A stretch of 64,000 nucleotides of DNA. It comes from Pocillopora damicornis. Its lineage: Eukaryota. A model generated the notes under the pieces. That model was not told the DNA's origin, ran no database searches, and saw only the letters and a program-made list of their open reading frames with translations. Positions 1 through 64,000 of the stretch are shown here, one piece after another (position 1 is the stretch's first letter; each line of letters opens with the position of its first letter). A program made the position numbers and the translations under genes. The DNA lies in the NCBI RefSeq assembly GCF_003704095.1, contig NW_020843386.1, forward strand, positions 1 through 64,000, written 5' to 3'.

Positions 1-1077
1 GTTTTACTTAATAGACTTACAGAACAAGGTCACCTAAGTCTTCCCTACTAAGAATGCCAAAAATAATTTTGACTCAATACTTTTCATCATCTTCTTGATG
101 TAAATTTTATCTTATCATCCAGTTTCATTTTCATAATCATGACTNNNNNNNNNNNNNNNNNNNNNNNNNNNNNNNNNNNNNNNNNNNNNNNNNNNNNNNN
201 NNNNNNNNNNNNNNNNNNNNNNNNNNNNNNNNNNNNNNNNNNNNNNNNNNNNNNNNNNNNNNNNNNNNNNNNNNNNNNNNNNNNNNNNNNNNNNNNNNNN
301 NNNNNNNNNNNNNNNNNNNNNNNNNNNNNNNNNNNNNNNNNNNNNNNNNNNNNNNNNNNNNNNNNNNNNNNNNNNNNNNNNNNNNNNNNNNNNNNNNNNN
401 NNNNNNNNNNNNNNNNNNNNNNNNNNNNNNNNNNNNNNNNNNNNNNNNNNNNNNNNNNNNNNNNNNNNNNNNNNNNNNNNNNNNNNNNNNNNNNNNNNNN
501 NNNNNNNNNNNNNNNNNNNNNNNNNNNNNNNNNCTATAACAGAGCTACTGAATGAGTTGTAACAAAAGTCAACTCGGCAAAATCACAGCTTAAAAAAAAC
601 CTGACCAGATATGATATACAAATGCCTTATTTTAACCCTTTAACTCCNNNNNNNNNNTTGTTAATTCTCCCCTGTAGCTGCTACACATTTCCTTGTAAAT
701 TACTTATGAGAACTTGGTGCAAGATCTACAGTAGATAGTAGCTTCTACCTGAAAAGTTTGAATATTCTCATTACCTGTTTGCTGAATAATGTATGGATAT
801 TACTGGGNNNNNNNNNNNNNNNNNNNNNNNNNNNNNNNNAAGGGTTAATAATGTTTTTAAGATCAACCTTTAGAAGATTTTCTCCTTCAGGACAAATGAT
901 AAAATCACCGCTCCTATCACTAATACCCGTACAAAAAAGATCATGCAGATGTCACACAAGCTTTTAAGAGTCATGCATCAAAGGANNNNNNNNNNCCCAA
1001 CAAATACCAGCATTTGTCGTTTGAATTCTTGTCATGGCAATGGTTTTCTTTCAACTTTCTTGTAAAAAAAGGATGTA
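1..1077 (-). pseudogene. Degenerate direct duplicate of the USP2-like 3' UTR and the end of its last exon
   Basis: 1-144 matches about 16501-16640 and 545-1077 matches about 16738-17066. The YILFYEK..stop segment at about 1032-1077 has substitutions and an extra A. Confidence 0.8.
632..848. mobile_element. piggyBac-type MITE with TTAA target-site duplication
   Basis: TTAA-CCCTTTAACTCC...AGGG-TTAA. The paralogous site at 16834-16837 is empty and has a single TTAA. Confidence 0.8.
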
Positions 1078-1430
1078 AATGTGATTGAATTTTTGGCTCC
1101 CTTAATTACAGGGCTCAGCTTATGAATATAGCCTTGAATGACTGGAATTGTGAGAGCAAATATAAACATTATCAAAAGGTAGCATTTATCACTTGAGTAT
1201 ATCTCTAATATTCAGTTGTAATGCATATTTCATAACAAAAATCAATCAATTTGAAAAGAAAAAAANNNNNNNNNNNNNNNNNNNNNNNNNNNNNNNNNNN
1301 NNNNNNNNNNNNNNNNNNNNNNNNNNNNNNNNNNNNNNNNNNNNNNNNNNNNNNNNNNNNNNNNNNNNNNNNNNNNNNNNNNNNNNNNNNNNNNNNNNNN
1401 NNNNNNNNNNNNNNNNNNNNNNNNNNNNNN

Positions 1431-2783
1431 AATTTACAGCTATGAGTTATGGCAAAGTAGTATAAAAGTAACTAACTTTGAATTTAAAGGCTCCTGATCC
1501 ATTGTGAAGAGAGAATATCTGATAATAAATAAAAAGTATTCACCCTCCATTAAATTTCAATCTCTTTTAAACCATGCGCTGCCATTGTTGAGATCAGGAA
1601 ACAATTAATTTCCTTTGGGGAATGAAATTTGTCTTTGAGACACAAAAAAATTCCTTTTGGATAATAATTTTAATAATTAAAAAACATTCAGCAGTGTTAA
1701 CATAGAAACTACTTAACATAACTAACACACTTTCAGCAACACAACTTACTTTAAAACAATAAGATTTCTATTCACCATGCAATATCAANNNNNNNNNNNN
1801 NNNNNNNNNNNNNNNNNNNNNNNNNNNNNNNNNNNNNNNNNNNNNNNNNNNNNNNNNNNNNNNNNNNNNNNNNNNNNNNNNNNNNNNNNNNNNNNNNNNN
1901 NNNNNNNNNNNNNNNNNNNNNNNNNNNNNNNNNNNNNNNNNNNNNNNNNNNNNNNNNNNNNNNNNNNNNNNNNNNNNNNNNNNNNNTCCATAATTCTGGG
2001 TCCGGTTGTTCAAAGGTCGATTAGTGCTAACCCAAGGTTAAATTTTAATCTGGTATCTTTATTCCTTTTTTAAATGCCTTTTTGGGATAGTTTCCTGTGT
2101 CCTTTTTAGAGCATCAATATACTCATATTCTAGACAAAAAGAATTCGACTGGATTTTCTTGTAAAAGCTATCAGATCTGAAACCAGATTTCACACTAACC
2201 CTGTATTATCTNNNNNNNNNNNNNNNNNNNNNNNNNNNNNNNNNNNNNNNNNNNNNNNNNNNNNNNNNNNNNNNNNNNNNNNNNNNNNNNNNNNNNNNNN
2301 NNNNNNNNNNNCAATCAATTTGAAAAGAAAAAAGAGAAAAAGCAAAAGAAAGGAAACAAATTGATTAAAAAGTACACATTTGTCATCTACAGTGAGTTTT
2401 AAATTTCTTACCTGTCAAAGAAGGATCTTGATTTTTACTTGATACACTTTGAGCCTCGTTTTTTCCTGAAAATTGAAGATTCAATAATTTAGATTAATTA
2501 ATAAGGATGCCTGTTTTAATTATATTATAAATTTAGAGCTATGAGTTATGGTAAAGCAGTAGTATAAAAGTGACTTACTTTGAATATGAAGGCTCCTGAT
2601 CCATTGTGAGGAGAGAATATCTGATAATAAATAAAAAGTATTCATCCTCCATTAGATTTGAATCTCTTTTAATTAAAACATGCTGCTATTGTTGAGATCA
2701 GGAAACAAGGAATTTCCTTTGGCAAATGAAACTTGTCTTTTGAGACACAAAACTCTCTTTTGAATAATAATTTTAATAATTAA
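1431..2783 (+). repeat. Local direct duplication (about 1431-1682 versus 2530-2783)
   Basis: Shared aattta.agctatgagttatgg...ggctcctgatccattgtg...ataataattttaataattaaaa; also 1242-1265 versus 2312-2333. Confidence 0.8.
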
Positions 2784-5700
2784 AATGCCTTTTCACACAA
2801 GTAATTCACACCCTAAGGCTACAACAGATGTCTTTGATTTAGACTCTCAGATGTTTCTGCAAACAAGCACCCAGTACATGTATAAGTTCATTTCACCATT
2901 GCGAACTGAATTCCCAGTTTTCTGGGAATTTCTAGGAATTCCCAAAAATTCCCAACTATACAAATAAGCTCTGATTTGAAAAGCTTGGAATTACTGAGAA
3001 TTTATGGGAAAGGAAGACTCCAGTTTTGTGAGGACTTGGAATTCCTAGGAGTTGTCAGCTATACAAACTACCAACAATTTAAGAAGGGTGGAATTCTTGA
3101 GAATTTCTAAGAATTGAATTTGAGGCAATTTAAATGCCCTGAATTTCAAATAAATTCCAAGAAATTCTCAATATCTTGTGTGAAGGTTTTAAAACAAGGA
3201 GTAATTTTAGAGGCTTAAAACTTCACCTCAATAAAAGGTATGCTATACAAAATTTACCAAAAGATACACATACATGTATATGTATGTAACTTAAAAATCA
3301 TGAGATTTATTATTCAAATGTAAATCTTTACATTAATATGGATTTTCTCATAAAGCAGCAGTCAATTGTGTTAAATGCAAATTGCCAATTAATCCAATGT
3401 ACTCATATCTATGATTTGCTTTCTAACCTCAAAAGACTCTAGGATTCCATGATCATAAAAGTTTTTAATTGCAATGCAAAATGTCTTATGTCCACAGATG
3501 TGCCAAAATCATCAAACATTCATCAGCTGTTCCTTGGTACACAACTTCCACATGTGTAACAATAATTATATTGCTATCTACACTCAAAGAACTTTGTTAG
3601 ATATGAATATAAGTTACTTCCCTAATCAACATTACTGGTTCCCTTTGTTAGAGAACCTTGGACATGCAAGCTCAGTTGCCTCAAACACTGTCAAGAGACT
3701 TTTTGNNNNNNNNNNNNNNNNNNNNNNNNNNNNNNNNNNNNNNNNNNNNNNNNNNNNNNNNNNNNNNNNNNNNNNNNNNNNNNNNNNNNNNNNNNNNNNN
3801 NNNNNNNNNNNNNNNNNNNNNNNNNNNNNNNNNNNNNNNNNNNNNNNNNNNNNNNNNNNNNNNNNNNNNNNNNNNNNNNNNNNNNNNNNNNNNNNNNNNN
3901 NNNNNNNNNNNNNNNNNNNNNNNNNNNNNNNNNNNNNNNNNNNNNNNNNNNNNNTTTGAGAAATAACACCTTTTAAATGACTTCTTCATTTTACTTTATT
4001 TGAAACTCTGGTCTGAATATATTTTTAAAACAAGACTTGTTAGTAGTGAGAAGTACAAACCAAGTTTCTTTTCATAACTTAATTTCTTAAATGTCACAAT
4101 CACTGGATCTCCTAAAAATATTATTTCTTTTTATTTTTGGTGCAAAATATATTAAGTCCTTCCCTGTATTCAAGTGAAAAGGGTAAGTTACACTTCATTG
4201 ATAACAGCTCTAAAGTTTATTTGTTGTTCTTCTCTGAGTCAGCTGCCTACAAAATTGTTTTATACTATGTAGGTCTGGTATAAAATTTTACTTGTGGTAT
4301 AAAAATTTTACTTGTGGTATAAAATGACAACCTTGTGTCTTCGACTTTGAGTGTTTTCTTGTGATTGTTTGGGCAATAGATGTAGATGATATTTGTGAAG
4401 GATACAATTGGCTTGTCAAAGAGCACAAACGAATTGGACAGTATACTTTTATTGTGTTGTTGCTATCTCAGGTTATTGTTGATCATTTGAAGTACTCACT
4501 CTCCTGTGAGTGTTTTTCAGAGTTTCAACTGTACTGCTAGTGCAATTTACTTCCAATTTTAGCAAGAAATTAAAGTTTACATAAGTTTATGTTTTGTTTC
4601 AATGTTTTGATGCGAATCCCAACCAGCAGGGCTGATTACCAAAACAAAAAGGGTCAATGTCGAGTAAAGAAAAGTAAGACAATGCTAGTACCAGAGATAT
4701 GGTTGTTACACCAAAGAGCTTGTTGGAAATGGAGGAATAATTATGGATTTTAATGGAGTAAGGAAAAGTCTTTTCAATCATTAGTCTTAGAAATATCATC
4801 AGATATGATCAATGATGTAGAGAAACTGTGAATTAAAACAAGTACTAGTTTGGGCTTCCAGTTGTAATATGAATAGTTAAATAAATCAATTATTTCCCAA
4901 TCAAAATCATATTCATTTTATCATTTCAATTGCACAACAAAAAATTGTATACACTCTTTGCAACCTTATTCTCTAAACCCTTAAATTACAAGAGTTATGT
5001 GACTATTCTATGGTCTGATAAGACTCTTATTACATGCTAAACAACAAAGAACCAGTAGGGCTGATATTTAACAGTGAAGATAACAAACAAAATATTTCCA
5101 AATCTTTTTTTTCCTGGGAACAAGACTAAATGAGGTCAGATTAAACTAATGTGGGGAGGTTCGTAGATCTCTTTAGGAAAAAAGATGAATTACATCTATC
5201 AGATTTTAGAGAAATGAGACATATCTCAAAAGGGGACTTTGACATAGTATATTCTGTGGTAATGGGCATCAGCTTGGATGCCTATTTAAGGAAATTTATA
5301 GTTTTCAAGTCAGGGGTTTAGCTGTGCCAATTTTATGGCAGACAAATCATATCTCAGACACTTAAGAAATTTTATAGCTCTCACCGGAAGCTCAAACACT
5401 CCTAGGGAACATAACAATATTTCATCTGATAACTCTTCATATTTTTTTCCAATGAAATTTGGACAAAACTTTCAAAGACTTTATTGGTAATTTTACAGTT
5501 GCATGTAGCATAGGCTAATCAAGGCAAGTTTCCTAGAGAGAACAAAAGATTGATAATTTAAGCTTCTGGAACTAATGACAATCTCTTGAATACCAGCTTG
5601 CCACAGTAAATGTCGCATCTATCCATTCTGGCAAAAGTATCAACTATGTGTAGTGGGGTCACTTTATATCTTCCTAAACAGCCGAGTACATACAAGTTAA

Positions 5701-8249
5701 TTCCTATCATCAGTCTCAAATAATAAAAAAAATTGAAGGATCAAGACATCTCTGACAAAGTTAAATGCAAGTCAAACTGGTTTGAAGACACTTTGGCCTT
5801 AAATTCGTTTTCAAATATGACAGAAATACTGTAATTAACATTCTAAAGAAACAAGGAGTTCCAGCCCCTTGAGTAATTATCCTATTGTTGTATCGCTCGT
5901 CTCATATTTTAAGAACCAGAGAAAGTTACATAAATTCTGAACTACATTCTATTATCGTAACGAATATCTCACGATCATCCCCACATACAACTTCGTGATT
6001 CATAGAAGTAAGACATTAACATCTTAAGACTAACCTTGAAGATTTGTAGTCTCATATGCACATCTCGATTGTCAGCAAATCAAATCTCAAACTTCAAGTC
6101 TTCGGCCTTTTTTTCCGTTTTGTTCGCACTTTAATTATTAAAATAACCTCGAGTCATCCGCAGAGTTTGAAATGGTGGTAAACTTGACATACTATTTCAT
6201 CCCTCTCCGAAAAACATTTCAGAACAGTTGTAAATCGCCCAGGAAAAGACCGCTGAAAATATCCAAGAAAATAGACGCAAACGCGCATGCGTAATGTAAT
6301 GGACGCGCTGTGCCACCGCCACACCTCTTCCAGCGAGAGAACTATTATTATCTTACGGTCCACTATCTCACTTGTGGGACTAGCAAAAACTGTGACTGAT
6401 TTCTTCAGATACCACGCACCCGAGGTATGTTCTAACGTGTGTTGCCTCTATTATAACGCATAATTTAGGTTATGTTGATTTTCTTGGATTTTCAGGAAAA
6501 TAGGCCCGAATATTCGTCAGATATTTACGCACAAAGATATAACGTAATAATATTCCGAAATTCGAAATATTTTCATCGAAATCTTTCTTGCGTATGTCAT
6601 TACCTCTACTCGAAAAGCCTCACACACCTTAGCCTTACTGGGATATCTATATTTTGTGGTTTCTTTAAAAGTAGCGCCCGAAAGACGATTTTCCGGAAGG
6701 CACCCTATTTTCTTGAGAGCTACCATCAAAAATGCAAATCATAACCAATTGCCGAAGCGTACCTTTTACAATGAAATACTTGTCTCGACTCGTCATTCAT
6801 AACTTTAAGTAACATAACCGCTCATAAGCCNNNNNNNNNNTCCAACTATTGTCGTAATTTCCACCTTTATTTAGCAGTCACCCCCATTAGGTGGTCGTGG
6901 TCAACCTTGCCTCTGTCTCAAAATCAGTACTTGTGTNNNNNNNNNNNNNNNNNNNNNNNNNNNNNNNNNNNNNNNNNNNNNNNNNNNNNNCAAGTAAAGT
7001 TTTATCCATGTTTTTCTTCCAAAATTTATACTATTAGTATTTTTTAGCAAGTTTTTATACATAAGTGGTCAGGTATGGCCTTCGTTATTGTTTATTATAT
7101 AACTCATTTCCAATGAAACTTGTAATAAACAATCAAACTGTGTTAAGAGTGTGTATGTGAAATGAAGATCAGCGTAAGCTGCAGCTTTTGTTTCCTTTGG
7201 TGATAGGCTGTTACCATCGTCCTCAAAATAAATACCAATTCAGAAATGTTTTGAACTTCAAATGTGCGCCGCCTCGCAGAAAAAGTCACTAGCAGGTCTG
7301 GACAGCACACAGACGGAGGGTGTCAATGCAGTCGCCTACCTGGAGGCGATCACTGATTTTCTGAGGAAAAATGATGAGAATGATGACGATGTATCTATAT
7401 CTGTNNNNNNNNNNNNNNNNNNNNNNNNNNNNNNNNNNNNNNNNNNNNNNNNNNNNNNNNNNNNNNNNNNNNNNNNNNNNNNNNNNNNNNNNNNNNNNNN
7501 NNNNNNNNCTCACCTTCTCTGACTATGAAGCCATCTTTATATTCTAACGCCCGCCTCATTCAAAACTTGCATATGCTCAAAAGCTTCGACTGTTTTCTTT
7601 GGTGTGCCTGTACAATCAGTNNNNNNNNNNNNNNNNNNNNNNNNNNNNNNNNNNNNNNNNNNNNNNNNNNNNNNNNNNNNNNNNNNNNNNNNNNNNNNNN
7701 NNNNNNNNNNNNNNNNNNNNTGATAAGCACCCCCCTTGTTTAAGCACCCTCCTTCAAATAAGCACCCCTCTTTTAGGCAAAATTTTAAATGAGCACCAAG
7801 GTACTTATTCAAGGATATAGGGTATTTATGCTTCATGTGTATGCTAGATTTGTTCAAGCAAGTACATATCTGAAGTAATGATTAAAGGCATGTGTGCTAC
7901 ACTGCACCTGAGTGATTAAAATATCTCATGAGAGAGAAGAAAACATTGATATTAACAATTATTGTTCCTTAACCAATCGTAATTTATCACAGATGATATC
8001 TAACTTACTTTCAAAGATGGTTTAGGATCTGGAAGAAAATGGATCATTTCTCGCATTTTCTCAAAGAGTACTTGTGCTGAAACAAAATATATAAAAAGGA
8101 AAACTTATGCCACAAATATGACTAAATGAATAAAAACTTTTCTTTTAAACAAATTATTTTTTTCTGTAACAAATATCTGAAATCATGGGTTTTCACTTTG
8201 TATAATAGTTATTGAGGATTTGGATGACAATTAAAATTCTACAGATACC

Positions 8250-8367
8250 TTTGAGTAAAACTTTTAGCCAAGGTAACTTCTGAGTAAAACTTTTGGCCAA
8301 GGTAACTTTTGAGTAAAACTCTTGGCCAAGGTAACTTTTGAGTAAAACTTTTGGCCAAGGTAACTTT
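8250..8367 (+). repeat. 29-bp minisatellite, 4 copies
   Basis: tgagtaaaacttttggccaaggtaacttt starting at 8252, 8281, 8310 and 8339. Confidence 0.9.
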
Positions 8368-8499
8368 GTTAAAGCAGGATGAGTTATAATAAGCCCTGGC
8401 TGATTATTTCAGGGAACTCTAAACAGCATTTTTATCCTTGCAGTATGCAGGAAGTTTGTCATCATGGAGCAAGTTGACAGCCTAGCCTGCCACAAGTCT

Positions 8500-8645
8500 C
8501 CTACAACTCACTGTGGTAGAGCACGCAAAATACTAGTCCGAAGGTCATAGATTTGACTTCTATTGTGAGCACTTAAGAGTTCCTTTTCTCCAAGGATGCC
8601 TGTGTCACTCACTGAATATGGTCTTCTTTCATCTTCTTTCTATTT
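8500..8645 (+). mobile_element. Degenerate tRNA-derived SINE
   Basis: A-box-like tggtagagc and B-box-like gatttgacttc followed by a non-tRNA tail (tgcctgtgtcactcactgaat). Confidence 0.5.
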
Positions 8646-9384
8646 CAAGATTTAACTCTTGTTTCCCCAAAACAGCTTTGAAAAATAACTTAGAGATGAA
8701 AATGTCCACATTATCTAAAGAATTCAAAACTATGTAAAAACCGTTCTATTCGTTAAAATAGTTGATGAATACGTTGGGAATTAAACATACGTAGCCTGCA
8801 GATGTACCTTTCGGTTCAAATTTGTTTTGATATTCCACTTTGTGGCCTGCATCGATCTTTCCCATTGTTGTCTGAAATCGAAAAACAGATTTATACCAAA
8901 ATTGTTATCTGTTTATGAAAATCCTTGCCACTCGAGAATTCAATACATGATGGAAAATCGATTAATGCATCGATAATGACCAGGGCGAGAGGCTAAAAAC
9001 TACCTTTGACTTCGCCAACTAAGACAAACAAAAGAAAAGTGAAATAAACTAAACAAGATAAAAACGATGGAAATGTTCCTTACAGCGTACTCCTTCTTGC
9101 AAAGTGGCTCCAGTTGGGAACACAAAGTCAGAACTTCAATAGCAACATCGTCTGGAGAAAACTGAACCTTCCAGAGTGGCTCATGAAGGCGGACCTCAAC
9201 TGCAGGATGCGAGGAAAACAGGTGAATTTGCTTGCCTGGTTAATATTTACAATCTGGCGAGGACTTCGTAATAGAAGGACAACACGCACAAACCTTTGAA
9301 TGAAGGATCGTAGGCAAGAGGTGCACATAATGGCCCAGGAAGAAGGGCTCGGTCTAAATTCATTTTTCGAATTTCAAGCCTTTG

Positions 9385-12300
9385 CAATGTTGAATTATCT
9401 GCGCATGAAATCTGGAAAGAAACTTCCTGCAAAGGACGCCATGACAGCTGTTCAGATCGATACTTCATATAGGATTCATTAATCATCGCACGTGCGGTGG
9501 TATTCTTGCGATGCGCCGCTGACCAACATTAGTTAGGAGGGGGAGAAAAGGGGGAAGGGTGGGGCAGGCAATGGGAAGAGCTGGAGGGGGAGGTAGGGGG
9601 GGTCCTGCTTTATTGAAAGGTGATTTCATCGTTAAAGGTCTGAATGAAAAACGAAACAAATCCAACAAACGCACAGATGTTGGGCTAACTGGTGAACCAA
9701 TGGGTTCAGCAGCTTAAAACATGGAGTTACCCGGCTGAGTTTAGAGGGGAACTAATAAATTGACAGGGTCTATAGAGGAAGACGGTTAGAGGAGTGGGTG
9801 GGGAAGAACAGGACTGTTGGTAATTAAACAGATAAGTAGATTAATCTCAATCATCTCTTATCTGTTCCAGGCAGTTGGACAGTTAAAATGGATACTGAAA
9901 TAGTTCACAGAAAAACGAAGCAAAAAAGAGGAAAGTTTGGTCAGGTTGAAAAAAAGGGGATTTAAGTTGCATAATGTTCCTTCATTTATTTGATCTGCCG
10001 CTAGTGTGGCACTGTTAATTTGTATATTCCTTTTGGATAACCATACATCTGGATTAGGTCAAGTCATCTCATGAATTAAACTTAACCTTTAAATCAACCA
10101 CAAAGATAGTTTTGAGCTGATTTACAAAAGTTTCCCAAAATTTCGACTTGCAGTATGCAGTCAAGATGTTGCAGTCCACTAAACATACCACAACAAGAAT
10201 ATTTCAGCGTGCAATAATTTAATCAAAATTGAAGAAACTTTATTCCTATCACTCTCAAATAAAATTCCTGCACTTAAATCTCATAAATAATACATATTTT
10301 CCTGTACAATTTACAGCTTGGATAAACTATCTCTAGACTAAGGAAACCTCTCTACTTGACTATATACCATTCCCTCTTCCGGAAAAATCTCTATATACAT
10401 TCAAAAAGATACCTTTTCAAACAAAGTATAGGAAATGGGCATAAAACCCAACTATCAAGTGTAAAAATGGTTCTTTTTTTTCAAGAGGATTGTGGCATAT
10501 TCAAAACCAAAAATTCACTTATCAATTTCATTCTTGACCCCTTGGGACACTGAGATAAACTGATTTAAAACCATCTTGAGATTTTCATCAAATTTGAAAA
10601 AAAGTTGTTGAAAGAGTTCTAAAAAGGAGATAATTACAGCGTTATGTGATACTTTGTGCAAACTGACCCAATGCTTAACATTTAAGCTCCCAAGAGTGAC
10701 CAAGACAGTATTTCTCCTTATAATAACAACACAGTATCAAACAGACAAGTGATGAGAATAAAGAAACATATCAATTACAGGAAAATCCATGGATCAAATA
10801 CCAACTTCTCCTACTTCAAAGGATATAGTACCAACGTATATGTAGTGGGGTCACATCACATCTCCCTAAACAGCACAGTACATAAAAGTTATTTCCTAAC
10901 ATCGGTCTCAAAAAATTTAAGGATCAAGACATTTCTGACAAAGTTAAATGCAAGTCAAACTGGTTTGAAGGCATTTTAACCTGAAATTCGTTTTCAAATA
11001 GAAAGACAGAAATACCGTAATTAACATTTTAAAGAAACAAGGAGTTCCAGCCCCTTGAGTAATTATTCAATTGTTGTATCAATCGTCTCATACTTTATGA
11101 ACCAGAGAAAGTTTGATAATTTCAATCTGCGAGTTTCATAATACATTTCGACTCAAAATTCACTTCGCATGGCAGAAGTATTGTACTGAAATAAACAAGA
11201 CAGAATAAAGCTGACGCCATTCGTTTTGAATAACACATGAACATGAAGAACATGAAACGGCACCAGTTTAAACTCATGAGACAAAGCCCACGTATTTATT
11301 TGAGGTAAATGAACTGGTTGGACCGAAAGCGAAATAAATAAACAATGAACTGACAGTGGTGAGGGATTTGGGGGCCATGTGATAAACAAGTTTTACCGAA
11401 GTTTGTCCTCTAGTCAGCCCTTCAAGCCCAAAGAGGCAATTAAAAAAATACTCACCAAAACACAAAAATCGGGGATGGTTGAGGCAAGACTTTAACCGTT
11501 GTTAAGATACACGCCTACATACCATGTATAACAGACTTGGAGAGCAAAAAGGCCAAAGACAGTTGTGAGCCATGACTTGGGAAATCCACCTCAACCTCCC
11601 GAAACCGATTTCGCCGAAGGCTGTTGTAAGAGCAACTCAATCCTGAAGCTGGAACATTTTTTAAAGCCTTGTGTGACTACAAAGAGAAAGAAAAGACAAT
11701 GTTATTTGAAGCGATTCGAAGCTTGGGGGCCACCTCCAACTTTACACAATTTTATTTCAAAGTTGCAGTAAAATAAGATCAAATTCTGAACTACCTTCTA
11801 TTATCGTAACGAATATCTCACGATCATCCCCACATACAACTTCNNNNNNNNNNNNNNNNNNNNNNNNNNNNNNNNNNNNNNNNNNNNNNNNNNNNNNNNN
11901 NNNNNNNNNNNNNNNNNNNNNNNNNNNNNNNNNNNNNNNNNNNTTTTTTTATTCTCATCACTTTTCTGCTTGATACTGTGTTGTCACTCTAAGGAGAAAT
12001 TCTGTCTTGGTCAGTCTTGGGAGCTAAAATGTGAAGCATTGGGTCAGTTTGCACGAAGTATCACATAACGCTGTCGTTATCTCCTTTTTAGGTCTCTTTC
12101 AACAACTTTTTTTCAAATTTGATGAAAATCTCAAGATGGTTTTAAATCAGTTTATCTCAGTGTCCCAAGGGGTCAAGAATGAAATTGATAAGTGAATTTT
12201 TGGTTTTGAATATGCCACAATCCTCTTGAAAAAAAAAAAGCACCATTTTTACAATCCAAGCTATAAATTGTACAGGAAAATATATATTATTTATGAGATT

Positions 12301-13220
12301 TGAGTGCAGGAATTTTGTAATATATTTATTTGAGAGTGATAGGAATAAAGTTTCTTCAATTTTGATTAAATTATTGCACGTAGAAATATTCTTGTTGTAG
12401 TATGTTTAGTGGACTGCAACATCTCGACTGCATACTGCAAGTCGAAATTTTGGGAAACTCATATAAATCAGCTCAAAACTATCTTTGTTGTTGATTTAAA
12501 GGTTAAATTAAATTCATGAGATAACTTGACCTGATTCAGACATATGGTTATCCCAAAGGAATGCACAAATAAATGGCGCAACACTAGCGGCAGATCAAAT
12601 AAAGGAAGGAAAATTATGCAAACTAAATCCTCTTTTTTCAATGCGACCAAACTTTCCTCCTTCTTTTCGCTTCTTCGTTTTACTGCTAACTATTNNNNNN
12701 NNNNNNNNNNNNNNNNNNNNNNNNNNNNNNNNNNNNNNNNNNNNNNNNNNNNNNNNNNNNNNNNNNNNNNNNNNNNNNNNNNNNNNNNNNNNNNNNNNNN
12801 NNNNNNNNNNNNNNNNNNNNNNNNNNNNNNNNNNNNNNNNNNNNNNNNNNNNNNNNNNNNNNNNNNNNNNNNNNNNNNNNNNNNNNNNNNNNNNNNNNNN
12901 NNNNNNNNNNNNNNNNNNNNNNNNNNNNNNNNNNNNNNNNNNNNNNNNNNNNNNNNNNNNNNNNNNNNNNNNNNNNNNNNNNNNNNNNNNNNNNNNNNNN
13001 NNNNNNNNNNNNNNNNNNNNNNNNNNNNNNNNNNNNNNNNNNNNNNNNNNNNNNNNNNNNNNNNNNNNNNNNNNNNNNNNNGGTCAGCGGCGCATCGCAA
13101 GAATACCACCGCACGTGCGATGATTTGTGAATCCTATACGAACTATCAATCTGGACAGCTGTCATGGCGTCCTTTGCAGGAAGTTTCTTTTCAGATTTCA
13201 TGCGCAGATAATCCAACATT
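9385..13220. repeat. Large imperfect inverted repeat (arms about 9385-10770 and 11944-13220)
   Basis: 9385-9524 is the reverse complement of 13082-13220, and 9900-10770 of 11944-12694; the rest of the right arm is N. Confidence 0.85.
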
Positions 13221-13824
13221 NNNNNNNNNNNNNNNNNNNNNNNNNNNNNNNNNNNNNNNNNNNNNNNNNNNNNNNNNNNNNNNNNNNNNNNNNNNNNNNN
13301 NNNNNNNNNNNNNNNNNNNNNNNNNNNNNNNNNNNNNNNNNNNNNNNNNNNNNNNNNNNNNNNNNNNNNNNNNNNNNNNNNNNNNNNNNNNNNNNNNNNN
13401 NNNNNNNNNNNNNNNNNNNNNNNNNNNNNNNNNNNNNNNNNNNNNNNNNNNNNNNNNNNNNNNNNNNNNNNNNNNNNNNNNNNNNNNNNNNNNNNNNNNN
13501 NNNNNNNNNNNNNNNNNNNNNNNNNNNNNNNNNNNNNNNNNNNNNNNNNNNNNNNNNNNNNNNNNNNNNNNNNNNNNNNNNNNNNNNNNNNNNNNNNNNN
13601 NNNNNNNNNNNNNNNNNNNNNNNNNNNNNNNNNNNNNNNNNNNNNNNNNNNNNNNNNNNNNNNNNNNNNNNNNNNNNNNNNNNNNNNNNNNNNNNNNNNN
13701 NNNNNNNNNNNNNNNNNNNNNNNNNNNNNNNNNNNNNNNNNNNNNNNNNNNNNNCTTTCATCACTGAGTTTTTCGTGTTTGGAAACCCTGATGAAACTCT
13801 TGCACTCGCTTTTAAAATAGCACT

Positions 13825-15463
13825 AAAGATGCTTGTGTCTACGAGTCCGTAAATGCACAATTTGAAAAAATTTGCTGTTTATTTGGCCATTAATAGAAAA
13901 CCAGTCTTGAACACCTGGATCTCTTTGGCAAGTTTGTCGTGGTTTTGTCGAGGTTCAATCTCTTCTTTACTCAAAGAGCTTCCGGGATAAAAAGTGCTGC
14001 GTGACAAGACAAAACAAATTTTGAAGGGGACCAGAGCACGCTATGTCACGCAGTTTTGGGCAATTTTAAAATTGACAGACTGACTTGCAAATTAGCAGTA
14101 AGAAGCTCAGTGAAGGAAAACCGCAAGCAGAAGCGCTAGTAGAGAACACAGAAAAAAGATGAAGGGCCGCTTAAACATTCTGCATGTTTTCCGTTTGTTT
14201 TTGGAGTTTTAGAAGAATGACGCATAATATCATAATGCTATAGCGGCATTTAGGAAATATTGGCTTAAGTTACCTCGCACGGATGCAATGTGTTATGACT
14301 GTTTGTTTGCTTTCAGAGGGTCGGTCAGCCGTCCGTTTCATGAAAATTAGTCTTGAAGACATAAACCTCTTTCGCGCTTCGCAAGTTTGCCGTGGTTTTG
14401 NNNNNNNNNNNNNNNNNNNNNNNNNNNNNNNNNNNNNNNNNNNNNNNNNNNNNNNNNNNNNNNNNNNNNNNNNNNNNNNNNNNNNNNNNNNNNNNNNNNN
14501 NNNNNNNNNNNNNNNNNNNNNNNNNNNNNNNNNNNNNNNNNNNNNNNNNNNNNNNNNNNNNNNNNNNNNNNNNNNNNNNNNNNNNNNNNNNNNNNNNNNN
14601 NNNNNNNNNNNNNNNNNNNNNNNNNNNNNNNNNNNNNNNNNNNNNNNNNNNNNNNNNNNNNNNNNNNNNNNNNNNNNNNNNNNNNNNNNNNNNNNNNNNN
14701 NNNNNNNNNNNNNNNNNNNNNNNNNNNNNNNNNNNNNNNNNNNNNNNNNNNNNNNNNNNNNNNNNNNNNNNNNNNNNNNNNNNNNNNNNNNNNNNNNNNN
14801 NNNNNNNNNNNNNNNNNNNNNNNNNNNNNNNNNNNNNNNNNNNNNNNNNNNNNNNNNNNNNNNNNNNNNNNNNNNNNNNNNNNNNNNNNNNNNNNNNNNN
14901 NNNNNNNNNNNNNNNNNNNNNNNNNNNNNNNNNNNNNNNNNNNNNNNNNNNNNNNNNNNNNNNNNNNNNNNNNNNNNNNNNNNNNNNNNNNNNNNNNNNN
15001 NNNNNNNNNNNNNNNNNNNNNNNNNNNNNNNNNNNNNNNNNNNNNNNNNNNNNNNNNNNNNNNNNAGGCAGTTTGCCTGCGTTGACTCTGAAGTCTGACT
15101 GGCTACTTGTGACATTTCCATTTATTCTGATTGCTCTGTTTTCACTTTGATATCACTCAATTGTATTACGATTTTTCCAAGTGTTATCAATTGAGTGTCC
15201 AAAAACCGAAACAAAAGTTATCACAACTTACTACCGATCAGAACAAATGTTACCATCATTATTGTCCAGTAAGAACAGAAAGCTTGAAGCGCGGGAAAAC
15301 GCGAGTGATCAGAGTGGGATTGATTTTTGTTCTGCATTTGACTGGTTGAAATGACGGCGCGAGTTTTCTGGTCCAATCAAAGAGCAAAGTAAAACAAAAC
15401 CGATGCAACTCAGGATCACTTTCGATTATCAATTGAAAAGTGCTCTATTCTACGTGCTAGAAT
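13825..15463 (+). repeat. Inverted duplicate of USP2-like introns 10-11 (source about 17331-18410)
   Basis: 13825-14330 is the reverse complement of about 17895-18410, including the exon 11 acceptor (ttgctttcag|agggtcggtcagc). 15067-15150 and 15414-15463 match 17331-17480. Confidence 0.82.
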
Positions 15464-15563
15464 NNNNNNNNNNNNNNNNNNNNNNNNNNNNNNNNNNNNN
15501 NNNNNNNNNNNNNNNNNNNNNNNNNNNNNNNNNNNNNNNNNNNNNNNNNNNNNNNNNNNNNNN

Positions 15564-16445
15564 AAAAAAAGAGGATTTGGGTTGCGCAACTTTCCTTTCC
15601 TTTCTTTTTGATCCGCCGCTAGCGTCCCGCAGTTTATTTTCACATTCCTTTTGGATAACCATACGTCTGAAGCTGGTTAAGTCATCTCATGAATTAACTT
15701 AACATTTAAATCAACAACAAATATAGTTATTAGTTGACTTCTGTAAGTTTCACGAAATTTCAACAAGCAGTATGCAGTCGAGATGTTGCAGTCCACAACA
15801 CAAATTACAACAAGAATATTTTCAACGTGCAATAATTTAATCAAAGTTGAAGACACTTTATTCCTATCACTCTCAAATAAATATATTACAAAATTTCTGC
15901 ACTCAAACCTCATAAATAAGACATATTTTCCTGTAAAAATTATAGCTTGTATAAACTATAGCATCTCCAGACTAGGGAAACTTTTCTACTTGACCAAGTA
16001 CCAGTCGCTATTCCAGAAAAATCTCTTTATACATTCAAAAAGATACTTTTTCAAACTAGGTGAAATAAATGAGCATAAAACCCGACTATGAAGCGTAAAA
16101 GCTGTTCTTTTATTTTCAAGAGGATAGTGACATAATCAAAACTAAAAATTCACTCTTCAATTTCATTCTTGACACCTAGGGACACCGAGACACTGATTTA
16201 AAACCATCTTGAGATTTTCATCAAATTTGAAAACAAGTCGTTGAAAGAGTTCTAAAAGGAGATGACTAAAGCGTTATGTGATACTTTGTGCAAACCAACC
16301 CAATGCTTAACGCTTTAGCTCGGTATTTCTCCTTATAATGACAACACAGTATCAAACAGACAAGCGATGAGAAAACAGAAACATATCAATGACAGGAAAA
16401 TCCGTGGTTCAAATACCAACTTCTCCTACCTCAAAGGATAATTAC
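15564..16445 (+). repeat. Third copy of the 9.95-10.82 kb block
   Basis: Collinear with about 9950-10825 (e.g. gtcatctcatgaattaa, gatttaaaaccatcttgagattttcatcaaatttg, aaataccaacttctcctac). Confidence 0.85.
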
Positions 16446-17021
16446 TAACAAGATCTTGGGAGGGTGAAAGGTTTACATGCAAAGAAATTTCGGTAGAAAA
16501 GTTTCACTAAATAGACTTGCAGAACAAGGTCACCGTCTTCTCTACTAAGAATACCCAAAATAATTTTGACTCAATACTTTTCATCATCTTCTGATCGATG
16601 TAAATTTTATCTCATCATCCAATTTCATTTCCATAATCATTACGTAACTGCTGATAGACAATGATGATAGACAATCAACGCCTACCCAGTCTCTTTCATA
16701 CCTTAATACCTAAACCCAGGAATCAAGACCATCGCAGTGCTACTGAACGAGTTGTCACACAAAAATCAATTCGGAAAAATCGCAACTTGAAAAAAAAAAA
16801 CCCTGAACGCATACGATATACAAATGCCTTACTTTAATAATGTTTTCAAGATCGACCTGCAGAAGATTTTCTCCTTCAGGATAAATGATAAAATCACCAC
16901 TCCTATCTCTAATACCCGTAGAAAAAAGATCACGCAAATGTCACGCAAGCTTTTAAGAGTCACGCTTCAAAGGATTGGGTGATACCCAGCAAATGCCAGC
17001 ATTTGTGGTTTGAACCTCATG

Positions 17022-20000
17022 TCATAGCGATGATTTTCTTTCATCTTTCTCGTAAAATAGGATGTATGCTTGTGCTCCTTGCACCCGTGATGAAGAAATT
17101 TCATCCACCCTGAAAACAAAACAAATCTCTGTTAACCTTCACAGAAAGTTCAATATTATAAACACTTAAAGAAAAATCAGAAATTTTCCGATATTTCCGC
17201 AGGCGTTCGAAAATAATCGCGAAGTGACCAGTTTGTCGCAGGGAGGAAAAATTGTCATGATTCAGTAATTTTCAGTTCGAACTGTATCCTTTTACCGTAA
17301 ACTATTTTAGACTGACATGAAATGCTGAGGATTCTAGCACGTGGAATAGAGCACTTTTCAACTGATAATCGAAAGTGATCTTGAATTGCATTAGTTATGA
17401 AAACAGAGCAATCAGAATCAAGAAAAAATGTCACAAGTAGCCAATCGGACTTCAGGGTCCACACAGGCAAACTGCCTGAAGCGCGGGAAAATACGAGTGG
17501 CCAGGCGCGCTTGGTTCTGGGTTTGTTTTCTGATTGGTTGAGAGGATGGCACGAGTTTCCTGAACCAATCACAGAACGTGACGAGGCAATACCAAAAAAA
17601 AAACTTGAATCACTGTTCGCACTCAACGAAAATTTGGGCCGAAATTTTCGGGGATAGCTGGCCCCAAAAGGCGCTTTCAATTTTGGCAACTGTTTTCTTC
17701 ATTATCAGAAAATTCTGATCTTATGTTGATGCGCAAATGAGACTTAAGCGTATCCACTTCACGTAGAAAGCAAAACTCACCGTGAATCGTTAAAGCAGTG
17801 CCACTGTTTGCTGATCGGGTGTTTACAGTAAGCCATGTAATGGCCGCCGTAGGTGCTGCCGGAATGATTCGAGACTGCGTACAAGGAGTACACCGCTGAC
17901 CGACCCTCTGAAAGCAATCAAACAATCATACCAAATGGCATCCTTGCGAGGCAACTTAAGTTAATATTTTACAAACATCTCTGTAGAATTTGCGACATGA
18001 TATTAAACTTCATTCTTCTTAGAAACTCCAAAAACAAATAGAAAACATGCAGGGATGTTTGAGTATCAAAACCCCTTCTTCTCTTTTCTGTGTTCTCTAC
18101 TAGAGCTTCTTGCAGTTTTCATTCATTGAGCTACTTACAGCTAATTTGCGAGTTAGTCTTTCAATTTAAGAATTGCCTAAAAATGCGTGACATAGCGTGA
18201 CTCTAGTCCCCTTCAAACTTGTTTTGTCTTGTCACGCAACACTTTTTTCCCCGGAAGCTCTTTGAGACAACAAGAGATTGAACGTCGACAAAACCACGAC
18301 AAACTTGTCAAAAGGGTTTTTGACTTCAAAACTGGTTTTCATTTAACAGCCAAATGAGCAGCAAATGTTGTCGAACTGTGCAAATACGGACTCGTAGACA
18401 TAAGCATCTTTTAGAAAGTTCATAAATTTATGGCTAAAACTGACAGCGCTTATTTAGCGTCCCAACAAGTTTTCGGTTTCTCGATGGCTGACGAACGTTC
18501 CAACAGAACGAAATACTCGTGAGGTTCTTACCTTGGCTGTCGGCAGCAAATTCAGAGAGATCCAGCTTAGATAAAGGGAATTCTACATTCGTCTGTAGCT
18601 TGGATCGAAAACTGAAACCTGAGAATCTTTTTAAATCTGTTTAAATGGACATTAAGGTCAAATCTCAAAATCAGAGACTGATTTCAAAAGAAATTGAAAT
18701 AAAATAATAATTAAAAAAAAAACGCTTACTTTAGACATATCTTTAACTAGATGCCCAGTTTGTTGGTAGTTAAATAAATATTAAACTAAAAAAAAAACGG
18801 TCATCAAACAAACAGCCGTTAGGTTGCTCTCTAGCGGGTTCATTGGAACCTATTTTTAGGACACTTTTAGGGACACAAACTTGGGTCCCAACTCCTCTAG
18901 CAGTACTTAATCACCTTCATTGAAGGGACACCTCTATACAGGGGACTCTTTTTCATTTCCCCCAAGAGAGCCCCCTAAACTGAGGTTCCATCGTACACAA
19001 AAACAAGACATATTGACAGAGAAAGGATACGAAGAACAAGGACTGGCGGAAATCTTTGTATTGAGAATTTCTTCGTTGATTTCCTCTTGGCCTTACACTT
19101 GTCGCAAGTCTGAGAGAGAAAAACGTATATTAAATGGCTGGAGATCGGAATTTAACTTGTGTATTATGATCAAGTATGGGTAATTGCGAAGAACAACTCC
19201 CTGAAATAAAAGGCAGTCTATGACTGCATGTACCTGCTGCTGCATTGTTTTAGAGTATAAGAGTAAAAAAGCAATGTGTTGTAAAATGGTTTAATGAACA
19301 GCTGTTGTCGATGGCAAAATTGTGACAAACGGAGGACTTGGGCTGGAAATTACTAGAATAATCACATGAATTACTCGTGCATCAGATTAATTTTAATACA
19401 ATCGCCACTTCGTACGCTCTGCGTACCTAGCAAAATGGATATACCAACTCCACTCGAATACGAAGGTAGAAGGTTCGAGCCTCATGTCTAGGAAAATCAT
19501 CAGGGAGTTTTAGATCCACGTTTGTTTCTGACTACGTGTGACCGCAAACGTCTAGGAGTCACGTGACCAGACTCTAGCGGTCACGTGCGCCGTTTGCCGT
19601 CCACGTTAGAACTTCGGGCAAGGCAGTTTCAGGAAGTTGAACTCCCCTGACGCTTTTTCTCTTCTTGTTCGAAAGTTCTCACGCATGTCCTATAATATGT
19701 GAATTGAAGTCTTTTCTTCATAACCTATCCGTTTGGGACATTAGAAAACCAATCTTTTCGCCACATTTTGTGATTGAAATGAAGGACCCCCATCCTTTGT
19801 GTGATTCAAGATGGCAGCGCTCATGTTGATTTTTTTTTCAGGTGACAGCCGACTTCGATCTAAAAAGCTGAAAGTCACGAAACCTCTAACTTCTAACCAC
19901 AAACTGCTGACCGCTGTTTGACGTTTGCGGTGAACACACCAAACGTGGATCTTAAACTCTGTCTTAATAACTATCTTCCCGCACATAAAAGAACAAACCT

Positions 20001-23000
20001 GGAAAATGGCAAGTAAAACTGAACCATAATCATTTGGGTCGCCATAATTAAGGCAACTTATTTCCTTGGAAATTACAGACAATTTTGTTTCGTACTTACT
20101 GGTCTTTCGTCGCCATCCAATACTTCCTCCTTGGTGAAGGTAAGGATACAGTCTCTAATGGTAATCTCGCTGTCATTTGCCCCACTGGATCGCCTTCCGG
20201 ACCACGATGAAGATGATAATGATGAATGGCGGGATTTCTGAAGAGAACAATACGAAATAGTCCTGTCATGGTCGCAACAATAAGAGTTTTATCTGCTGTT
20301 CTCTTCCTCAGCTAGCGTGATAGAGTAGAGTCAACGTTTTACCATTGACGACTTTACGTTTTCATAACCTGGTACCCGTTTCTCGAAAGTCCCCGTAACT
20401 TAACGGGCCCGTGACCATATTTTAACATCAAAATTTGAACGATAAACAAGCGATAACCAATCGTTTTATTTCTAAGGCTGAAAGCTTTTTTGTATGCTTT
20501 TTAAAACCTTTGAAACCCTGCATGGAATGAAAATCACAACAGCTTTACAGGCCCGTCAAGTTATCGGAACCTTCGAGAAACGGAACCCAGATTCCTAAAT
20601 AAACAACAAACACAAGAGTGATATACAAAATGAATAAATTAGGAACATAAAACTTTTATATGGCTTATTTCTTCATTGCTTATTTTCGTGACGAATAAAC
20701 ATGAAAAACACGGAACTGTTTACACTAAATTCGCGGCATGTCACTGATAGAGGTCCTCAGACGGAGTATTTTAATAGTATGGAGTATTTAATTTCGGCAT
20801 ACAACAGATAGCCCTCAAAAATTTGAAGCAAATCAGATCTGGAAGCATTAGCTTAGATATCAGTTTCCTTTATTGAACGTTTTTTGGTAAGAAAAATTGT
20901 ATGTAAAGTAATAATATGCATGTTTTTTAAAGTTTGACTTATCACAGCCAAAGAGAACTAAATATTGTTTGCTGCTAACTCTTCGTCCTAAGTACTACAT
21001 CTATCCGATTTAAGACAATTCCATTTACTAAATAGAATTGTGGCAGAGGTTCCCTAGCAGATCGACGACACTTAAGACCGCTAAGTTCTGTTTTTTTTTT
21101 CGGTTGTTACTGCTTCTTCTTTGAATCAGCTGGGCGACTTACCCTTGGTATGGGAAGTGACAAGTCCCAGAACGGGTCAAAGGTGACTGACGTGTAATCA
21201 CAATGACAACATTTCAACATGCTTTTCAACTGTCCCACGAAAAGATCTGAAACAAGAACAGCAATGAATACTTCAAACCAATCTCATGCTCCAGAACATT
21301 TTTTCTTCGTCCTGTAAATAGCAAAAATGGCATTCCTAACGATTACTAACATTTCTTGCACTGAAATTGGTTGTTTAATCTTCGTGAGACTTCAGTTTTA
21401 GAATGCAACCGTGGGTTACAAGTCTTGAATATATCTTAAAAAATACGCAACGAGGATATTTCACAAGCGCTGCAAAGTTAATATTGTTAGTGACAACTTG
21501 TCTCTTATTCTACTCAGGAGTTTCAAATTCACTAATTTTATTTTACAGGAAGAAAGCTGATATTCATTTCAAAGTAAGAGAGAACAAAAAAGGTCTTGTA
21601 CCCTTTACAAAAAAACGTCCATTTACAGGGTAATTCTATATTTAATCCGCATCGAAACAAAAAGTTGCAACTTTTAAAGCGCGCACGAACAAATCGCAAC
21701 TAAAATTATGGGCCGTCAGCATGTGCATTGCAATGTTTCCAAAGAAATAACCTCATCTGACCCACCAGTCATCCAGCTGTCATCTCGTGAAAGATAACTT
21801 TTCCATGACTTCTCTGCATTCTGTCGATGACTAAAAAACCAATTGAGAGAAAAGTAAGAAGTAATACCCACACTGTAAAAAACCATTTGCGAAATGAGGC
21901 TTTTTCGTATAAAATAACCTTATTAAATACACCACAACAGTTAACTAAAATAAAAACTCCAAACCTTCTTAAAATTCAAATCAAAGGGTAACAAATTTGC
22001 GCTGACGAAAGCTCAAAAAACAACCAACTAAACTAAGTTAAAACAAACAGCAAAAGAACTCGGAAAATGTGTACGTCAGTTTTCTATGCCAAGGTCAGAG
22101 TTCTTAGACGTAATTGGCTAATTTGTGAAATCACGCGCGCCGCGCATGGATACAACAAAAGAGTACAAAGGGGGGAGAGGAAGAGGAAACTTGTAATTTG
22201 AAATTTAAAAACGAAAAAGATTTCCCGCACACATTTCAGTTCAATTTACGAACAATTGCAAAACCTCCATCTCAAAAAAGATCTATAACACAAGGTTTGT
22301 AGAGATACCAGGTTGGCATTGATCAGTATGTATCTTCTCCATGCTGTTCTCGACACATTTCTTATGGCACTGACAAGGAGAATTTGTTGAACAATCGAGA
22401 GCTTCTTTAAATGGCGATAATATCCTTTACTCTGGTGACCTTAATGTGTGATTTGGGGGTGAGAGAAGGAGAAATTAGACACTGATCACTCTTAAAGTAC
22501 ACAAGGATGATTACCTGAGTGAGTCGTCAAATTCACAAGGGGTATACTTTGGCTTGGATTTGACTCGATTCAAGTCATCGTGAAGTCCTTCCAAAAGAAA
22601 GCGTAAAAATTCCTGTGCATCTTGTTGGCTAAATATATATAAAAAAAGTTGAATTAAAAAACTTAGAACGTCTTGTACATAATTTTACTTTTTGCAAACT
22701 GCTTTTAGACTGTGACACAAGATATTTAGTTATAATATGTATTCAGTAATGCTAATTTAAAATTGAATCCCAATTTGTTCTCATCTTAATTTAAAACATC
22801 AGCATCAACATGCTACAATTATTTTTTTTACCAGGTTTCTATTTCAGTGTTTGTAGAAGAATTTTTTTCTCTTCTTGATCACATTAAATTGCCTTCTCAT
22901 TTAATCTCTCTGTTTCAGTCATTCGTCTGTTTGTCAGTATGGAAGATAAGCATATAAAAAATGAAACAGATAGATGCCTTTCTTAATATATATAAATATA

Positions 23001-26000
23001 TATGCATGTATAGGAAAATAGTATTTATAATAACAATATTAATAATAACATTAACTTGTAATGAAATAAATTTCATTAAAATTGCAGATTCAAGCCTGTA
23101 CCTCCCACAAATCTGATGAATGGCTGATGCGCAAAACGTCAGCTTTGAAATTCTTTATGGTAGCTAATTTACGTTATCAACTCAGCTGCTAATACTAAAT
23201 TACCCTGTTATACTCTTCCACCGGCGCAGCACCACAGTTTCTTTAGAAACTTGCCCCTTTATTCTTCTCCCGCATAAAATTGGGCACTAATACTAACTGA
23301 ACTACGCAGACAGGCTTAATAGTGACAAAACAAATATTTGACTCACTTGTATCCCATAAATCGAGGGGCAAATCTTTGGATCTGAGTCTTAAAAGAATGC
23401 GGAGACACTGCATCAGTGTAACCATGCTTCCACATAGATTTGATTAGATCCGCAAAAGCTGTGTAAAAAATTGTTCAAACCAAGAGATTAAAGCCAAAAG
23501 CAACTTAAAATCATAGAATGGGGATGAGGAAATAATTTTAATTGCTAGGAAAATTGCCACTTAAATCATGGAAACTTGTAATAACTATCAAAATGCTTTC
23601 CACAATTTTTTCAAGCCAAAGCGACACTCTTACCAACAACAGGTACTCTCCAAAAGACAAATACAGCCAGATGGACATTTGTTGTAACATCACAAATTAT
23701 TTTAAGCAAACGTTCTCAAGCAGTCAAATGTTCATGATTTCAACATGATTGCTGAACACAGGTTTCCAAATTGAAAACTTTTGCTGCATTGGAAGTGACC
23801 AAGACAGAATTTCTCTTAACAATATCAATAAAATACACAGCTGATTATTGGTTGATCTGATACCAAATTCTCCAAGCTATCATGATGAGAATTGTATTGC
23901 AGAAGGTAAAGAGAATTAGGAATGAGATCTTGAGAGTGAAAGAGTTAACAAAATTACACACAGCTATGATATAATAACATTGCTGTTGCATACACTATGT
24001 GATAAAAACCAATATCATAGTTGATAATCCATCAAATATTTTTGCTTGTGCACCATTGGTCAAAACACATCTCATGACCTAATATTCCCCTCCTAAAACT
24101 GGGGGTCCTATCCAAAGATATCACTTAACTGATATTCCCCAATTTTCAAACCTTAAGTCACTGCAATAAGTTGTTTTGTGGTTGTTACAGAAGAGGGGAA
24201 ATATTTGTTTTTTTATAAATTTGTACCAGAGAACACTCAAACAAGCTTATGCAGCAAACAGTGAGCTGTTCGTAAACAATTTTTCAAGTGCATTGCAAAA
24301 TATTTGAAGGAAAATCAACACATTGTCTCTATTTTGCTTGAACACATGCTTGTAAGTTTGTCTTTGGACATTATCTGTTCCTCAAAGCACACAGTTTTCC
24401 TCCAGTTTTGCTTTTGGAAAACTGTTTGCATCTTGGAACAGATTATGTCTGTGGACAAATATCCTTGCAAATCTTTGCATCAAATAAAGGCTATTGTTTA
24501 TTTATAATAATGTCAATGGATATACCATGAATAAGCTTGCCCTTCATGGAACTGTTGCTGTTAATTATCTTCAGGTGAGAGCCTTTTGACAGTTGTTCAG
24601 TTAAGGGTTGTGTGTGACTCAAACATTGGAGGATGGAATTCATAAAACACTGCAGAAAAAGTGCACAAAATCATAAGTTGCCTTGACAAAGTTTCTCTGA
24701 GAATGTCAAAAAGTATGAAAGATTTCAATTATTTAGGATATCTGATACTGGTTGAGATCAGTTAGGTCATATCATTTCTAAAAAAATATACTTACTGTAT
24801 TTCCTAGGTTACGCAGACCAACTAACCCATCAGAACTGCCTCTTCCTGTAGGCTAAAAGATAAAACAGACATGTTTAACAGTTCCTTTCAGCAATTCATT
24901 ACACAAGAACTTCAATAATTCAAATCTGTACATAACAGAAGCTGCTAAACATTAGATAAATTCAAAATCAGAGGTTGGCAATATGCAGTGCAGAATAAAA
25001 TCAGGAGTAAAAGCATACGTTTTTCCTTGAGGACAGATTTCTTTTCACCAACAGGACCCAAAACAAACAGAAATAAACTCCCACTGTAAAAAGATATTCA
25101 CATCCAAAAGCCACGGTTTATCCCTCTCCTTGCTGATGATTCAATTTCTCATCAAAACAAGCAAATAACATAATTACAACCTCTTCTGGCAGAATGTGTT
25201 TTGCCACAAGATACATTAGAAATTTGCTCTGACAGTGAAATTAGAAAATCTGTCCTGACTCCAAAAATTACATCTAAACAGGAGAAATGGGTTTAAAAAG
25301 AAAAAAAAACCAGATAGCATTGCCATGAAAATGGAAACTTGAGTATAACAGGTATATTATTGCCAAACCTGGCAAAGTTCCATTCAAAATGAATGTAGTC
25401 ATAGGTATAAATTATATAAATAAATTAGTCATGTTTGACAGGTATTTTAATTAAACAATGTCAAAACAACTCATTCCTAAGCAGAAACATACCATGTTGA
25501 AGGCGTAAAAGAGAAAAATGGACATTCTAAACGATTTCAAAATTAGATTTATGAAAAAAAGGAAAAAAAAAGAAAAGAATTCTAGGAAGCAGATTTCAAT
25601 CCAAAAAAAAAGATGAGACAAATCGATAAATAATTAAGCATTGAAGACACTGTTTGTCTGAGTAACAAACCGTAGGTTGTTTGAAAACAATTTTTTTTGC
25701 AGTAAATTCTTTTTTTTTCCTATGGAAGCTTTAAAAATTCCAAACTAGCTTGAACAAATTTTTTTTTATCGAAATCATATACTTCAAAAAGGTCAGACTG
25801 AATCTAAATTATTTGCAGTAATCTTATCCATGACCATGACATAAAATTTCTTTGAAATTAAGTGATAACTTTAAGAAAATTTAATGTTTGATAAAAATTA
25901 AAACTCTGAAGCAAATATAATTTCTACAGTCTCATCATGTGTCTATTTTGCAATTTATCAATATGTTACAGAGAAGTAATGTCCACATAACTTCAAGCCT

Positions 26001-27333
26001 GTTTACTTGAAATTTCTTCAAGAAGAAGTTGCACTTCAATGCATTTAATGCATGGTTAATGGAAGATTTTTAATTCCAAATGAATTTATTTAAAAAAATT
26101 TGACAGCAATCCACTGGATAGCTCTACTGTGGATTCCTGGGATAATTAATAATCCTCTGTAGAAGACTGAACAACAGATTGCTGAAACCGAGAAAAGGGA
26201 AAAATTGTGCCTTCATGACTGACCTACTGAAAATGAAATGAGCCAAAACATTTAAGGGGGTAATGAAAGTTTCTATAGAAACTGTATTTCTGTGTTGATG
26301 GGGGGTAGTACAAGATATCTGGTTTCATTGACTGAGTTAACCCTTCAACCATACAATTCTTATGATGTTAGTTCAGAGAATTGAGTATTGGATCAACTAA
26401 TTATCACCAAATTGATATTTTTCTTTATTCTCATTACTTATCTGGTTGATATTGAGTTGATATAGTTGTCACATAACTCACCGAGTTCGATGGGGACGAA
26501 TTTGAGGAACTAAACGACGATTGTCTCGCACACTTCATTTCTGATCCTGGCAGAGCAGTTATGGCACTTTTTCTAGCTGTGTCCACATGCACAATACTGT
26601 AACTGCTCCTGCTTGATGCTGATTTTTCCGAGGAATACGATTGTCCGTACTTAGTCCCATAGCTATTCAGAGTTGGAATTATTTCATTCCGAGGATCTCT
26701 GTAATCGGCATGCGTTGTAGATCCATAAATACCACTGCTACATGAAATACTACTTCCATTTAAAGTTGGTTTGGAGTTTGTGTTTCTCTGAGTGTACATA
26801 TGCCTAGTTTGGTATTTATCTGGTTCATGATCTCTCTTTTGTGTATAGAGATCTTCCTTAGGTCCCAAACTCGAGAGCGATTTCGACCGTCGTCCATTTG
26901 ACAACTCTCCATATCTAAAGCCACCTATCCTTTCTTTTCCATTGGAGCTTCCGTAACCAGAGTCACCTGAAACTTTACGCCGCGTTTTCGGAGATTCCCA
27001 TGTACTCGATTTTCTACTGTAAGTATCAGACAAGTATGATCCTCTAGCAGTACCTGCATGATTGCGACTAGAATTACTTTGGGCGACATATCTTACTCCT
27101 GCTTTATCCATTGAAGGTTTATCAGGTAGAGGACCTGGTCCGTGAGGTAGAGTTCTTCTAGTAGAGGAACTTGCGTTTTTAGTCCCCCTTGCACCAAAAG
27201 TTGACGAAAAACTACTAGATGTACCAGTACCAACCGAACTAGCTGCAACTGAGCGACTAGTTTTCACGGCACCAGAATTGTGATGCAAATGCCCCGAAGT
27301 TTCCCTACGAGTTTGTTGCATTGTCAAAGACAT
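17022..27333 (-). CDS. USP2: Ubiquitin carboxyl-terminal hydrolase, USP2/USP21-like (C19 family), about 654 aa, 12 coding exons
   Basis: Exons (minus): 26482-27333, 24796-24852, 24526-24649, 23347-23458, 22515-22628, 21766-21830, 21143-21246, 20100-20237, 19031-19109, 18532-18636, 17781-17907, 17022-17109. Phases are consistent and total 1965 nt. Motifs: Cys box [73 protein letters not shown], His box [24 protein letters not shown]. Long Ser-rich N-terminus as in USP2a. Confidence 0.93.
18637..19030 (-). other. U12-type (minor spliceosome) GT-AG intron in the USP2-like gene
   Basis: 5' end GTATCCTTTC. Branch-site-like TGACCTTAAT at 18651-18660 lies close to the AG with no polypyrimidine tract. 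The intron splits the His codon of LVL-H-LKRF. Confidence 0.85.
20369..20590. mobile_element. MITE with terminal inverted repeats in a USP intron
   Basis: ctggtacccgtttctcgaaagtcccc...ggaaccttcgagaaacggaacccag. Confidence 0.6.
23114..23265 (+). repeat. Dispersed repeat fragment (other copies near 40500-40640, 51577-51630, 53203-53300 and 60150-60220 inverted)
   Basis: Shared ctgatgaa.ggct....aaacgtcagcttt...tttac.gtggccaatttacgttatcaactcag. It resembles Penelope-like retroelement ends (inference). Confidence 0.55.
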
Positions 27334-27438
27334 TTGTACATCAATGGGATAACGAATCGCCTCTAGCAAAACCTATTACCAGGTTGATTTTTTATCGTAC
27401 AAAACAGTCATTAATCGAATAGTAAACCGTTTGTCTTC

Positions 27439-27460
27439 GCCGCCATGTTGATCACGTGAC
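27439..27460 (-). promoter_or_regulatory. Putative USP2-like core promoter (E-box plus YY1-type motif)
   Basis: GTCACGTGAT directly followed by CAACATGGCGGC on the minus strand, about 110 bp upstream of the CDS. The motif ATG opens a 12-codon uORF. Confidence 0.5.
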
Positions 27461-28014
27461 GTAATTAACCTTGACAGTGCGTTTGTGATGTCATAGCAAC
27501 CAAACATAGGGGGAAAAAAACATCCTTCCAGGGTGGGCTGAGAAGTACTTTCTAGAATGTTGTGAAATAGGTTGTTGTTCATCGTGGTAGCTGGATGATA
27601 ATGTAAATTTGCTTTGTTGTCTCACGACTAAGTCATTAGATGCAGATCGCAACAGAGCAAATTTATATTATCACTTTCTAGAATGTATGACATAAGTTCG
27701 TGTGATAGGTCTGTTGCAATTGCAATCGCAATTATTCAAAATTCAAATATATCTGCTATTACTGTATTAGAAAATATTCCTTTATTACGGATAGGGAAAA
27801 ATTTCACCTTTTCATATCGTTGGAAGTTTTTTTCTCTACATTAAACAAGGAGCTCAGTAATGGGCTCCTGATGGAACTTAAAAATTCCCAAAAATTTAGA
27901 ATGTCATGGTATAAATGTATAAATTTAGAATATTGACATTAAGATAAATGGCGAAAAAATTAAGTGTGATCCACCTTGAAAAGAAGGGGAAAAGAAAACG
28001 ATTGTCCGTCCGCA

Positions 28015-29250
28015 GGGAAATTTCCGTTTAGAAAGAAGTTATTAGTTTCCTGTTTTACTCGGAAGAAGTTCATCGGTTTACGATGCATTTTGAAAATGAA
28101 TCGCGACTGGTGTTTCTGCAACGACTTTCAAGTGAGTTGATTTGATTCTAAAACAAGAGCACATTTTTTTTCAAAAAGTATAAGTCCTCTGAAACGAACT
28201 AGCTCTTTTGAGGTAAAGAGAAGAGGCTCTGAATAAGTTTCCGCTCTTTGCAAAATCGGGAAAATGAAGAGTGATCATGTACAAAGTTACGTTGAACTGT
28301 AACTTAAAATTTAATATAACAACTCCTAACTCCTTTCTCAGTTCTTCAAGTTGAGAAAGATTTCTGTTACAAATACAGATTCAGGAAAGAGTCTTTAAAA
28401 AAGGAAATAAAAATATTATGAATAGATTAACAAACTGATTTTTAGGGTAAGTAAATCATTGTGGGGGGGGGTACGGTTGGGCTGAATCATAAAAGCGAAC
28501 ATCCTTGAAGTGAAAACAAACGAAAAAAACAAAAATTACATGGCATATACAGAACTAAAAAGCAAACCATCAAAACACTAATAATAACCCGGGTTGATCA
28601 TTACTTTCTTTCTTTAATAATATTCTAATAAAATGAGGAAATTAATACAGTCTCGTCACGCAATACATTGCGTGACACAAGCCAAGAACATGCACGCGAG
28701 AATGTATGACTATTTTAGGAAATAAAAGACACTTTTTAAAAACAGGTTTCGACAGTTCTTCTGTCATAATACAAAGTACAAAGTGGAATTTAAAGTGTAT
28801 AACAAAATGCTGATTGGACAAAACAAACAATAATAACAGAACTAATTAAATTAACATGATAAAGTTGATGATTAAGTGGCTCCCATTGATTGTGGATAGC
28901 GTCTTTGATTTTAAGTTGAGAAGTTGTGGATGCGTGATCTAAGATGTTCAAACACTCATCAGTATAAAGAGTACGACATTGTAGAGAATTATGTAGATTT
29001 CTGAAAATGTGAGAGTTATAACTATTTTTTAAAATTCGTATCTACCTGCTGAGGGATTTTCCCAAAATTCTCGGTAGCCCGTTGTAACGAAAATCGTTTT
29101 AACCCTCCGGAAAAACTGTTCCAACAAAAAGGAAGAGCTGGAACAGTAGGCAAATGAAACAGGAAGAATATACCATGCTGATCTTTTCAAAACGAAACCA
29201 AACGGGGAAGTCCCTTTGACTGCTGGCCAAGTAACGTGCATTCTGATTGG
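28015..29250 (+). promoter_or_regulatory. kappaB-type sites and CCAAT box upstream of the Bcl-3-like gene
   Basis: GGGAAATTTCC 28015-28025, GGGATTTTCCC 29053-29063, GGGGAAGTCCC 29204-29214; CTGATTGG 29243-29250. Confidence 0.65.
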
Positions 29251-29384
29251 TTAAGAACGAGGGAAGGTTAAAAATACACGTTACTACATCCTGCATCTCA
29301 ATCGAGAGACTTTGCATGCAGTTTTGCCTCTGAGTTATTAATGCGGCTGGCGCTTTGAGTTAAGTGATATTTTAGTGATTAAAA

Positions 29385-32300
29385 ATGGTAAGTACAACAG
29401 GGTTTGGATCAACTATGGAAGAAAGATATAAATTCGAGCTTAGCGTCGCCGATTACAAAACGAACGATCCTCAAGGCACTTCCGCCATACAACGAACGAA
29501 CTCCGATGCCTCTGTTCAACAGACGAGTAAAGATATAATCAAACAAAAACTGACCGCCAGAGTTTCCCCGATGACGCGACATCAGGAGCAATTTTTGGAT
29601 AGAAGACTTCATCCGCTGACTTTAGTTCCTAGTCGTGGAAAATCAACTCGAACATATGGAGCGAGCACCAAAACACAGCTTACCGATATTGGTACTGCTG
29701 CACCTTTCATAAAACGCGAACCGCAAAAACTTGCGGAGAAGCGAAAATTCCAAGCTACAAATGTTATAATTGCCCCTAAAACTGTCAAGTCAGACACTTC
29801 TCCCAGTAAACGAAAAAAATCCGAGACGAAAAAGCCCAGACCAATTCTGCCACGGACGATGCAAGGTTAGTAACCAAATTATGTGAACGCAAGCAGTTTT
29901 GTGATTCCATCCCAATTGTCATATCTCACAAAGAAATATTTCCATTTATCACTTCAAGAGCAATGGCTTGTTTGATACTTGAATAGTTATTGTAAAAATA
30001 AAACTGGCAAACTGAGATGCTTGCAAGGTATTTTGTAATTTTAGATAATTGTATGCAAGCGTCGACGAAGAGATAATTTATAATTCATTCTCTACATTCA
30101 ACAAAATATGTTTTTTTAATAATATTGTATATCACAACAGAATGTATATGATCTTTTACATGCATAATGCCAAAAAATTGGAGAAACATTTGTCGAACTA
30201 ACTCAGAAATAACTGAGAGACGATCACAGATATTAACTTTCACTTTCATTTGATGACGAGGGTTTTTAACGTCAGGCATGAGTTGACACGTTTTCAAAAT
30301 ATTGTAAATCACTGCATTTTTCGATGATACCATTTACTGCATTTTTCGATGATACCATTTACAACATTCAAAAGTAATGGTATGCCTTCTAATAAGGTTT
30401 TTGGCCAAAAAAAGTATGGACGGTGTCGCGCCGACAAAATTGGCAGAATTAGGGGGAGCCCCAAATTTCGTTAAATTTTTCACGTGCTCTCTACTTTCGC
30501 GTCATTTGGGAAAGTCCCCCACTCTTGGTAACGTGAAAAAAATGTTACTCCCAAACTTCCGGGGTTTCCCATATCGTTGCGAAAAAGGGAGATATTAAAA
30601 TATTTTTAAACTTCCGAAGACAAATATAATAGAGAGACTCAAATAAAAAATCCCAAGGCCAAGTTGCCATGTTTTCATATTCCACGTAAAGCAATACTCA
30701 GCATGTAATGTTCTCAGGGGGATCCCCTGAGGAAGAAATTGCCTTTTGGGCTTATCCATGGGGTCTCCCCTGGTGAGTAGTGCACAGTCAGCCTAGTGCA
30801 ACAGGACATAAGCAGGACAACTCAAAGTTCTAGCTTTAGAAAAAAAAATTTTTCAGAAATTGTTGATAATTTAAGGATAATGTGCTGCTCTTTTTTTCCC
30901 ATCATTTAACTTTCAGCAAAAAATCTGTTAAAATGCAGTTTTAACGAACATGGTTCCTTGAGACCACATTACATCTCATGCTTGAGACAGTCAAAATAAC
31001 AGAACTTGTTATGGTTTAGTTCCAGTTCAGCCAGAAGTTAAACCAGTTGTTGAACCAGCTGTTAAACCAGCTACACCTGTCAGTCCAGAACCTAAACTGA
31101 TGAGTGATAATGTGGCAACAATGAGTCTCCTGTCAGCCACAGAGTGTCACCTGGCAACACTTCAAGATGAAGATGGCGACACGTGAGTATTTTTTTTTAA
31201 TTTTAACTCTTTGTTTACTCTACATTATTCCACCTTTGCATGCAAGGGAGGGAATGTTCTTTTTTCTTTTGGGAAGAGAGATGAAGTGGTTGCAACATAA
31301 GAGTAAGGAAAGGGAAGATTTATGGTAAACAGGGGCAGGAAGGAGGAGGCAAGAATGGGGAATTAAACCCTTAACTCCCCCTGATCAAATTTGTAATTCT
31401 CTTTACTGTTAACCATACAATTCTCATAATGTTAGTTCAGAGAATTCAGCATTGGATCAACTTATTATCCACAAATTGATATTTTTCTTTATTCTCATCA
31501 CTTATCTGGTTGATATTGTATTGATATTGTAAGGAGAAATTCTGTCTTGGTCGCTAATGGGAGTTAAAGGGTAAATAGTGTAGGGACAGAGAAGAAAGGG
31601 TTAGCTAGGGAGGAGGGGTTGGGTGTGACAAAGTAGGAGGAGGGGTGTTGGGAAAGTAAGATTGTAAGGGGGCCAGATATTGGAAGGAAAGGGTGTTGGG
31701 TATAGAATGGGAAAATTGCATGTTAGGGAAGGAGTGGTTGGGTATAAATAGGTAGCAGATAGGAGGTAAGTTATGGGAGGTGAGGAAGTATTAGGAGCAA
31801 GAAAAAAGGTATGGTTTATAGATGGACAGTTTGTTGGGTTATAAGAGTTAAATTGCTAAGGGATAGTTTGGAGGAAGAACTAAGTTGTAGAAAGGGAGAG
31901 ATCTGAGGGCTTAAAGAGAAGGGAGAGAGCTTTCGATAACAGATTATTCTTCACATGCACATCAGTCTAAGAAACATTTTGATTTTTCGATTACTTGCAG
32001 GCCTCTTCACATAGCTATTGCACATGGGAACACCCAACTTGTAGAATACCTCATCAACCTCATGTCATGCCTAACACTGGACATTTATAACAACCTGAAA
32101 CAAACGCCGTTACACCTGGCTGTCATCACAGTACAACCTTATATTGTAGAAAAGCTTGTGTCTGCGGGAGCAAACGTGAACTTGCCTGATCGTAATGGTC
32201 AAACACCAACCCACCTAGCTTGCAATAGAGCAAGTGTAGAATGCTTAGAAACACTTGTAAAGGCAAGGAATACTCCTGACTTGGAGTTAAGGAACTTTAA

Positions 32301-33676
32301 TGGGTACACTCCTCTTCACGAAGCTGTACTTGCAGGTTGTTCTGGGGCAGTGACTTGTTTAATAAGACAAGGTGCTAAAGTTAATTGTAAGGTGAGTTAA
32401 TGGAGACAGTTTTATCAGCAAATACTTTAAAAAAATTCATAGTTAGTGGGTCAATGTTACAAAGAATCCTACAATACCAATAAGTTTTGCAAAAGAGTGT
32501 GCTCTCTTCCAACAGGTAGGCATTCCAGCTGATTTCACATTAAATAGACATGCTTGTCATCATAGCTTCTATTTCAGAAATATATTTTGGGTGATGTTTC
32601 TTTTTTTAACTTATTAAATAAGCACCCAACATTATAATTTCTGTTAAGTTGAGGAATATTTTATATCAAAGGCACTCTTATTAGAAACACTTGACTTCAC
32701 TCATACAAAATACATGCCTCTTTTTTCCTAATCATTTAAGGATGGTAAAGGTGGTCGTACCCCACTGCATCATGCAGTAGAGACAGAAAACATGGAAGTG
32801 ATACAAGAGCTGCTAAAGTGTGGTGCAAGTGCCAGTGAAGGAAGTTTCTCAGGGAACACTCCATTGCAGATAGCTAGTGGGCGCTCCATGCAGAACGTTA
32901 GGCTCCTACTGGAAGCAGCTAGCACTAACATCAAACCAAGCAAACATCGGGAGGTAAGGATCAAGTCAAACTTCTAAAACTTTAAATAAAATAAATAAAA
33001 AATTTTTTCACCTCCTCTTTCTCACTTTGGAGTGAAATGAAGCAACAGAAGAATGAATCTCCTTGATGCCATTGGATGCAGTTAATTTTGAGTTCCATTC
33101 CTAAACCATGCTTGAGGTTACTAAATTCTCCATTGGTAGAAAACTTTTAATTTGAGGCTAGTTGCGACAAGTTTTGATTGTGGATAGCTTCAATAAAACG
33201 CTGTCAACAATCAAAACTAGCCTCAATCCTCATCCATTCTTTCAAAACCTGTAAAGTCAGTTTTAGCCTCATAAAAAAAAGATGCTAACTAAAAGGGACT
33301 CACAATAAAACAGTAGAGTCAGTCTATCCCTGACTTCTGTGGCAGAAACAAAATGATGGTTTGAGATGAGAAGGACTACCAAAGATATGGTTCCCAGATG
33401 AAACTTCATGCCTGTACATGTTCAGGGTTGTAAGGAAGTTCAGCAGAACAAAACTACTACATGTGGCTTTAATATAGTTTCAAGTTAAACATTAATTTTT
33501 TTTTTTTTAGTTCCAGTGTTAATAATTGGTACAAGTTGCAGCTATGATTTGACATTAATTGATTAATTGTGCAAAATATTTAATTTCTGTAGATCACCCA
33601 TGTAGAAAAGTCTCCGCTGGTTTTGCCAAAGTATGACGACAGACGGCAAGTTATAGTGAAAAGCACCTATGCATAA
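29385..33676 (+). CDS. BCL3: Bcl-3-like IkappaB-family ankyrin-repeat protein, about 443 aa, 5 exons
   Basis: Exons 29385-29865, 31020-31182, 32001-32391, 32741-32953, 33593-33676 (1332 nt, in frame). The ankyrin domain QDEDGDTPLHIA..LDIYNNLKQTPLHLAVIT..DRNGQT..RNFNGYTPLH..GRTPLHHAVE..GNTPLQIASGR closely follows human BCL3. Basic NLS-like SPSKRKK in the N-terminus and no DSGxxS degron. Confidence 0.88.
30452..30770 (+). promoter_or_regulatory. Cluster of five kappaB-type sites in intron 1 of the Bcl-3-like gene
   Basis: GGGGGAGCCCC 30452-30462, GGGAAAGTCCCC 30508-30519, GGGGTTTCCC 30561-30570, GGGGGATCCCC 30717-30727, GGGGTCTCCCC 30760-30770, in otherwise AT-rich DNA. Confidence 0.65.
31363..31574. 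mobile_element. About 200-bp piggyBac-type MITE in intron 2 of the Bcl-3-like gene
   Basis: Ends ccc-ttaactccc...gggagttaaaggg. The family body gtaattctc...ttggatcaact...gtaaggagaaattctgtcttggtc recurs more than 10 times in the window. Confidence 0.75.
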
Positions 33677-35773
33677 CCTCGACAGCCCAAGATAGACACA
33701 GTTTAAATTCACTGCAGCTGATTACAATAATCTCTGTGCATGAGTATTACCCTTGATTGTGTTAAAATAAGCTAAGACTGTTACACCTCATATCAAGTTA
33801 TTGAGCTCACAGGCATTTACACTCAGGTACTTAAATATTAAATATTTATAAGTTAATACTATTCTTTTTGTAGAGATATTGAGAGAAGTCAGTGTACATC
33901 TTCATAACATTTTTAGTTGTACAGTACCAGTCAAAGAAACTTTAAGTTTGGTATTAGTAACAAGATATTAAAATGGAATCTGGTTAACATTTAAGTTGAA
34001 ATTTTAGTAGGATAAAATACTTATTAAAAAAGGGTCCATGGTGCAAACTTGGATTTGCACAGCAATCAGAGACACAAAAAATTATTATTTGCGAGCTTCA
34101 GCATTATCTTTCCTTGCATCACATATTTTTTTAAAGCAAAACTGTAAGGAAAGTTATTTTTTATTCAAGCTTGTTGGCATACTTTACAATGAGCTTTCAC
34201 AAGAGAAACTGTCTGTAAGACAGCATTCTTCTGGTTGTAAAAACTCTGTTGATTACTTAGTTAGGTGTTGATAATCATACTGTTGAACTGCACATTTTTG
34301 AACAATAAAACTCTGAGCAATCAACTGAAAGGGGTTTTTATTGTTAACTAAAACTCTCCTTTTGGATTGAGCTGTTGTCATTATTACTTCTGTAAAGTGT
34401 ACTTACTAAGCACTCACTCAGAGCTTTCATGTTTTAAAGGTGCAGTAATATAACAGCCAGCAAATGTACCATTGCTATGCAATGAATAAAGTACTGTATC
34501 ACTTTTTAGTGAAATTTGAGTGTATTTGGCTTCCGTAGCAGATGATAGAAACTTGTTTAAAAAATCTCAAAATTTTTCACAGAGAGGAGCTATAGCTTCT
34601 GTGAGTTACAGACTGAAAAAAAATTTCTACTGATAGATAAGCTGTTTATGTTCTTGCTTGTAGTTAAAAGTAACAATTTCATTCAACAGACACACTGTTC
34701 AGAGGATTCTTGTGAGCATTAGGAAAATGTTTCAAGGAGTTATAATTATCAGATTGTTATCAATATCCTTAGTTTATTGCATAATTTAGTGACAAAACAG
34801 GTGTAAATTTTATATGTACCAAAAGGCTTGTAAAANNNNNNNNNNNNNNNNNNNNNNNNNNNNNNNNNNNNNNNNNNNNNNNNNNNNNNNNNNNNNNNNN
34901 NNNNNNNNNNNNNNNNNNNNNNNNNNNNNNNNNNNNNNNNNNNNNNNNNNNNNNNNNNNNNNNNNNNNNNNNNNNNNNNNNNNNNNNNNNNNNNNNNNNN
35001 NNNNNNNNNNNNNNNNNNNNNNNNNNNNNNNNNNNNNNNNNNNNAAAATTTCCAGCAGTCACTTTCTACAAGTATCAAATGGAAGGACAGCTAAGGATCA
35101 GAGGAGTTGTATTTGACAGAGTTTCCCACCAAATTCAGCCAGCAATTGCAGCACAATGTAATCTTGTTGATTGACAGTCAAAACAGATTGCCAAAAACTT
35201 ATGTTGAAATCTTGTACACCTTTTGTCTGGAAAATGGTCTACAAATGAACCTTTCTGTTAGGTCCAATTATTTAATCATCTTAGACCTCTGTTGAAACCC
35301 TCTTTGCAATGCTTCCCTCGATATGAGGAAATAAGAACAGGATTTCATTTTGCAAAATAGCCATGTGACATGATCTCATGCAATGTTGGTCTATCAACAA
35401 AGTCAAGTAACACTGCACTTTTATCATGAATTTGACAGGAAATCCAAATACAACTCTGTTTCTCCTTTTGGTTGGAATTTGTGACTAACACAACTTGAAT
35501 ATCTTCACGATACTTTGCGCAAGCTTCAAAAGAAACTTTCTCAGCAAACAGAAGCTACTTATAATATTGCAATAAATTAATTAAAATATCTTCATACCCA
35601 GTTACAATGTATAAATTGTATATATGTCTCAACTAAATATGCCTGCATTTGTAATGTTAATTCAACTATTCTTACTATTAAGTAAACTACAGAATGATAT
35701 GAACTTTCAAATCTTTCTGATCCTTCGTTAAAAGCTGTACAGCTATTAATTTAATTACCACCTTATGGTGCAT

Positions 35774-35870
35774 TTTTCTGAACTCCATTGAGAAAAGCAT
35801 CAATTAACCTTTCCACAACAAATTGTGTTTTAAAGGCAAATGTCATACACCCTGATCTGTGTTCAGAAAA
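35774..35870 (-). promoter_or_regulatory. Type II SECIS element in the SELENOS 3' UTR
   Basis: Minus strand: outer helix UUUUCUGAAC/GUUCAGAAAA (10 bp); core AUGAC (AUGA at 35843-35846) opposite UGAU (35799-35802); helix II AUUUGCCUUU/AAAGGUUAAU; unpaired AAAA; apical mini-helix CACAA/UUGUG closing UUUG. Confidence 0.9.
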
Positions 35871-36021
35871 GGAGATTCTTCAGCTGAGTTAAAATTTTTA
35901 AACTACACAACATGTCACTGCAACAAACAGGCTTCCAAGTTAATTTTTCTACAAAAATGAGTTGTGTCGTGGTCCAGAAAAAAAATCCCTTCCCCTTAAT
36001 TTAAATTTATCTACCAAATTT

Positions 36022-36441
36022 CAACCATTTCACTCCCAAGATGTCATTTGTAATTCCCCTTACTATCTGCCATATAATTCTTTTGATGTTAGTTTGGAGA
36101 ATTTGGTATTGGATCAACTACTAATTCCCTAATTGATATTCTCTTTAATCTCATCACTTAATATCTGTTTGATATTGTTTTGATATGGTAAGGAGAAATT
36201 CTGCCTTGGTCATGCACTCATGGGAGTTCAAGAGTTGACCCTTTACCTCCCAGAAGTGATTAACAAAAACTTCTCCCCACAACATCCATACATTCTTCAG
36301 CAAACAGGTAATGAGAATATTCAAGCTTATCAGGTAGAAGCTGCTATCTTGATCTAGCACCAAGTTCTCATAACTAATTTACAATGAAATGTGTAGCAGC
36401 TACAGGGGAGAATTAACAATCAGATCTTGGAAGTTAAAGGG
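36022..36441. mobile_element. Two adjacent piggyBac-type MITEs between the SELENOS stop and the SECIS
   Basis: 36022-36240 is the common family; 36237-36441 is the subfamily also seen at 636-844, in inverted orientation. Confidence 0.7.
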
Positions 36442-36607
36442 AGAAAAATAGGCCCTCTTCCTTGGCCAGAATTTTGAACCTCCATTCCCCTGTACTAGTG
36501 GGAAAGGAAATTTTCCAGAGCCACACATTATCAATATGAATTTCTTTACAACCTCATTTTATAAAACAGCAAAGCCTATATTGGTTACTCAGTGACTGTG
36601 TGTAGAT

Positions 36608-39600
36608 TTAACCTCATCCACCGCCTCCTGCACCTGAAACAACAGTATTCCATCAAGCACTTCTGACAGAATATAAAAAGACAGCTGGCCACACAAGAAG
36701 CTACTGACAACTCACTTCTTTGGTGCCGAACATATTCTTCAACAGAATTGGCAAGAGATAGATTGCAGAATTTTCTCCTAGGTCAGATCACCAGGTGATA
36801 AACATGAGGGCTTTTCTATTGAGTATCATAAATGAAAGCTAACCCAACACAACAACAACTACAGCTAATCAAAACAAAAGAAAATATTACCAAAAGGCAA
36901 GGTGAAGCTAAGCTAGAAAAAAGTAAACTGCCTGAAGCACAGGAAAATGAAAGTAACCACGGACAGCTTGTTTTCGTTTTGAATCTGAGCTGTTAAAAAA
37001 GAATCCTGAGTTTACAGGACCAATTGCACAGCAAAGTCAAGCAAAACTTAAGCACAATGTGGAATACTTGTGACACTCATTTGAAAGATTGCTCTACCAG
37101 ACTTGTATGAGCACCTTGTTGAAGCTTTGCATCTCCACTTACTAAATCTGCTCATATCAGGTAACTTTTCCAGTTAAAATTTTTTTTGCCGTTTACTAAC
37201 TGAACTAAAACAATAGAGTGTAGAGTTGTGCAACTGGCTAACAAATCAAGTTAGGTGATGCTATTTGTCAACTATAGGCACAGGCAGCCCAAGCTCACAT
37301 CTTAAGAAAAAGCCAATAATTAATTCATGAAGGCATCAGGTATTAAGCTTGACTTTGTCTTTTGACAGGAATAACAGTGATGGAAAAGCAAGCTTAAAAC
37401 AGCAGAAATTGCCAGAAACTACAATGGACACACAGGATGGGAGTAAGATTTATTGATTTACATGTAAAATGTTCATATTTCAAAATATTTACTGTTTTGT
37501 TCCCCGTACTATTCCTTATAATGTGTTCAAATTTTCAACAGTTCCTCTTGTAACTTAACACCAAGTCACACAACTTGTGACGCTTTCATGAATTAACATT
37601 GCCTTTTTCTTGAGAAATGAGCTTGGGCCACCTGTGCCATAGGCTACCTTTGGCTGCCCAGTATTAACTGAACTAATTTTCATTATCAGCTGGCTCATTC
37701 TCCTAATCATGGTTTTGGAAAGTGCCTTATTCCTCAACATTTGTGACTGCATAAAAATTTATCAAAGACATTTGTTGACATACCTCTTCTTGGTGGTCTG
37801 TAGCTGAATCCACTTCCACCCCCAGATAAAGGACTGTAATCTAATTATAGTAAGAGAAATATCAATCAGAGATAATTGAATTATATAATGGTTAAACTTT
37901 GATTATCCCGACCTTGATTATTCAGGTTTTTTGATAATCCATCTTGGCTTCTTTCCATCCCATTTTTCACAAGTATTAATTAGTCACATTCAAAATCCAT
38001 AACAAATTATACAATGTTGATAAAATTCTGTTAATGTAGCTTCAAAGAATTAGCAACATGCACATGCTGTAGCAAATCTCTGGGTATTTAGATTTCATTC
38101 AGATGGGAAAGCCACACTCCTTGCAGCTTCATAGGCTCTGACTAAGCTAGGGACTGAGTGTCAGTTTGAAAGAAGACAAATAGAATATCCCAGGAGATCA
38201 GGTTTTCAATGATGTCATACATGTTGATTCATCCTTACTATTACACAGAGGACTGGGAACTATTCAGTGAAAATTTCCCTAGCATTCCACAAAGTTTGAG
38301 GAAATTCTGAAGGTGGAATTGATTCACACATCTCCAGAAGCAATAACTAAAAGATTTTTAAATGTTGTCGAAATAACAAACTACAACATTACCACTTTAC
38401 CTGATTTTCGGAGAGGCTTTTTAGGTTTTTTTGGCTTTGATGAAGGACTGGATTGCTCTGAATCCTCCTACATATTAAACACAAAAAAAGACAAACAAAC
38501 TTTACACAGATTTACTACAACTGCAATTCCACACCCATCACTGAAAAAATACTGCTTTTCTTTCCAACAAACCCTGGACAAAAATAACTTTTGCTTAGAG
38601 ATGATTTTAGGCAACTTTTCCAGGCTGATGGCTGAGATGGAAATTTGAACCTGCAACCTGATATACACACTTTTGAGCTGACATAAGTCAATTTATTTTT
38701 TAAAAAACATAAATAAACAAGAAAATGTAAAAAGCTTTATACCGGAGATTTATATCTTTTTGTGCGGTACCCTTTTCCTTCTTGATGTCTGTCCCAGTCT
38801 TCTATCTTCTCTTTTCTCCTTGTTTCATCTGCCTGGCTCCAATCAATGATAAATTACAGTTAGAGACAAAATTTGAACCATGCGCCTTTGAATTTGTAAG
38901 AGATGCATATTAAGCCTTTTGGTTAGCATGCTGTACTCAGGGTTGCGAGGTCTGGGTTTCAGAACTGGCTTTTGCGTCACTTTAAGATCATAGTGTTGTG
39001 TTCTTGAGTCAAATGCGTCACTATCAGAGTGCTTCTCTCCACCGAGGAATATAAACAGGTACCAGCAGACAAACAAACAGGTACTAAATTAGTCAGAACT
39101 AGCATCATAAGAATTGTATGACAGACAGTAAGGAGAATTACTAATGAGATCTTGGACATTAAAAGGTTAAAGGAGTGAAGGTTTTAAAGAGGAAATATAT
39201 ACAGTACCAAGGGAGGCTTACTGTTTTAAATTATAATTATACTTGCCAGCTTTTGGTCCTCCATAAACTTGGCAGCTTTGGCATCCTGTTTTTCTTGCAG
39301 TCGTCTTCTGGCATTTTCCATACTCTCCTGTTGCCTGGCTGCTTTTATTGGGTCTAAGGCATGTAAAGTCATAAACAATTAGTATTGATACTTGGAGGAA
39401 AAAAAATCAACCCTTTAATCCTATGAGTGATTAGCATCTAATTTCTCCTCACAAATTATCACCCTTGAATCACGCATTAAGGTCATAAATAAAAGAAATT
39501 ATCACCAACAAAAGAAGCTTTTGATTGTTAAACACGTTCTCCTTATCACCTTAGGGTATGTATAGAGAACAGTATGAAGAATGTGCATATTGATGTTGGG

Positions 39601-41399
39601 GTGTGAAAGGTAAATGGTTATTTTACCCTTTCACTCCCAAGATCTCCTTAGTAATTCTCCTTACTGTCTGCCATACAGTTCTTGTGATGTTAGTTGAGAG
39701 AATTTTTATTAAATCAACTAATTCATCCCTTGACTGATATTTTTCTCTATCTTTTTCTCAGTTCGTGGGCAGGTGATATTCTACAAATCCTGCAATCTGA
39801 TTGGTTCCAAGAGCAGGCAGTGTTATCCCCATTTGGCCCGCTCACAGCGGGCGGTATCCAAAAAATGTTTCGAAGTTTTCTTGGAAACCTTTTAAATTTT
39901 AAATTTAAAATTATGCAAACAAATATGTTTTGATGAAACCTCTCTCTTTCATTTGCATTGCCCTTGTTTTCTTTACCATCTACTCGTTTACAAATTGTTC
40001 TATTTAAGGAGAATCTTGCTGTAATTACAGCCCTTTATCATTCAGGTTCTTTTCACAACCATTTGTTATGTTTTAGAAAAAAATAAAAATGTTATTCACC
40101 AGCCAAGGTTGGTCTGTATTGGGAAAAACTGTGCCCTCGGTCTTGTGTACTGCCTGAGGCCATAGGCCTCAGGTGGTATCCAAGACCTTAGGTATAGTGT
40201 TTCCCAATATAGACCTCCTGTCTGGTGAATATCATATATTTATTCACATCACTTGCATAATTGATATTGTATGGATGTTGTGAGAAGAAATTCTGTCTTG
40301 GTCACTCACAGGAGGGAATTCTTTGTATGATGTATAGTAACAGTGCCTCACTTTTCTTTGGCAGGTGCAGAAGGAGACATAAAAGCCACAAAATGCATAG
40401 ACAAAGTCTAGTTTCCTGTTTGTGTCACCATTAATTTTCTCATGTTCATCACACCTCCCATTTTGCCTGCAACTCAGACTATCTGTCAGTCTGTCACTCT
40501 GATGAGAGGCTAATCCTTTAAACATCAGCTTTGAAACTCTTTACAGAGGCCAATTTACATTTCAACTCAGTCAAAAAAACCGAATTATCTTGTAATACCT
40601 CTCACCTGATGCCGCACCACAATTTCTTCTGAGACTTCTGTCTGTCTACATGTACTGTCTACCTGTCTGTTTGACAGTATGTCTCTGTTTTATTTTTACG
40701 TCTACAGTCTTCTCACATTCATGCATAATTTTTCCTTGAAAAAAAAATTGTGTTCACTCTACTCTTAGCGAAACAAATGCTCTCACTTACCAAAGTTAGC
40801 AATTTCTTGCTGTCTTTCCCACTTGTTTTGTAGTTCTTTCCAGTACGGTTTCAATTTGCTCCACAGGAATACCAGGATCACAAGCCCTATCAAAATGAGC
40901 CAGCCATAACGCTCCAGGAGCCCCACGCCTGTTAGATAGTGCAATATTCCAATTATCGAAAGGAATTATTCATGGTTTTTCATTTTTATCATTACGAAAG
41001 AAAATGTCATGTCTTACAGGATTTTTTCCGGTTTTCTGGCATTTCATTCAGCTATTTCACCGACATAAAAATATACTCTTCATGCAATTCAACATACTCC
41101 GAGGAAAAAAATTAAAATAATTTTTTGATGGTATATTAAACCAACTGACATTTGAGTCCACAAAGGTTTGTGATTATCAGGTATTTTTATGAGTCATTCC
41201 ACGGTTTCTAGCTTTTAAAAAGAATCAAAATATGTAGAGCTTTGAGTAGCACCACAATGTTTTACTGTAGCAATGTTAGCTCACCTAAATAAAATGTATC
41301 TACAAGAAATGTCGGAGTTGAATTTTCAAGCGGTCTTGACTTTGGAACTTCTTCTTGTCCGCCATTAGATCGCGCTTCGCCGGCCTGAGGACCATCCAT
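36608..41399 (-). CDS. SELENOS: Selenoprotein S (SelS/VIMP), about 199 aa, 7 exons, Sec encoded by TGA at 36614-36616
   Basis: Exons (minus): 41285-41399, 40791-40928, 39247-39353, 38743-38832, 38401-38467, 37784-37840, 36608-36633 (600 nt). The protein has a single TM segment (YGWLILIGLVILVFLW), a coiled coil (QESMENARRRLQE..RRKEKIEDWD..EGKGY) and a Gly-rich tail KPLRKSDYSPLSGGG..YRPPRRGAGGGG-U-G-stop, matching SELENOS. A SECIS lies downstream. Confidence 0.93.
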
Positions 41400-41521
41400 T
41401 TCTCACGAGCAGCGAATTTTCGTCTACTAGAGGTTGACGGCCTGCATTTTAATACAGCTGATGTTTTTCAAAGTGGAGAAATTTCCGGGTTAAAAGATTT
41501 AATTGGTCTGGTTCGACGTTA

Positions 41522-41540
41522 CGTGGAAAGTTGCTATTGA
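41522..41540 (-). promoter_or_regulatory. ERSE-like element in the SELENOS promoter
   Basis: The minus strand reads TCAAT-N9-CCACG, one mismatch to ERSE CCAAT-N9-CCACG, about 125 bp upstream of the ATG. Confidence 0.45.
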
Positions 41541-42525
41541 TTGTTTATAACCGCTGACTAACGAAGGCCGTGAAGACCTGGGGCGGTAACTGGTTGCACG
41601 GAACCTGACGGGGGAGGGGAGGGACAATAAGTGACTCATCTGAGACGGAATTTCTGGGCTGTTTTTGGTGACTTATTCTTTAAGAATTGTACGTATTACA
41701 GGCTTTACTTAAGGGAGAAAATGTCTCTTACATTCTTTAATTTCAGTCAGAGGCATGAATTACCTGGTTTAACTAAGTGAGTATGAAACAGACACAATAA
41801 ACTTTACTTTAATCAGGTCAAAAGGAGACAATAGAGATTAAGCCCAACATTTACAGCCTGTGAACGTAAACGTGTTTTCGATTGTAACTTCTCAAACCCA
41901 ACAGTTTCTTGCTTTTTTACTTCTCTTCCTTTTTTTTGTTTCTTTAAATTGTCCGGGCAAGAACATAAATTGGTAAAACGTCAATTTCTTCACATGTCTT
42001 CCGACACACAAATACCCCTTTTCAAAGCACTATATAATTATTCAGTTGTATAAACGCTCGGATTGGCTTGAATTTTGAAGGTTTGCTACGCAGTTTGCAA
42101 ACTCAGTAATGAATCAATTCTTGTGACATCCTCTGTTATATTGATTTCAAGCCATAAATAATCCGAGATTACCGGAAGAAGCTTCTTTCCAAAAAATCGT
42201 CAAATGCAATCAGCTCTAACAAATTCTTTTGAAACATTTAAACATAACAATTCATGTGAGTTTAGAGATGCAAGTTTTGACCTCTTTATAATGGCAAAAA
42301 ATATCTCCTGCTGCTGTAAAATGTGATCACATCATTTCTCAACCACAATTTTTTAATGGAATACATCCTGTGATTGCAAAGCCACATTTATGCGTGTCGT
42401 GAATTGTTGAATGTTTCATAGACTCGACCGACTGTACAAGAACAGAACTGCTTCCCTCCAAGCATAACCATGGACATTCAAAAATATATGTTGTCTAAAT
42501 AGGACGAGCTACAAAGCAAATCACT

Positions 42526-45500
42526 TCAGCCAGATTTCTTCCGACGCAAGTATTCAAACTCTTTGCTGGTTTTGAGACATTCTTCGGCCACCTCTGGCTC
42601 ATGTTGGGTTAAAATATGTCTTTTGAGATTTCCTCGCCGTTTTAACCTTTGCCCACAAATATCGCACTCAAATGGCTTCTCCTTTGAATGGGTTTTCACA
42701 TGATTCCATAATAAACTGTTATTCTTGAAAGCCTTCTTGCATTTGGGACATTTATATCGCGCAATATCAGAATGAGTTTTCTTATGGGTAGAAAGCGCAC
42801 TTGACCACGTAAACGTCTTGGCACAGATCTTACATGTATAAACCTTTTTTTCTTTCAAATTCCCAAGCTTATTGCGTGGCATATGAAGATGGTGAACATT
42901 TGTTTCGTGTTCCCTCAAACCGCGCCGACGACGAAACGTTTTGTCGCAATGACTACATTTACAAGGCTTTTCTCCAGTATGGATTCGCTCGTGATCTTTC
43001 ATGTTGTAGCTCCTGGCGAAAGCTTTATCGCAATATTGACAAACGAAGGGTTTCTTCCCGGTATGCACAATTTTGTGCTGATCAATATGGTGTCGCTGGC
43101 GGAAAGATTTGCCACATTCATCGCACTTGTACGGTCTTCGATCATAGTGAATATTCATGTGTTCCAAGTATGTCGTAGCTGATGCCAGCATTTTTCCACA
43201 TTCTTTGCACTCCAAAGATTTATTTTTCTTCTTTTTCTTGACGCCTGTGGATTTAAACAAATTGGAAATAGAGATTGCACACCATGACATCACACGAATC
43301 TAGAATAATTTACAAGATAGAAACATTACGCCCTACTCAGATAAGTGGTAGGTACGACTTATGGCGATTCTTCACCCTTTTACTACCAAGATCTTATCAG
43401 AAATCCTCTTTACTCTCTGTTATACAATTGTTATGATGTTAGCTACGAGAATTTGGTATTGGATCAACTAATAATCCTCTCATTTACATTTACTATTTCC
43501 TCATCACTTGTCTGCTTAATATTATTTTGATATACAATCGAACCTGTATTAAGCAGCACCGTACTCAGCGGTCACCGTGTGTATAGCAGTCAGCTGTAAA
43601 AGCCCCGAAATTGTTTCCCCTTGTAATTGTCACCTTTTTATAGGGGTCACCTCCATTAGGCGGTCCTGGTCACCATTTACTGAACCACTCACTCAATAAA
43701 GCTTAGGGTAAGCTTTCAACTATATTGAATTCACATCCATCTACCGACATCAATGCTAGTAGTATTTTTGAGCGAGTTTTGGTTCATTGAGTGGTCGATT
43801 ATAGCACAAAATGACGCTTTTTTTATCGTTTTTTACAACACCCCTATTCCGTGGAACCTGCATCAAGCCGTCAATCGCCATTCCCAGTGGGTGACTGCTT
43901 AATATACGTTCAACTGTATATTATAAGAAGAAACTCTGTCTTGGTCACCTATGAGAGTAAAAGGATTTAGGGATACTTGAAAAATATTCAGCAGAGAAAC
44001 TGGCTTAAACTATATCAATCTGAAAAGCATTTATGAAGAGTAACAGACCTATTCCTTAAAAAAAACTCTTCCATTCGGGCGGAAATTCCGAAACCCGATT
44101 GATCAGTTAGTTATACTCTACCATTCCTATACTACCAGTAAAAGGAACCGTACTGCAGTCCTTATCTTGTGACCAGCAAACGAATATATTATTATAAGTT
44201 ACCTGTTCCTTTCTGTCTCTCAATTTTCTTCATATTTTCACCGTTTTCTGTTGGTTGCAGGAGAGAGGGATGGACAACGACATCTATTTCATGAATGGAA
44301 GGAGTTGATTCATCACAGAGCAGCACATCAGCAGTAGTGTTGTCTGCTTCTAAAAGATGAAATTAAATGTTAAACTGAAATATGCCAAGCTTGGCCTTGC
44401 CAAGGAGACCTGAGTACAGGGCACTAAACAGCCTTTACTTGTAATAAAAGTAGCTGCTGTAAAAAAATGAAATTTTGTAAAATTGGTAAGCAGTGAAGGT
44501 TTTTTCCACAATTGAGATGTAGGGAAAAAGTTATGCTTTCAAACATTTTTGCCACAGACCTTCCTTCACAAGGTTCAGCAGCATATTTGTTCAAAAACAT
44601 ACTTTCATCCTTGAACAATTGTCAAACTTAAGCTGCAAGCTAATGTGTACTAGTTACATTACAAAAATACATTTTTCAAAGGTTGTAAAATAATAATGCC
44701 AGTTTGTGTGACAAGTAGTCCTTAGCTTTAATACAATGAGTCAAACCTGTATTTAGCAGTCACCCATGGGAAATGGAGGGGTGACAGCTTTATACAAGTT
44801 GCACAGATTATGGGTATTATAAAAAAAATAAAATAATAAAAAAATTCAACTTTATGCCATAATCGATCACTTAATGTAAATGATCTTGTTCAAAAATACA
44901 TCTTACTTTGAGTTTAGGAGAGAAACATGTATGGATTCAAAATTACATAAAAGATTACTCTTAGCTATATCTGAGTGGTTCTACCTCAGTGACCATTCAA
45001 TACAGGTGAAAAACAATAAAAACGGACCATTGGGACTTAGTAAAGGGTGACTGCGACCATTTAACAGAGGTGACTGCTTCTAAAAGATGTGAAAATTACA
45101 TTGATTAAGTGGGTAACAAGTTAGTTAAGGATGACTGCGACCATTTAACAGAGGTGACTGCTTTTAAAAGATGTGAAAATTACAGTGATTAAGAGGGAAA
45201 CAAGTTAGTTTAGGATGACTGCGACCATTTAACAGAGGTGACTGCTTCTAAAAGATGTGAAAATTACAGTGATTAAGTGGGTAACAAGTTAGTTAAGGAT
45301 GACTGCGACCATTTAACAGAGGTGACTGCTTTTAAAAGATGTGAAAATTACAGTGATTAAGAGGGAAACAAGTTAGTTTAGGATGACTGCGACCATTTAA
45401 CAGAGGTGACTGCTTCTAAAAGATGTGAAAATTACAGTGATTAAGTGGGTAACAAGTTAGTTAAGGATGACTGCGACCATTTAACAGAGGTGACTGCTTC

Positions 45501-47131
45501 TAAAAGATGTGAAAATTACATTGATTAAGGGGGAACAACTTCATGACTTTGACAATTGATACAGAGTGACCATCTCATACAGTGCCACTTAATACAGGTT
45601 TGACTGTAGATTGCTTCAGTTCAGTGGAAAGAGATTTGAGTAGATGGGGTATCACTTCTCACTTTTTTAAACATTTTTTTCATGTATATTATTGCCATGA
45701 ATTTGCAATCACGTTTGTGACATTGTGACATGTGAAGAAGTAAATCTGACTGTGATACTGGCCCCTTGAATAAATTTTGAGGCAAAAGGACAGTATGGTA
45801 GTCAGCAGGCTATGAAACACTCCCCCCCCCTCTTAGAAACTCTCTTGGAGAGGTAAAAATCCCCTTATGGGATTGGGGTGAGTGTCAGGTCAGACTAGCA
45901 AAAGAACACTTAAGGTAATAAACCAATGAATAAAGCTCTAACCTTTTGGTACAGTTTGAGAATTGTTGCCCCCTTTCTTGCGTTCTTCATCATTTTCTGT
46001 GTTCAATCCAACAACATCTAACTGATTGGCATTGTCACTTTGTGCTTCATTCAAACCATCCTGATCAGATGTCTTATCAGCATTCTGGTCACTTTGAACT
46101 TGGTTTGTGCTGCTGAATTCAGCAGTAGGAACTTCTTCTTGGAAAACTGTTCTTGTGGATATCTGTTCCACCTCATTCTCACAACTGGGCATCTCATCAG
46201 AATGAGGTTCTTCTATTTCAACACCACTGCTCTCTTTTTGAACAATTGAAACAATTTGCTCCTCAAGATCAGTTCCCTCATTTTCAACATCTGCAACTAC
46301 ACCATTTCCAGAGGATTTCTTTTTCAAAAAGTTCAAAAGAGCCAGTTTGGTAGAACTGGTTATCTGACCACACTGGCTTCTTTTAGCTTCAATGGTCTTG
46401 TGTTTGTTGTTAATTGCAAACGTTTTTGCCATTACTAGTTCTTGTTGCTGTCTCTTGTTGGAAATGTCCTCTTCACAAATAATGGTCTTGTGGTTATTGT
46501 TATTTGGGCCAGTTTTAACCACGTCTGGTATTCCTAACTGTCTCTTTTTGGAAATTTTCTCTCTGCAAACATCTTTCCTTGGAATTTGGAAGTTTAAAGG
46601 TCTTGGTATCATTACACCATTTGACAAGTTCATAGTAGCTGTTGATGGCCTGTGGCCTCTACTTGAAGTTGCTTGTGGAAGTGAATTAGATGTTGATGAA
46701 TGCAGCACATTCATGACTGAAGTTTCTTTTGATTTTGAAATTGATGTCTGAGGTGGATTTACAGTTGATGGTTGTTCTGCATCAAAAATTGATGTTTGTA
46801 TTAAATTTGATTCTTGAGATTTTCTCCCAGCCGAAAATCGTTTAATTTTTCCAACAACATTGCTTGATATTGTTTGGTGTGTAACATTACCATTACTTGA
46901 GAATCCAGATTCCTCTTTTGGTGATTTCTCAGCGGTTATGTATGAATTATTCTCTGTCAGAGATGAACAAAAGGCCACCTGGTTACGCTGGTTACCAGTT
47001 CCTTGTACTCGGTTTCCGTTGTCATCCTCAATAAGCACTTCTGGGTCAGTTTCGGCAAACTCGAAGATGAAGCTGATGGTACTGGAAGGTGAGTTGATGA
47101 CTGAAATTGCACCCTGATCCTCTATTTCCAT
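42526..47131 (-). CDS. C2H2 zinc-finger protein with 7 C-terminal fingers and a long low-complexity N-terminus, about 684 aa
   Basis: Exons (minus): 45943-47131, 44203-44349, 42526-43244, with two phase-1 introns and 2055 nt. Seven CxxC..H...H fingers with TGKKP/TGEKP linkers, preceded by KKKKKNK. The start was taken as the first ATG (MEIEDQG); the ORF track start is a TTG. Confidence 0.85.
43372..43968. mobile_element. piggyBac-type MITE interrupted by a TA-flanked TIR element (43535-43916)
   Basis: Host halves 43372-43532 and 43919-43968; insert ends TA-caatcgaacctgtattaagc...gcttaatatacgttcaactg-TA. Confidence 0.7.
44739..45608. mobile_element. TIR element (Tc1/mariner-like MITE) carrying an internal 84-bp tandem array
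   Basis: agtcaaacctgtattta...ttaatacaggtttgactgta; same TIR family as 43535-43916. Confidence 0.65.
45047..45540 (+). repeat. 84-bp minisatellite, about 6 copies, with alternating A/B variants (168-bp higher-order unit)
   Basis: tgactgcgacc at 45048, 45132, 45216, 45300, 45384 and 45468. A variant gcttcta/gtgggtaac, B variant gctttta/gagggaaac. Confidence 0.92.
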
Positions 47132-48267
47132 AATAATTTGATTCTTATATTGGTCATCACCCTTCAGCAAGTAAATCAATGCGTTGAAAGTAATCCTGCG
47201 TTGTTGAAGGAACAAAATTGCTAGTCAAATTGTACACGTGTTATACTAAAACGAAGCATATACGTCGACAATTCAAAGAAATGTATTTCTAGTTACCAAA
47301 TTGCACGGCGTAAAAGTGAGTCAACAATCCATAAAATCTAGCCAATATTTAACTTGGTGATTACTGCAAAAAGTTCGATTCATGTGTTCATTTTAGCAAC
47401 GGATCTTGCCCAGTAAGGTTTGACAGAAACTGAAATGAGTCTCTGATAATACGACCGACAATTCCTTCCATTTTAGACGTGAGCGAAATTCTTTGTACAA
47501 CAAATTTAAGAACTGTAGTGTATCGAGAACAAATTAATATTATTTTAAACAAAATATTATTACCTATCTTTTCCGATATGACTGTAAACAATATAAACTC
47601 GAGATCACGGCAAGTGAAGTGTTATTACGCCATTTTATTCAACTCGTTTCCATGAGCAGAGAGTTGACTGGTAACGACCTTTTTCAAGCGTGACATTCAC
47701 GCGTGACTTTATTTACGCTAAAAAAGTTGAAATAAACAAATAACGAAATCAAAAAGGCGTTGATCTATGCGATTTTTAGAATGTTCGATTCACATGAATT
47801 AAACTTGCTGATGATGCTTTTTGCGTATTAAAATCTGAGCTGAGGAATATTGTCGTATTAGCTCTTCATGCTTACTTACTTCTTCTATGAACGAGGAAAA
47901 AATTATCTCAGCCATGGCAGTCATGGTGTGACTTATGGAAAAACGGAAAACCACAACCAAACGAAAAATTTGAATAAAAGAGCCATTGGGTAAAGCTAAT
48001 AGAACAGAATAAAATACCGAATCCCCGAGGACATTCACTTAAACGGAAATTCACGATGTTGTGATCAGGGTCCTGACGCAGTAAATGCGAATGTACTGTA
48101 TCAATAATTGGACTTTGCCTCGATGTTGGGCAGACAAACTGGGCTATGATAACTTGCTGAAACTGTTCGCAAAGATCCACCAAATTACGCCCCATTCTGC
48201 TAAAGGCGAAAAAAACGAACAAATAGACCGAAGAAGATGATATCTGTTGTCGAACGTAGTCACGGTC

Positions 48268-48330
48268 GGGATTCCTTTTTATAGGAGCGTGCAGTCATCA
48301 TCGGGGAAACCCCCTCACCTCGGCCCAATC
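48268..48330 (+). promoter_or_regulatory. kappaB site and CCAAT box upstream of the second IkappaB-family gene
   Basis: GGGGAAACCCC 48303-48313, a weaker GGGATTCC 48268-48275 and CCAAT near 48325, about 200 bp upstream of the ATG. Confidence 0.6.
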
Positions 48331-48511
48331 AAGACGAACAACCAAGTATTTGCATCACAAGGTTTGCCCGATTGCATGTGCTTGGCTCGGATCTTCGTGA
48401 ATTAATGAAAACATGTTTTTCCAGTTTTGTAGCAAGAATTTAAGAAGAATCTTTGGCTAAAGCTTGAAATGCTGGTCTGGAGAATTCAAGGGATATTTTA
48501 CACGAGATCTC

Positions 48512-51500
48512 ATGTCTGGTAAGTTGAGTTTTATGTCAAGCACTGCATGCAATCAAATTCGCAGTGTTTGCTTTCTCAGGGTGCACGTCATCAAAACCTC
48601 GCACATATTTACAAGATTATGACTAGAAAGTGTTAAAATATTTCGATACTTTCAGGAGAAAGTCGAAAGCGTCGGCATGGATCTGCAACAACGGGGAAAG
48701 AATGTGTTGGGTTGGATCCATTAGATGAAGAGCGCCGTTCTACTGTTGAGAACAAACCACCCTCTGTGCTGGCTTGCGTGACAGACCCAATCGAAGGAGA
48801 TTCGGGGCTCGACAAATCTTCGTCCCTATCGGACGACCTTCACGGTAAACAAGGAAGTAAAGCTAATTCGAAGAAAGAGGCCACTGAACATGATGAGGCA
48901 GACATCGTGGATGTAAAAGCATCTTCTTCCTCAAAAGTTGTATCAGGTTTGTCCACGTTAGGAGAGGTCGCGGATCCATCACCCTCAAATACCAACGTAA
49001 CTACACCTCATACCTTAGTGCAATCAAACGACTGTGTACGGACTGTAGCGGAAACATCACCCATGCCTGATCTCTTTGCACAAGATGACGATGGAGATAC
49101 GTAAGTTGAGAATATGTATTTATTCATTTCATTTTTCTTCACTCAGCTGTTACAGCTCCTCGTGAAACAGTATTGCAGATAGACGCTCTTCCTCGTAGGA
49201 GATAAGTCTGGAAGGGCCATCTCGGAAATAAATACCATGTAAAATCATTTAGACATTCCTCTTCAATTCCAGACATTCGAATGTGTATGTATTTCAATTT
49301 GGTGTACGTCCTAAAGAGCATATTATCTCGCCGACCAGTGACATAACATATCAATGTTTTGATATGAGGCGATCTTTGATATTCAGTTTGAAATGTTCGA
49401 AATTAAACCATCAAAAACTCTGCACGAAATTCCTACTGATGGCAAGTCATTGATGACATGATGATGACATGCCAGTGACCTTAGCAAATTGATCATAGTC
49501 TAAACATTTATAGTCCACGACGTGAATATGGACTCCAAATGATTAAGAATATTTAAAGCGAAAATGCTTACGTCGGCACATTCTACATTATTTGACTGAA
49601 TTATGTAAACGTTCATGCGGAGAAGTCACGAAGGAGAAAATGATTGTGACTCCTAAACCAACGATCCGAGCGAGAAAGAGCGGTACGCGAACAAAACAAA
49701 AACTCCAGCATTTAAGTACTAACTGCTTGGACCGAAAAAGGTAGCAGCGACACATACCTCGAACAAAAATTATCATTTAATTTTTTTTTATTTTAATTCA
49801 AGCTGAGGGAAGTTTAAGAATAGCGTGTTAGCCCCACACTGAGGAAGACGTCTTGGAAGTAATCGAAGGACGTACTCAAACAAAACACATTTTATTGGTT
49901 TCCATTGATCTGTTTTGGTTTCTAGAAGACAAAGTTGATTGGTTACCATAAGGAAATTCCTCTCGACACTTCATGGAATGCACAAAAAACATGATTGCGG
50001 TAAAAAAAAAGTCAAATTTTTGCGATACAGATATGTATATATCTATATTTAACAAGCCTTTGGTTGAGTGATTTTACGGACAGGAAGACTTCACTCGGTA
50101 AACCATGCAAATCTACGTGATGAATGTAAAAGGTTCGAAAGAGGCTAAATAGATCTCAGTTTCTAACACTGAAGACTATAAAGAATGCTTCACAAAGCGA
50201 TGGAATGAAAAACAATTATTTATCACAATTTTTCTGGAATCGTTTTGGCTGCCGACCTCTTATATTTTGAAATATAAGAGAGAGCAAAAATTTAGATTCT
50301 TTCTTGTCGGTCTTACCCTCAATTTCGTTCTGCTCTCAAGGTGAACAGACATGCGGAAGTCGAATCGCATATTTTTCATCGTTCGAACTCAGGTTCTCAT
50401 TATCACTCACTGACCTTGTCGTAAGAGAGAGTTTAGGTTAAAGAAATTTCCCTTTTTCTTCACAGGTTCCTACATATTTCTGTGGTACAGGGTGACCAAC
50501 CACTGAGTCAGTTTTTCATTGAGAAAATGAAGTCAAGAGGGGTTGATATTTTCAACAAGCTTAGACAAGTACGTAACTTTTCGATTAAAGGAAAAGAAAA
50601 AACTGTAGATTATCTGTCAAGAGTGTAAAGCAAAGAAGGGAAGCGGGTACAATGATTTCATTTGGCGACAAAGATATAAATGTCCAGGATTATGTTTATT
50701 CCTTTTCATCCTCATTAATTGTTAGCAACTTTTGTTGCCGATAGCAGCGGCGTTCGTGACACGTGTTACATGTAAACCTAAGATAAATTTGTAATATTGA
50801 CTGACTATGAGGTCGATATGGCTTGATATTCACCGACCTCTTTAACAAGCTGATGAGAGAGCAAGGCCATATCAAGCCAATTCGACCGAACTTGGTCAAT
50901 ACACCGTATTTCACGTGGCTGCAAAATCGTCTTCGAGTAAACGAAGAGAACGAGTCACGGCGAGAGATATTTTCAACCCAAGAAGATGAAGTAACATCTA
51001 CAGAAGGAAATTTGATGTCCCCGCGATCGCTCGCAGAAAGAGATGCTCACGGCCAAAGACTTTCAACTACAGCACGGTAACTCATCAATAACCTTTGTTT
51101 TTCAGACACCGTTACATCTTGCTGTGATTACTCATCAAAAATATCTTGTGGAAAAGCTGGTAGAGGGCGGAGCGGATGTTAATTTGATGGACAGGCACGG
51201 ACAGACCGCCCTTCACTTGGCCTGTCAAAATGGTGACATCCATTCTGTCCTAGCTATTCGTGACGTCACACATAGATGCCACATGCAAATAAGACTGGAT
51301 CTGAAAAATTTCCAAGGTGAGCACATTACGACAGTACCACGAGGAGCCGCGGTTGATTGAAGTTCATGATCTACGGAGCCACTACTTTACTTTCAGCTGA
51401 TTCGTTGCCGGTTGATGTCTGGTGACCCCAAGTTTATGGTGAACCTAACTCTAAGCTGTTGCATTTCAGCCATGGATTGGATCAGACGTATTGTTCGGCA

Positions 51501-54411
51501 GGCATTGCACCACCCTCATGGGAGCCTGGCCGTTCACCTTAAATATTAAAAAAAAAACTAGCTGATTCATTTTAATGGAGGGCTAACACTCGAATGGTCA
51601 GCTGCAGAATCTCTCTTCGGTAGCCAATTCACTTAAACCGGGGAGCCGCAAGTGGGAGTTTTTCCTATTACGGTAAAAAATCTCTCGCGGCATCACCTCT
51701 TGTTTTCAAAGCTTTGCTACTTGATGCCTCAACACACTCACAAATCAGACAGCGACGCAGGTTCAAGGTGCAACTGAAATTGTGGTGTTTGCCAGAATGT
51801 CACGTTTTGGTCGAAGTCGTTTTATTGGACTTCTAATGATGGTTGGACTATATTATCTGGAACATCATATTTTTGAGTAATGCACAAGCCTGGGGCCGTT
51901 GTTTCAGTAGTGGCACCTGCTAATCCTGGATTAGACGCTAAATTCAATTGATTTTGATTAGTCTTGTTGATAAAAGCTTCGGTTGGGGTTAACGGTTTGT
52001 GGGGGCAAGCGTGCTGTCATGAAAAACTGAAGAGAGCAACATCTAAAAAAATTGAAACTAACCTTGGGATAATCTTGAGTTAACTTTAACGTGATTTGAC
52101 CAAACCAGCAAAGGTCTATTTTTGAAGAAGTAATGCTGGCCTTTTACTTTTGCAGGATTTTCAGTGCTTCATGTGGCGACTTTGAATGGAAATAAACAGC
52201 TTGTTGAAACAATTCTTGACATGGGAGCAGACATTAACGATCAGGTTATTTACCAATTCGTAACTCACTTCTTAATTCGTAGTTTCTAAGAACAAGAGAC
52301 GATGAGGTAAGGAGACTGAAAGCTTCTATGTTGTCTTCCCATTGTGCGCCGGTCGCTCTTGAGTTATTTTTAGAACATGTCCTAAGATTTTCTAAGATTT
52401 GCAAGACAAACAGTTGGTTTGATTTTATTGTAGTCTAGAATTCGATCGGCTTTGCTCTACGACGCTCTGTGATTTTTGCAATCAGTTGCAAAGCTTAGAC
52501 AAATCGCGACTTGATCACCCCTGTTTTCTCGCTCTTCAGACAATTAAGGTCATTCTCCTCAAATAGAACCCCTTCACCCCTCGAGATTTCCGTGAAATAT
52601 TACATATTGGTTGTTTATCTTGCAGGGACGTAAATTTTAAAATAAAAAATGGGATCCCTGTGCTCGTCTAAGAGCAGCAGTGCCCTTTAGATAAACATAT
52701 AACTACTGAAATCATTAAAAAATTTACAATTTTCTTGATTGTGATTGGTTTTAAAAATTATATTTTCCACTAATTTACATGTCAATTTGTTATTGGACGG
52801 TCTGTCATCGGACGATTCAATGGGCCAATAACTTTCAAGGTTGTAATTTATATCAACCAATCACATTCATTTTGATTGCAGTCAATGTCAGAGCAACGTT
52901 AAATAATTAACGCCTCCTTAGTCAGTCTTTTAATGCAAATTAAGAAAAAGAAGCAAATGATAGGTAATTGTGCTTGTCTACCAGAAATTGTCTACCTCTG
53001 TGATAAACTCCGACCACGAAGAAAAACCCCCCATTTTTTTATGTGCGTGCGCTAGTTAACAATGAAATTATGCAAAGTTAGGATGCACAATGCAATAAGG
53101 CGGAATAGACCTGATTTGTCTTTTTTAGCTTTCATCGGCTTCATAGTGGTTGAGATTAACGTTAAGTTTTAACATGAAAGGAAGTAAAACAGTAACGTCG
53201 CTCAGACGAAGGATCAAAGCTCTAAACGTCAGCCTTTAAACTCTTTACGGTGGCCAATTTACGTTATCAGCTCAGTTCATAACACTAAATTACCCTGTTA
53301 AACAGTAACACTTGATAACTGATAACTCTTAACATTTCTCAGGATTCCAACAGTGGTCGTACAGCTTTGCATCACGCAGTGGAGGCTGGGAAAAATCATG
53401 TGGTAGAGTACTTGATAACACGTGGTGCTGACGTCAACAAAGTTACGTTCGCTGGAAACACTCCGCTTCACACGGCTAGCGGTCGGGACATGGATCAGAT
53501 GGTGAAACTTCTTATTCAACACGGTGCCAACGTAAACATTGCTAACCTAGAGGGTGATATTCCGAAAGTGGGACAAACAAGTGAACAGGTAGGGGTTCCT
53601 CATTTCTTTTTAAACCCTGATTTAAAGTCTTTAAGTTTCATGGGCGCCTCGCACTTCCCACACTGAGCAGTGCCTCCCCCCCCGTCTCTCGAGTTGGACG
53701 TGATATGTCCTTAAAAGTTTTATAGCGGAGCTTGAAGCGCGCGCAGCGAAGCCCCATACTTATCAAGAATGGTATTCTTGCGTCAAATGTTGGTTAGTTG
53801 ACAGGAAAATTTTAACCAAACTGCCTCTGCCATAATATTGAAAGCCAGTGCCGGGAGCTTTTCATGAAATTAGGAGTGTTTTTAAAAGAGCACGCCTTTG
53901 GGTTAAACGGATGGAGAAATTTAGACTAAATTTCTCAAGTATGTCTATTGCACTCGGTGCCAGTCTTCTCCATCCCTTACTGTAGTTAGTTTTGAGAACT
54001 TTTCAAGTAAGTATCAAAAACCTGAAAACCAAAGTATTCACAATGGCGAATCAGAGCAAAGGTAGACATCGTTATCAGCCAATGAGAACTCATAATAAAA
54101 AACAAGCAAACTGCTTGAAGCGCAGGTAAAGCGCAGGTGACCAAATCGCGACTGGTTTTCAGTTTCGCATCTGATTGGTTGAGGGGATGGTGCGAGTTTT
54201 CTGGACCAATGACAGAGCGAAGTAATACAGCAGCGGCGGATTGAGGGAGGCTTGGGTCGAGTCGTTACGCGCCCTTTCTCGAGGTTTTACTTCAATTAAA
54301 GAGAGTTTTGATATAGAATCTTCAGTGACAATGTTGTCATCTTGTTTTTATTATCAGGCGAAGAGACATTTCCGATCCAAAGAAAAACAAACCAAAAGGA
54401 GAAAAAAATGA
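48512..54411 (+). CDS. IkappaB-family (IkappaB/Bcl-3-like) ankyrin-repeat protein, about 384 aa, 7 exons
   Basis: Exons 48512-48518, 48656-49100, 50466-50568, 51106-51316, 52156-52244, 53343-53588, 54358-54411 (1155 nt, in frame). Ankyrin motifs QDDDGDTFLHISVVQG..DIFNKLRQTPLHLAVIT..DRHGQTALHLAC..KNFQGFSVLHVA..SGRTALHHAVE..GNTPLHTASGR. DSGLDKS at 48799-48819; basic RKRRH at the N-terminus and KRRKK at the C-terminus. Confidence 0.88.
53995..54228 (+). repeat. Dispersed repeat (other copies near 15175-15450, 17465-17600, 36815-37097 and 52430-52545 inverted)
   Basis: Shared aaactgc.tgaagcgc...tctgattggttgag.ggatgg..cgagtttt.tggaccaat.acagagc. Confidence 0.7.
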
Positions 54412-55737
54412 TCCTGACAAATTATCTGCACAAGATCAATCACTCTGACGGGAACTGAGGAACTTGGTTTGAGTTGACTGAAGTCGTGCTCAGGAGCCTG
54501 GGAAATTTGAGTCTTATGCGGTGTCGCTCATATTTTGTTGTGGGAATGCGCCGGCCGGAGTAATTACTTGCAACTTGAGATGCTTTGAACGTGGCCGTAA
54601 GCATCAAGATGGAGATGACAGTTCCAATTGAAAAGTTACAGTTCTAAACCATTAACGTTGAAAAAAAAAACCGCTTTCTCGCAATCGCTTCCTATGTTTA
54701 CCTTTTATGTTCTTATGTTCACTTCCTAGCTCTGGCTTTCTGCTAAATATCCACTGCTTTGCTATTTTCACCAAATTTGAGTGCAACAGCACTTTGTCCA
54801 AACAATTATCACTGAACTTGGTCAAATCGGCTTTGCAACTCTTGGATATGATTTGGACTTGTGACTTACAAACTAAAATAGTCATGCTTTTATAAATTCA
54901 CGGTGTTTTGTGGCTTTCAATAGATAATTTATTAAGCGGATATCACACACAAACAAGTAGTTTTTTTTAATCAAAAGTTTAAGGGAAGAAGATAAAGCAT
55001 TTCTCGAAAATGAATGATTTCCCTAGTAATAGACAACTGTTTACATTTGGACAAAGTCTTAACCGCACGCATCATTTTAATGCAACATGTTGCAATATTA
55101 TTGCGTGAACGTGTTACAAACGTTTGGCCACCCTAAGCAACATATTGAATGGTGTTGGATCAAGTTTGAAAATGGTCAAATTTTGTTGCAACATTTTTGG
55201 ATTCTGCAAGATGATGCGCGCCTTTGGCCAGCTCTTTCACAACATCTCAAATATAAGATGTTGCGTTTAAAGGTTGCGTTTAAATGTTGCGTGTGTTCTT
55301 GGGCCATATGCATTAGATAAAGCTAGCAATTTACCTTTAATAAAGGAGTTGATTTTATCTCATGTTGCTGAGGTCGGAAATTAATATTGAGTTTTCCATA
55401 TGAGAATTTTCCAGCGTGGTTGCATTTTATTCAACTTTTATTGCATTAAGTGAACAAACAATATTTGCTAAAGGTTTGACGAGGTAAACTTGTACACGCC
55501 ATGAAATTATGAGTTGCGACATTACGAAGGAAAAGCTATCGATAAAAGCTGTTTTTCACCTATCGAAGTTTCAATATGAAATTTGGTAGGCTAGTCTCCT
55601 GAGTAGCTTTCTTTATTTTTGAAAGGATCAATACCAATGACATTTCCAATTGAATCGCAACTCGCCCACATCCATCGACATAAATTGCAGCCTGTCTTGC
55701 AGACGTTTGCTTTAGTTTGTTTCTCTATTCGACCCAG

Positions 55738-56141
55738 TGAATTTTACAGAAAAACATGGTATGGTGAGATTTGAAGTTTTGCATTTTAAATTCGTGATGC
55801 GTGAAAAACTGTTTAAAGTGCACGTGAAGCATGAATTTTACAAAAAGGCATGGTGTGGTGAGATTTTAAGTTTTCCCTTTTAAATTCGTGACGCGTGAAA
55901 AACTGTTTAAAGTGAAGGTGAAGCATGAATTATAAAGAAAGGCATAGTATGGTGAGATTTGAAGTTTTTCCTTCTAAATTTGTGACGTGAAAAACTATTT
56001 AGAGTGCACGTGAAGAATGAATTTTACAGAAAGGCGTGGTATGGTGAGATTTGAAGTTTTCCGTTTTAAATGCGTGATGCGTGAAAAAACTCTTTAAAGT
56101 GCACGTGACGCGTGAATTTTTCTAAAATTCGTGCGTGAAAC
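55738..56141 (+). repeat. About 94-bp tandem repeat, 4 copies
   Basis: tggtgagattt..agtttt...aaattcgtga.gcgtgaaaaactgtttaaagtgcacgtga with tggtgagat at about 55762, 55857, 55950 and 56042. Confidence 0.88.
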
Positions 56142-56505
56142 GAAATCAAAATCCCCTTTTTGCTACCCTCCGTATAAAGCCAAGTTGACAAATTTCTTGT
56201 GATAAAATAAAAATCTCAAAAGTAATTCCTAAGAGGTTGTGGGTGCTATTCGTTTTTAAACACAAAAAGTGCCGCATCAAATAATTGTTGCGTGCGTAAG
56301 TACCCTCCTTTGAAATGACTGAAATTTCGTTATGAAACATTCAGTTATCTGAATGGAGAGTGCACGGTGGTCTAAAGAGGTTTAATTACTGCGAAGGAAG
56401 ATTAGTTTAACAACAATACTCAAGTTATGAGATTTTACAATAGGCTTAACTAAATTGACCTCTGAATAACTCTCATTTACATCAAAGAAGCCCGCTTTAA
56501 AGTTG

Positions 56506-57441
56506 TCAAACAGTGTGACTGACAATACTGACTGAATTTCTCTTGACCTTCGGGAAAATTGTTGTAATTGGGAGCGTGCTTCTGAACGCCTTTATCCGCA
56601 CAGAGTATAAGATAGGATTTAACACTGAAGAAAAACAAGCCAGGGTAGTTGTACCTAGCCATAACTGAGTGTCGGCCCAAAATTTTGGCGCTGAAAGGTG
56701 AATCGCCGAATCAATCAAACCTGGAAGCCAACAAAGTGCAAACGAGCCCGTCACCATAGCAACAGTCATGACGGCTTTGTATTCTTTCAGGAAACAGGGT
56801 TGGTGCTGATTTGAGCGGGTTTCTTGCACTTTTATCAATCTTTTCTGCCTGTTGGCTTCCTTGAAGATTCGCACGTAGAAATAGGAAATAAACACAAATG
56901 GAATACCAAAGATGCCCATAAAGAGGGCAAAATGGCCCTGCCCTGATATGCCACAGTTGTTTTTCAGTGATATTAATGATACTAGAAGGGATGAGGTCCA
57001 AATTACTGCGATGATTTTTCCGCACTTTCGTGGGGTAAGTCTACTTTGGTATTGAAATGGTGCAGTGACACCTACATAGCGGTCGTAACTTAACGCAAGA
57101 AGGTTTAGCGAGGAAGCAGACAGTGTCAAAACCACAATCACCGTGAACAAGTTATGCACGTTTTCCTCGATGAAGTGTGCCTTTTGAAGGAGTTTTAAAC
57201 ACCACACTGGCACACCCAATGTTGCAATCAGCAAATCGGCAACGGCGAGGGAAACAATCCAATAGTTTGTCATGGATCGTAGCGCAGGTTTGTGACAAAT
57301 CACCAAAATGACCAAAATGTTTAAAAAAATCGCTGCAATTCCACAGACTCCCGACAGCGAAAGGATAGTGATCAGAGAACTTGTTGAGACAGTGAAAGAG
57401 TGTTGCGAGCAATCCTTGTGAAAAATTGTTGAATTTTTCAT
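56506..57441 (-). CDS. Single-exon class A (rhodopsin-like) GPCR, amine/adenosine-receptor-like, 311 aa
   Basis: Intact ORF with seven hydrophobic segments and class A motifs: N in TM1, SLAVADL, DRY, W in TM4, FALCWLP, NPILY. The ligand cannot be assigned. Confidence 0.9.
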   Translation of the reverse strand: MKNSTIFHKDCSQHSFTVSTSSLITILSLSGVCGIAAIFLNILVILVICHKPALRSMTNYWIVSLAVADLLIATLGVPVWCLKLLQKAHFIEENVHNLFTVIVVLTLSASSLNLLALSYDRYVGVTAPFQYQSRLTPRKCGKIIAVIWTSSLLVSLISLKNNCGISGQGHFALFMGIFGIPFVFISYFYVRIFKEANRQKRLIKVQETRSNQHQPCFLKEYKAVMTVAMVTGSFALCWLPGLIDSAIHLSAPKFWADTQLWLGTTTLACFSSVLNPILYSVRIKAFRSTLPITTIFPKVKRNSVSIVSHTV

Positions 57442-59763
57442 AATAGGAGCTCCTGGAAGCTATACCTTTCAGTGATTTCTACCTTGATTATCTTACTCTG
57501 CTCACGGAAAAGCTTCACTATCAGTTCGCGCAAAGAAGTAATTTCTGCTTTGTCATCGGTAAACGTAAGAATTGTCTAGCAAGAAAAAACTGAACTTGAT
57601 CACTGCATCGAAAAAACAACAAGAAGTTTCACTGATTTCGCGCCTCTTAAAAATTCCTCAATCTTTTGAGAGGCGATCTTCCTTCTTTTGTTTCGGAGGA
57701 TCGTTCGATTTTCAATGTTAGAAGCTTGTTGTGCCGCACATTAGGACTTCCACATATCCGGAAGCCACTTTAAAACCAACACAAATGACGCTGGAAAAAC
57801 AAATGACACCTGCCAAACTAGACAAAGCATGATCTATTTCTTTTATAAATTATGCATATTACTTTTCTATAAGGTTACTCTCCGTCGAAGATTATCATTT
57901 GAATATCAATAACTAGCCATTCTTTTTTACAATATTTAATTCGTTTTCACAAATAAAACCTCTAGTTCTATGATGCCAGCGGGAATGTTTTTGACGCTCT
58001 TCGAATCACATAAATTTATGTTTTTTTTCCTTATCGAGATACTTATGCACTTAATTAACCAAGGATATATTAAAGTTATTAGGTTCCGGGGCAAATGCAA
58101 ACAACAAGATCGCTGTCTAGTCCATTTACGTGAAATTTTCGCATTGTGGACAATTCTGAGGTTAAAACACACGTTTTTAGAACATCACTTTCAAGATTTG
58201 AGTACGTTAATGACTTCTTCGGCAAAATTGATGATAGTGAAATCTCAATTTTGTTAAGTTTTTAATGAAACTTTCGTTATTGACTTCTGAACGAGACAGT
58301 AGAAAAGTCCATTAAGAAAATTATCAGTAGTCATCTACGCTAAGTGGAACGATTCCTTTCAATATCCGTGTGAAGTACACAAGTTCGGATCGTATAAGTT
58401 TGAAAGGGTTTTCATACGCTAAATTGCATGTGTGTAGTAACAGCCGCAAGCACTGATACAACAACGAAATATTGCGGTAAAACGAACAATAGAAAACCCT
58501 TTTGGCGAAAAACAAAAAAAAAATGGGAAAGAAAAGAATAACAAACAAAATAAAGCAGCGATAGTTCCAAATTTACATAGAGCAAAGGAAAAGACTCATG
58601 AAATGATTTATTTCTTCAGTTGTGTAGCTGCGCGTCGATAATTAAAGTAGTAATGTAATTTTTTTTAAATGAACGAAAAGTTCTGCTATTTCAGTTAAAA
58701 AACTAACATGCAAGTTACTCCTGCATTTTTAGGTTGACTTGTGACAAATTTAGAGGGCGCTTGGGCTTTAGAAAGTCTAAATTTGAAAGGTAAGAGCGTC
58801 GGATATCAATTCACAATCATTTGAAATTACTCCGCACTCGTTTTTGAAAATAAGGACCTGGTAATGATCTGTGATATAGGTTCTTTGCGCGGATGCATCA
58901 AATTGAAACACCTCAAGATTTTCAGTTTTAAAATCGATGTTTATGGTGTTAAATGTTTTACCAGCTGCATCACGACAGCTGGTTCCCTCGGTGCTGTTTT
59001 CAAACCTATATAACTCAGATATCGGGTATTCTATTTCGCAGTATTTTTGGGACGATGTTATTCGTTTTCTACCCTAACATCAGTATGCATATTCTCCACA
59101 CTGTTCTCTATACATTTTCTAAGGTACCGACAAGGAGAATTTATCCAACAATCAAGACCTTCTTTAGTTGGTGATCATTTCCTTTATTCTCATGACCATG
59201 ATGTGGGATTCAAGGCTGATATTGTAGGGAGAAACTAGATGCTGGTCACTCTTTGGGGTCATAAGGTTAAGATACATCATTTGCAAAACATTAACTTGGT
59301 TTCTTTTAGCTGTAATAAACCAAAACTTTTGAATACGGTCAACAAAACAAAAACAAAAAAAGGAAAAACAAGCTGTCCAGAAGACAGTTTATCAAGACAA
59401 ATCTCAACTGATGTTATTCATTTGCATAATAAAATAGACTAGTATTTGAGAGGCTTTGTCAGATTCTAGTTTTTAATATTTCAAGCTTTTCAACCAAAAA
59501 AATGAAAGAGCATGCTATGCACAGTATTCATCAAAGCTGGGTGACTTAAAAAATAATGTAATGAGGACTAACTCCCATTAAGTAGCTCCCCCCCATGATA
59601 ACCTCTGCACTTCAGTTTCTCTTTCCCCCCCCCCCTCATTCTGAAAACCCTGTAAATTGATACCCCATGAGCCCTTCCCCACCCTCCTTGGGGAAGTGCT
59701 TATCACAGCATTAACAGTAGATCCATGGAAATTAATCAAAACCAACAGGTCCCTGTTGTTAAT

Positions 59764-61436
59764 TTACACAAGGGTTCCTTGAGAGGGGATCCCCTTGGGG
59801 GTCAACTCTGTCAGTTTTTTCAGTTGTAACTTTCTCAGTTCTTCCTCTGATGGTAACAAAGGAGGCAGATCATTTCCAACAAATTCCACAATGCCCATCT
59901 TGGCCATATCTCTCTTTCGTGGTGGTATTTTGTATACTCTTGTGTAACCATTCACTTGATTTTCGTATCGCGGTAAGAGATGCCCAAACACCTTTGGTAT
60001 CAAATTTTTCTTCTGTTAAAAAAAGGAATACAGTGTTAAAGACCATCACAGAGTTTGATACAATTCTTCTGCAAATGTATTCATCCAACGAATTCAAAAC
60101 CAAATGAATAAAGGGTGTAAGTTTCTAAAGCATGTGTAGTGGTATCAACTGAGTTGAAAACATAAATTGACCACTGTTAAGAGTTTAAAGGCTGACATTT
60201 CAAGCTTTAGCCCTTCATCAGAGCAATTGACAAAGAATTAAAAACCACTTTGTAACGCACTGTAAACAGACACCATATCAGTTTGTTTCCAGCATTTCTA
60301 GACCATTTCAAGTTTTTTTTCTGCAACACTGTAACCTGTTAAAGGTCTAACAGCCCTATGTTAAGTGTAAATTAGAGACACATACTGTAATCCAACTGTT
60401 AATAGTTTCTTCATCTCCCACTTTAGCAAGATCAATCATCTGAAATTAAAATTCGATACAAGTTACTCACATACCCCATTTGCTATGAGCAACAACAAAA
60501 AATGAGACTACTTGGATCCAGAGGTGCATTTGGCCCCATTCACCATAGACTACAAGCAGTCCCTCCTTTCCAGTGAAGTCTCTCACACAAATCCAATAAC
60601 TCAGCAAAAAAATTGATGCCAAGAGTTCCATGAGGCATTCTAAAGTGAATTTTATTAGGCCTGATTTTTTGTGACTTTATGGGAAAGACTATTGAAGAAA
60701 GATGGACGGTTAGTAGTCTAGATTCACCAAGTTCAACTTGAACTTCAAAACTTATGCCTGCATGGTTGCAGTTTTTCCTCTTGGTTTTCTTGCTGCCCTA
60801 TGCAATATTTTGATCCTGAGATGTTAATTAACCCTCCACTCCCGAGATCTCATTAATAATTCTCCTTACTGTCTATACAATTTTTATTATGGTAATTCAA
60901 ATAATTACCCAATTGATATTTTTCTTTATTCTCATCGCTTCTCTGAGAGATATTGTATTGAAATTGTAAGGAGAAATTCTCTCTTGGTCACTCATGGGAG
61001 TCATAGGGTTAAGAGACCTCCGCATGCTCTTGCATACTCTAAACATACCGCGAAAGACATGGGTGTCTGCTAAAAGATTTACACTTTGAGAAATACTTTG
61101 TTTGAATGATCAGAGACAGAAATAATTGCAAGATTAGCGAGCTTTCATAGACCCCATGGAGGAAAAACACACACACATCACAGTAAAATGGGAGAATTGA
61201 GGAGAACCTGGAGATTGACAAGGTTTCATTTCCCTGGTATTCACATTATGTACCGCGTGGATACCTACTCTTTCAGCAACTCGAGATAGATCATGGCATT
61301 TGTTGAGCGTTGTCTCTATCCTTTCATATTGCACAAGTGCAGTGATGAGTTTTTTATAAATATGCTTTCTCTTTTCCTTATTCTTCGGTTTGAATTTCAG
61401 CAGATTCTCCAATGGCCGTGTCCTGATGGCCGCCAT
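59764..61436 (-). CDS. MRPL17: Mitochondrial ribosomal protein L17 (bL17m), canonical-looking paralog A, about 156 aa
   Basis: Exons (minus): 61269-61436, 60386-60439, 59764-60012, phase 0. LITALVQYERIETT..AERMIDLAK.G..WITKKNLIPKVF..L.PRY....GYTR...IP.R..D.AKM..VE..GN.LPPL aligns with bL17/MRPL17. Confidence 0.9.
60828..61012. mobile_element. piggyBac-type MITE in MRPL17-A intron 1
   Basis: ttaa-ccctccactccc...gggagtcataggg-ttaa. Confidence 0.75.
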
Positions 61437-61547
61437 CTTGACAACTTGAAAACTCAGCCAGCGCATTCTATTTTCAATAAATCCGCTGGGCATACAAAAC
61501 GTGGTCATGAAATTGCTGAGCAGCCAGGCGATTTCCACACGATAAAG
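61437..61547. promoter_or_regulatory. 111-bp bidirectional promoter region between the two MRPL17 paralogs
   Basis: Divergent ATGs at 61436 (-) and 61548 (+), each within an AAGATGGC (YY1-type) context. Confidence 0.65.
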
Positions 61548-63651
61548 ATGGCTTCCATGTTACTGAGAGTAGCCGGTGAAGGAACATTCCTTAGATCTCT
61601 GGTTCCATGCGTGAATTTAATACCAGTGCGTTTTAGGGTGCGAAGAAAAATGCCATCAAAGATAAGAAACAACCCTTTTGTTCAAAGACGCACGGATTTC
61701 ATTAAAAAACTTGTGTTAGCTCTGGTACAACACGAACGGATTCAAACTACAGATTGGAAGGCTCAGCAGTTGAAGAAATATGCCGAACTGGTAAGGGTAA
61801 AGGTAGTGCGTTTAATTAGGTGCGATTTTAACCATTTCTTAGGATTGGTTAAGTTTGACTTTTCGAGGTTACCGCATTTCCCACCCCACTCTACTCCCCC
61901 ATCTCAGTTTCCATTTTCTCCCCACCCCTGCTGTATAACCCTAGCCAGCAATGATTGAACCTAGGTTCCTAGGTTCTCCAGGGGTCAGTGAATCAACCAA
62001 TTGGATCATCATGTCTCCCACAGCAGCACTTTGGACAAGACCAACATTTAAATTCTCCTCACAGTAATACTGCTGAATCACTTATCAGGATAGTGAGATT
62101 AAAGGGAATGATCACCAACCTAAGAGGCTTTGATTGATAAAAAAATTCTCCCTATCAGTACCAGAGAAAATGTATGGAGGAGAGTGTGGATGTTGATGTC
62201 AGGATGTGAGGGGGTGAAAGCTTTAAAGCAAAGCTTATCAAACTATTTTGTCACTATAGGACTTGAGTGTGGTTCCACATTAAGTAAAATAGAATTAATT
62301 TTTTATGTTCTTTCTTTTAGATCTTTATGATGTGATAAAATGCCTTCCAACATTAGGATACTGGTGCTAAATCAATAATTTTATTATTACTTATTATTTA
62401 TTATTATTGAGTTGTTGTTTTTTTTGGTATGTTGTTTTTAGCTTGTCATGTTGTCACTGAGACGTCGTCCACCACCTGATCTGGACATGATTGAGGATGG
62501 GTTTGTTCTTACTGAGGAAGAATCTGAGCAAAGAAGGCTTACAAGGCGCATTATAAATAGAAGAAGCAAAAAAGTGATTTTACCTGTACCAGACCTAAGT
62601 GAAGAAGAGTATGTTCAAAGATGTAAAGAAGAGGCTTCAAATATGTTGCTTGGGGTGAGAAAGAAAATATTCAATTTGTTTATTTATTTTTAAAGTAGTA
62701 CAGGTATTTTAGTGCTAAAATCCTGGAGTTTTGTTTCTTCTTTCTTCTTCTGATGTCCAACTGTTTTAGTCCTAGAGTGACCAAAAAAAAATTCTTTATT
62801 CTTGTCACTTGTCTGCTTGAGGTTGTATTGATTTTGTAGGAGAAACTCTTGTCTTGGCATTCATGAGAATAAAAGGGTTAACAGGTTTAAGCTTGAAATG
62901 AAGATTTAATGGCTAAGCAGATAGTGCCCTGGACTCTAGTTCTTGCGCTCAAAATTTGAGTGCTGGCTGTGTCAACATGTTGTGTTTCCAGGAAAGACTA
63001 TGATTTCACTGATAGATGGCTCATGGTTGTTTCTATCCCAGTGTGAAGCTTTGCATTCTTTAACCCTTTCACTCCTAAGATCTCATTAGTAATTCTCCTT
63101 ACTGTCTACCTTACAATTTTTATGATGTAAGCGATGAGAATTTGGTATTGGATCAACTAATAATCCCTTGATTGATATTTTTCTTTATTCTCACTACTTG
63201 TCTGCTTGATATTGTATTGTTATTGTAAGGAGAAATTCTGCTTTGGTCACTCATGGGAGCAAAAGGTTCTCAGTACCCAGAAGCTTTAATTAGTGGTCTC
63301 TTAACTTGTTCTTATCAGGATTGTATTTCTTTTTAACAGAACGAAGAGGCACTAGAAAAACTTTACACAACACTTAAGGAACGATATCAAGAAAGATATG
63401 GCAATTTTGTGACAATTCAAACAATTCCCAACCCTCCCCACTCCCCTTACCCAAACATGGCATATGTTGAGTTAGTGGGGAACTCCCTACCCCCACTCCC
63501 CAGGTTGCCTGTGGTCAAGGGAGGGAATTGGGTTGTTTACAACAGAGATGATTATGAAGATGATAACAAGACTGTGGTGAAGAATTTCTTCAAGTGGATG
63601 GAACGAAGGAAAGTAATAAAAGAAAATGTAAAATCAAGGAAAAGACAATAA
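61548..63651 (+). CDS. MRPL17: Mitochondrial ribosomal protein L17-like, divergent paralog B, about 255 aa
   Basis: Exons 61548-61790, 62442-62654, 63340-63651, phase 0. LVLALVQHERIQTT..KA..L..YAE, KLY..L.ERY..R.G.F, MAYVELVGNSLPPLP. Arg-rich N-terminal extension resembling a mitochondrial presequence and an insertion of about 50 aa in exon 2. Confidence 0.82.
63060..63268. mobile_element. piggyBac-type MITE in MRPL17-B intron 2
   Basis: ttaaccctttcactcc...gggagcaaaaggtt with the family consensus body. Confidence 0.75.
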
Positions 63652-64000
63652 ACAGGTGTAAATATAATAAAAACATAAATATTTTGACATATCATTGTAT
63701 GTGAGTGGCTTTAAAACATCCGAAATAAAATACATCTGGATGGAAGTAGATCATGTACCCTTGATTGTGAAGAAGCTGATAATGGACTGTTACCCTCAAC
63801 ATTGGTAGTGTGGCTCAATAATATGATAATCAGTTGACACTTTGATAATTTTCTTTGTGTTTCCTTTTTGCAATTTATGTAATTCTGCTGAAGTTAGTCA
63901 GCTGTAATGAAAAAGCAGTATGTTACAGTATTGGTCATTGATAAAAAGATGTCAAAAATATTTCTACTGTGGGTCTGAATTATTTTCTAGTTATCACAAA

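Follow-up and report, generated by a model that had tools for sequence, protein, structure and literature searches.

A probable old collinear coral block with two IkB-family genes as predicted NF-kB targets beside USP2-like and selenoprotein S genes

Results

Overview of the locus

In the window, that is, the whole stretch of 64,000 nucleotides of Pocillopora damicornis DNA that was analysed, four genes are found at the places predicted in the earlier note: a USP2-like deubiquitinase (-), a Bcl-3-like gene (+, gene B), selenoprotein S (SelS, -) and a second IkB-family paralog (+, gene D or paralog 2). It is quite likely, judging from motifs, gene models and gene order, that they belong to an old collinear coral block in which both IkB-family genes are predicted direct targets of NF-kB, with the USP2-like gene and SelS standing next to them by retained microsynteny. 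The coordinates of all features are collected in Table 1.

Table 1. Features of the locus, in window positions.
Feature	Position	Strand	Remarks
USP2-like deubiquitinase gene, predicted model	17022..27333	-	PF00443 UCH matches on several exons; exon edges approximate
USP2-like stop codon	17022-17024	-	
USP2-like catalytic exons, part 2	20076-20288, 18978-19151, 18437-18640, 17780-17917, 17025-17138	-	17780-17917 holds the His box GGHY...FND
USP2-like catalytic exons, part 1	near 24494-24670, 23346-23474, 22514-22684, 21719-21919, 21110-21283	-	24494-24670 holds the Cys box
USP2-like first coding exon	26437-27333	-	start MSLTMQ at 27333
USP2-like / Bcl-3-like head-to-head intergenic region	27334..29384		two kappaB sites
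kappaB sites upstream of Bcl-3 ATG	29053-29062, 29205-29214		GGGATTTTCC, GGGAAGTCCC
Bcl-3 ortholog, gene B	29385..33676	+	443 aa; 5 coding exons
Gene B CDS exons	29385-29865, 31020-31182, 32001-32391, 32741-32953, 33593-33676	+	
Intron-1 kappaB cluster, Bcl-3-like	30453..30769		30453, 30509, 30561, 30717/30718, 30760
Assembly gap	34836..35044		convergent 3' intergenic or UTR space, Bcl-3-like / SelS
Selenoprotein S gene	36608..41399	-	PF06936 on four exons, in profile order
SelS exons	ATG 41399; exon 1 to ~41283; near 40786-40917, 39229-39378, 38740-38853, 37780-37844; last 36608-36633	-	
C2H2 zinc-finger ORF, single exon	42526..43293	-	Pfam zf-C2H2, E = 7e-35; between SelS and paralog 2
Orphan ORF, 425 aa, single-copy	45938..47215	-	between SelS and paralog 2
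Paralog 2 proximal promoter	48304..48355		kappaB 48304-48314 (GGGGAAACCCC); octamer ATTTGCAT 48348-48355
Second IkB-family paralog, gene D	48512..54411	+	384 aa
Gene D CDS exons	48512-48518, 48656-49100, 50466-50568, 51106-51316, 52156-52244, 53343-53588, 54358-54411	+	
7TM GPCR	56506-57441	-	downstream neighbour, block 56506..59991
MRPL17	59767-59991	-	downstream neighbour, block 56506..59991

The arrangement described in the earlier note was recovered. The two IkB-family genes lie on the same strand about 19 kb apart, their start codons being separated by 19,127 bp, and the Bcl-3-like gene is head-to-head with the USP2-like deubiquitinase (2,052 bp between the ATGs) and tail-to-tail with SelS (2.9 kb from stop to stop). 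The assembly gap falls between both 3' ends and is crossed by no coding frame; its flanks are collinear with the orthologous locus L001 (861 nt here vs 693 nt in L001), and Bcl-3 exon 4 and SelS exon 4 are separated by 4.76 kb here and by 4.5-5.4 kb in L001-L004. The zinc-finger ORF gave no tblastn match in the sequence fetched for L005 and L006, which includes the complete 2-kb SelS-to-paralog-2 interval of L006, and is therefore placed outside the conserved core. The orphan ORF is without Pfam domain and was undetected in the orthologous interval of L006.

Identity of the four genes

The predicted gene model of the deubiquitinase has the features of a USP2-type protease (peptidase C19), since the Cys box (CFMNS), the His box (GGHY) and the catalytic Asn (FND) are all read in its predicted translations and its closest similarity is to USP2. 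USP2 was the best PDB match for one exon with 55.6 bits vs 34.3 for USP21, and for another with 39 bits vs 34.5 for USP4, and the start MSLTMQ is kept in L001, L002 and L004. As predicted from this model, the enzyme is catalytically intact. The last SelS exon ends GGA-TGA-GGT-TAA, with the predicted selenocysteine codon TGA at 36614-36616 in penultimate position before Gly-stop. No SECIS element was found by Rfam at SelS; the candidate is a conserved 3' block at 35695-35995.

Gene B is 98.6% identical, without gaps over 443 aa, to the transcript-derived sequence P0089, and has Ank Pfam matches and an NLS-like basic stretch, SPSKRKKSETKKPRP, in its N-terminal part. P0089 scored best against human Bcl-3 (177.7 bits, chain residues 1-213), followed by p100 (134) and IkBa (130), the latter two also as single collinear stretches, while IkBb and IkBz match part of the domain only; an IkB-type ankyrin domain is thus indicated by full-length alignment to solved IkB ankyrin domains. 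In the tree, gene B groups with Nematostella Bcl-3 and with proteins of Actinia and octocorals (support 97/92*), a clade that forms an open fork with bilaterian Bcl-3. The Nematostella member is NvBcl3 (Wolenski 2011, as cited in PMC3630861 and PMC5700166). On this similarity and tree placement, gene B is the coral ortholog of Bcl-3.

Gene D, whose limits coincide exactly with those given in the earlier note, is 96-97% identical to the transcript-derived sequences P0116-P0122, and all six of its introns (6/6) are GT..AG and appear as joints in the RNA contigs of 4 runs, each from a different one of 4 studies; splicing can be read from these contigs and levels cannot. It has Ank Pfam matches and six ankyrin repeats aligning along IkB domains, which places it in the IkB family in the broad sense. 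The gene D-type sequence P0120 scored 159 bits against Bcl-3 (residues 149-370), 136 against IkBa and 128 against p100, each in a single collinear stretch.

Age and affinities of the second paralog

Paralog 2 lies outside the well-supported clade of cnidarian Bcl-3 proteins, in which octocoral sequences are included (97/92*). As placed by the tree, the split between the paralogs is older than the hexacoral-octocoral divergence, and the check proposed earlier thus gave paralogs that are not recent lineage-specific duplicates.

It had also been proposed that the pair preserves an ancestral split, i.e. that it is the relic of a tandem duplication that separated a nuclear Bcl-3 from a cytoplasmic classical IkB before the divergence of cnidarians and bilaterians. 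Such an origin appears fairly unlikely. It is in line with the common strand, the 19-kb spacing, the introns that genes B and D share in position and phase, one at DGD-T|xLH and one ahead of the fifth ankyrin repeat, and the weak grouping (80/89) of paralog 2, outside the Bcl-3 clade, with an IkB-beta and the p105-like group. Against it, a tree joining the cnidarian Bcl-3 and paralog-2 clades was not rejected (AU p = 0.124), and Bcl-3 is the closest human ankyrin domain to paralog 2; classical IkBs were almost absent from the reference set. Atlas features do not separate the two either; the nearest Atlas clusters of P0120 are IkB-epsilon and IkB-beta at 0.97-0.98. A DSGxxS phospho-degron is not conserved: DSGLDKS occurs in the window and P0120 only, and the orthologs have DSELDK or DRKPWK at this position. 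The C-terminus is basic, AKRHFRSKEKQTKRRKK, instead of an acidic PEST region, and is nearly unchanged in four orthologs with an invariant terminal KRRKK; the basic, NLS-like N- and C-terminal tails are both kept across orthologs. Of the earlier proposal, the old age of the split is supported; a cytoplasmic IkB identity of paralog 2 and, by the AU test, a pre-bilaterian age are not.

A third IkB-like gene is found unlinked on contig C4019, which also weighs against the duplication relic; its Oculina ortholog is named p105-like by NCBI. Nv-IkB is described as closest to the C-terminal ankyrin domains of NF-kB (PMC5700166), so its likely coral counterpart may be the C4019 gene and not paralog 2. 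Paralog 2 would then belong to a less-studied IkB lineage. Its assignment as a classical cytoplasmic IkB is not supported, given the unconserved DSG, the retained basic tails, the third unlinked gene and the proximity to Bcl-3.

Conservation of gene order

The linkage, for which the earlier note had proposed a microsynteny check, holds across stony-coral-type assemblies. The order USP<->Bcl-3-><-SelS is kept in L001-L004. Gene D shares the contig of these genes and the strand of Bcl-3 and was found 19 kb and 37 kb downstream, and the full order USP2<->Bcl-3-><-SelS...->IkB2 is found on both sides of the stony-coral gene tree including Montipora, the depth of conservation for the ENA assemblies resting on that gene tree.

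This order could be read as the mark of a four-gene NF-kB and stress module, with linkage kept by selection because the genes would have kappaB enhancers in common and be served by two divergent promoters (USP2<->Bcl-3 and SelS<->paralog 2), whereby feedback inhibitors would be co-induced with genes that handle ubiquitin and ER stress. Several facts fit such a module: in mammals, USP2 and USP21 act on the ubiquitination of TRAF/RIP1, and SELENOS can be induced by cytokines; the USP-Bcl-3 divergent region holds kappaB sites; SelS and paralog 2 stand head-to-head about 2 kb apart in L006; and the adjacency of SelS and Bcl-3 alone survives in a distant anthozoan despite rearrangement. The module is nevertheless unlikely. 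Downstream, the GPCR and MRPL17 (60% and 75% identical to their positional counterparts in L005) are equally collinear, so that the linkage is not conserved beyond that of unrelated flanking genes; because the collinear block extends to them, a module cannot be recognised from the kept order by itself. SelS and paralog 2 have two extra ORFs between them here and are about 21 kb apart in another coral, L007/L008 have neither USP nor paralog 2 near Bcl-3, and L009/L010 hold the D-like gene alone. Furthermore, no strict kappaB site was found at the SelS start in the window or in L008, and no regulatory elements common to all four genes were found, kappaB sites being located at Bcl-3 (shared with USP) and at paralog 2. 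Of the co-regulated immune/stress module claimed before, what remains is therefore the kappaB sites at both IkB genes and their kept linkage; SelS, without a site, and the equally collinear GPCR and MRPL17 stand against the rest. The USP2-like gene may be co-regulated with Bcl-3 through the divergent region between them, which is 0.6-2.3 kb long in L001-L004.

kappaB sites at both IkB-family genes

The pattern GGGRNNYYCC has 23 matches in the window vs 3.86 expected. The claim that kappaB-type sites lie near both IkB starts was borne out at the Bcl-3 upstream pair, in intron 1 and in the paralog 2 promoter, with enrichment and with positions conserved across species. Among five orthologous loci, 19/26 kappaB sites fall in the equivalent 12.6% of sequence (p = 2e-12). 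L001, L002 and L004 also have a site pair ahead of the Bcl-3 ATG, at a distance of 160-330 bp, L007 has kappaB sites ~155-260 bp upstream of this ATG, and L001 has matching intron-1 sites at near-identical spacing; the USP-Bcl-3 intergenic region of L003 is without a strict kappaB site. Site pairs 20-50 nt apart occur at ~25 distinct places in the 234-Mb genome, 3 of them in the intron-1 cluster. At paralog 2 the sole strict site near the start lies ~200 bp upstream of it, in a proximal promoter ~45-55 bp upstream of the inferred RNA-contig 5' end, and this site and the octamer align among three species (window, L005 and L006).

That these motifs are non-functional by-products of base composition, and the genes ordinary neighbours, is very improbable, for although the motif is short and degenerate and a reversed control pattern is commoner genome-wide than the true paired pattern, 7 sites are found in a 2.1-kb segment (28885-31020) that covers the start of Bcl-3 and its intron 1 vs 0.13 expected under the local composition model, a number reached in 0/2000 simulations, and five other loci, with introns that have otherwise diverged, show the sites again in position and spacing.

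Discussion

Vertebrate BCL3 and NFKBIA are NF-kB-induced feedback genes with kappaB sites in promoters or intronic enhancers. The coral locus is similar in its clustered kappaB sites at IkB-family genes, the main cluster of the Bcl-3 ortholog being intronic, and different in that 19 kb separate the two linked genes, which have USP2-like and SelS genes as neighbours; the human counterparts of these genes are on different chromosomes. Metazoan microsynteny blocks and divergent gene pairs likewise keep order and orientation for long, with short head-to-head intergenic regions. Here, on the other hand, conservation extends beyond functionally related genes, and since it is not restricted to these, regulatory constraint is not demonstrated by it.

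In sea anemones, NvBcl3 and NvIkB inhibit Nematostella NF-kB reporters (PMC3630861), and the site specificity of NF-kB from Aiptasia is the usual one (PMC5700166). In Aiptasia, BCL3 responds to heat and starvation and has been predicted to be a target of NF-kB, a prediction also made for Nematostella (10.1101/2023.07.30.551141; 10.64898/2026.05.19.726363; PMC13042239). As here, Aiptasia BCL3 has several kappaB sites near its start (10.1101/2023.07.30.551141; 10.64898/2026.05.19.726363), and the two 'BCL3 homologs' reported in Aiptasia fit the two paralogs of this locus; unlike the present analysis, the Aiptasia studies report no gene order, intronic clusters or cross-species site conservation.

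Because their NF-kB binding sites are conserved, both IkB-family genes are probably feedback targets of NF-kB, which would bind the Bcl-3 promoter pair and the intron-1 cluster as well as the paralog 2 site beside the octamer. This binding would induce both genes, and their ankyrin domains would in turn attach to NF-kB dimers and so modulate or damp NF-kB output; the feedback step is drawn from the conserved motifs together with what is known of Bcl-3 and IkB in vertebrates and sea anemones. The USP2-like and SelS neighbours would then represent retained microsynteny inside the larger collinear block.

Beyond this block with its two predicted NF-kB targets, a wider proposal, distinctly unlikely at present, is that each IkB paralog keeps a divergent proteostasis partner (the USP2-like gene for Bcl-3 and the ERAD selenoprotein SelS for paralog 2), with conserved kappaB enhancers driving both pairs. 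If this were true, NF-kB activation in corals would switch on NF-kB's own nuclear modulators together with ubiquitin- and ER-stress genes as one unit, an arrangement that would predate the anthozoan radiation.

Gene models of the locus

The window covers the first 64 kb of contig C21 in a genome assembly of 234.35 Mb and 4,393 contigs, and its features are collected in the table together with two related features found elsewhere in the genome. Exons were searched singly, joined exons were used locally for translation, BLAST against fetched proteins and trees, and whole-protein searches were carried out with two transcript-derived database proteins, P0089 and P0120, standing in for gene B (the Bcl-3 ortholog) and gene D (the second IkB-family gene) respectively. 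RNA evidence consisted of contigs, the locus-bearing runs being labelled coral or marine metagenome.

Positions of the features in the window and of two related features on other contigs of the assembly (G000)
Feature	Position	Strand	Description
USP2-like deubiquitinase	start MSLTMQ at 27333, stop 17022-17024	minus	several exons match Pfam UCH
Gene B	29385-33676	plus	five coding exons, 443 aa; 98.6% identical to P0089, ungapped
Assembly gap (N run)	34836-35044		between gene B stop (33676) and SelS stop (36608)
SelS	ATG 41399, stop 36608	minus	four exons match PF06936 in profile order
C2H2 zinc-finger ORF	42526-43293	minus	single-exon, about six fingers
425-aa ORF	45938-47215	minus	single-copy, without Pfam domain
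Gene D	ATG 48512 to stop ending 54411	plus	384 aa; six GT..AG joints in RNA contigs
Third IkB-family gene	G000:C4019:197071-199562		ortholog of Oculina NF-kB p105 subunit-like, 62-86% identity per exon
NF-kB Rel homology domain	C998:730183-731681		

Among solved structures, USP2 was the top relative on two exons of the deubiquitinase gene: on one it scored 55.6 bits and USP21 34.3, on the other 39 bits and USP4 34.5. Its translation contains the Cys box (CFMNS), the His box (GGHY) and the catalytic Asn (FND), and its start is kept in three other loci, with stop codons upstream of it. The last exon of SelS ends in GGA TGA GGT TAA, implying a penultimate Sec. Non-coding sequence located 3' of the SelS stop (35695-35995) matches two orthologous USP2-like/Bcl-3/SelS loci, L001 at 72% identity in a stretch of 312 nt and L004 at 88% in one of 57 nt, and this conserved block is a candidate SECIS region, though an Rfam search reported no SECIS and no other RNA family.

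The splice evidence for gene D came from RNA contigs of four runs from four studies, after which the model was refined; its ATG and stop are exactly those given by the earlier note, and the protein is 96-97% identical to 388-aa proteins derived from transcripts. In one RNA run, exon 2 carries 12 additional in-frame nucleotides (4 aa) at position 48960; this insertion may account for the greater length of these database orthologs compared with the window model and is probably an allele or sister-species difference. Two stretches in gene D introns (53077-53275 and 54072-54270) displayed a very high RNA-contig depth with many loose ends, a pattern that resembles pieces of a dispersed repeat transcribed at other loci.

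The assembly gap lies between two stop codons and so occupies the 3' intergenic or UTR space of two convergent genes, where no reading frame crosses it. Its flanks have the same order and orientation as in L001, with the nearest aligned blocks 861 nt apart here and 693 nt in L001, and exon 4 of Bcl-3 and exon 4 of SelS are separated by 4.76 kb, compared with 4.5-5.4 kb in four other loci. These collinear flanks and similar spacing are consistent with continuity across the gap, and the idea of a hidden gene or a misjoin was rejected on these grounds; no part of the finding rests on this interval. At the start of the window, seventeen assembly gaps are found in positions 1-15600, where G+C is only 19-33% over much of the stretch.

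Identity and age of the IkB-family paralogs

The ankyrin domains of genes B and D are of the IkB type and align lengthwise with solved IkB domains. In PDB searches, P0089 scored 177.7 bits with Bcl-3, 130 with IkBa, 134 with p100 and 106 with IkBb, the corresponding scores of P0120 being 159, 136, 128 and 107 bits; such full-length database orthologs performed better than single ankyrin exons, for which the results were dominated by DARPins and giant ankyrins. ESM Atlas features placed both paralogs among IkBs, the Bcl-3 type and the classical type not being separated.

A maximum-likelihood tree was built from 40 proteins, a reference set from which classical IkBs are nearly absent, and in it gene B grouped with Nematostella Bcl-3, an Actinia Bcl-3-like protein and two octocoral proteins (97/92). 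Gene D formed its own clade (100/99) outside that of gene B, weakly joined (80/89) to turtle IkB-beta and a group containing the Oculina p105-like protein. Two intron positions are common to both genes in the same phase, and the proteins share 45% identity over their whole length and 52% in the best-conserved exon. Genes B and D are thus old paralogs that split before the hexacoral-octocoral divergence, and not the recent lineage-specific duplicates that would have refuted the reading of the earlier note. A tree joining the two clades as sisters survives the AU test (p = 0.124), so that a pre-bilaterian origin of the split is no more than possible. The idea that the pair preserves an ancestral separation of cytoplasmic IkB from nuclear Bcl-3 is a less likely reading, and the cytoplasmic label of gene D is tentative: its DSGLDKS motif is not kept among orthologs, while its basic tails are, with an invariant N-terminal GExRKRRxGS core and a nearly unchanged C-terminal AKRHFRSKEKQTKRRKK ending in an invariant KRRKK.

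The third IkB-family gene, on contig C4019, is linked neither to the window nor to the Rel homology domain of NF-kB (C998). Since Nv-IkB is described as closest in sequence to NF-kB C-termini (PMC5700166), its coral counterpart is likelier to be this gene than gene D. Corals have no fewer than three genes of the IkB family, as the locus also shows. On the same contig as the third gene, roughly 130 kb away, a tandem array (G000:C4019:67435-67570) is made of units of about 42 bp, each with GGGGATTTCCC, a perfect kappaB-type site, and is among the genome's few multi-site clusters.

KappaB-type sites at the starts of genes B and D

The motif GGGRNNYYCC occurs 23 times in the window, where 3.86 occurrences would be expected, and none of 100 shuffles reached the observed count. 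The stretch that begins 500 bp upstream of the gene B ATG and ends with intron 1 holds seven distinct sites (29053, 29205 and the others within 30453-30769); 0.13 are expected there under a local first-order model (0 of 2000 simulations gave seven), and site density in it is 43 times that found elsewhere in the window. A site pair located 160-330 bp upstream of the Bcl-3 ATG is found in L001, L002 and L004, and in the more distant locus L007 the upstream sites lie at about 155-260 bp. All five orthologous loci have sites in intron 1, with a spacing in L001 nearly equal to that of the window; when the five loci were pooled, 19 of 26 sites fell within the equivalent 12.6% of the sequence (p = 2e-12). 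Genome-wide, two sites 20-50 nt apart occur in only about 25 distinct places, three of them in gene B intron 1 and the other multi-hit places mostly in tandem repeats. The seven sites around the gene B start form one of the densest non-repeat kappaB clusters in the genome.

A single kappaB site, at 48304, precedes the gene D ATG by about 200 bp and the inferred 5' end of the RNA contigs by roughly 50 bp. An invariant octamer, ATTTGCAT, is aligned with it in three species, 34-50 bp downstream of the site (window 48348-48355; positions 3113 in L005 and 4443 in L006, two loci with a gene D ortholog). Sites near both IkB-gene starts, as first noticed in the sequence, are thus borne out, enriched at gene B and single at gene D, with positions that recur across loci. 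Near the SelS start, no strict kappaB site was found in the window or in L008, another distant locus.

Conservation of gene order

Neighbour order was read from exon-level ORFs in ENA assemblies, among them ERZ25067556, ERZ25073751, ERZ25071792, ERZ25071797, ERZ25072724 and ERZ25067893. USP (minus), Bcl-3 (plus) and SelS (minus) have the same order and orientation in four assemblies as in the window, with 0.6-2.3 kb between USP and Bcl-3, and in two of the four the gene D ortholog follows downstream at 19 kb and 37 kb, with contig and strand unchanged. In three further assemblies, the Bcl-3 and gene D orthologs are on contigs identical in size. SelS and gene D stand head-to-head in L006 with about 2 kb between them. 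In a gene tree, L001 groups with the window, whereas L002 and L004 fall on the Montipora side; L003 is sister to these two groups and L007 branches outside the clade, implying that the four-gene order spans both main branches of the clade. Outside it, the linkage is reduced: in the distant taxon of L007 and L008, SelS is upstream of Bcl-3 on the same strand, with neither USP nor gene D found within reach, and L009 and L010 have a gene-D-like gene alone. A DDE_1 transposase ORF (L008 4233-4964) lies directly upstream of SelS in the distant anthozoan locus that has SelS and Bcl-3 in tandem.

As a control, the GPCR and MRPL17 genes downstream of gene D were found to be collinear in L005 too; consequently, conserved order is a property of a larger block and not of the four NF-kB-related genes alone. 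MRPL17-like stretches occur at 59767-59991 and 63361-63498, only the first being close (75%) to L17 at the matching place in L005. Neither the zinc-finger nor the 425-aa ORF was detected in the orthologous loci that were fetched, among them the whole SelS-to-gene-D interval of L006, and both were rejected as members of a conserved core on this basis.

Discussion

Models of how corals control immunity, symbiosis and bleaching currently give NF-kB a central place, and to our knowledge its direct targets in corals are predicted only. The analysis establishes the genes described here, their arrangement, the enriched and conserved motif and the conserved order. A probable feedback is inferred, whereby NF-kB would bind the kappaB sites at genes B and D and induce both, and the resulting IkB-family proteins would in turn modulate NF-kB. 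This reading matches predictions of BCL3 as an NF-kB target in Aiptasia and Nematostella, reports of a rise of BCL3 with heat and starvation (10.1101/2023.07.30.551141; 10.64898/2026.05.19.726363; PMC13042239), and the reported inhibition of NF-kB reporters by cnidarian Bcl-3 and IkB (PMC3630861).

Of the co-regulated module inferred in the earlier note, the supported part is the two IkB-family genes with their sites. The USP2-like gene could plausibly be co-regulated via the divergent region between it and Bcl-3; SelS has no supporting element in the sequence, and the collinearity of GPCR and MRPL17 also weakens the case for a four-gene unit. Nothing usable came from a literature search on USP2/TRAF6 and on kappaB sites in the SEPS1 promoter. 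Each gene belongs to a known family as an ordinary member, and Bcl-3 had already been proposed as a cnidarian NF-kB target; in the literature searched, no description was found of the conserved intronic kappaB cluster of Bcl-3, its linkage with a second IkB-family lineage or the recurrent adjacency of SelS.

Taken together, the coral Bcl-3 ortholog and the little-studied second IkB paralog at this locus both bear concrete, conserved and testable kappaB elements, and the conserved linkage of the locus yields a defined hypothesis of co-regulation with a deubiquitinase and SelS.

What the first reader, a model, noticed from the sequence alone, without database searches (positions are those of the whole stretch)
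30452..30770. Five kappaB-type sites in 320 bp of intron 1 of the Bcl-3-like gene
Seen: five GGG..CCC elements, including the reverse complement of the classic GGGACTTTCC, in AT-rich DNA. Several are G/C-rich 11-mers of the p50-homodimer type. Established: cnidarian NF-kappaB is p50/p52-like, Bcl-3 binds p50/p52 dimers, and human BCL3 has an intronic NF-kappaB-responsive enhancer. Inference: an ancient or convergent intronic autoregulatory enhancer or inducible internal promoter.
Basis: partly seen in the sequence, partly recalled or inferred. Interest (0 to 1): 0.7.

Follow-up and report, generated by a model that had tools for sequence, protein, structure and literature searches.

The report
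Coral Bcl-3 intronic NF-κB site cluster
The first intron of a coral immune-regulator gene (Bcl-3) holds five NF-κB-type DNA sites, two of them kept as a spaced pair in distantly related corals, which likely form a feedback enhancer through which NF-κB switches on its own regulator.

Summary
Five κB-consensus sites lie at 30452–30770 in intron 1 (29866–31019; splicing seen in RNA contigs) of a Pocillopora Bcl-3-like gene. No shuffle reached five (0 of 5000), and the stretch is single-copy. All 5 orthologous loci that cover this part of the intron (three other coral lineages) carry a κB pair 57–65 bp apart, matching sites 1–2, followed by an ETS-type and an E-box-type motif. The window's intron is otherwise unalignable to theirs. 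Sites 3–5 have no counterpart there. Two promoter κB sites are also conserved. The genome has a p100/p105-type NF-κB gene, and in the sea anemone Nematostella NF-κB is published to induce the Bcl3 promoter while Bcl3 dampens it. Best reading: a conserved intronic NF-κB-responsive enhancer, expanded in Pocillopora, that likely strengthens a negative-feedback loop. Binding and enhancer activity are untested. An internal promoter is unsupported: no junction from the donor-like site after site 5 in 3 of 3 RNA runs laid closely. Homology with the human BCL3 intronic enhancer could not be shown. Verdict: a new member of a known kind, of moderate interest.

The parts
30452..30462 (.). κB site 1 (G/C-rich 11-mer); first member of the conserved pair; central bases vary between corals
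   Evidence: one RNA-contig allele has A>G at 30457 that keeps the consensus
30481..30486 (.). E-box-type CACGTG between sites 1 and 2 (label recalled); exact or CATGTG form at +35..+39 in L009/L010/L013/L014, only further downstream in L006
30508..30518 (-). κB site 2, classic Ig-κ type on the minus strand; most conserved site (identical 11-mer in L006, L009, L010; 10-mer variants in L013, L014)
   Evidence: the site1–site2 pattern has one match in the 234-Mb genome
30556..30561 (-). ETS-type motif CTTCCG (label recalled), abutting site 3; second copy at 30611-30616; one or two copies 104–162 bp from site 1 in all six introns examined
   Evidence: background chance about 0.011 per 100 bp; motif chosen after seeing the alignment
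30561..30570 (.). κB site 3 (10-mer); no counterpart in the 5 orthologous loci
30717..30727 (.). κB site 4, centre of a 19-bp near-palindrome; no counterpart in orthologues; lies in the CpG-poor zone
30760..30770 (.). κB site 5; no counterpart in orthologues; overlaps an ATG (30758) and is followed by a donor-like GTGAGT at 30773 that was not seen used
29053..29063 (.). promoter κB site A, conserved in L006 and L013
29204..29214 (.). promoter κB site B, conserved; followed by a conserved CTGATTGG (CCAAT box) at 29243-29250
29385..29865 (+). Bcl-3 coding exon 1 (basic N-terminal region, conserved KLTARVSPM block)
29866..31019 (+). intron 1, 1154 nt, phase 1; CpG o/e falls from 1.22 to 0.20 near 30621
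31020..33676 (+). Bcl-3 exons 2–5 (31020-31182, 32001-32391, 32741-32953, 33593-33676), ankyrin-repeat domain; whole protein 443 aa

Best explanation
This is a cluster of five κB-consensus sites in intron 1 of the coral Bcl-3 gene, built around a site pair that other coral lineages keep, and it likely acts as an NF-κB-responsive intronic enhancer that works with two conserved promoter sites to drive negative feedback. Mechanism: processed p50/p52-like NF-κB homodimers would bind the pair (inferred from published DNA-binding data for Nematostella NF-κB). ETS- and bHLH-type factors would keep the region open and unmethylated (inferred). Bcl-3 transcription would rise, and Bcl-3 protein would then bind the same dimers and damp its own gene (shown for the Nematostella promoter in human cells, inferred for the coral). 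Sites 3–5 are probably Pocillopora-lineage additions that raise the gain of the response.
For: Shown here: enrichment far beyond chance; single copy, not a repeat; host gene is a Bcl-3 orthologue and is spliced as modelled. A pair 57–65 bp apart occurs in 5 of 5 orthologous loci, with shuffle P ≤ 0.0045 each. BLASTN finds only 12-nt chance matches between the window's intron and the others, and the only match between L006 and L009/L010 is 29 nt around site 2. One such pair in 393 kb of background. ETS-type and E-box-type motifs occur in the module but not in the 5' parts of four introns tested. Two promoter κB sites are conserved. The one RHD gene found has the His-containing p50/p52-type loop, a glycine-rich region and ankyrin repeats, and has κB sites near its own 5' end. 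Literature: PMC3630861 (passages, section 24, part of supplement): Nematostella NF-κB binds like human p52 (r 0.95), induces a 700-bp Nvbcl3 promoter reporter, and NvBcl3 attenuates this. Near-match probes to sites 2–5 score Z 1.2–1.8, and a probe one base from site 1 scores 2.73. PMC10775530 (passage): human BCL3 represses itself with p50 at enhancer HS3.
Against: No binding, chromatin or reporter data exist for this element. None of the five exact sites is among the 803 array probes, and shifted probes containing site 1's core bind weakly (Z 0.60, -0.62, -0.80). Site 1 in L006, L013 and L014 fits GGG-N5-CCC but not the strict consensus. Spacing is not fixed (5.3–6.2 helical turns). Within-genus variants are not depleted in the sites (1 of 12 in sites, 1.3 expected). 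The five loci are only three lineages (L013/L014 99% alike, L009/L010 97%, and those two groups align at 70%). G-rich intron 2 of several orthologues also yields scattered broad-pattern matches, so the broad pattern has false positives. Loose triplets are not enriched genome-wide (17 against 28 for the reversed control; most are tandem repeats).
Confidence: 0.7

Rival explanations
1. The module is an NF-κB-inducible internal promoter that makes a short, ankyrin-only Bcl-3 isoform (an IκB-like pure repressor) through an alternative first exon in intron 1.
For: ETS and E-box motifs and CpG richness are promoter-like (PMC11292947 passage on unmethylated promoters in annelids). An ATG and a strong donor-like GTGAGT follow site 5, and with the third AG (31031) the frame is open into exon 2. 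An annotated Actinia isoform X2 replaces the N-terminus with 8 residues at about the exon 1/2 boundary. A 256-aa member starting at the exon-2 Met sits in the Stylophora cluster.
Against: No junction from 30772 in X17, X18 or X19, where all joints were listed, nor among the best-supported joints (15 hidden). The branch into exon 2 in X17 is intron retention. The donor is absent at this place in L009, L010, L013 and L014. With the acceptor actually used (31020) the frame stops after 31 codons. No TATA. The 256-aa protein may be a truncated contig. Contigs drop rare forms, and the samples may be uninduced.
Confidence: 0.12
2. Only the conserved pair (sites 1–2) is functional; sites 4–5, and perhaps 3, are recent neutral look-alikes.
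For: Sites 3–5 are absent from all 5 orthologous loci. Sites 4–5 lie beyond the CpG drop, in presumably methylated gene body. Site 4 is the centre of a longer palindrome.
Against: Three extra consensus sites within 210 bp are very unlikely at the background rate of 0.04 per kb. No variant hit sites 3–5 in the contigs covering them (low power).
Confidence: 0.3
3. The sites are read by a ZAS/HIVEP (Schnurri) zinc-finger protein rather than by NF-κB, or the two compete.
For: ZAS proteins bind the κB or similar motifs and compete with NF-κB (PMC1361774, passages). The orthologous site 1 keeps only the outer GGG/CCC.
Against: The host gene is an NF-κB co-regulator whose anemone promoter responds to NF-κB. 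Relaxed centres are among the top binders of Nematostella NF-κB. I did not search the genome for a Schnurri gene.
Confidence: 0.06
4. The module mainly sets the 3' edge of the unmethylated 5' domain, protecting exon 1 and the promoter from gene-body methylation, rather than enhancing inducibly.
For: The CpG o/e change point lies 113–211 bp after site 2 in the window, L006, L013, L014 and L010.
Against: L009 gives +667 and the intervals are wide. The drop is also about 1.1–1.2 kb from the ATG in the window, L006 and L013. The NF-κB gene shows the same 5' drop, so it is a general gene-body feature. CpG o/e is only a proxy for methylation.
Confidence: 0.07
5. Chance cluster or transposon fragment.
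For: Tandem repeats can create such clusters elsewhere in the genome.
Against: Single copy, no tandem unit, shuffle P < 1/5000, pair conserved in other lineages.
Confidence: 0.02

Closest known systems
Human BCL3 intronic enhancer HS3 (Ge et al. 2003; Brocke-Heidrich et al. 2006; seen only as titles in reference lists and as summarised in PMC10392061 and PMC10775530)
   Same: Intronic κB element in a Bcl-3 gene that also has promoter κB sites; NF-κB induction and p50/Bcl-3 self-repression logic.
   Different: Five sites, with a conserved pair plus ETS/E-box motifs. Lies in intron 1, whereas I recall HS3/HS4 being in human intron 2 (unverified). The only RHD gene found is p100/p105-type, with no RelA-type gene seen. 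No sequence homology was tested.
Nematostella Nvbcl3 and NvIκB promoters as NF-κB targets (PMC3630861)
   Same: Same gene family and phylum; NF-κB induces and Bcl3/IκB attenuate; the coral promoter has two conserved κB sites.
   Different: The published test covers only 700 bp upstream of the ATG; no intronic element appeared in the passages I read.
Homotypic κB clusters of NF-κB feedback genes such as NFKBIA, TNFAIP3 and NFKB2 (recalled)
   Same: Multiple κB sites on a negative regulator of the pathway.
   Different: Here most of the sites are intronic, and cluster size differs between coral lineages (2 against 5).

Membership tests
κB site cluster | matches to GGGRNNYYCC / GGG-N5-CCC above chance | tested here: met
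κB site cluster | a cognate NF-κB with a p50/p52-type recognition loop in the genome | tested here: met
κB site cluster | binding by cnidarian NF-κB | tested here: inconclusive
   exact sites not on the published array; near probes Z 1.2–2.7, shifted site-1 probes weak
intronic enhancer | lies in a spliced intron, unique sequence | tested here: met
intronic enhancer | motif conservation against diverged flanks | tested here: met
   sites 1–2 in 5 of 5 loci, three lineages; not met for sites 3–5
intronic enhancer | open chromatin, and distance- and orientation-independent activation | not testable with these tools
   needs ATAC/ChIP and reporter assays
internal promoter | alternative first exon spliced to exon 2 | tested here: not met
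   no such joint in 3 of 3 RNA runs; contigs can drop rare forms
cnidarian Bcl-3 (nuclear IκB) | orthology with Nematostella Bcl-3, apart from cnidarian IκB | tested here: met
   groups with Nematostella Bcl-3 at modest support (82/88), with the IκB-like L007 outside; shared KLTARVSPM block
cnidarian Bcl-3 (nuclear IκB) | no IKK degron; basic N-terminal clusters | tested here: met
   no DSG-S motif, KRKK/KKPRP present; the paralogue has DSGLDKS
vertebrate BCL3 orthologue | closer to BCL3 than to other IκBs | tested here: inconclusive
   best IκB-family PDB hit is BCL3 (176 bits against 133 for IκBα), but the IκB-like paralogue also prefers BCL3 (173 against 128); the tree has no vertebrate IκBα/β/ζ rows and its deep forks are open
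homologue of human HS3 enhancer | same intron and continuous conservation through anemones and bilaterians | not testable with these tools
   no anemone or bilaterian genomic DNA available; location of HS3 not found in the passages read

The most novel reading that the evidence does not exclude
The conserved κB–E-box–κB–ETS module is an inducible internal promoter: on NF-κB activation, corals and anemones switch from full-length Bcl-3 to a short ankyrin-only isoform that acts as a pure IκB-like brake. This would be a promoter-switch feedback loop kept since the main coral lineages split, with Pocillopora adding three sites to tune it.
Probability: 0.12. Interest if true: 0.75.

Novelty: new member of a known kind. 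Interest (0 to 1): 0.45.

Why it matters
NF-κB is implicated in coral immunity, symbiosis and bleaching (recalled), but endogenous NF-κB-responsive enhancers in corals are little mapped. This gives a short, unique, footprinted candidate with built-in contrasts (conserved pair against lineage-specific sites, two against five sites), usable as a reporter of NF-κB activity and as a test of whether feedback gain differs between coral lineages. It also suggests that intronic κB control of Bcl-3 exists in both corals and humans, by descent or convergence. The regulatory logic itself is already known.

Tried and rejected
Repeat or transposon origin: rejected. First protein search with exon 3 was crowded by generic ankyrin proteins and was useful only for finding the 443-aa record. 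The exon-1 search from L013 gave 4 hits and no named close relative, so L009/L010/L013/L014 are placed only by the tree and the intron alignment. In the tree the L014 row held exon 1 only, and the script failed after printing the tree. In one search row P0132 was mis-cut and should be ignored. DNA run X14 showed no substitutions, so it gave no footprint; variant depletion was not significant. Low-depth intronic RNA contigs cover introns 1, 3 and 4 as well and were rejected as evidence of enhancer RNA. Contig starts near 29296–29305 in two runs are not evidence of a start site. The triple-motif genome pattern found nothing because its 10-mer form does not fit the window's own site 2; uninformative. 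Helical phasing is not conserved. CpG boundary as a specific function: not separable from distance to the promoter. Of the 16 loci, 11 do not cover intron 1: four are the IκB paralogue (L007, L008, L011, L012), L001 is intron-less, L002–L005 and L016 show no exon-2 match, and L015 is a distant 30% match. Earlier-findings look-ups returned nothing. Ge et al. 2003 is not held in the library. Searches for a published coral Bcl-3 intronic element listed no such paper; subscription journals are not covered.

Full report
Observation. The five elements are present as described: 30452, 30508, 30561, 30717 and 30760. Of 11 consensus sites in the 64-kb window, 5 lie in this 319-bp span and 2 more in the promoter of the same gene. 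No dinucleotide shuffle of the intron or of the span reached five (0 of 5000, three definitions), and 200 block shuffles of the window gave at most 3 in 320 bp. The genome holds 15,155 strand matches of the consensus in 234 Mb. In 393 kb of background there were 15 sites, never two within 320 bp. The stretch is single-copy, and the site1–site2 pattern has one match in the genome. A looser triplet pattern matched 17 times at 9 places, mostly tandem repeats, against 28 for the reversed control, so loose triplets are not enriched in general. The κB consensus and the ETS and E-box labels are recalled; the GGRRNNYYCC form also stands in PMC3630861.

The gene. The exons are 29385–29865, 31020–31182, 32001–32391, 32741–32953 and 33593–33676, giving 443 aa. 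The product is identical (443 of 443) to a protein annotated as Bcl-3-like in Pocillopora damicornis. All four introns are seen as joints in RNA contigs of 4 of 4 runs. The protein groups with Nematostella Bcl-3 (support 82/88), apart from the IκB-like paralogue. It shares an N-terminal block with Nematostella Bcl-3, lacks an IKK degron and has basic clusters. Its best IκB-family structure hit is human BCL3, but the paralogue's is too, so orthology to vertebrate BCL3 is not settled here. The one RHD gene found in the genome is of the p100/p105 type, with the His-containing recognition loop, a glycine-rich region and ankyrin repeats.

Footprinting. A metagenome scan returned 16 loci. Five cover the relevant part of Bcl-3 intron 1: L006, L013 and L014 in full, and L009 and L010 for the last 655 nt. 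All five carry two GGG..CCC sites 57–65 bp apart (56 in the window). The second is identical to window site 2 in L006, L009 and L010 and is a 10-mer variant in L013 and L014. The shuffle probability of such a pair is at most 0.0045 per intron, and one such pair occurs in 393 kb of background. These are three lineages: L013/L014 are sister to Pocillopora and Stylophora (99/99), L009/L010 align with L013 at 70%, and L006 falls outside that clade and shares a 7-residue deletion with Acropora and Montipora. The window's intron does not align with any of them, and the only match between L006 and L009/L010 is 29 nt around site 2. An ETS-type CTTCCG lies 104–162 bp from site 1 and an E-box-type motif lies in the module in all six introns. 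Neither occurs in the 5' parts of the four introns tested; both motifs were picked after seeing the alignment. Sites 3–5 have no counterpart in the five loci. The promoter keeps two κB sites and a CCAAT box in L006 and L013. Against this reading: site 1 in L006, L013 and L014 is not a strict consensus match, spacing is not in phase, intron 2 of several orthologues gives scattered broad matches, and variants within the genus are not depleted in the sites (1 of 12, 1.3 expected).

Binding evidence from print. In PMC3630861 (I saw passages, section 24, part 1 of 18 of the supplementary table and three searches in it), Nematostella NF-κB binds much like human p52. NF-κB induces a 700-bp Nvbcl3 promoter reporter, and NvBcl3 or NvIκB attenuates it. 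The exact five sites are not among the 803 probes. Near probes give Z 1.79 (site 2), 1.24 (site 3), 1.77–1.82 (site 4) and 1.65 (site 5). For site 1, a probe one base different gives 2.73, but shifted probes give 0.60 or less. Human BCL3 self-repression with p50 at HS3 is summarised in PMC10775530 (passage), and an intronic NF-κB enhancer is cited in PMC10392061 (passage). The primary papers were seen only as titles. I recall, without verification, that these enhancers are in human intron 2 and that human intron 2 interrupts the DGDT motif as coral intron 2 does. If so, the coral module sits in a different intron and is convergent. Passages of PMC8959985, PMC12221839, PMC11292947, PMC1361774, PMC3258214, PMC3474797 and PMC11311860 were also read; PMC4931663 gave no hits for my terms.

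Internal promoter. An ATG and a strong donor-like site follow site 5, but the frame is open only with an acceptor not seen in use. The donor is not conserved, and no such joint appears in 3 of 3 RNA runs laid closely. The reading stays open at low odds because an annotated Actinia isoform swaps the N-terminus for 8 residues at about the exon 1/2 boundary, and contigs lose rare or inducible forms.

CpG. CpG o/e drops from 1.22 to 0.20 at about 30621, just after the conserved module, so sites 4–5 lie in presumably methylated gene body. Similar drops follow the pair in L006, L010, L013 and L014 but not clearly in L009. Because the drop is also about 1.1–1.2 kb from the ATG and the NF-κB gene shows one too, I treat it as context only.

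Mechanism and verdict. Shown: a non-random, unique κB cluster, a pair conserved across coral lineages, conserved promoter sites, a Bcl-3 host gene and a cognate NF-κB gene. Inferred: binding, enhancer activity and negative feedback (confidence 0.7). It works like the human BCL3 intronic enhancer; homology with it is untested. The searches listed no paper describing an intronic element in a cnidarian Bcl-3, within a library that lacks most subscription journals. It is a new member of a known kind; interest 0.45.

Noticed in passing
window ~48514-54500 (+): A second IκB-family gene, with a degron-like DSGLDKS, lies about 15 kb downstream of Bcl-3 on the same strand. It has a promoter κB site at 48303 followed by CCAAT; both are conserved in L011 (2892). 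Unlike Bcl-3, its gene body is not CpG-depleted.
   Followed up: partly
G000:C998:726118-727331 (L060): The NF-κB gene's 5' region has three κB-type sites, one identical to Bcl-3 promoter site B, which suggests autoregulation.
   Followed up: partly
window 31379-31572 (intron 2) and ~26337-26460: A highly repeated short element with very high contig depth and many loose ends; a similar copy overlaps the end of the upstream ORF. Possibly a MITE.
   Followed up: no
window 29385-29393 and orthologues L001, L006, L013: The start codon is followed by a donor-like GTRAG in all corals seen (ATG GTRAG); no joint from it was listed.
   Followed up: partly
window 30311-30360: Perfect 25-bp tandem duplication in intron 1, upstream of the cluster.
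   Followed up: no
window 26434-27372 (-): A 312-aa Ser/Arg-rich ORF without a Pfam match, divergent from Bcl-3, containing a consensus κB match at 26990.
   Followed up: no
window 59785 and 63477: Isolated consensus κB matches near a 7TM receptor ORF (56506-57459) and inside an ORF of the ribosomal L17-like region.
   Followed up: no
window 1-4000 and 12001-15000: Very low GC bins (16–28%), possibly N runs or AT-rich repeats.
   Followed up: no
proteins P0125 vs P0304: Actinia Bcl-3 has an annotated short isoform with an 8-residue alternative N-terminus joined at about the exon 1/2 boundary.
   Followed up: partly

What the first reader, a model, noticed from the sequence alone, without database searches (positions are those of the whole stretch)
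59764..63651. Two highly diverged bL17m (MRPL17) paralogs head-to-head, 111 bp apart
Seen: both ORFs are intact with three exons and phase-0 introns at equivalent positions, yet the proteins are very different, implying an old inverted duplication retained under selection. Established: characterised mitoribosomes carry one bL17m. Inference: forced co-expression of two versions suggests an extra mitoribosomal subunit, an assembly-stage placeholder or ribosome heterogeneity; I know of no description of this.
Basis: partly seen in the sequence, partly recalled or inferred. Interest (0 to 1): 0.75.

Follow-up and report, generated by a model that had tools for sequence, protein, structure and literature searches.

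The report
Ancient diverged bL17m gene pair in corals
A coral keeps two very different copies of the gene for mitochondrial ribosomal protein L17 back to back on one short shared promoter; the odd copy is expressed, conserved across cnidarians and has no known function.

Summary
Gene A (minus strand, 156 aa) is an ordinary bL17m. Gene B (plus strand, 255 aa) is a diverged L17-domain paralog. Their start codons are 111 bp apart. All four introns are phase 0 and sit in the same alignment columns.

- Both genes are spliced exactly as modelled in RNA contigs from 4 studies.
- Both are under purifying selection: dN/dS is about 0.05 for A and 0.10 for B.
- The head-to-head pair recurs in 6 of 6 testable metagenome contigs of other corals and as neighbouring locus tags in Oculina.

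B forms one clade. Every named member is a cnidarian, from stony corals and sea anemones to Hydra and Clytia. The duplication therefore predates the split of Anthozoa and Medusozoa.

B has three features A lacks:
- a presequence-like N-terminus
- a conserved insert of about 50 aa
- altered L17 signature loops

Its function is untested. My best guess is a mitoribosome-associated role distinct from the canonical L17 site, by analogy with bS18m giving rise to mL66 and mS40. I found no paper describing the pair, and databases label B inconsistently.

The parts
59600..59763 (-). Gene A 3' UTR (minimum extent)
   Evidence: RNA contigs carrying the A exons run on to 59600-59690 (table 8). The true end was not determined.
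59764..60012 (-). Gene A exon 3 (82 codons plus stop); C-terminal half of the L17 domain
   Evidence: Translation. Pfam PF01196 profile 54-97, 41.8 bits. Best PDB match is human-type bL17m, E 3e-14. The joint 60012->60386 is seen in 4 of 4 RNA runs.
60013..60385 (-). Gene A intron 2 (373 bp, phase 0, GT..AG)
60386..60439 (-). Gene A exon 2 (18 codons)
   Evidence: Joints on both sides are seen in 3 of 4 RNA runs; X1 holds a piece that retains 60440-60874. It is about 5 residues shorter than the same region of a bat bL17m.
60440..61268 (-). Gene A intron 1 (829 bp, phase 0, GT..AG); holds a high-copy repeat at about 60869-61009
61269..61436 (-). Gene A exon 1 coding part (56 codons); N-terminal helix of the L17 domain
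   Evidence: Translation. Pfam profile 2-31, 27.9 bits. 93-95% identical in L002-L007.
61429..61439 (-). YY1-consensus-like box overlapping the start codon of A
   Evidence: 1 match in the window against 0 in 100 shuffles. Invariant in 7 of 7 aligned loci. That this is the YY1 consensus is recalled, not tested.
61437..61547 (.). 111-bp spacer between the two start codons: shared divergent promoter plus both 5' UTRs
   Evidence: An A contig reaches 61438 and a B contig reaches 61445 in run X6. 71% identical to L006 and L002, a value reached by 0 of 500 shuffles, while four intron control segments sit at shuffle level. Conserved blocks are shown.
61548..61790 (+). Gene B exon 1 (81 codons): presequence-like N-terminus plus the N-terminal helix of the L17 domain
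   Evidence: Translation. Pfam profile 2-30, 27.3 bits. N-terminal composition.
61791..62441 (+). Gene B intron 1 (651 bp, phase 0, GT..AG)
   Evidence: The joint is seen in 4 of 4 RNA runs. Splice sites.
62442..62654 (+). Gene B exon 2 (71 codons): family-specific insert of about 50 aa plus the helix that precedes the second half of the domain
   Evidence: Translation. No Pfam match and no PDB match below E 0.2. Holds invariant residues across 21 B sequences.
62655..63339 (+). Gene B intron 2 (685 bp, phase 0, GT..AG); holds a high-copy repeat at about 62984-63265
   Evidence: The joint is seen in 4 of 4 RNA runs. Splice sites.
63340..63651 (+). Gene B exon 3 (103 codons plus stop): C-terminal half of the L17 domain plus a lineage-specific tail
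   Evidence: Translation. Pfam profile 54-97, 19.6 bits, below the cut-off. Relatives.
63652..63800 (+). Gene B 3' UTR (minimum extent)
   Evidence: B contigs run to 63779-63800, the end of the stretch laid.

Best explanation
Shown: before Anthozoa and Medusozoa split, the nuclear gene for mitochondrial ribosomal protein bL17m was duplicated in inverted orientation by a DNA-level event that kept both introns.

Copy A stayed a canonical bL17m of 156 aa. Copy B went through a burst of change. It gained an N-terminal extension of about 40 aa that looks like a mitochondrial presequence. It gained a conserved insert of about 50 aa in the loop after the first helix. It replaced several L17 signature-loop residues. 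Since then B has evolved about as slowly as A.

In stony corals the two genes remain head to head. They are transcribed divergently from a conserved spacer of 103-113 bp, which should tie their expression together.

Inferred: B is imported into mitochondria. There it acts as a lineage-specific partner of the mitoribosome, either an additional structural protein or an assembly factor, at a site other than the canonical L17 site. This would parallel how bS18m gave rise to mL66 and mS40.
For: Gene structure and homology. Full-length Pfam scores are A 93.4 bits and B 54.6 bits.

Expression and splicing: both B joints are seen in 4 of 4 RNA runs from 4 studies. The A joints are seen in 4 of 4 and 3 of 4 runs.

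Selection:
- Window against L006 gives dN/dS 0.051 for A and 0.095 for B, with dS saturated at about 1.4.
- The unsaturated pair L006 against L002, exon 1 only, gives 0.015 for A and 0.026 for B at dS 0.4-0.5.
- 19 columns are invariant across 21 B sequences, including residues inside the insert.

Age and range:
- B is one clade (100/100) on a stem of 2.22 changes per column, and its inner topology follows Complexa, Robusta, Actiniaria and a Hydra/Clytia-containing group.
- All 7 named hits of 26 are cnidarian, as are all further names.

Synteny:
- A1 and B1 lie head to head with gaps of 103-113 bp in 6 of 6 genomic loci that include the region upstream of B.
- L006 holds all six exons in the same order.
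- In Oculina, A and B carry neighbouring locus tags.
- The spacer is conserved beyond the intron controls.

Mitochondrial targeting hint: the 36-79 residues before the domain hold 6-13 Lys/Arg and 0-1 Asp/Glu in 16 of 16 full-length B proteins.

Changed interface: the B consensus differs at positions conserved in canonical L17. The Thr of the GGYTR motif is Val in 18 of 19, an Ala is Pro in 17 of 19, and conserved Gly, Lys and Arg positions are also changed.

Precedent: mL66 and mS40 are paralogs of bS18m, and mL84 is a paralog of bL9m (bioRxiv 10.64898/2026.10.06.756942, passages read).
Against: There is no direct evidence of localisation, ribosome association or binding site.

B keeps the hydrophobic core and 18 of 57 reference-conserved residues, so it might still fit the canonical site.

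I could not show that hydrozoans keep copy A. If they do not, B must be able to serve as bL17m.

The position of B relative to bilaterian bL17m is unresolved (A+bat 81/51, long branches, only 4 non-cnidarian references).

The restriction to Cnidaria rests on a word-indexed search with a length filter and on one HMMER search with an exon-3 profile only.
Confidence: 0.5

Rival explanations
1. B is an alternative occupant of the canonical bL17 site, so cnidarian mitoribosomes come in A-type and B-type forms (ribosome heterogeneity, or B replacing A in some lineages).
For: B keeps the L17 core. Its full-length Pfam score is 54.6 bits over profile 2-97, and its best PDB matches are animal bL17m chains. 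Plant mitoribosomal proteins, including bL17m, exist as paralogous isoforms (PMC6953067). The Hydra B protein is the one NCBI names bL17, and I found no hydrozoan A.
Against: B sits on a long stem branch, carries a conserved 50-aa insert and has changed signature loops. None of these is typical of interchangeable isoforms. A shared promoter and the presence of both mRNAs in the same 4 RNA samples do not fit stage- or tissue-specific alternation. Both copies have been retained in all anthozoans examined.
Confidence: 0.2
2. B has left the ribosome and is a mitochondrial protein with another job, for example an RNA chaperone or regulator built on the L17 fold.
For: Basic residues are lost in the L17 hairpin loop (Arg and Asp/Ala positions replaced by Pro). 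The part after the presequence is only mildly basic or even acidic in some members, with pI 5.8-9.8. The insert has no detectable relative.
Against: Tight, conserved co-location with bL17m on a shared promoter suggests a dosage or functional link with the ribosome. No other domain is present.
Confidence: 0.2
3. B is a decaying or unexpressed duplicate, or an artefact of this assembly.
For: None found. One exon (B3) scores below the Pfam cut-off when scanned alone.
Against: Spliced B mRNA is seen in 4 of 4 RNA runs. dN/dS is 0.03-0.10. The gene is intact in many cnidarian genera. The pair is present in independent metagenome contigs.
Confidence: 0.02

Closest known systems
bL17m / MRPL17 of characterised animal mitoribosomes (PDB chains such as 3j7y_O and 6nu2_O)
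   Same: Gene A matches it closely: exon 3 alone gives E 3e-14, and A has the same domain span and the same GN-LPPL motif after the domain. B also has these chains as its best PDB matches (E 2.6e-10 to 2.3e-7).
   Different: B is about 100 aa longer. It has a presequence-like extension, an insert of about 50 aa and altered signature loops. A itself lacks about 5 residues present in a bat bL17m after the first helix.
The bS18m / mS40 / mL66 trio (MRPS18C/B/A) of mammalian mitoribosomes, and mL84 as a paralog of bL9m in euglenozoans
   Same: In these cases a bacterial-type mitoribosomal protein was duplicated and the copy became a new structural protein (bioRxiv 10.64898/2026.10.06.756942, passages). 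This is the model I propose for B.
   Different: Those proteins have been seen in ribosome structures. B has not been seen in any preparation. I am not aware that those paralogs are kept as head-to-head neighbours (recalled, not checked).
Arabidopsis bL17m gene pair AT5G09770 / AT5G64650
   Same: Two nuclear genes for bL17m in one genome (PMC6953067, table passage).
   Different: The review lists them as isoforms of the same protein. The coral pair is only about 35% identical and differs in architecture. I did not compare the plant sequences.
Bidirectional (head-to-head) promoter gene pairs of animals
   Same: The start codons are 111 bp apart, both genes are transcribed, and the spacer is conserved with a YY1-consensus-like box.
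   Different: Here the two partners are paralogs of each other, so the arrangement is a product of the duplication itself rather than a chance pairing.

Membership tests
Pfam Ribosomal_L17 (PF01196) domain family | Score at or above the curated cut-off (27 bits) over the whole profile | tested here: met
   Full-length public proteins that differ from the window's products by one residue each were scanned. A (P0082) scores 93.4 bits over profile 2-97, and B (P0064) scores 54.6 bits over profile 2-97. Exon by exon from the window, A1 scores 27.9, A3 41.8, B1 27.3 and B3 19.6, the last below the cut-off.
Pfam Ribosomal_L17 (PF01196) domain family | Best matches among solved structures are L17 chains | tested here: met
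   all significant matches for A exons 1 and 3 and for B are bL17 or bL17m chains.
Canonical bL17m (protein at the L17 site of the mitochondrial large subunit) | Conserved L17 signature loops (GGYTR-type motif and the basic/acidic hairpin before the last strands) | tested here: met
   For gene A: 31 of 57 reference-conserved columns are kept, including these motifs. For gene B this feature is NOT met: Thr is Val in 18 of 19, Ala is Pro in 17 of 19, the Arg and Asp positions are changed, and 18 of 57 columns are kept. The reference set is small (4 non-cnidarian sequences).
Canonical bL17m (protein at the L17 site of the mitochondrial large subunit) | Physical presence at the L17 site of a mitoribosome | not testable with these tools
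Neofunctionalised paralogs of mitoribosomal proteins (mL66, mS40, mL84 type) | Descent by duplication from a bacterial-type mitoribosomal protein | tested here: met
   hhalign of B against A gives probability 99%, E 3e-18. Intron positions and phases are shared. The genes are adjacent and inverted.
Neofunctionalised paralogs of mitoribosomal proteins (mL66, mS40, mL84 type) | Occupies a ribosomal position different from its parent | not testable with these tools
   Needs cryo-EM or proteomics.
Mitochondrially imported proteins | N-terminal presequence (basic, free of acidic residues) | tested here: inconclusive
   The composition fits in 16 of 16 B proteins, but no targeting predictor or experiment was available. 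A has no such extension.
Bidirectional-promoter gene pair | Divergent genes less than 1 kb apart, both transcribed, arrangement conserved | tested here: met
   111 bp between start codons. Transcripts of both genes are present. The same arrangement holds in 6 of 6 testable loci. The spacer is conserved. True transcription start sites were not determined, because contigs cannot show them.

The most novel reading that the evidence does not exclude
B is a stoichiometric, cnidarian-specific extra protein of the mitochondrial large subunit, a new 'mL' protein born from bL17m. Its gene has stayed locked head to head with bL17m for more than half a billion years so that the two are made in matched amounts.

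Under this reading A and B have divided the ancestral contacts between them. A lost the basic segment after the first helix and a conserved Ala that B still keeps. B lost the signature loops that A keeps. Both would therefore now be needed on the same ribosome.
Probability: 0.3. Interest if true: 0.75.

Novelty: new member of a known kind. Interest (0 to 1): 0.6.

Why it matters
Mitoribosomes grew in different lineages partly by recruiting copies of their own proteins, but the known cases come from a few model organisms. This is a candidate case in a whole animal phylum. It involves a universally conserved large-subunit protein and has an unusually clear genomic signature: an inverted pair with shared introns and a shared conserved promoter.

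It is directly testable in laboratory cnidarians (Nematostella, Exaiptasia, Hydra, Hydractinia) by mitoribosome proteomics or cryo-EM.

It also matters for annotation. B is currently labelled bL17m, bL17, 39S/54S L17, bL17m-like or uncharacterized in different species, so orthology tables can confuse the two genes.

Tried and rejected
Steps that gave nothing:
- Rfam scan of 58000-64000: no RNA family.
- The bacterial-type promoter and terminator scan of the spacer does not apply to a eukaryote and I give it no weight.
- The insert (exon B2) had no Pfam family, no PDB match below E 0.2 and no usable ESM Atlas hit.
- The whole-protein Atlas search only returned bL17m clusters of nematodes and arthropods at score 0.91. 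It held no structure, so it adds nothing beyond Pfam.

Ideas rejected:
- A 28-letter loose end at 61445 in one RNA run (X6) made me consider a trans-spliced leader. I rejected this because no AG precedes 61445 and only 1 of 4 runs shows it. It is probably a chimeric contig.
- The longer P. damicornis models of B (340 and 329 aa) start upstream, inside the antisense of A exon 1. No B contig reaches beyond 61445, and the 255-aa orthologs start at the same Met as my model. I therefore take 61548 as the start.
- I considered whether B rather than A is the true ortholog of bilaterian bL17m. I rejected this because A exon 3 scores 55.9 bits against human-type bL17m while B's equivalent stretch scores about 28-34 bits. 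A is 38.6% identical to bat bL17m and B 27.5%.

Questions left open:
- Earlier findings of the scan held nothing on this locus.

Literature searches that found no description of a cnidarian L17 pair:
- MRPL17 + paralog: 17 papers, listing seen
- mitochondrial ribosomal protein / cnidaria / duplication / L17: 33 papers, listing seen
- six accession numbers and locus names: 0 papers
- bL17m + paralog: 2 papers, passages read
- mL66 / mS40 / bS18m: 6 papers
- MRPL17 + cnidaria: 0 papers
- ribosomal protein L17 + mitochondrial + coral: 4 unrelated papers

Supplements were closed. Table 1, 'List of paralogs', of the 2026 bioRxiv preprint is an image, and neither it nor the preprint's supplementary tables could be seen. 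They might bear on the novelty claim. The preprint's main text has 0 occurrences of bL17, Nematostella or cnidaria.
Full report
WHAT IS THERE. The window is a stony-coral genome. The B exon peptides and the in-frame stretch upstream of B occur letter for letter in two Pocillopora damicornis gene models.

Two three-exon genes lie head to head between 59764 and 63651.
- Gene A (minus strand) has exons 61269-61436, 60386-60439 and 59764-60012, giving 56+18+82 = 156 codons.
- Gene B (plus strand) has exons 61548-61790, 62442-62654 and 63340-63651, giving 81+71+103 = 255 codons.

The start codons are separated by 111 bp (61437-61547). All four introns begin GT, end AG and are phase 0. In a protein alignment, both introns of A fall in the same columns as those of B.

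Pfam Ribosomal_L17 is hit in two halves in both genes. Exon 1 covers profile positions 2-30 or 2-31, and exon 3 covers 54-97. B exon 3 alone is below the cut-off (19.6 against 27 bits), and B exon 2 has no match.

The near-identical full-length public proteins score 93.4 bits for A and 54.6 bits for B. The 234-Mb assembly has only three L17 matches, and all of them are in this locus.

BOTH GENES ARE EXPRESSED. One search found 22 runs that hold part of the stretch, 14 of them on record as RNA. I laid the contigs of four RNA runs from four studies on 59600-63800.
- Both B joints (61789/90 to 62441/2, and 62653/4 to 63339/40, GT..AG) are present in 4 of 4 runs. In each run a single contig carries all three exons and more than 150 bases of 3' UTR.
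- The A joint 60012 to 60386 is present in 4 of 4 runs.
- The A joint 60439 to 61269 is present in 3 of 4 runs. In run X1 the contig runs on into the intron (60386-60874).

These are assembled contigs. They show presence and splicing but not transcript levels, strands or true ends. In X6 the A contig reaches 61438 and the B contig reaches 61445, so the two mRNAs nearly abut. A public 132-aa protein from a Logan contig (P0001) also spans the exon 2/3 junction of B in a close relative.

BOTH GENES ARE UNDER PURIFYING SELECTION. I compared the window with locus L006, another coral, using a Nei-Gojobori count in my own script.
- Gene A: dN 0.071, dS 1.37, dN/dS 0.051.
- Gene B: dN 0.137, dS 1.44, dN/dS 0.095.

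dS is saturated here, and two single exons gave no estimate. The closer pair L006 against L002 is not saturated (dS 0.4-0.5). For exon 1 it gives dN/dS 0.015 for A and 0.026 for B.

Protein identity between comparable species pairs:

| Pair | A | B |
|---|---|---|
| Pocillopora-Oculina | 85.9% | 79.4% |
| Pocillopora-Acropora | 80.8% | 62.3% |
| Pocillopora-sea anemones | 66-67% | 54-56% |

B therefore evolves somewhat faster than A but is clearly constrained. Across 21 B sequences 19 columns are invariant, several of them inside the insert.

THE PAIR IS NOT PRIVATE TO THIS ASSEMBLY. One metagenome scan with a B alignment returned 7 loci. I searched them with the window's six exon peptides by tblastn.
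- Six loci (L002-L007) include the region upstream of B. In 6 of 6, A exon 1 (93-95% identical) lies on the opposite strand, 103, 105 or 113 bp from B exon 1 (77-78% identical).
- L006 holds all six exons in the same order, with GT..AG introns at the same places.
- The seventh locus, L001, starts 15 bases before an intronless B-like ORF and cannot be judged.

L002-L005 and L007 are near-identical in their exon-1 proteins. The six loci therefore stand for perhaps two or three taxa, not six.

In Oculina patagonica, A and B carry consecutive locus tags on one 34-Mb contig. In P. verrucosa both lie on a contig of the same length. Equal ENA contig lengths for an A fragment and a B fragment (899,277 and 573,458) hint at the same linkage in two further genomes, but this is weak evidence.

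The spacer is 71% identical between the window and L006 or L002, a value reached by 0 of 500 shuffles. Four 110-bp intron control segments are at shuffle level. The conserved blocks include an 11-base box over the start codon of A. That box occurs once in the window against none in 100 shuffles and is invariant in 7 of 7 loci. I recall this as the YY1 consensus, but it is partly coding.

HOW OLD AND HOW WIDE. A HMMER search of 1.84 billion representative proteins with an exon-3 profile gave 23 hits at E up to 1e-3 and 11 at up to 1e-10.
- I read 10 of the 11 strong hits, and all are B-like. P0016 was not read.
- The five weaker hits that I read (P0021, P0024, P0026, P0029, P0030) are ordinary L17 proteins without the insert. 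They include a mammalian MRPL17 fragment and an amoebozoan protein.
- Seven weaker hits were not read.

A word-indexed search with six full-length B proteins gave 26 hits at E up to 1e-5 among 6472 candidates. Seven carry names: Hydra vulgaris, Nematostella vectensis, Actinia tenebrosa, Oculina patagonica, Desmophyllum pertusum, Clytia hemisphaerica and Acropora cervicornis. Cluster look-ups add Pocillopora (3 species), Stylophora, Acropora (3 more species), Montipora (2) and Porites (4). Every named B is a cnidarian, and 19 of the 26 carry no name.

I built a maximum-likelihood tree of 31 proteins: 21 B, 6 A and 4 other L17 (233 columns). I chose the rows among full-length or nearly full-length sequences and left ORF fragments out.
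- B is one clade (100/100) on a stem of 2.22 changes per column.
- A is one clade (97/97).
- Inside B the branching follows Complexa, Robusta, sea anemones and a group that holds Hydra, Clytia and all unnamed plankton-derived sequences.

The duplication therefore predates the Anthozoa-Medusozoa split. Whether it predates Cnidaria is open. A joins the bat protein only weakly (81/51), long branches meet there, and the outgroup sample is tiny.

A orthologs were found by name only in anthozoans: P. verrucosa, Acropora digitifera, Oculina, Actinostola and Exaiptasia (34 hits among 35 candidates). That search reaches close relatives only, so it says nothing about hydrozoans.

WHAT DISTINGUISHES B.
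1. N-terminal extension. The 36-79 residues before the domain hold 6-13 Lys/Arg and 0-1 Asp/Glu in 16 of 16 full-length members. This is the composition of a mitochondrial presequence. No predictor was available. A has no such extension.
2. Insert. Profile-profile alignment (probability 99%, E 3e-18, 108 columns, 36% identity) places about 53 extra residues of B between the end of the first helix and the helix that precedes the second half of the domain. The insert is conserved, with a Pro-Pro-Asp motif, a Gly, a Glu, an Asn-Arg pair and a Cys invariant in 21 sequences. It has no detectable relative.
3. Changed signature positions. At positions conserved in canonical L17, B has fixed different residues. 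The Thr of the GGYTR-type motif is Val in 18 of 19, an Ala in the following hairpin is Pro in 17 of 19, and conserved Gly, Lys, Arg and Asp positions are changed.

I also compared both copies with four non-cnidarian L17 proteins. In 57 columns at least 3 of these 4 agree. Of those columns, 14 are kept by both copies, 17 by A only, 4 by B only and 22 by neither. A is thus the more canonical copy but is itself derived. All six A proteins have Cys where the references and all 19 B proteins have Ala. A also lacks about 5 residues, including basic ones, that a bat bL17m has after the first helix, whereas B keeps an Arg-x-Lys/Arg there.

This reciprocal pattern is suggestive of divided labour, but it rests on a very small reference set.

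MOST LIKELY MECHANISM.

Shown:
- an ancient DNA-level inverted duplication of the bL17m gene;
- retention of both copies under purifying selection;
- divergent transcription from a short conserved spacer in stony corals.

Inferred: B is imported into mitochondria and works with the mitoribosome at a site or stage different from canonical bL17m. The reasoning has three parts.
- An early burst of change produced a new conserved insert and rebuilt loops, and was followed by slow evolution. This is the signature of a new, fixed interaction surface rather than of an interchangeable isoform.
- Retention next to bL17m on one promoter suggests a need for matched dosage.
- Mitoribosomes are known to have recruited paralogs of their own proteins. 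mL66 and mS40 derive from bS18m, and mL84 derives from bL9m (bioRxiv 10.64898/2026.10.06.756942, passages read).

I give this reading about 0.5. The isoform or replacement reading gets about 0.2, a non-ribosomal mitochondrial role about 0.2, and a dead or artefactual gene about 0.02.

COMPARISON WITH WHAT IS KNOWN. Each mitochondrial bL17m sequence in the Protein Data Bank list has as many chains as entries. This agrees with one copy per ribosome in the solved cases. Arabidopsis has two bL17m genes listed as isoforms (PMC6953067).

My seven literature searches found no paper describing two L17-type genes in cnidarians. Supplements and one table printed as an image could not be read.

The proteins themselves are public but named inconsistently. 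B is 'bL17' in Hydra, 'predicted protein' in Nematostella, '54S L17' in Desmophyllum, '39S L17' in A. cervicornis, 'bL17m-like' in Montipora foliosa, and 'uncharacterized' in Pocillopora, Stylophora, Acropora, Porites and Actinia. UniRef often adds 'bL17m'.

I file the finding as a new member of a known kind: a lineage-specific, diverged paralog of a bacterial-type mitoribosomal protein, with its function still to be shown.

LIMITS.
There is therefore no model of B, no fold search, and no look at anemone or hydrozoan gene order.
- The window's spliced products were never joined. The window was searched exon by exon, and full-length work used public orthologs that differ from the window's products by one residue each.
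- Contigs cannot give expression levels or transcript ends.
- dS between the window and the other corals is saturated.

Noticed in passing
window 60869-61009 and 62984-63265 (also about 59050-59240): A high-copy interspersed repeat sits in intron 1 of A and intron 2 of B. RNA contig word depth there is about 10,000-56,000, against tens elsewhere, and some contigs join the two copies (tables 2 and 5). It looks like a SINE- or MITE-type element that is widely transcribed in this coral.
   Followed up: no
window 56506-57441 (-): A single-exon ORF of 311 aa with the look of a rhodopsin-class receptor, with DRY-like and NPxxY-like motifs (recalled), lies about 2.3 kb beyond the 3' end of gene A.
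   Followed up: no
window 61293-61547 (+): The frame of B stays open for 85 codons upstream of its start, running antisense through A exon 1. Two public P. damicornis models (340 and 329 aa) use this or another upstream start. RNA contigs do not reach that far, so these N-terminal extensions are probably annotation artefacts.
   Followed up: partly
window 61445, run X6: One B contig carries 28 unmatched letters before 61445 (table 7). No AG precedes the point and only 1 of 4 runs shows it, so it is probably a chimeric contig and not a spliced leader.
   Followed up: partly
L001 16-741 (+) and 1328-2851 (-): A 2.9-kb JGI contig holds an intronless B-like ORF of 241 aa convergent with an intronless 507-aa ORF. 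In the tree it is sister to the Hydra-containing group. Its organism is unknown.
   Followed up: partly
protein P0047 (Acropora cervicornis model of B): This 209-aa model lacks the first part of the exon-2 region that the 236-aa Acropora models and all other B proteins have. It is probably a mis-called splice site.
   Followed up: no
gene A exon 1 and gene B exon 2 (window 61269-61436, 62442-62654): All six cnidarian A proteins carry a Cys, followed by His or preceded by a second Cys, at a position that is Ala in other L17 proteins. All B proteins carry one invariant Cys in the helix after the insert. Whether these serve metal or cluster binding, as in some mammalian mitoribosomal protein pairs, is pure speculation.
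   Followed up: no
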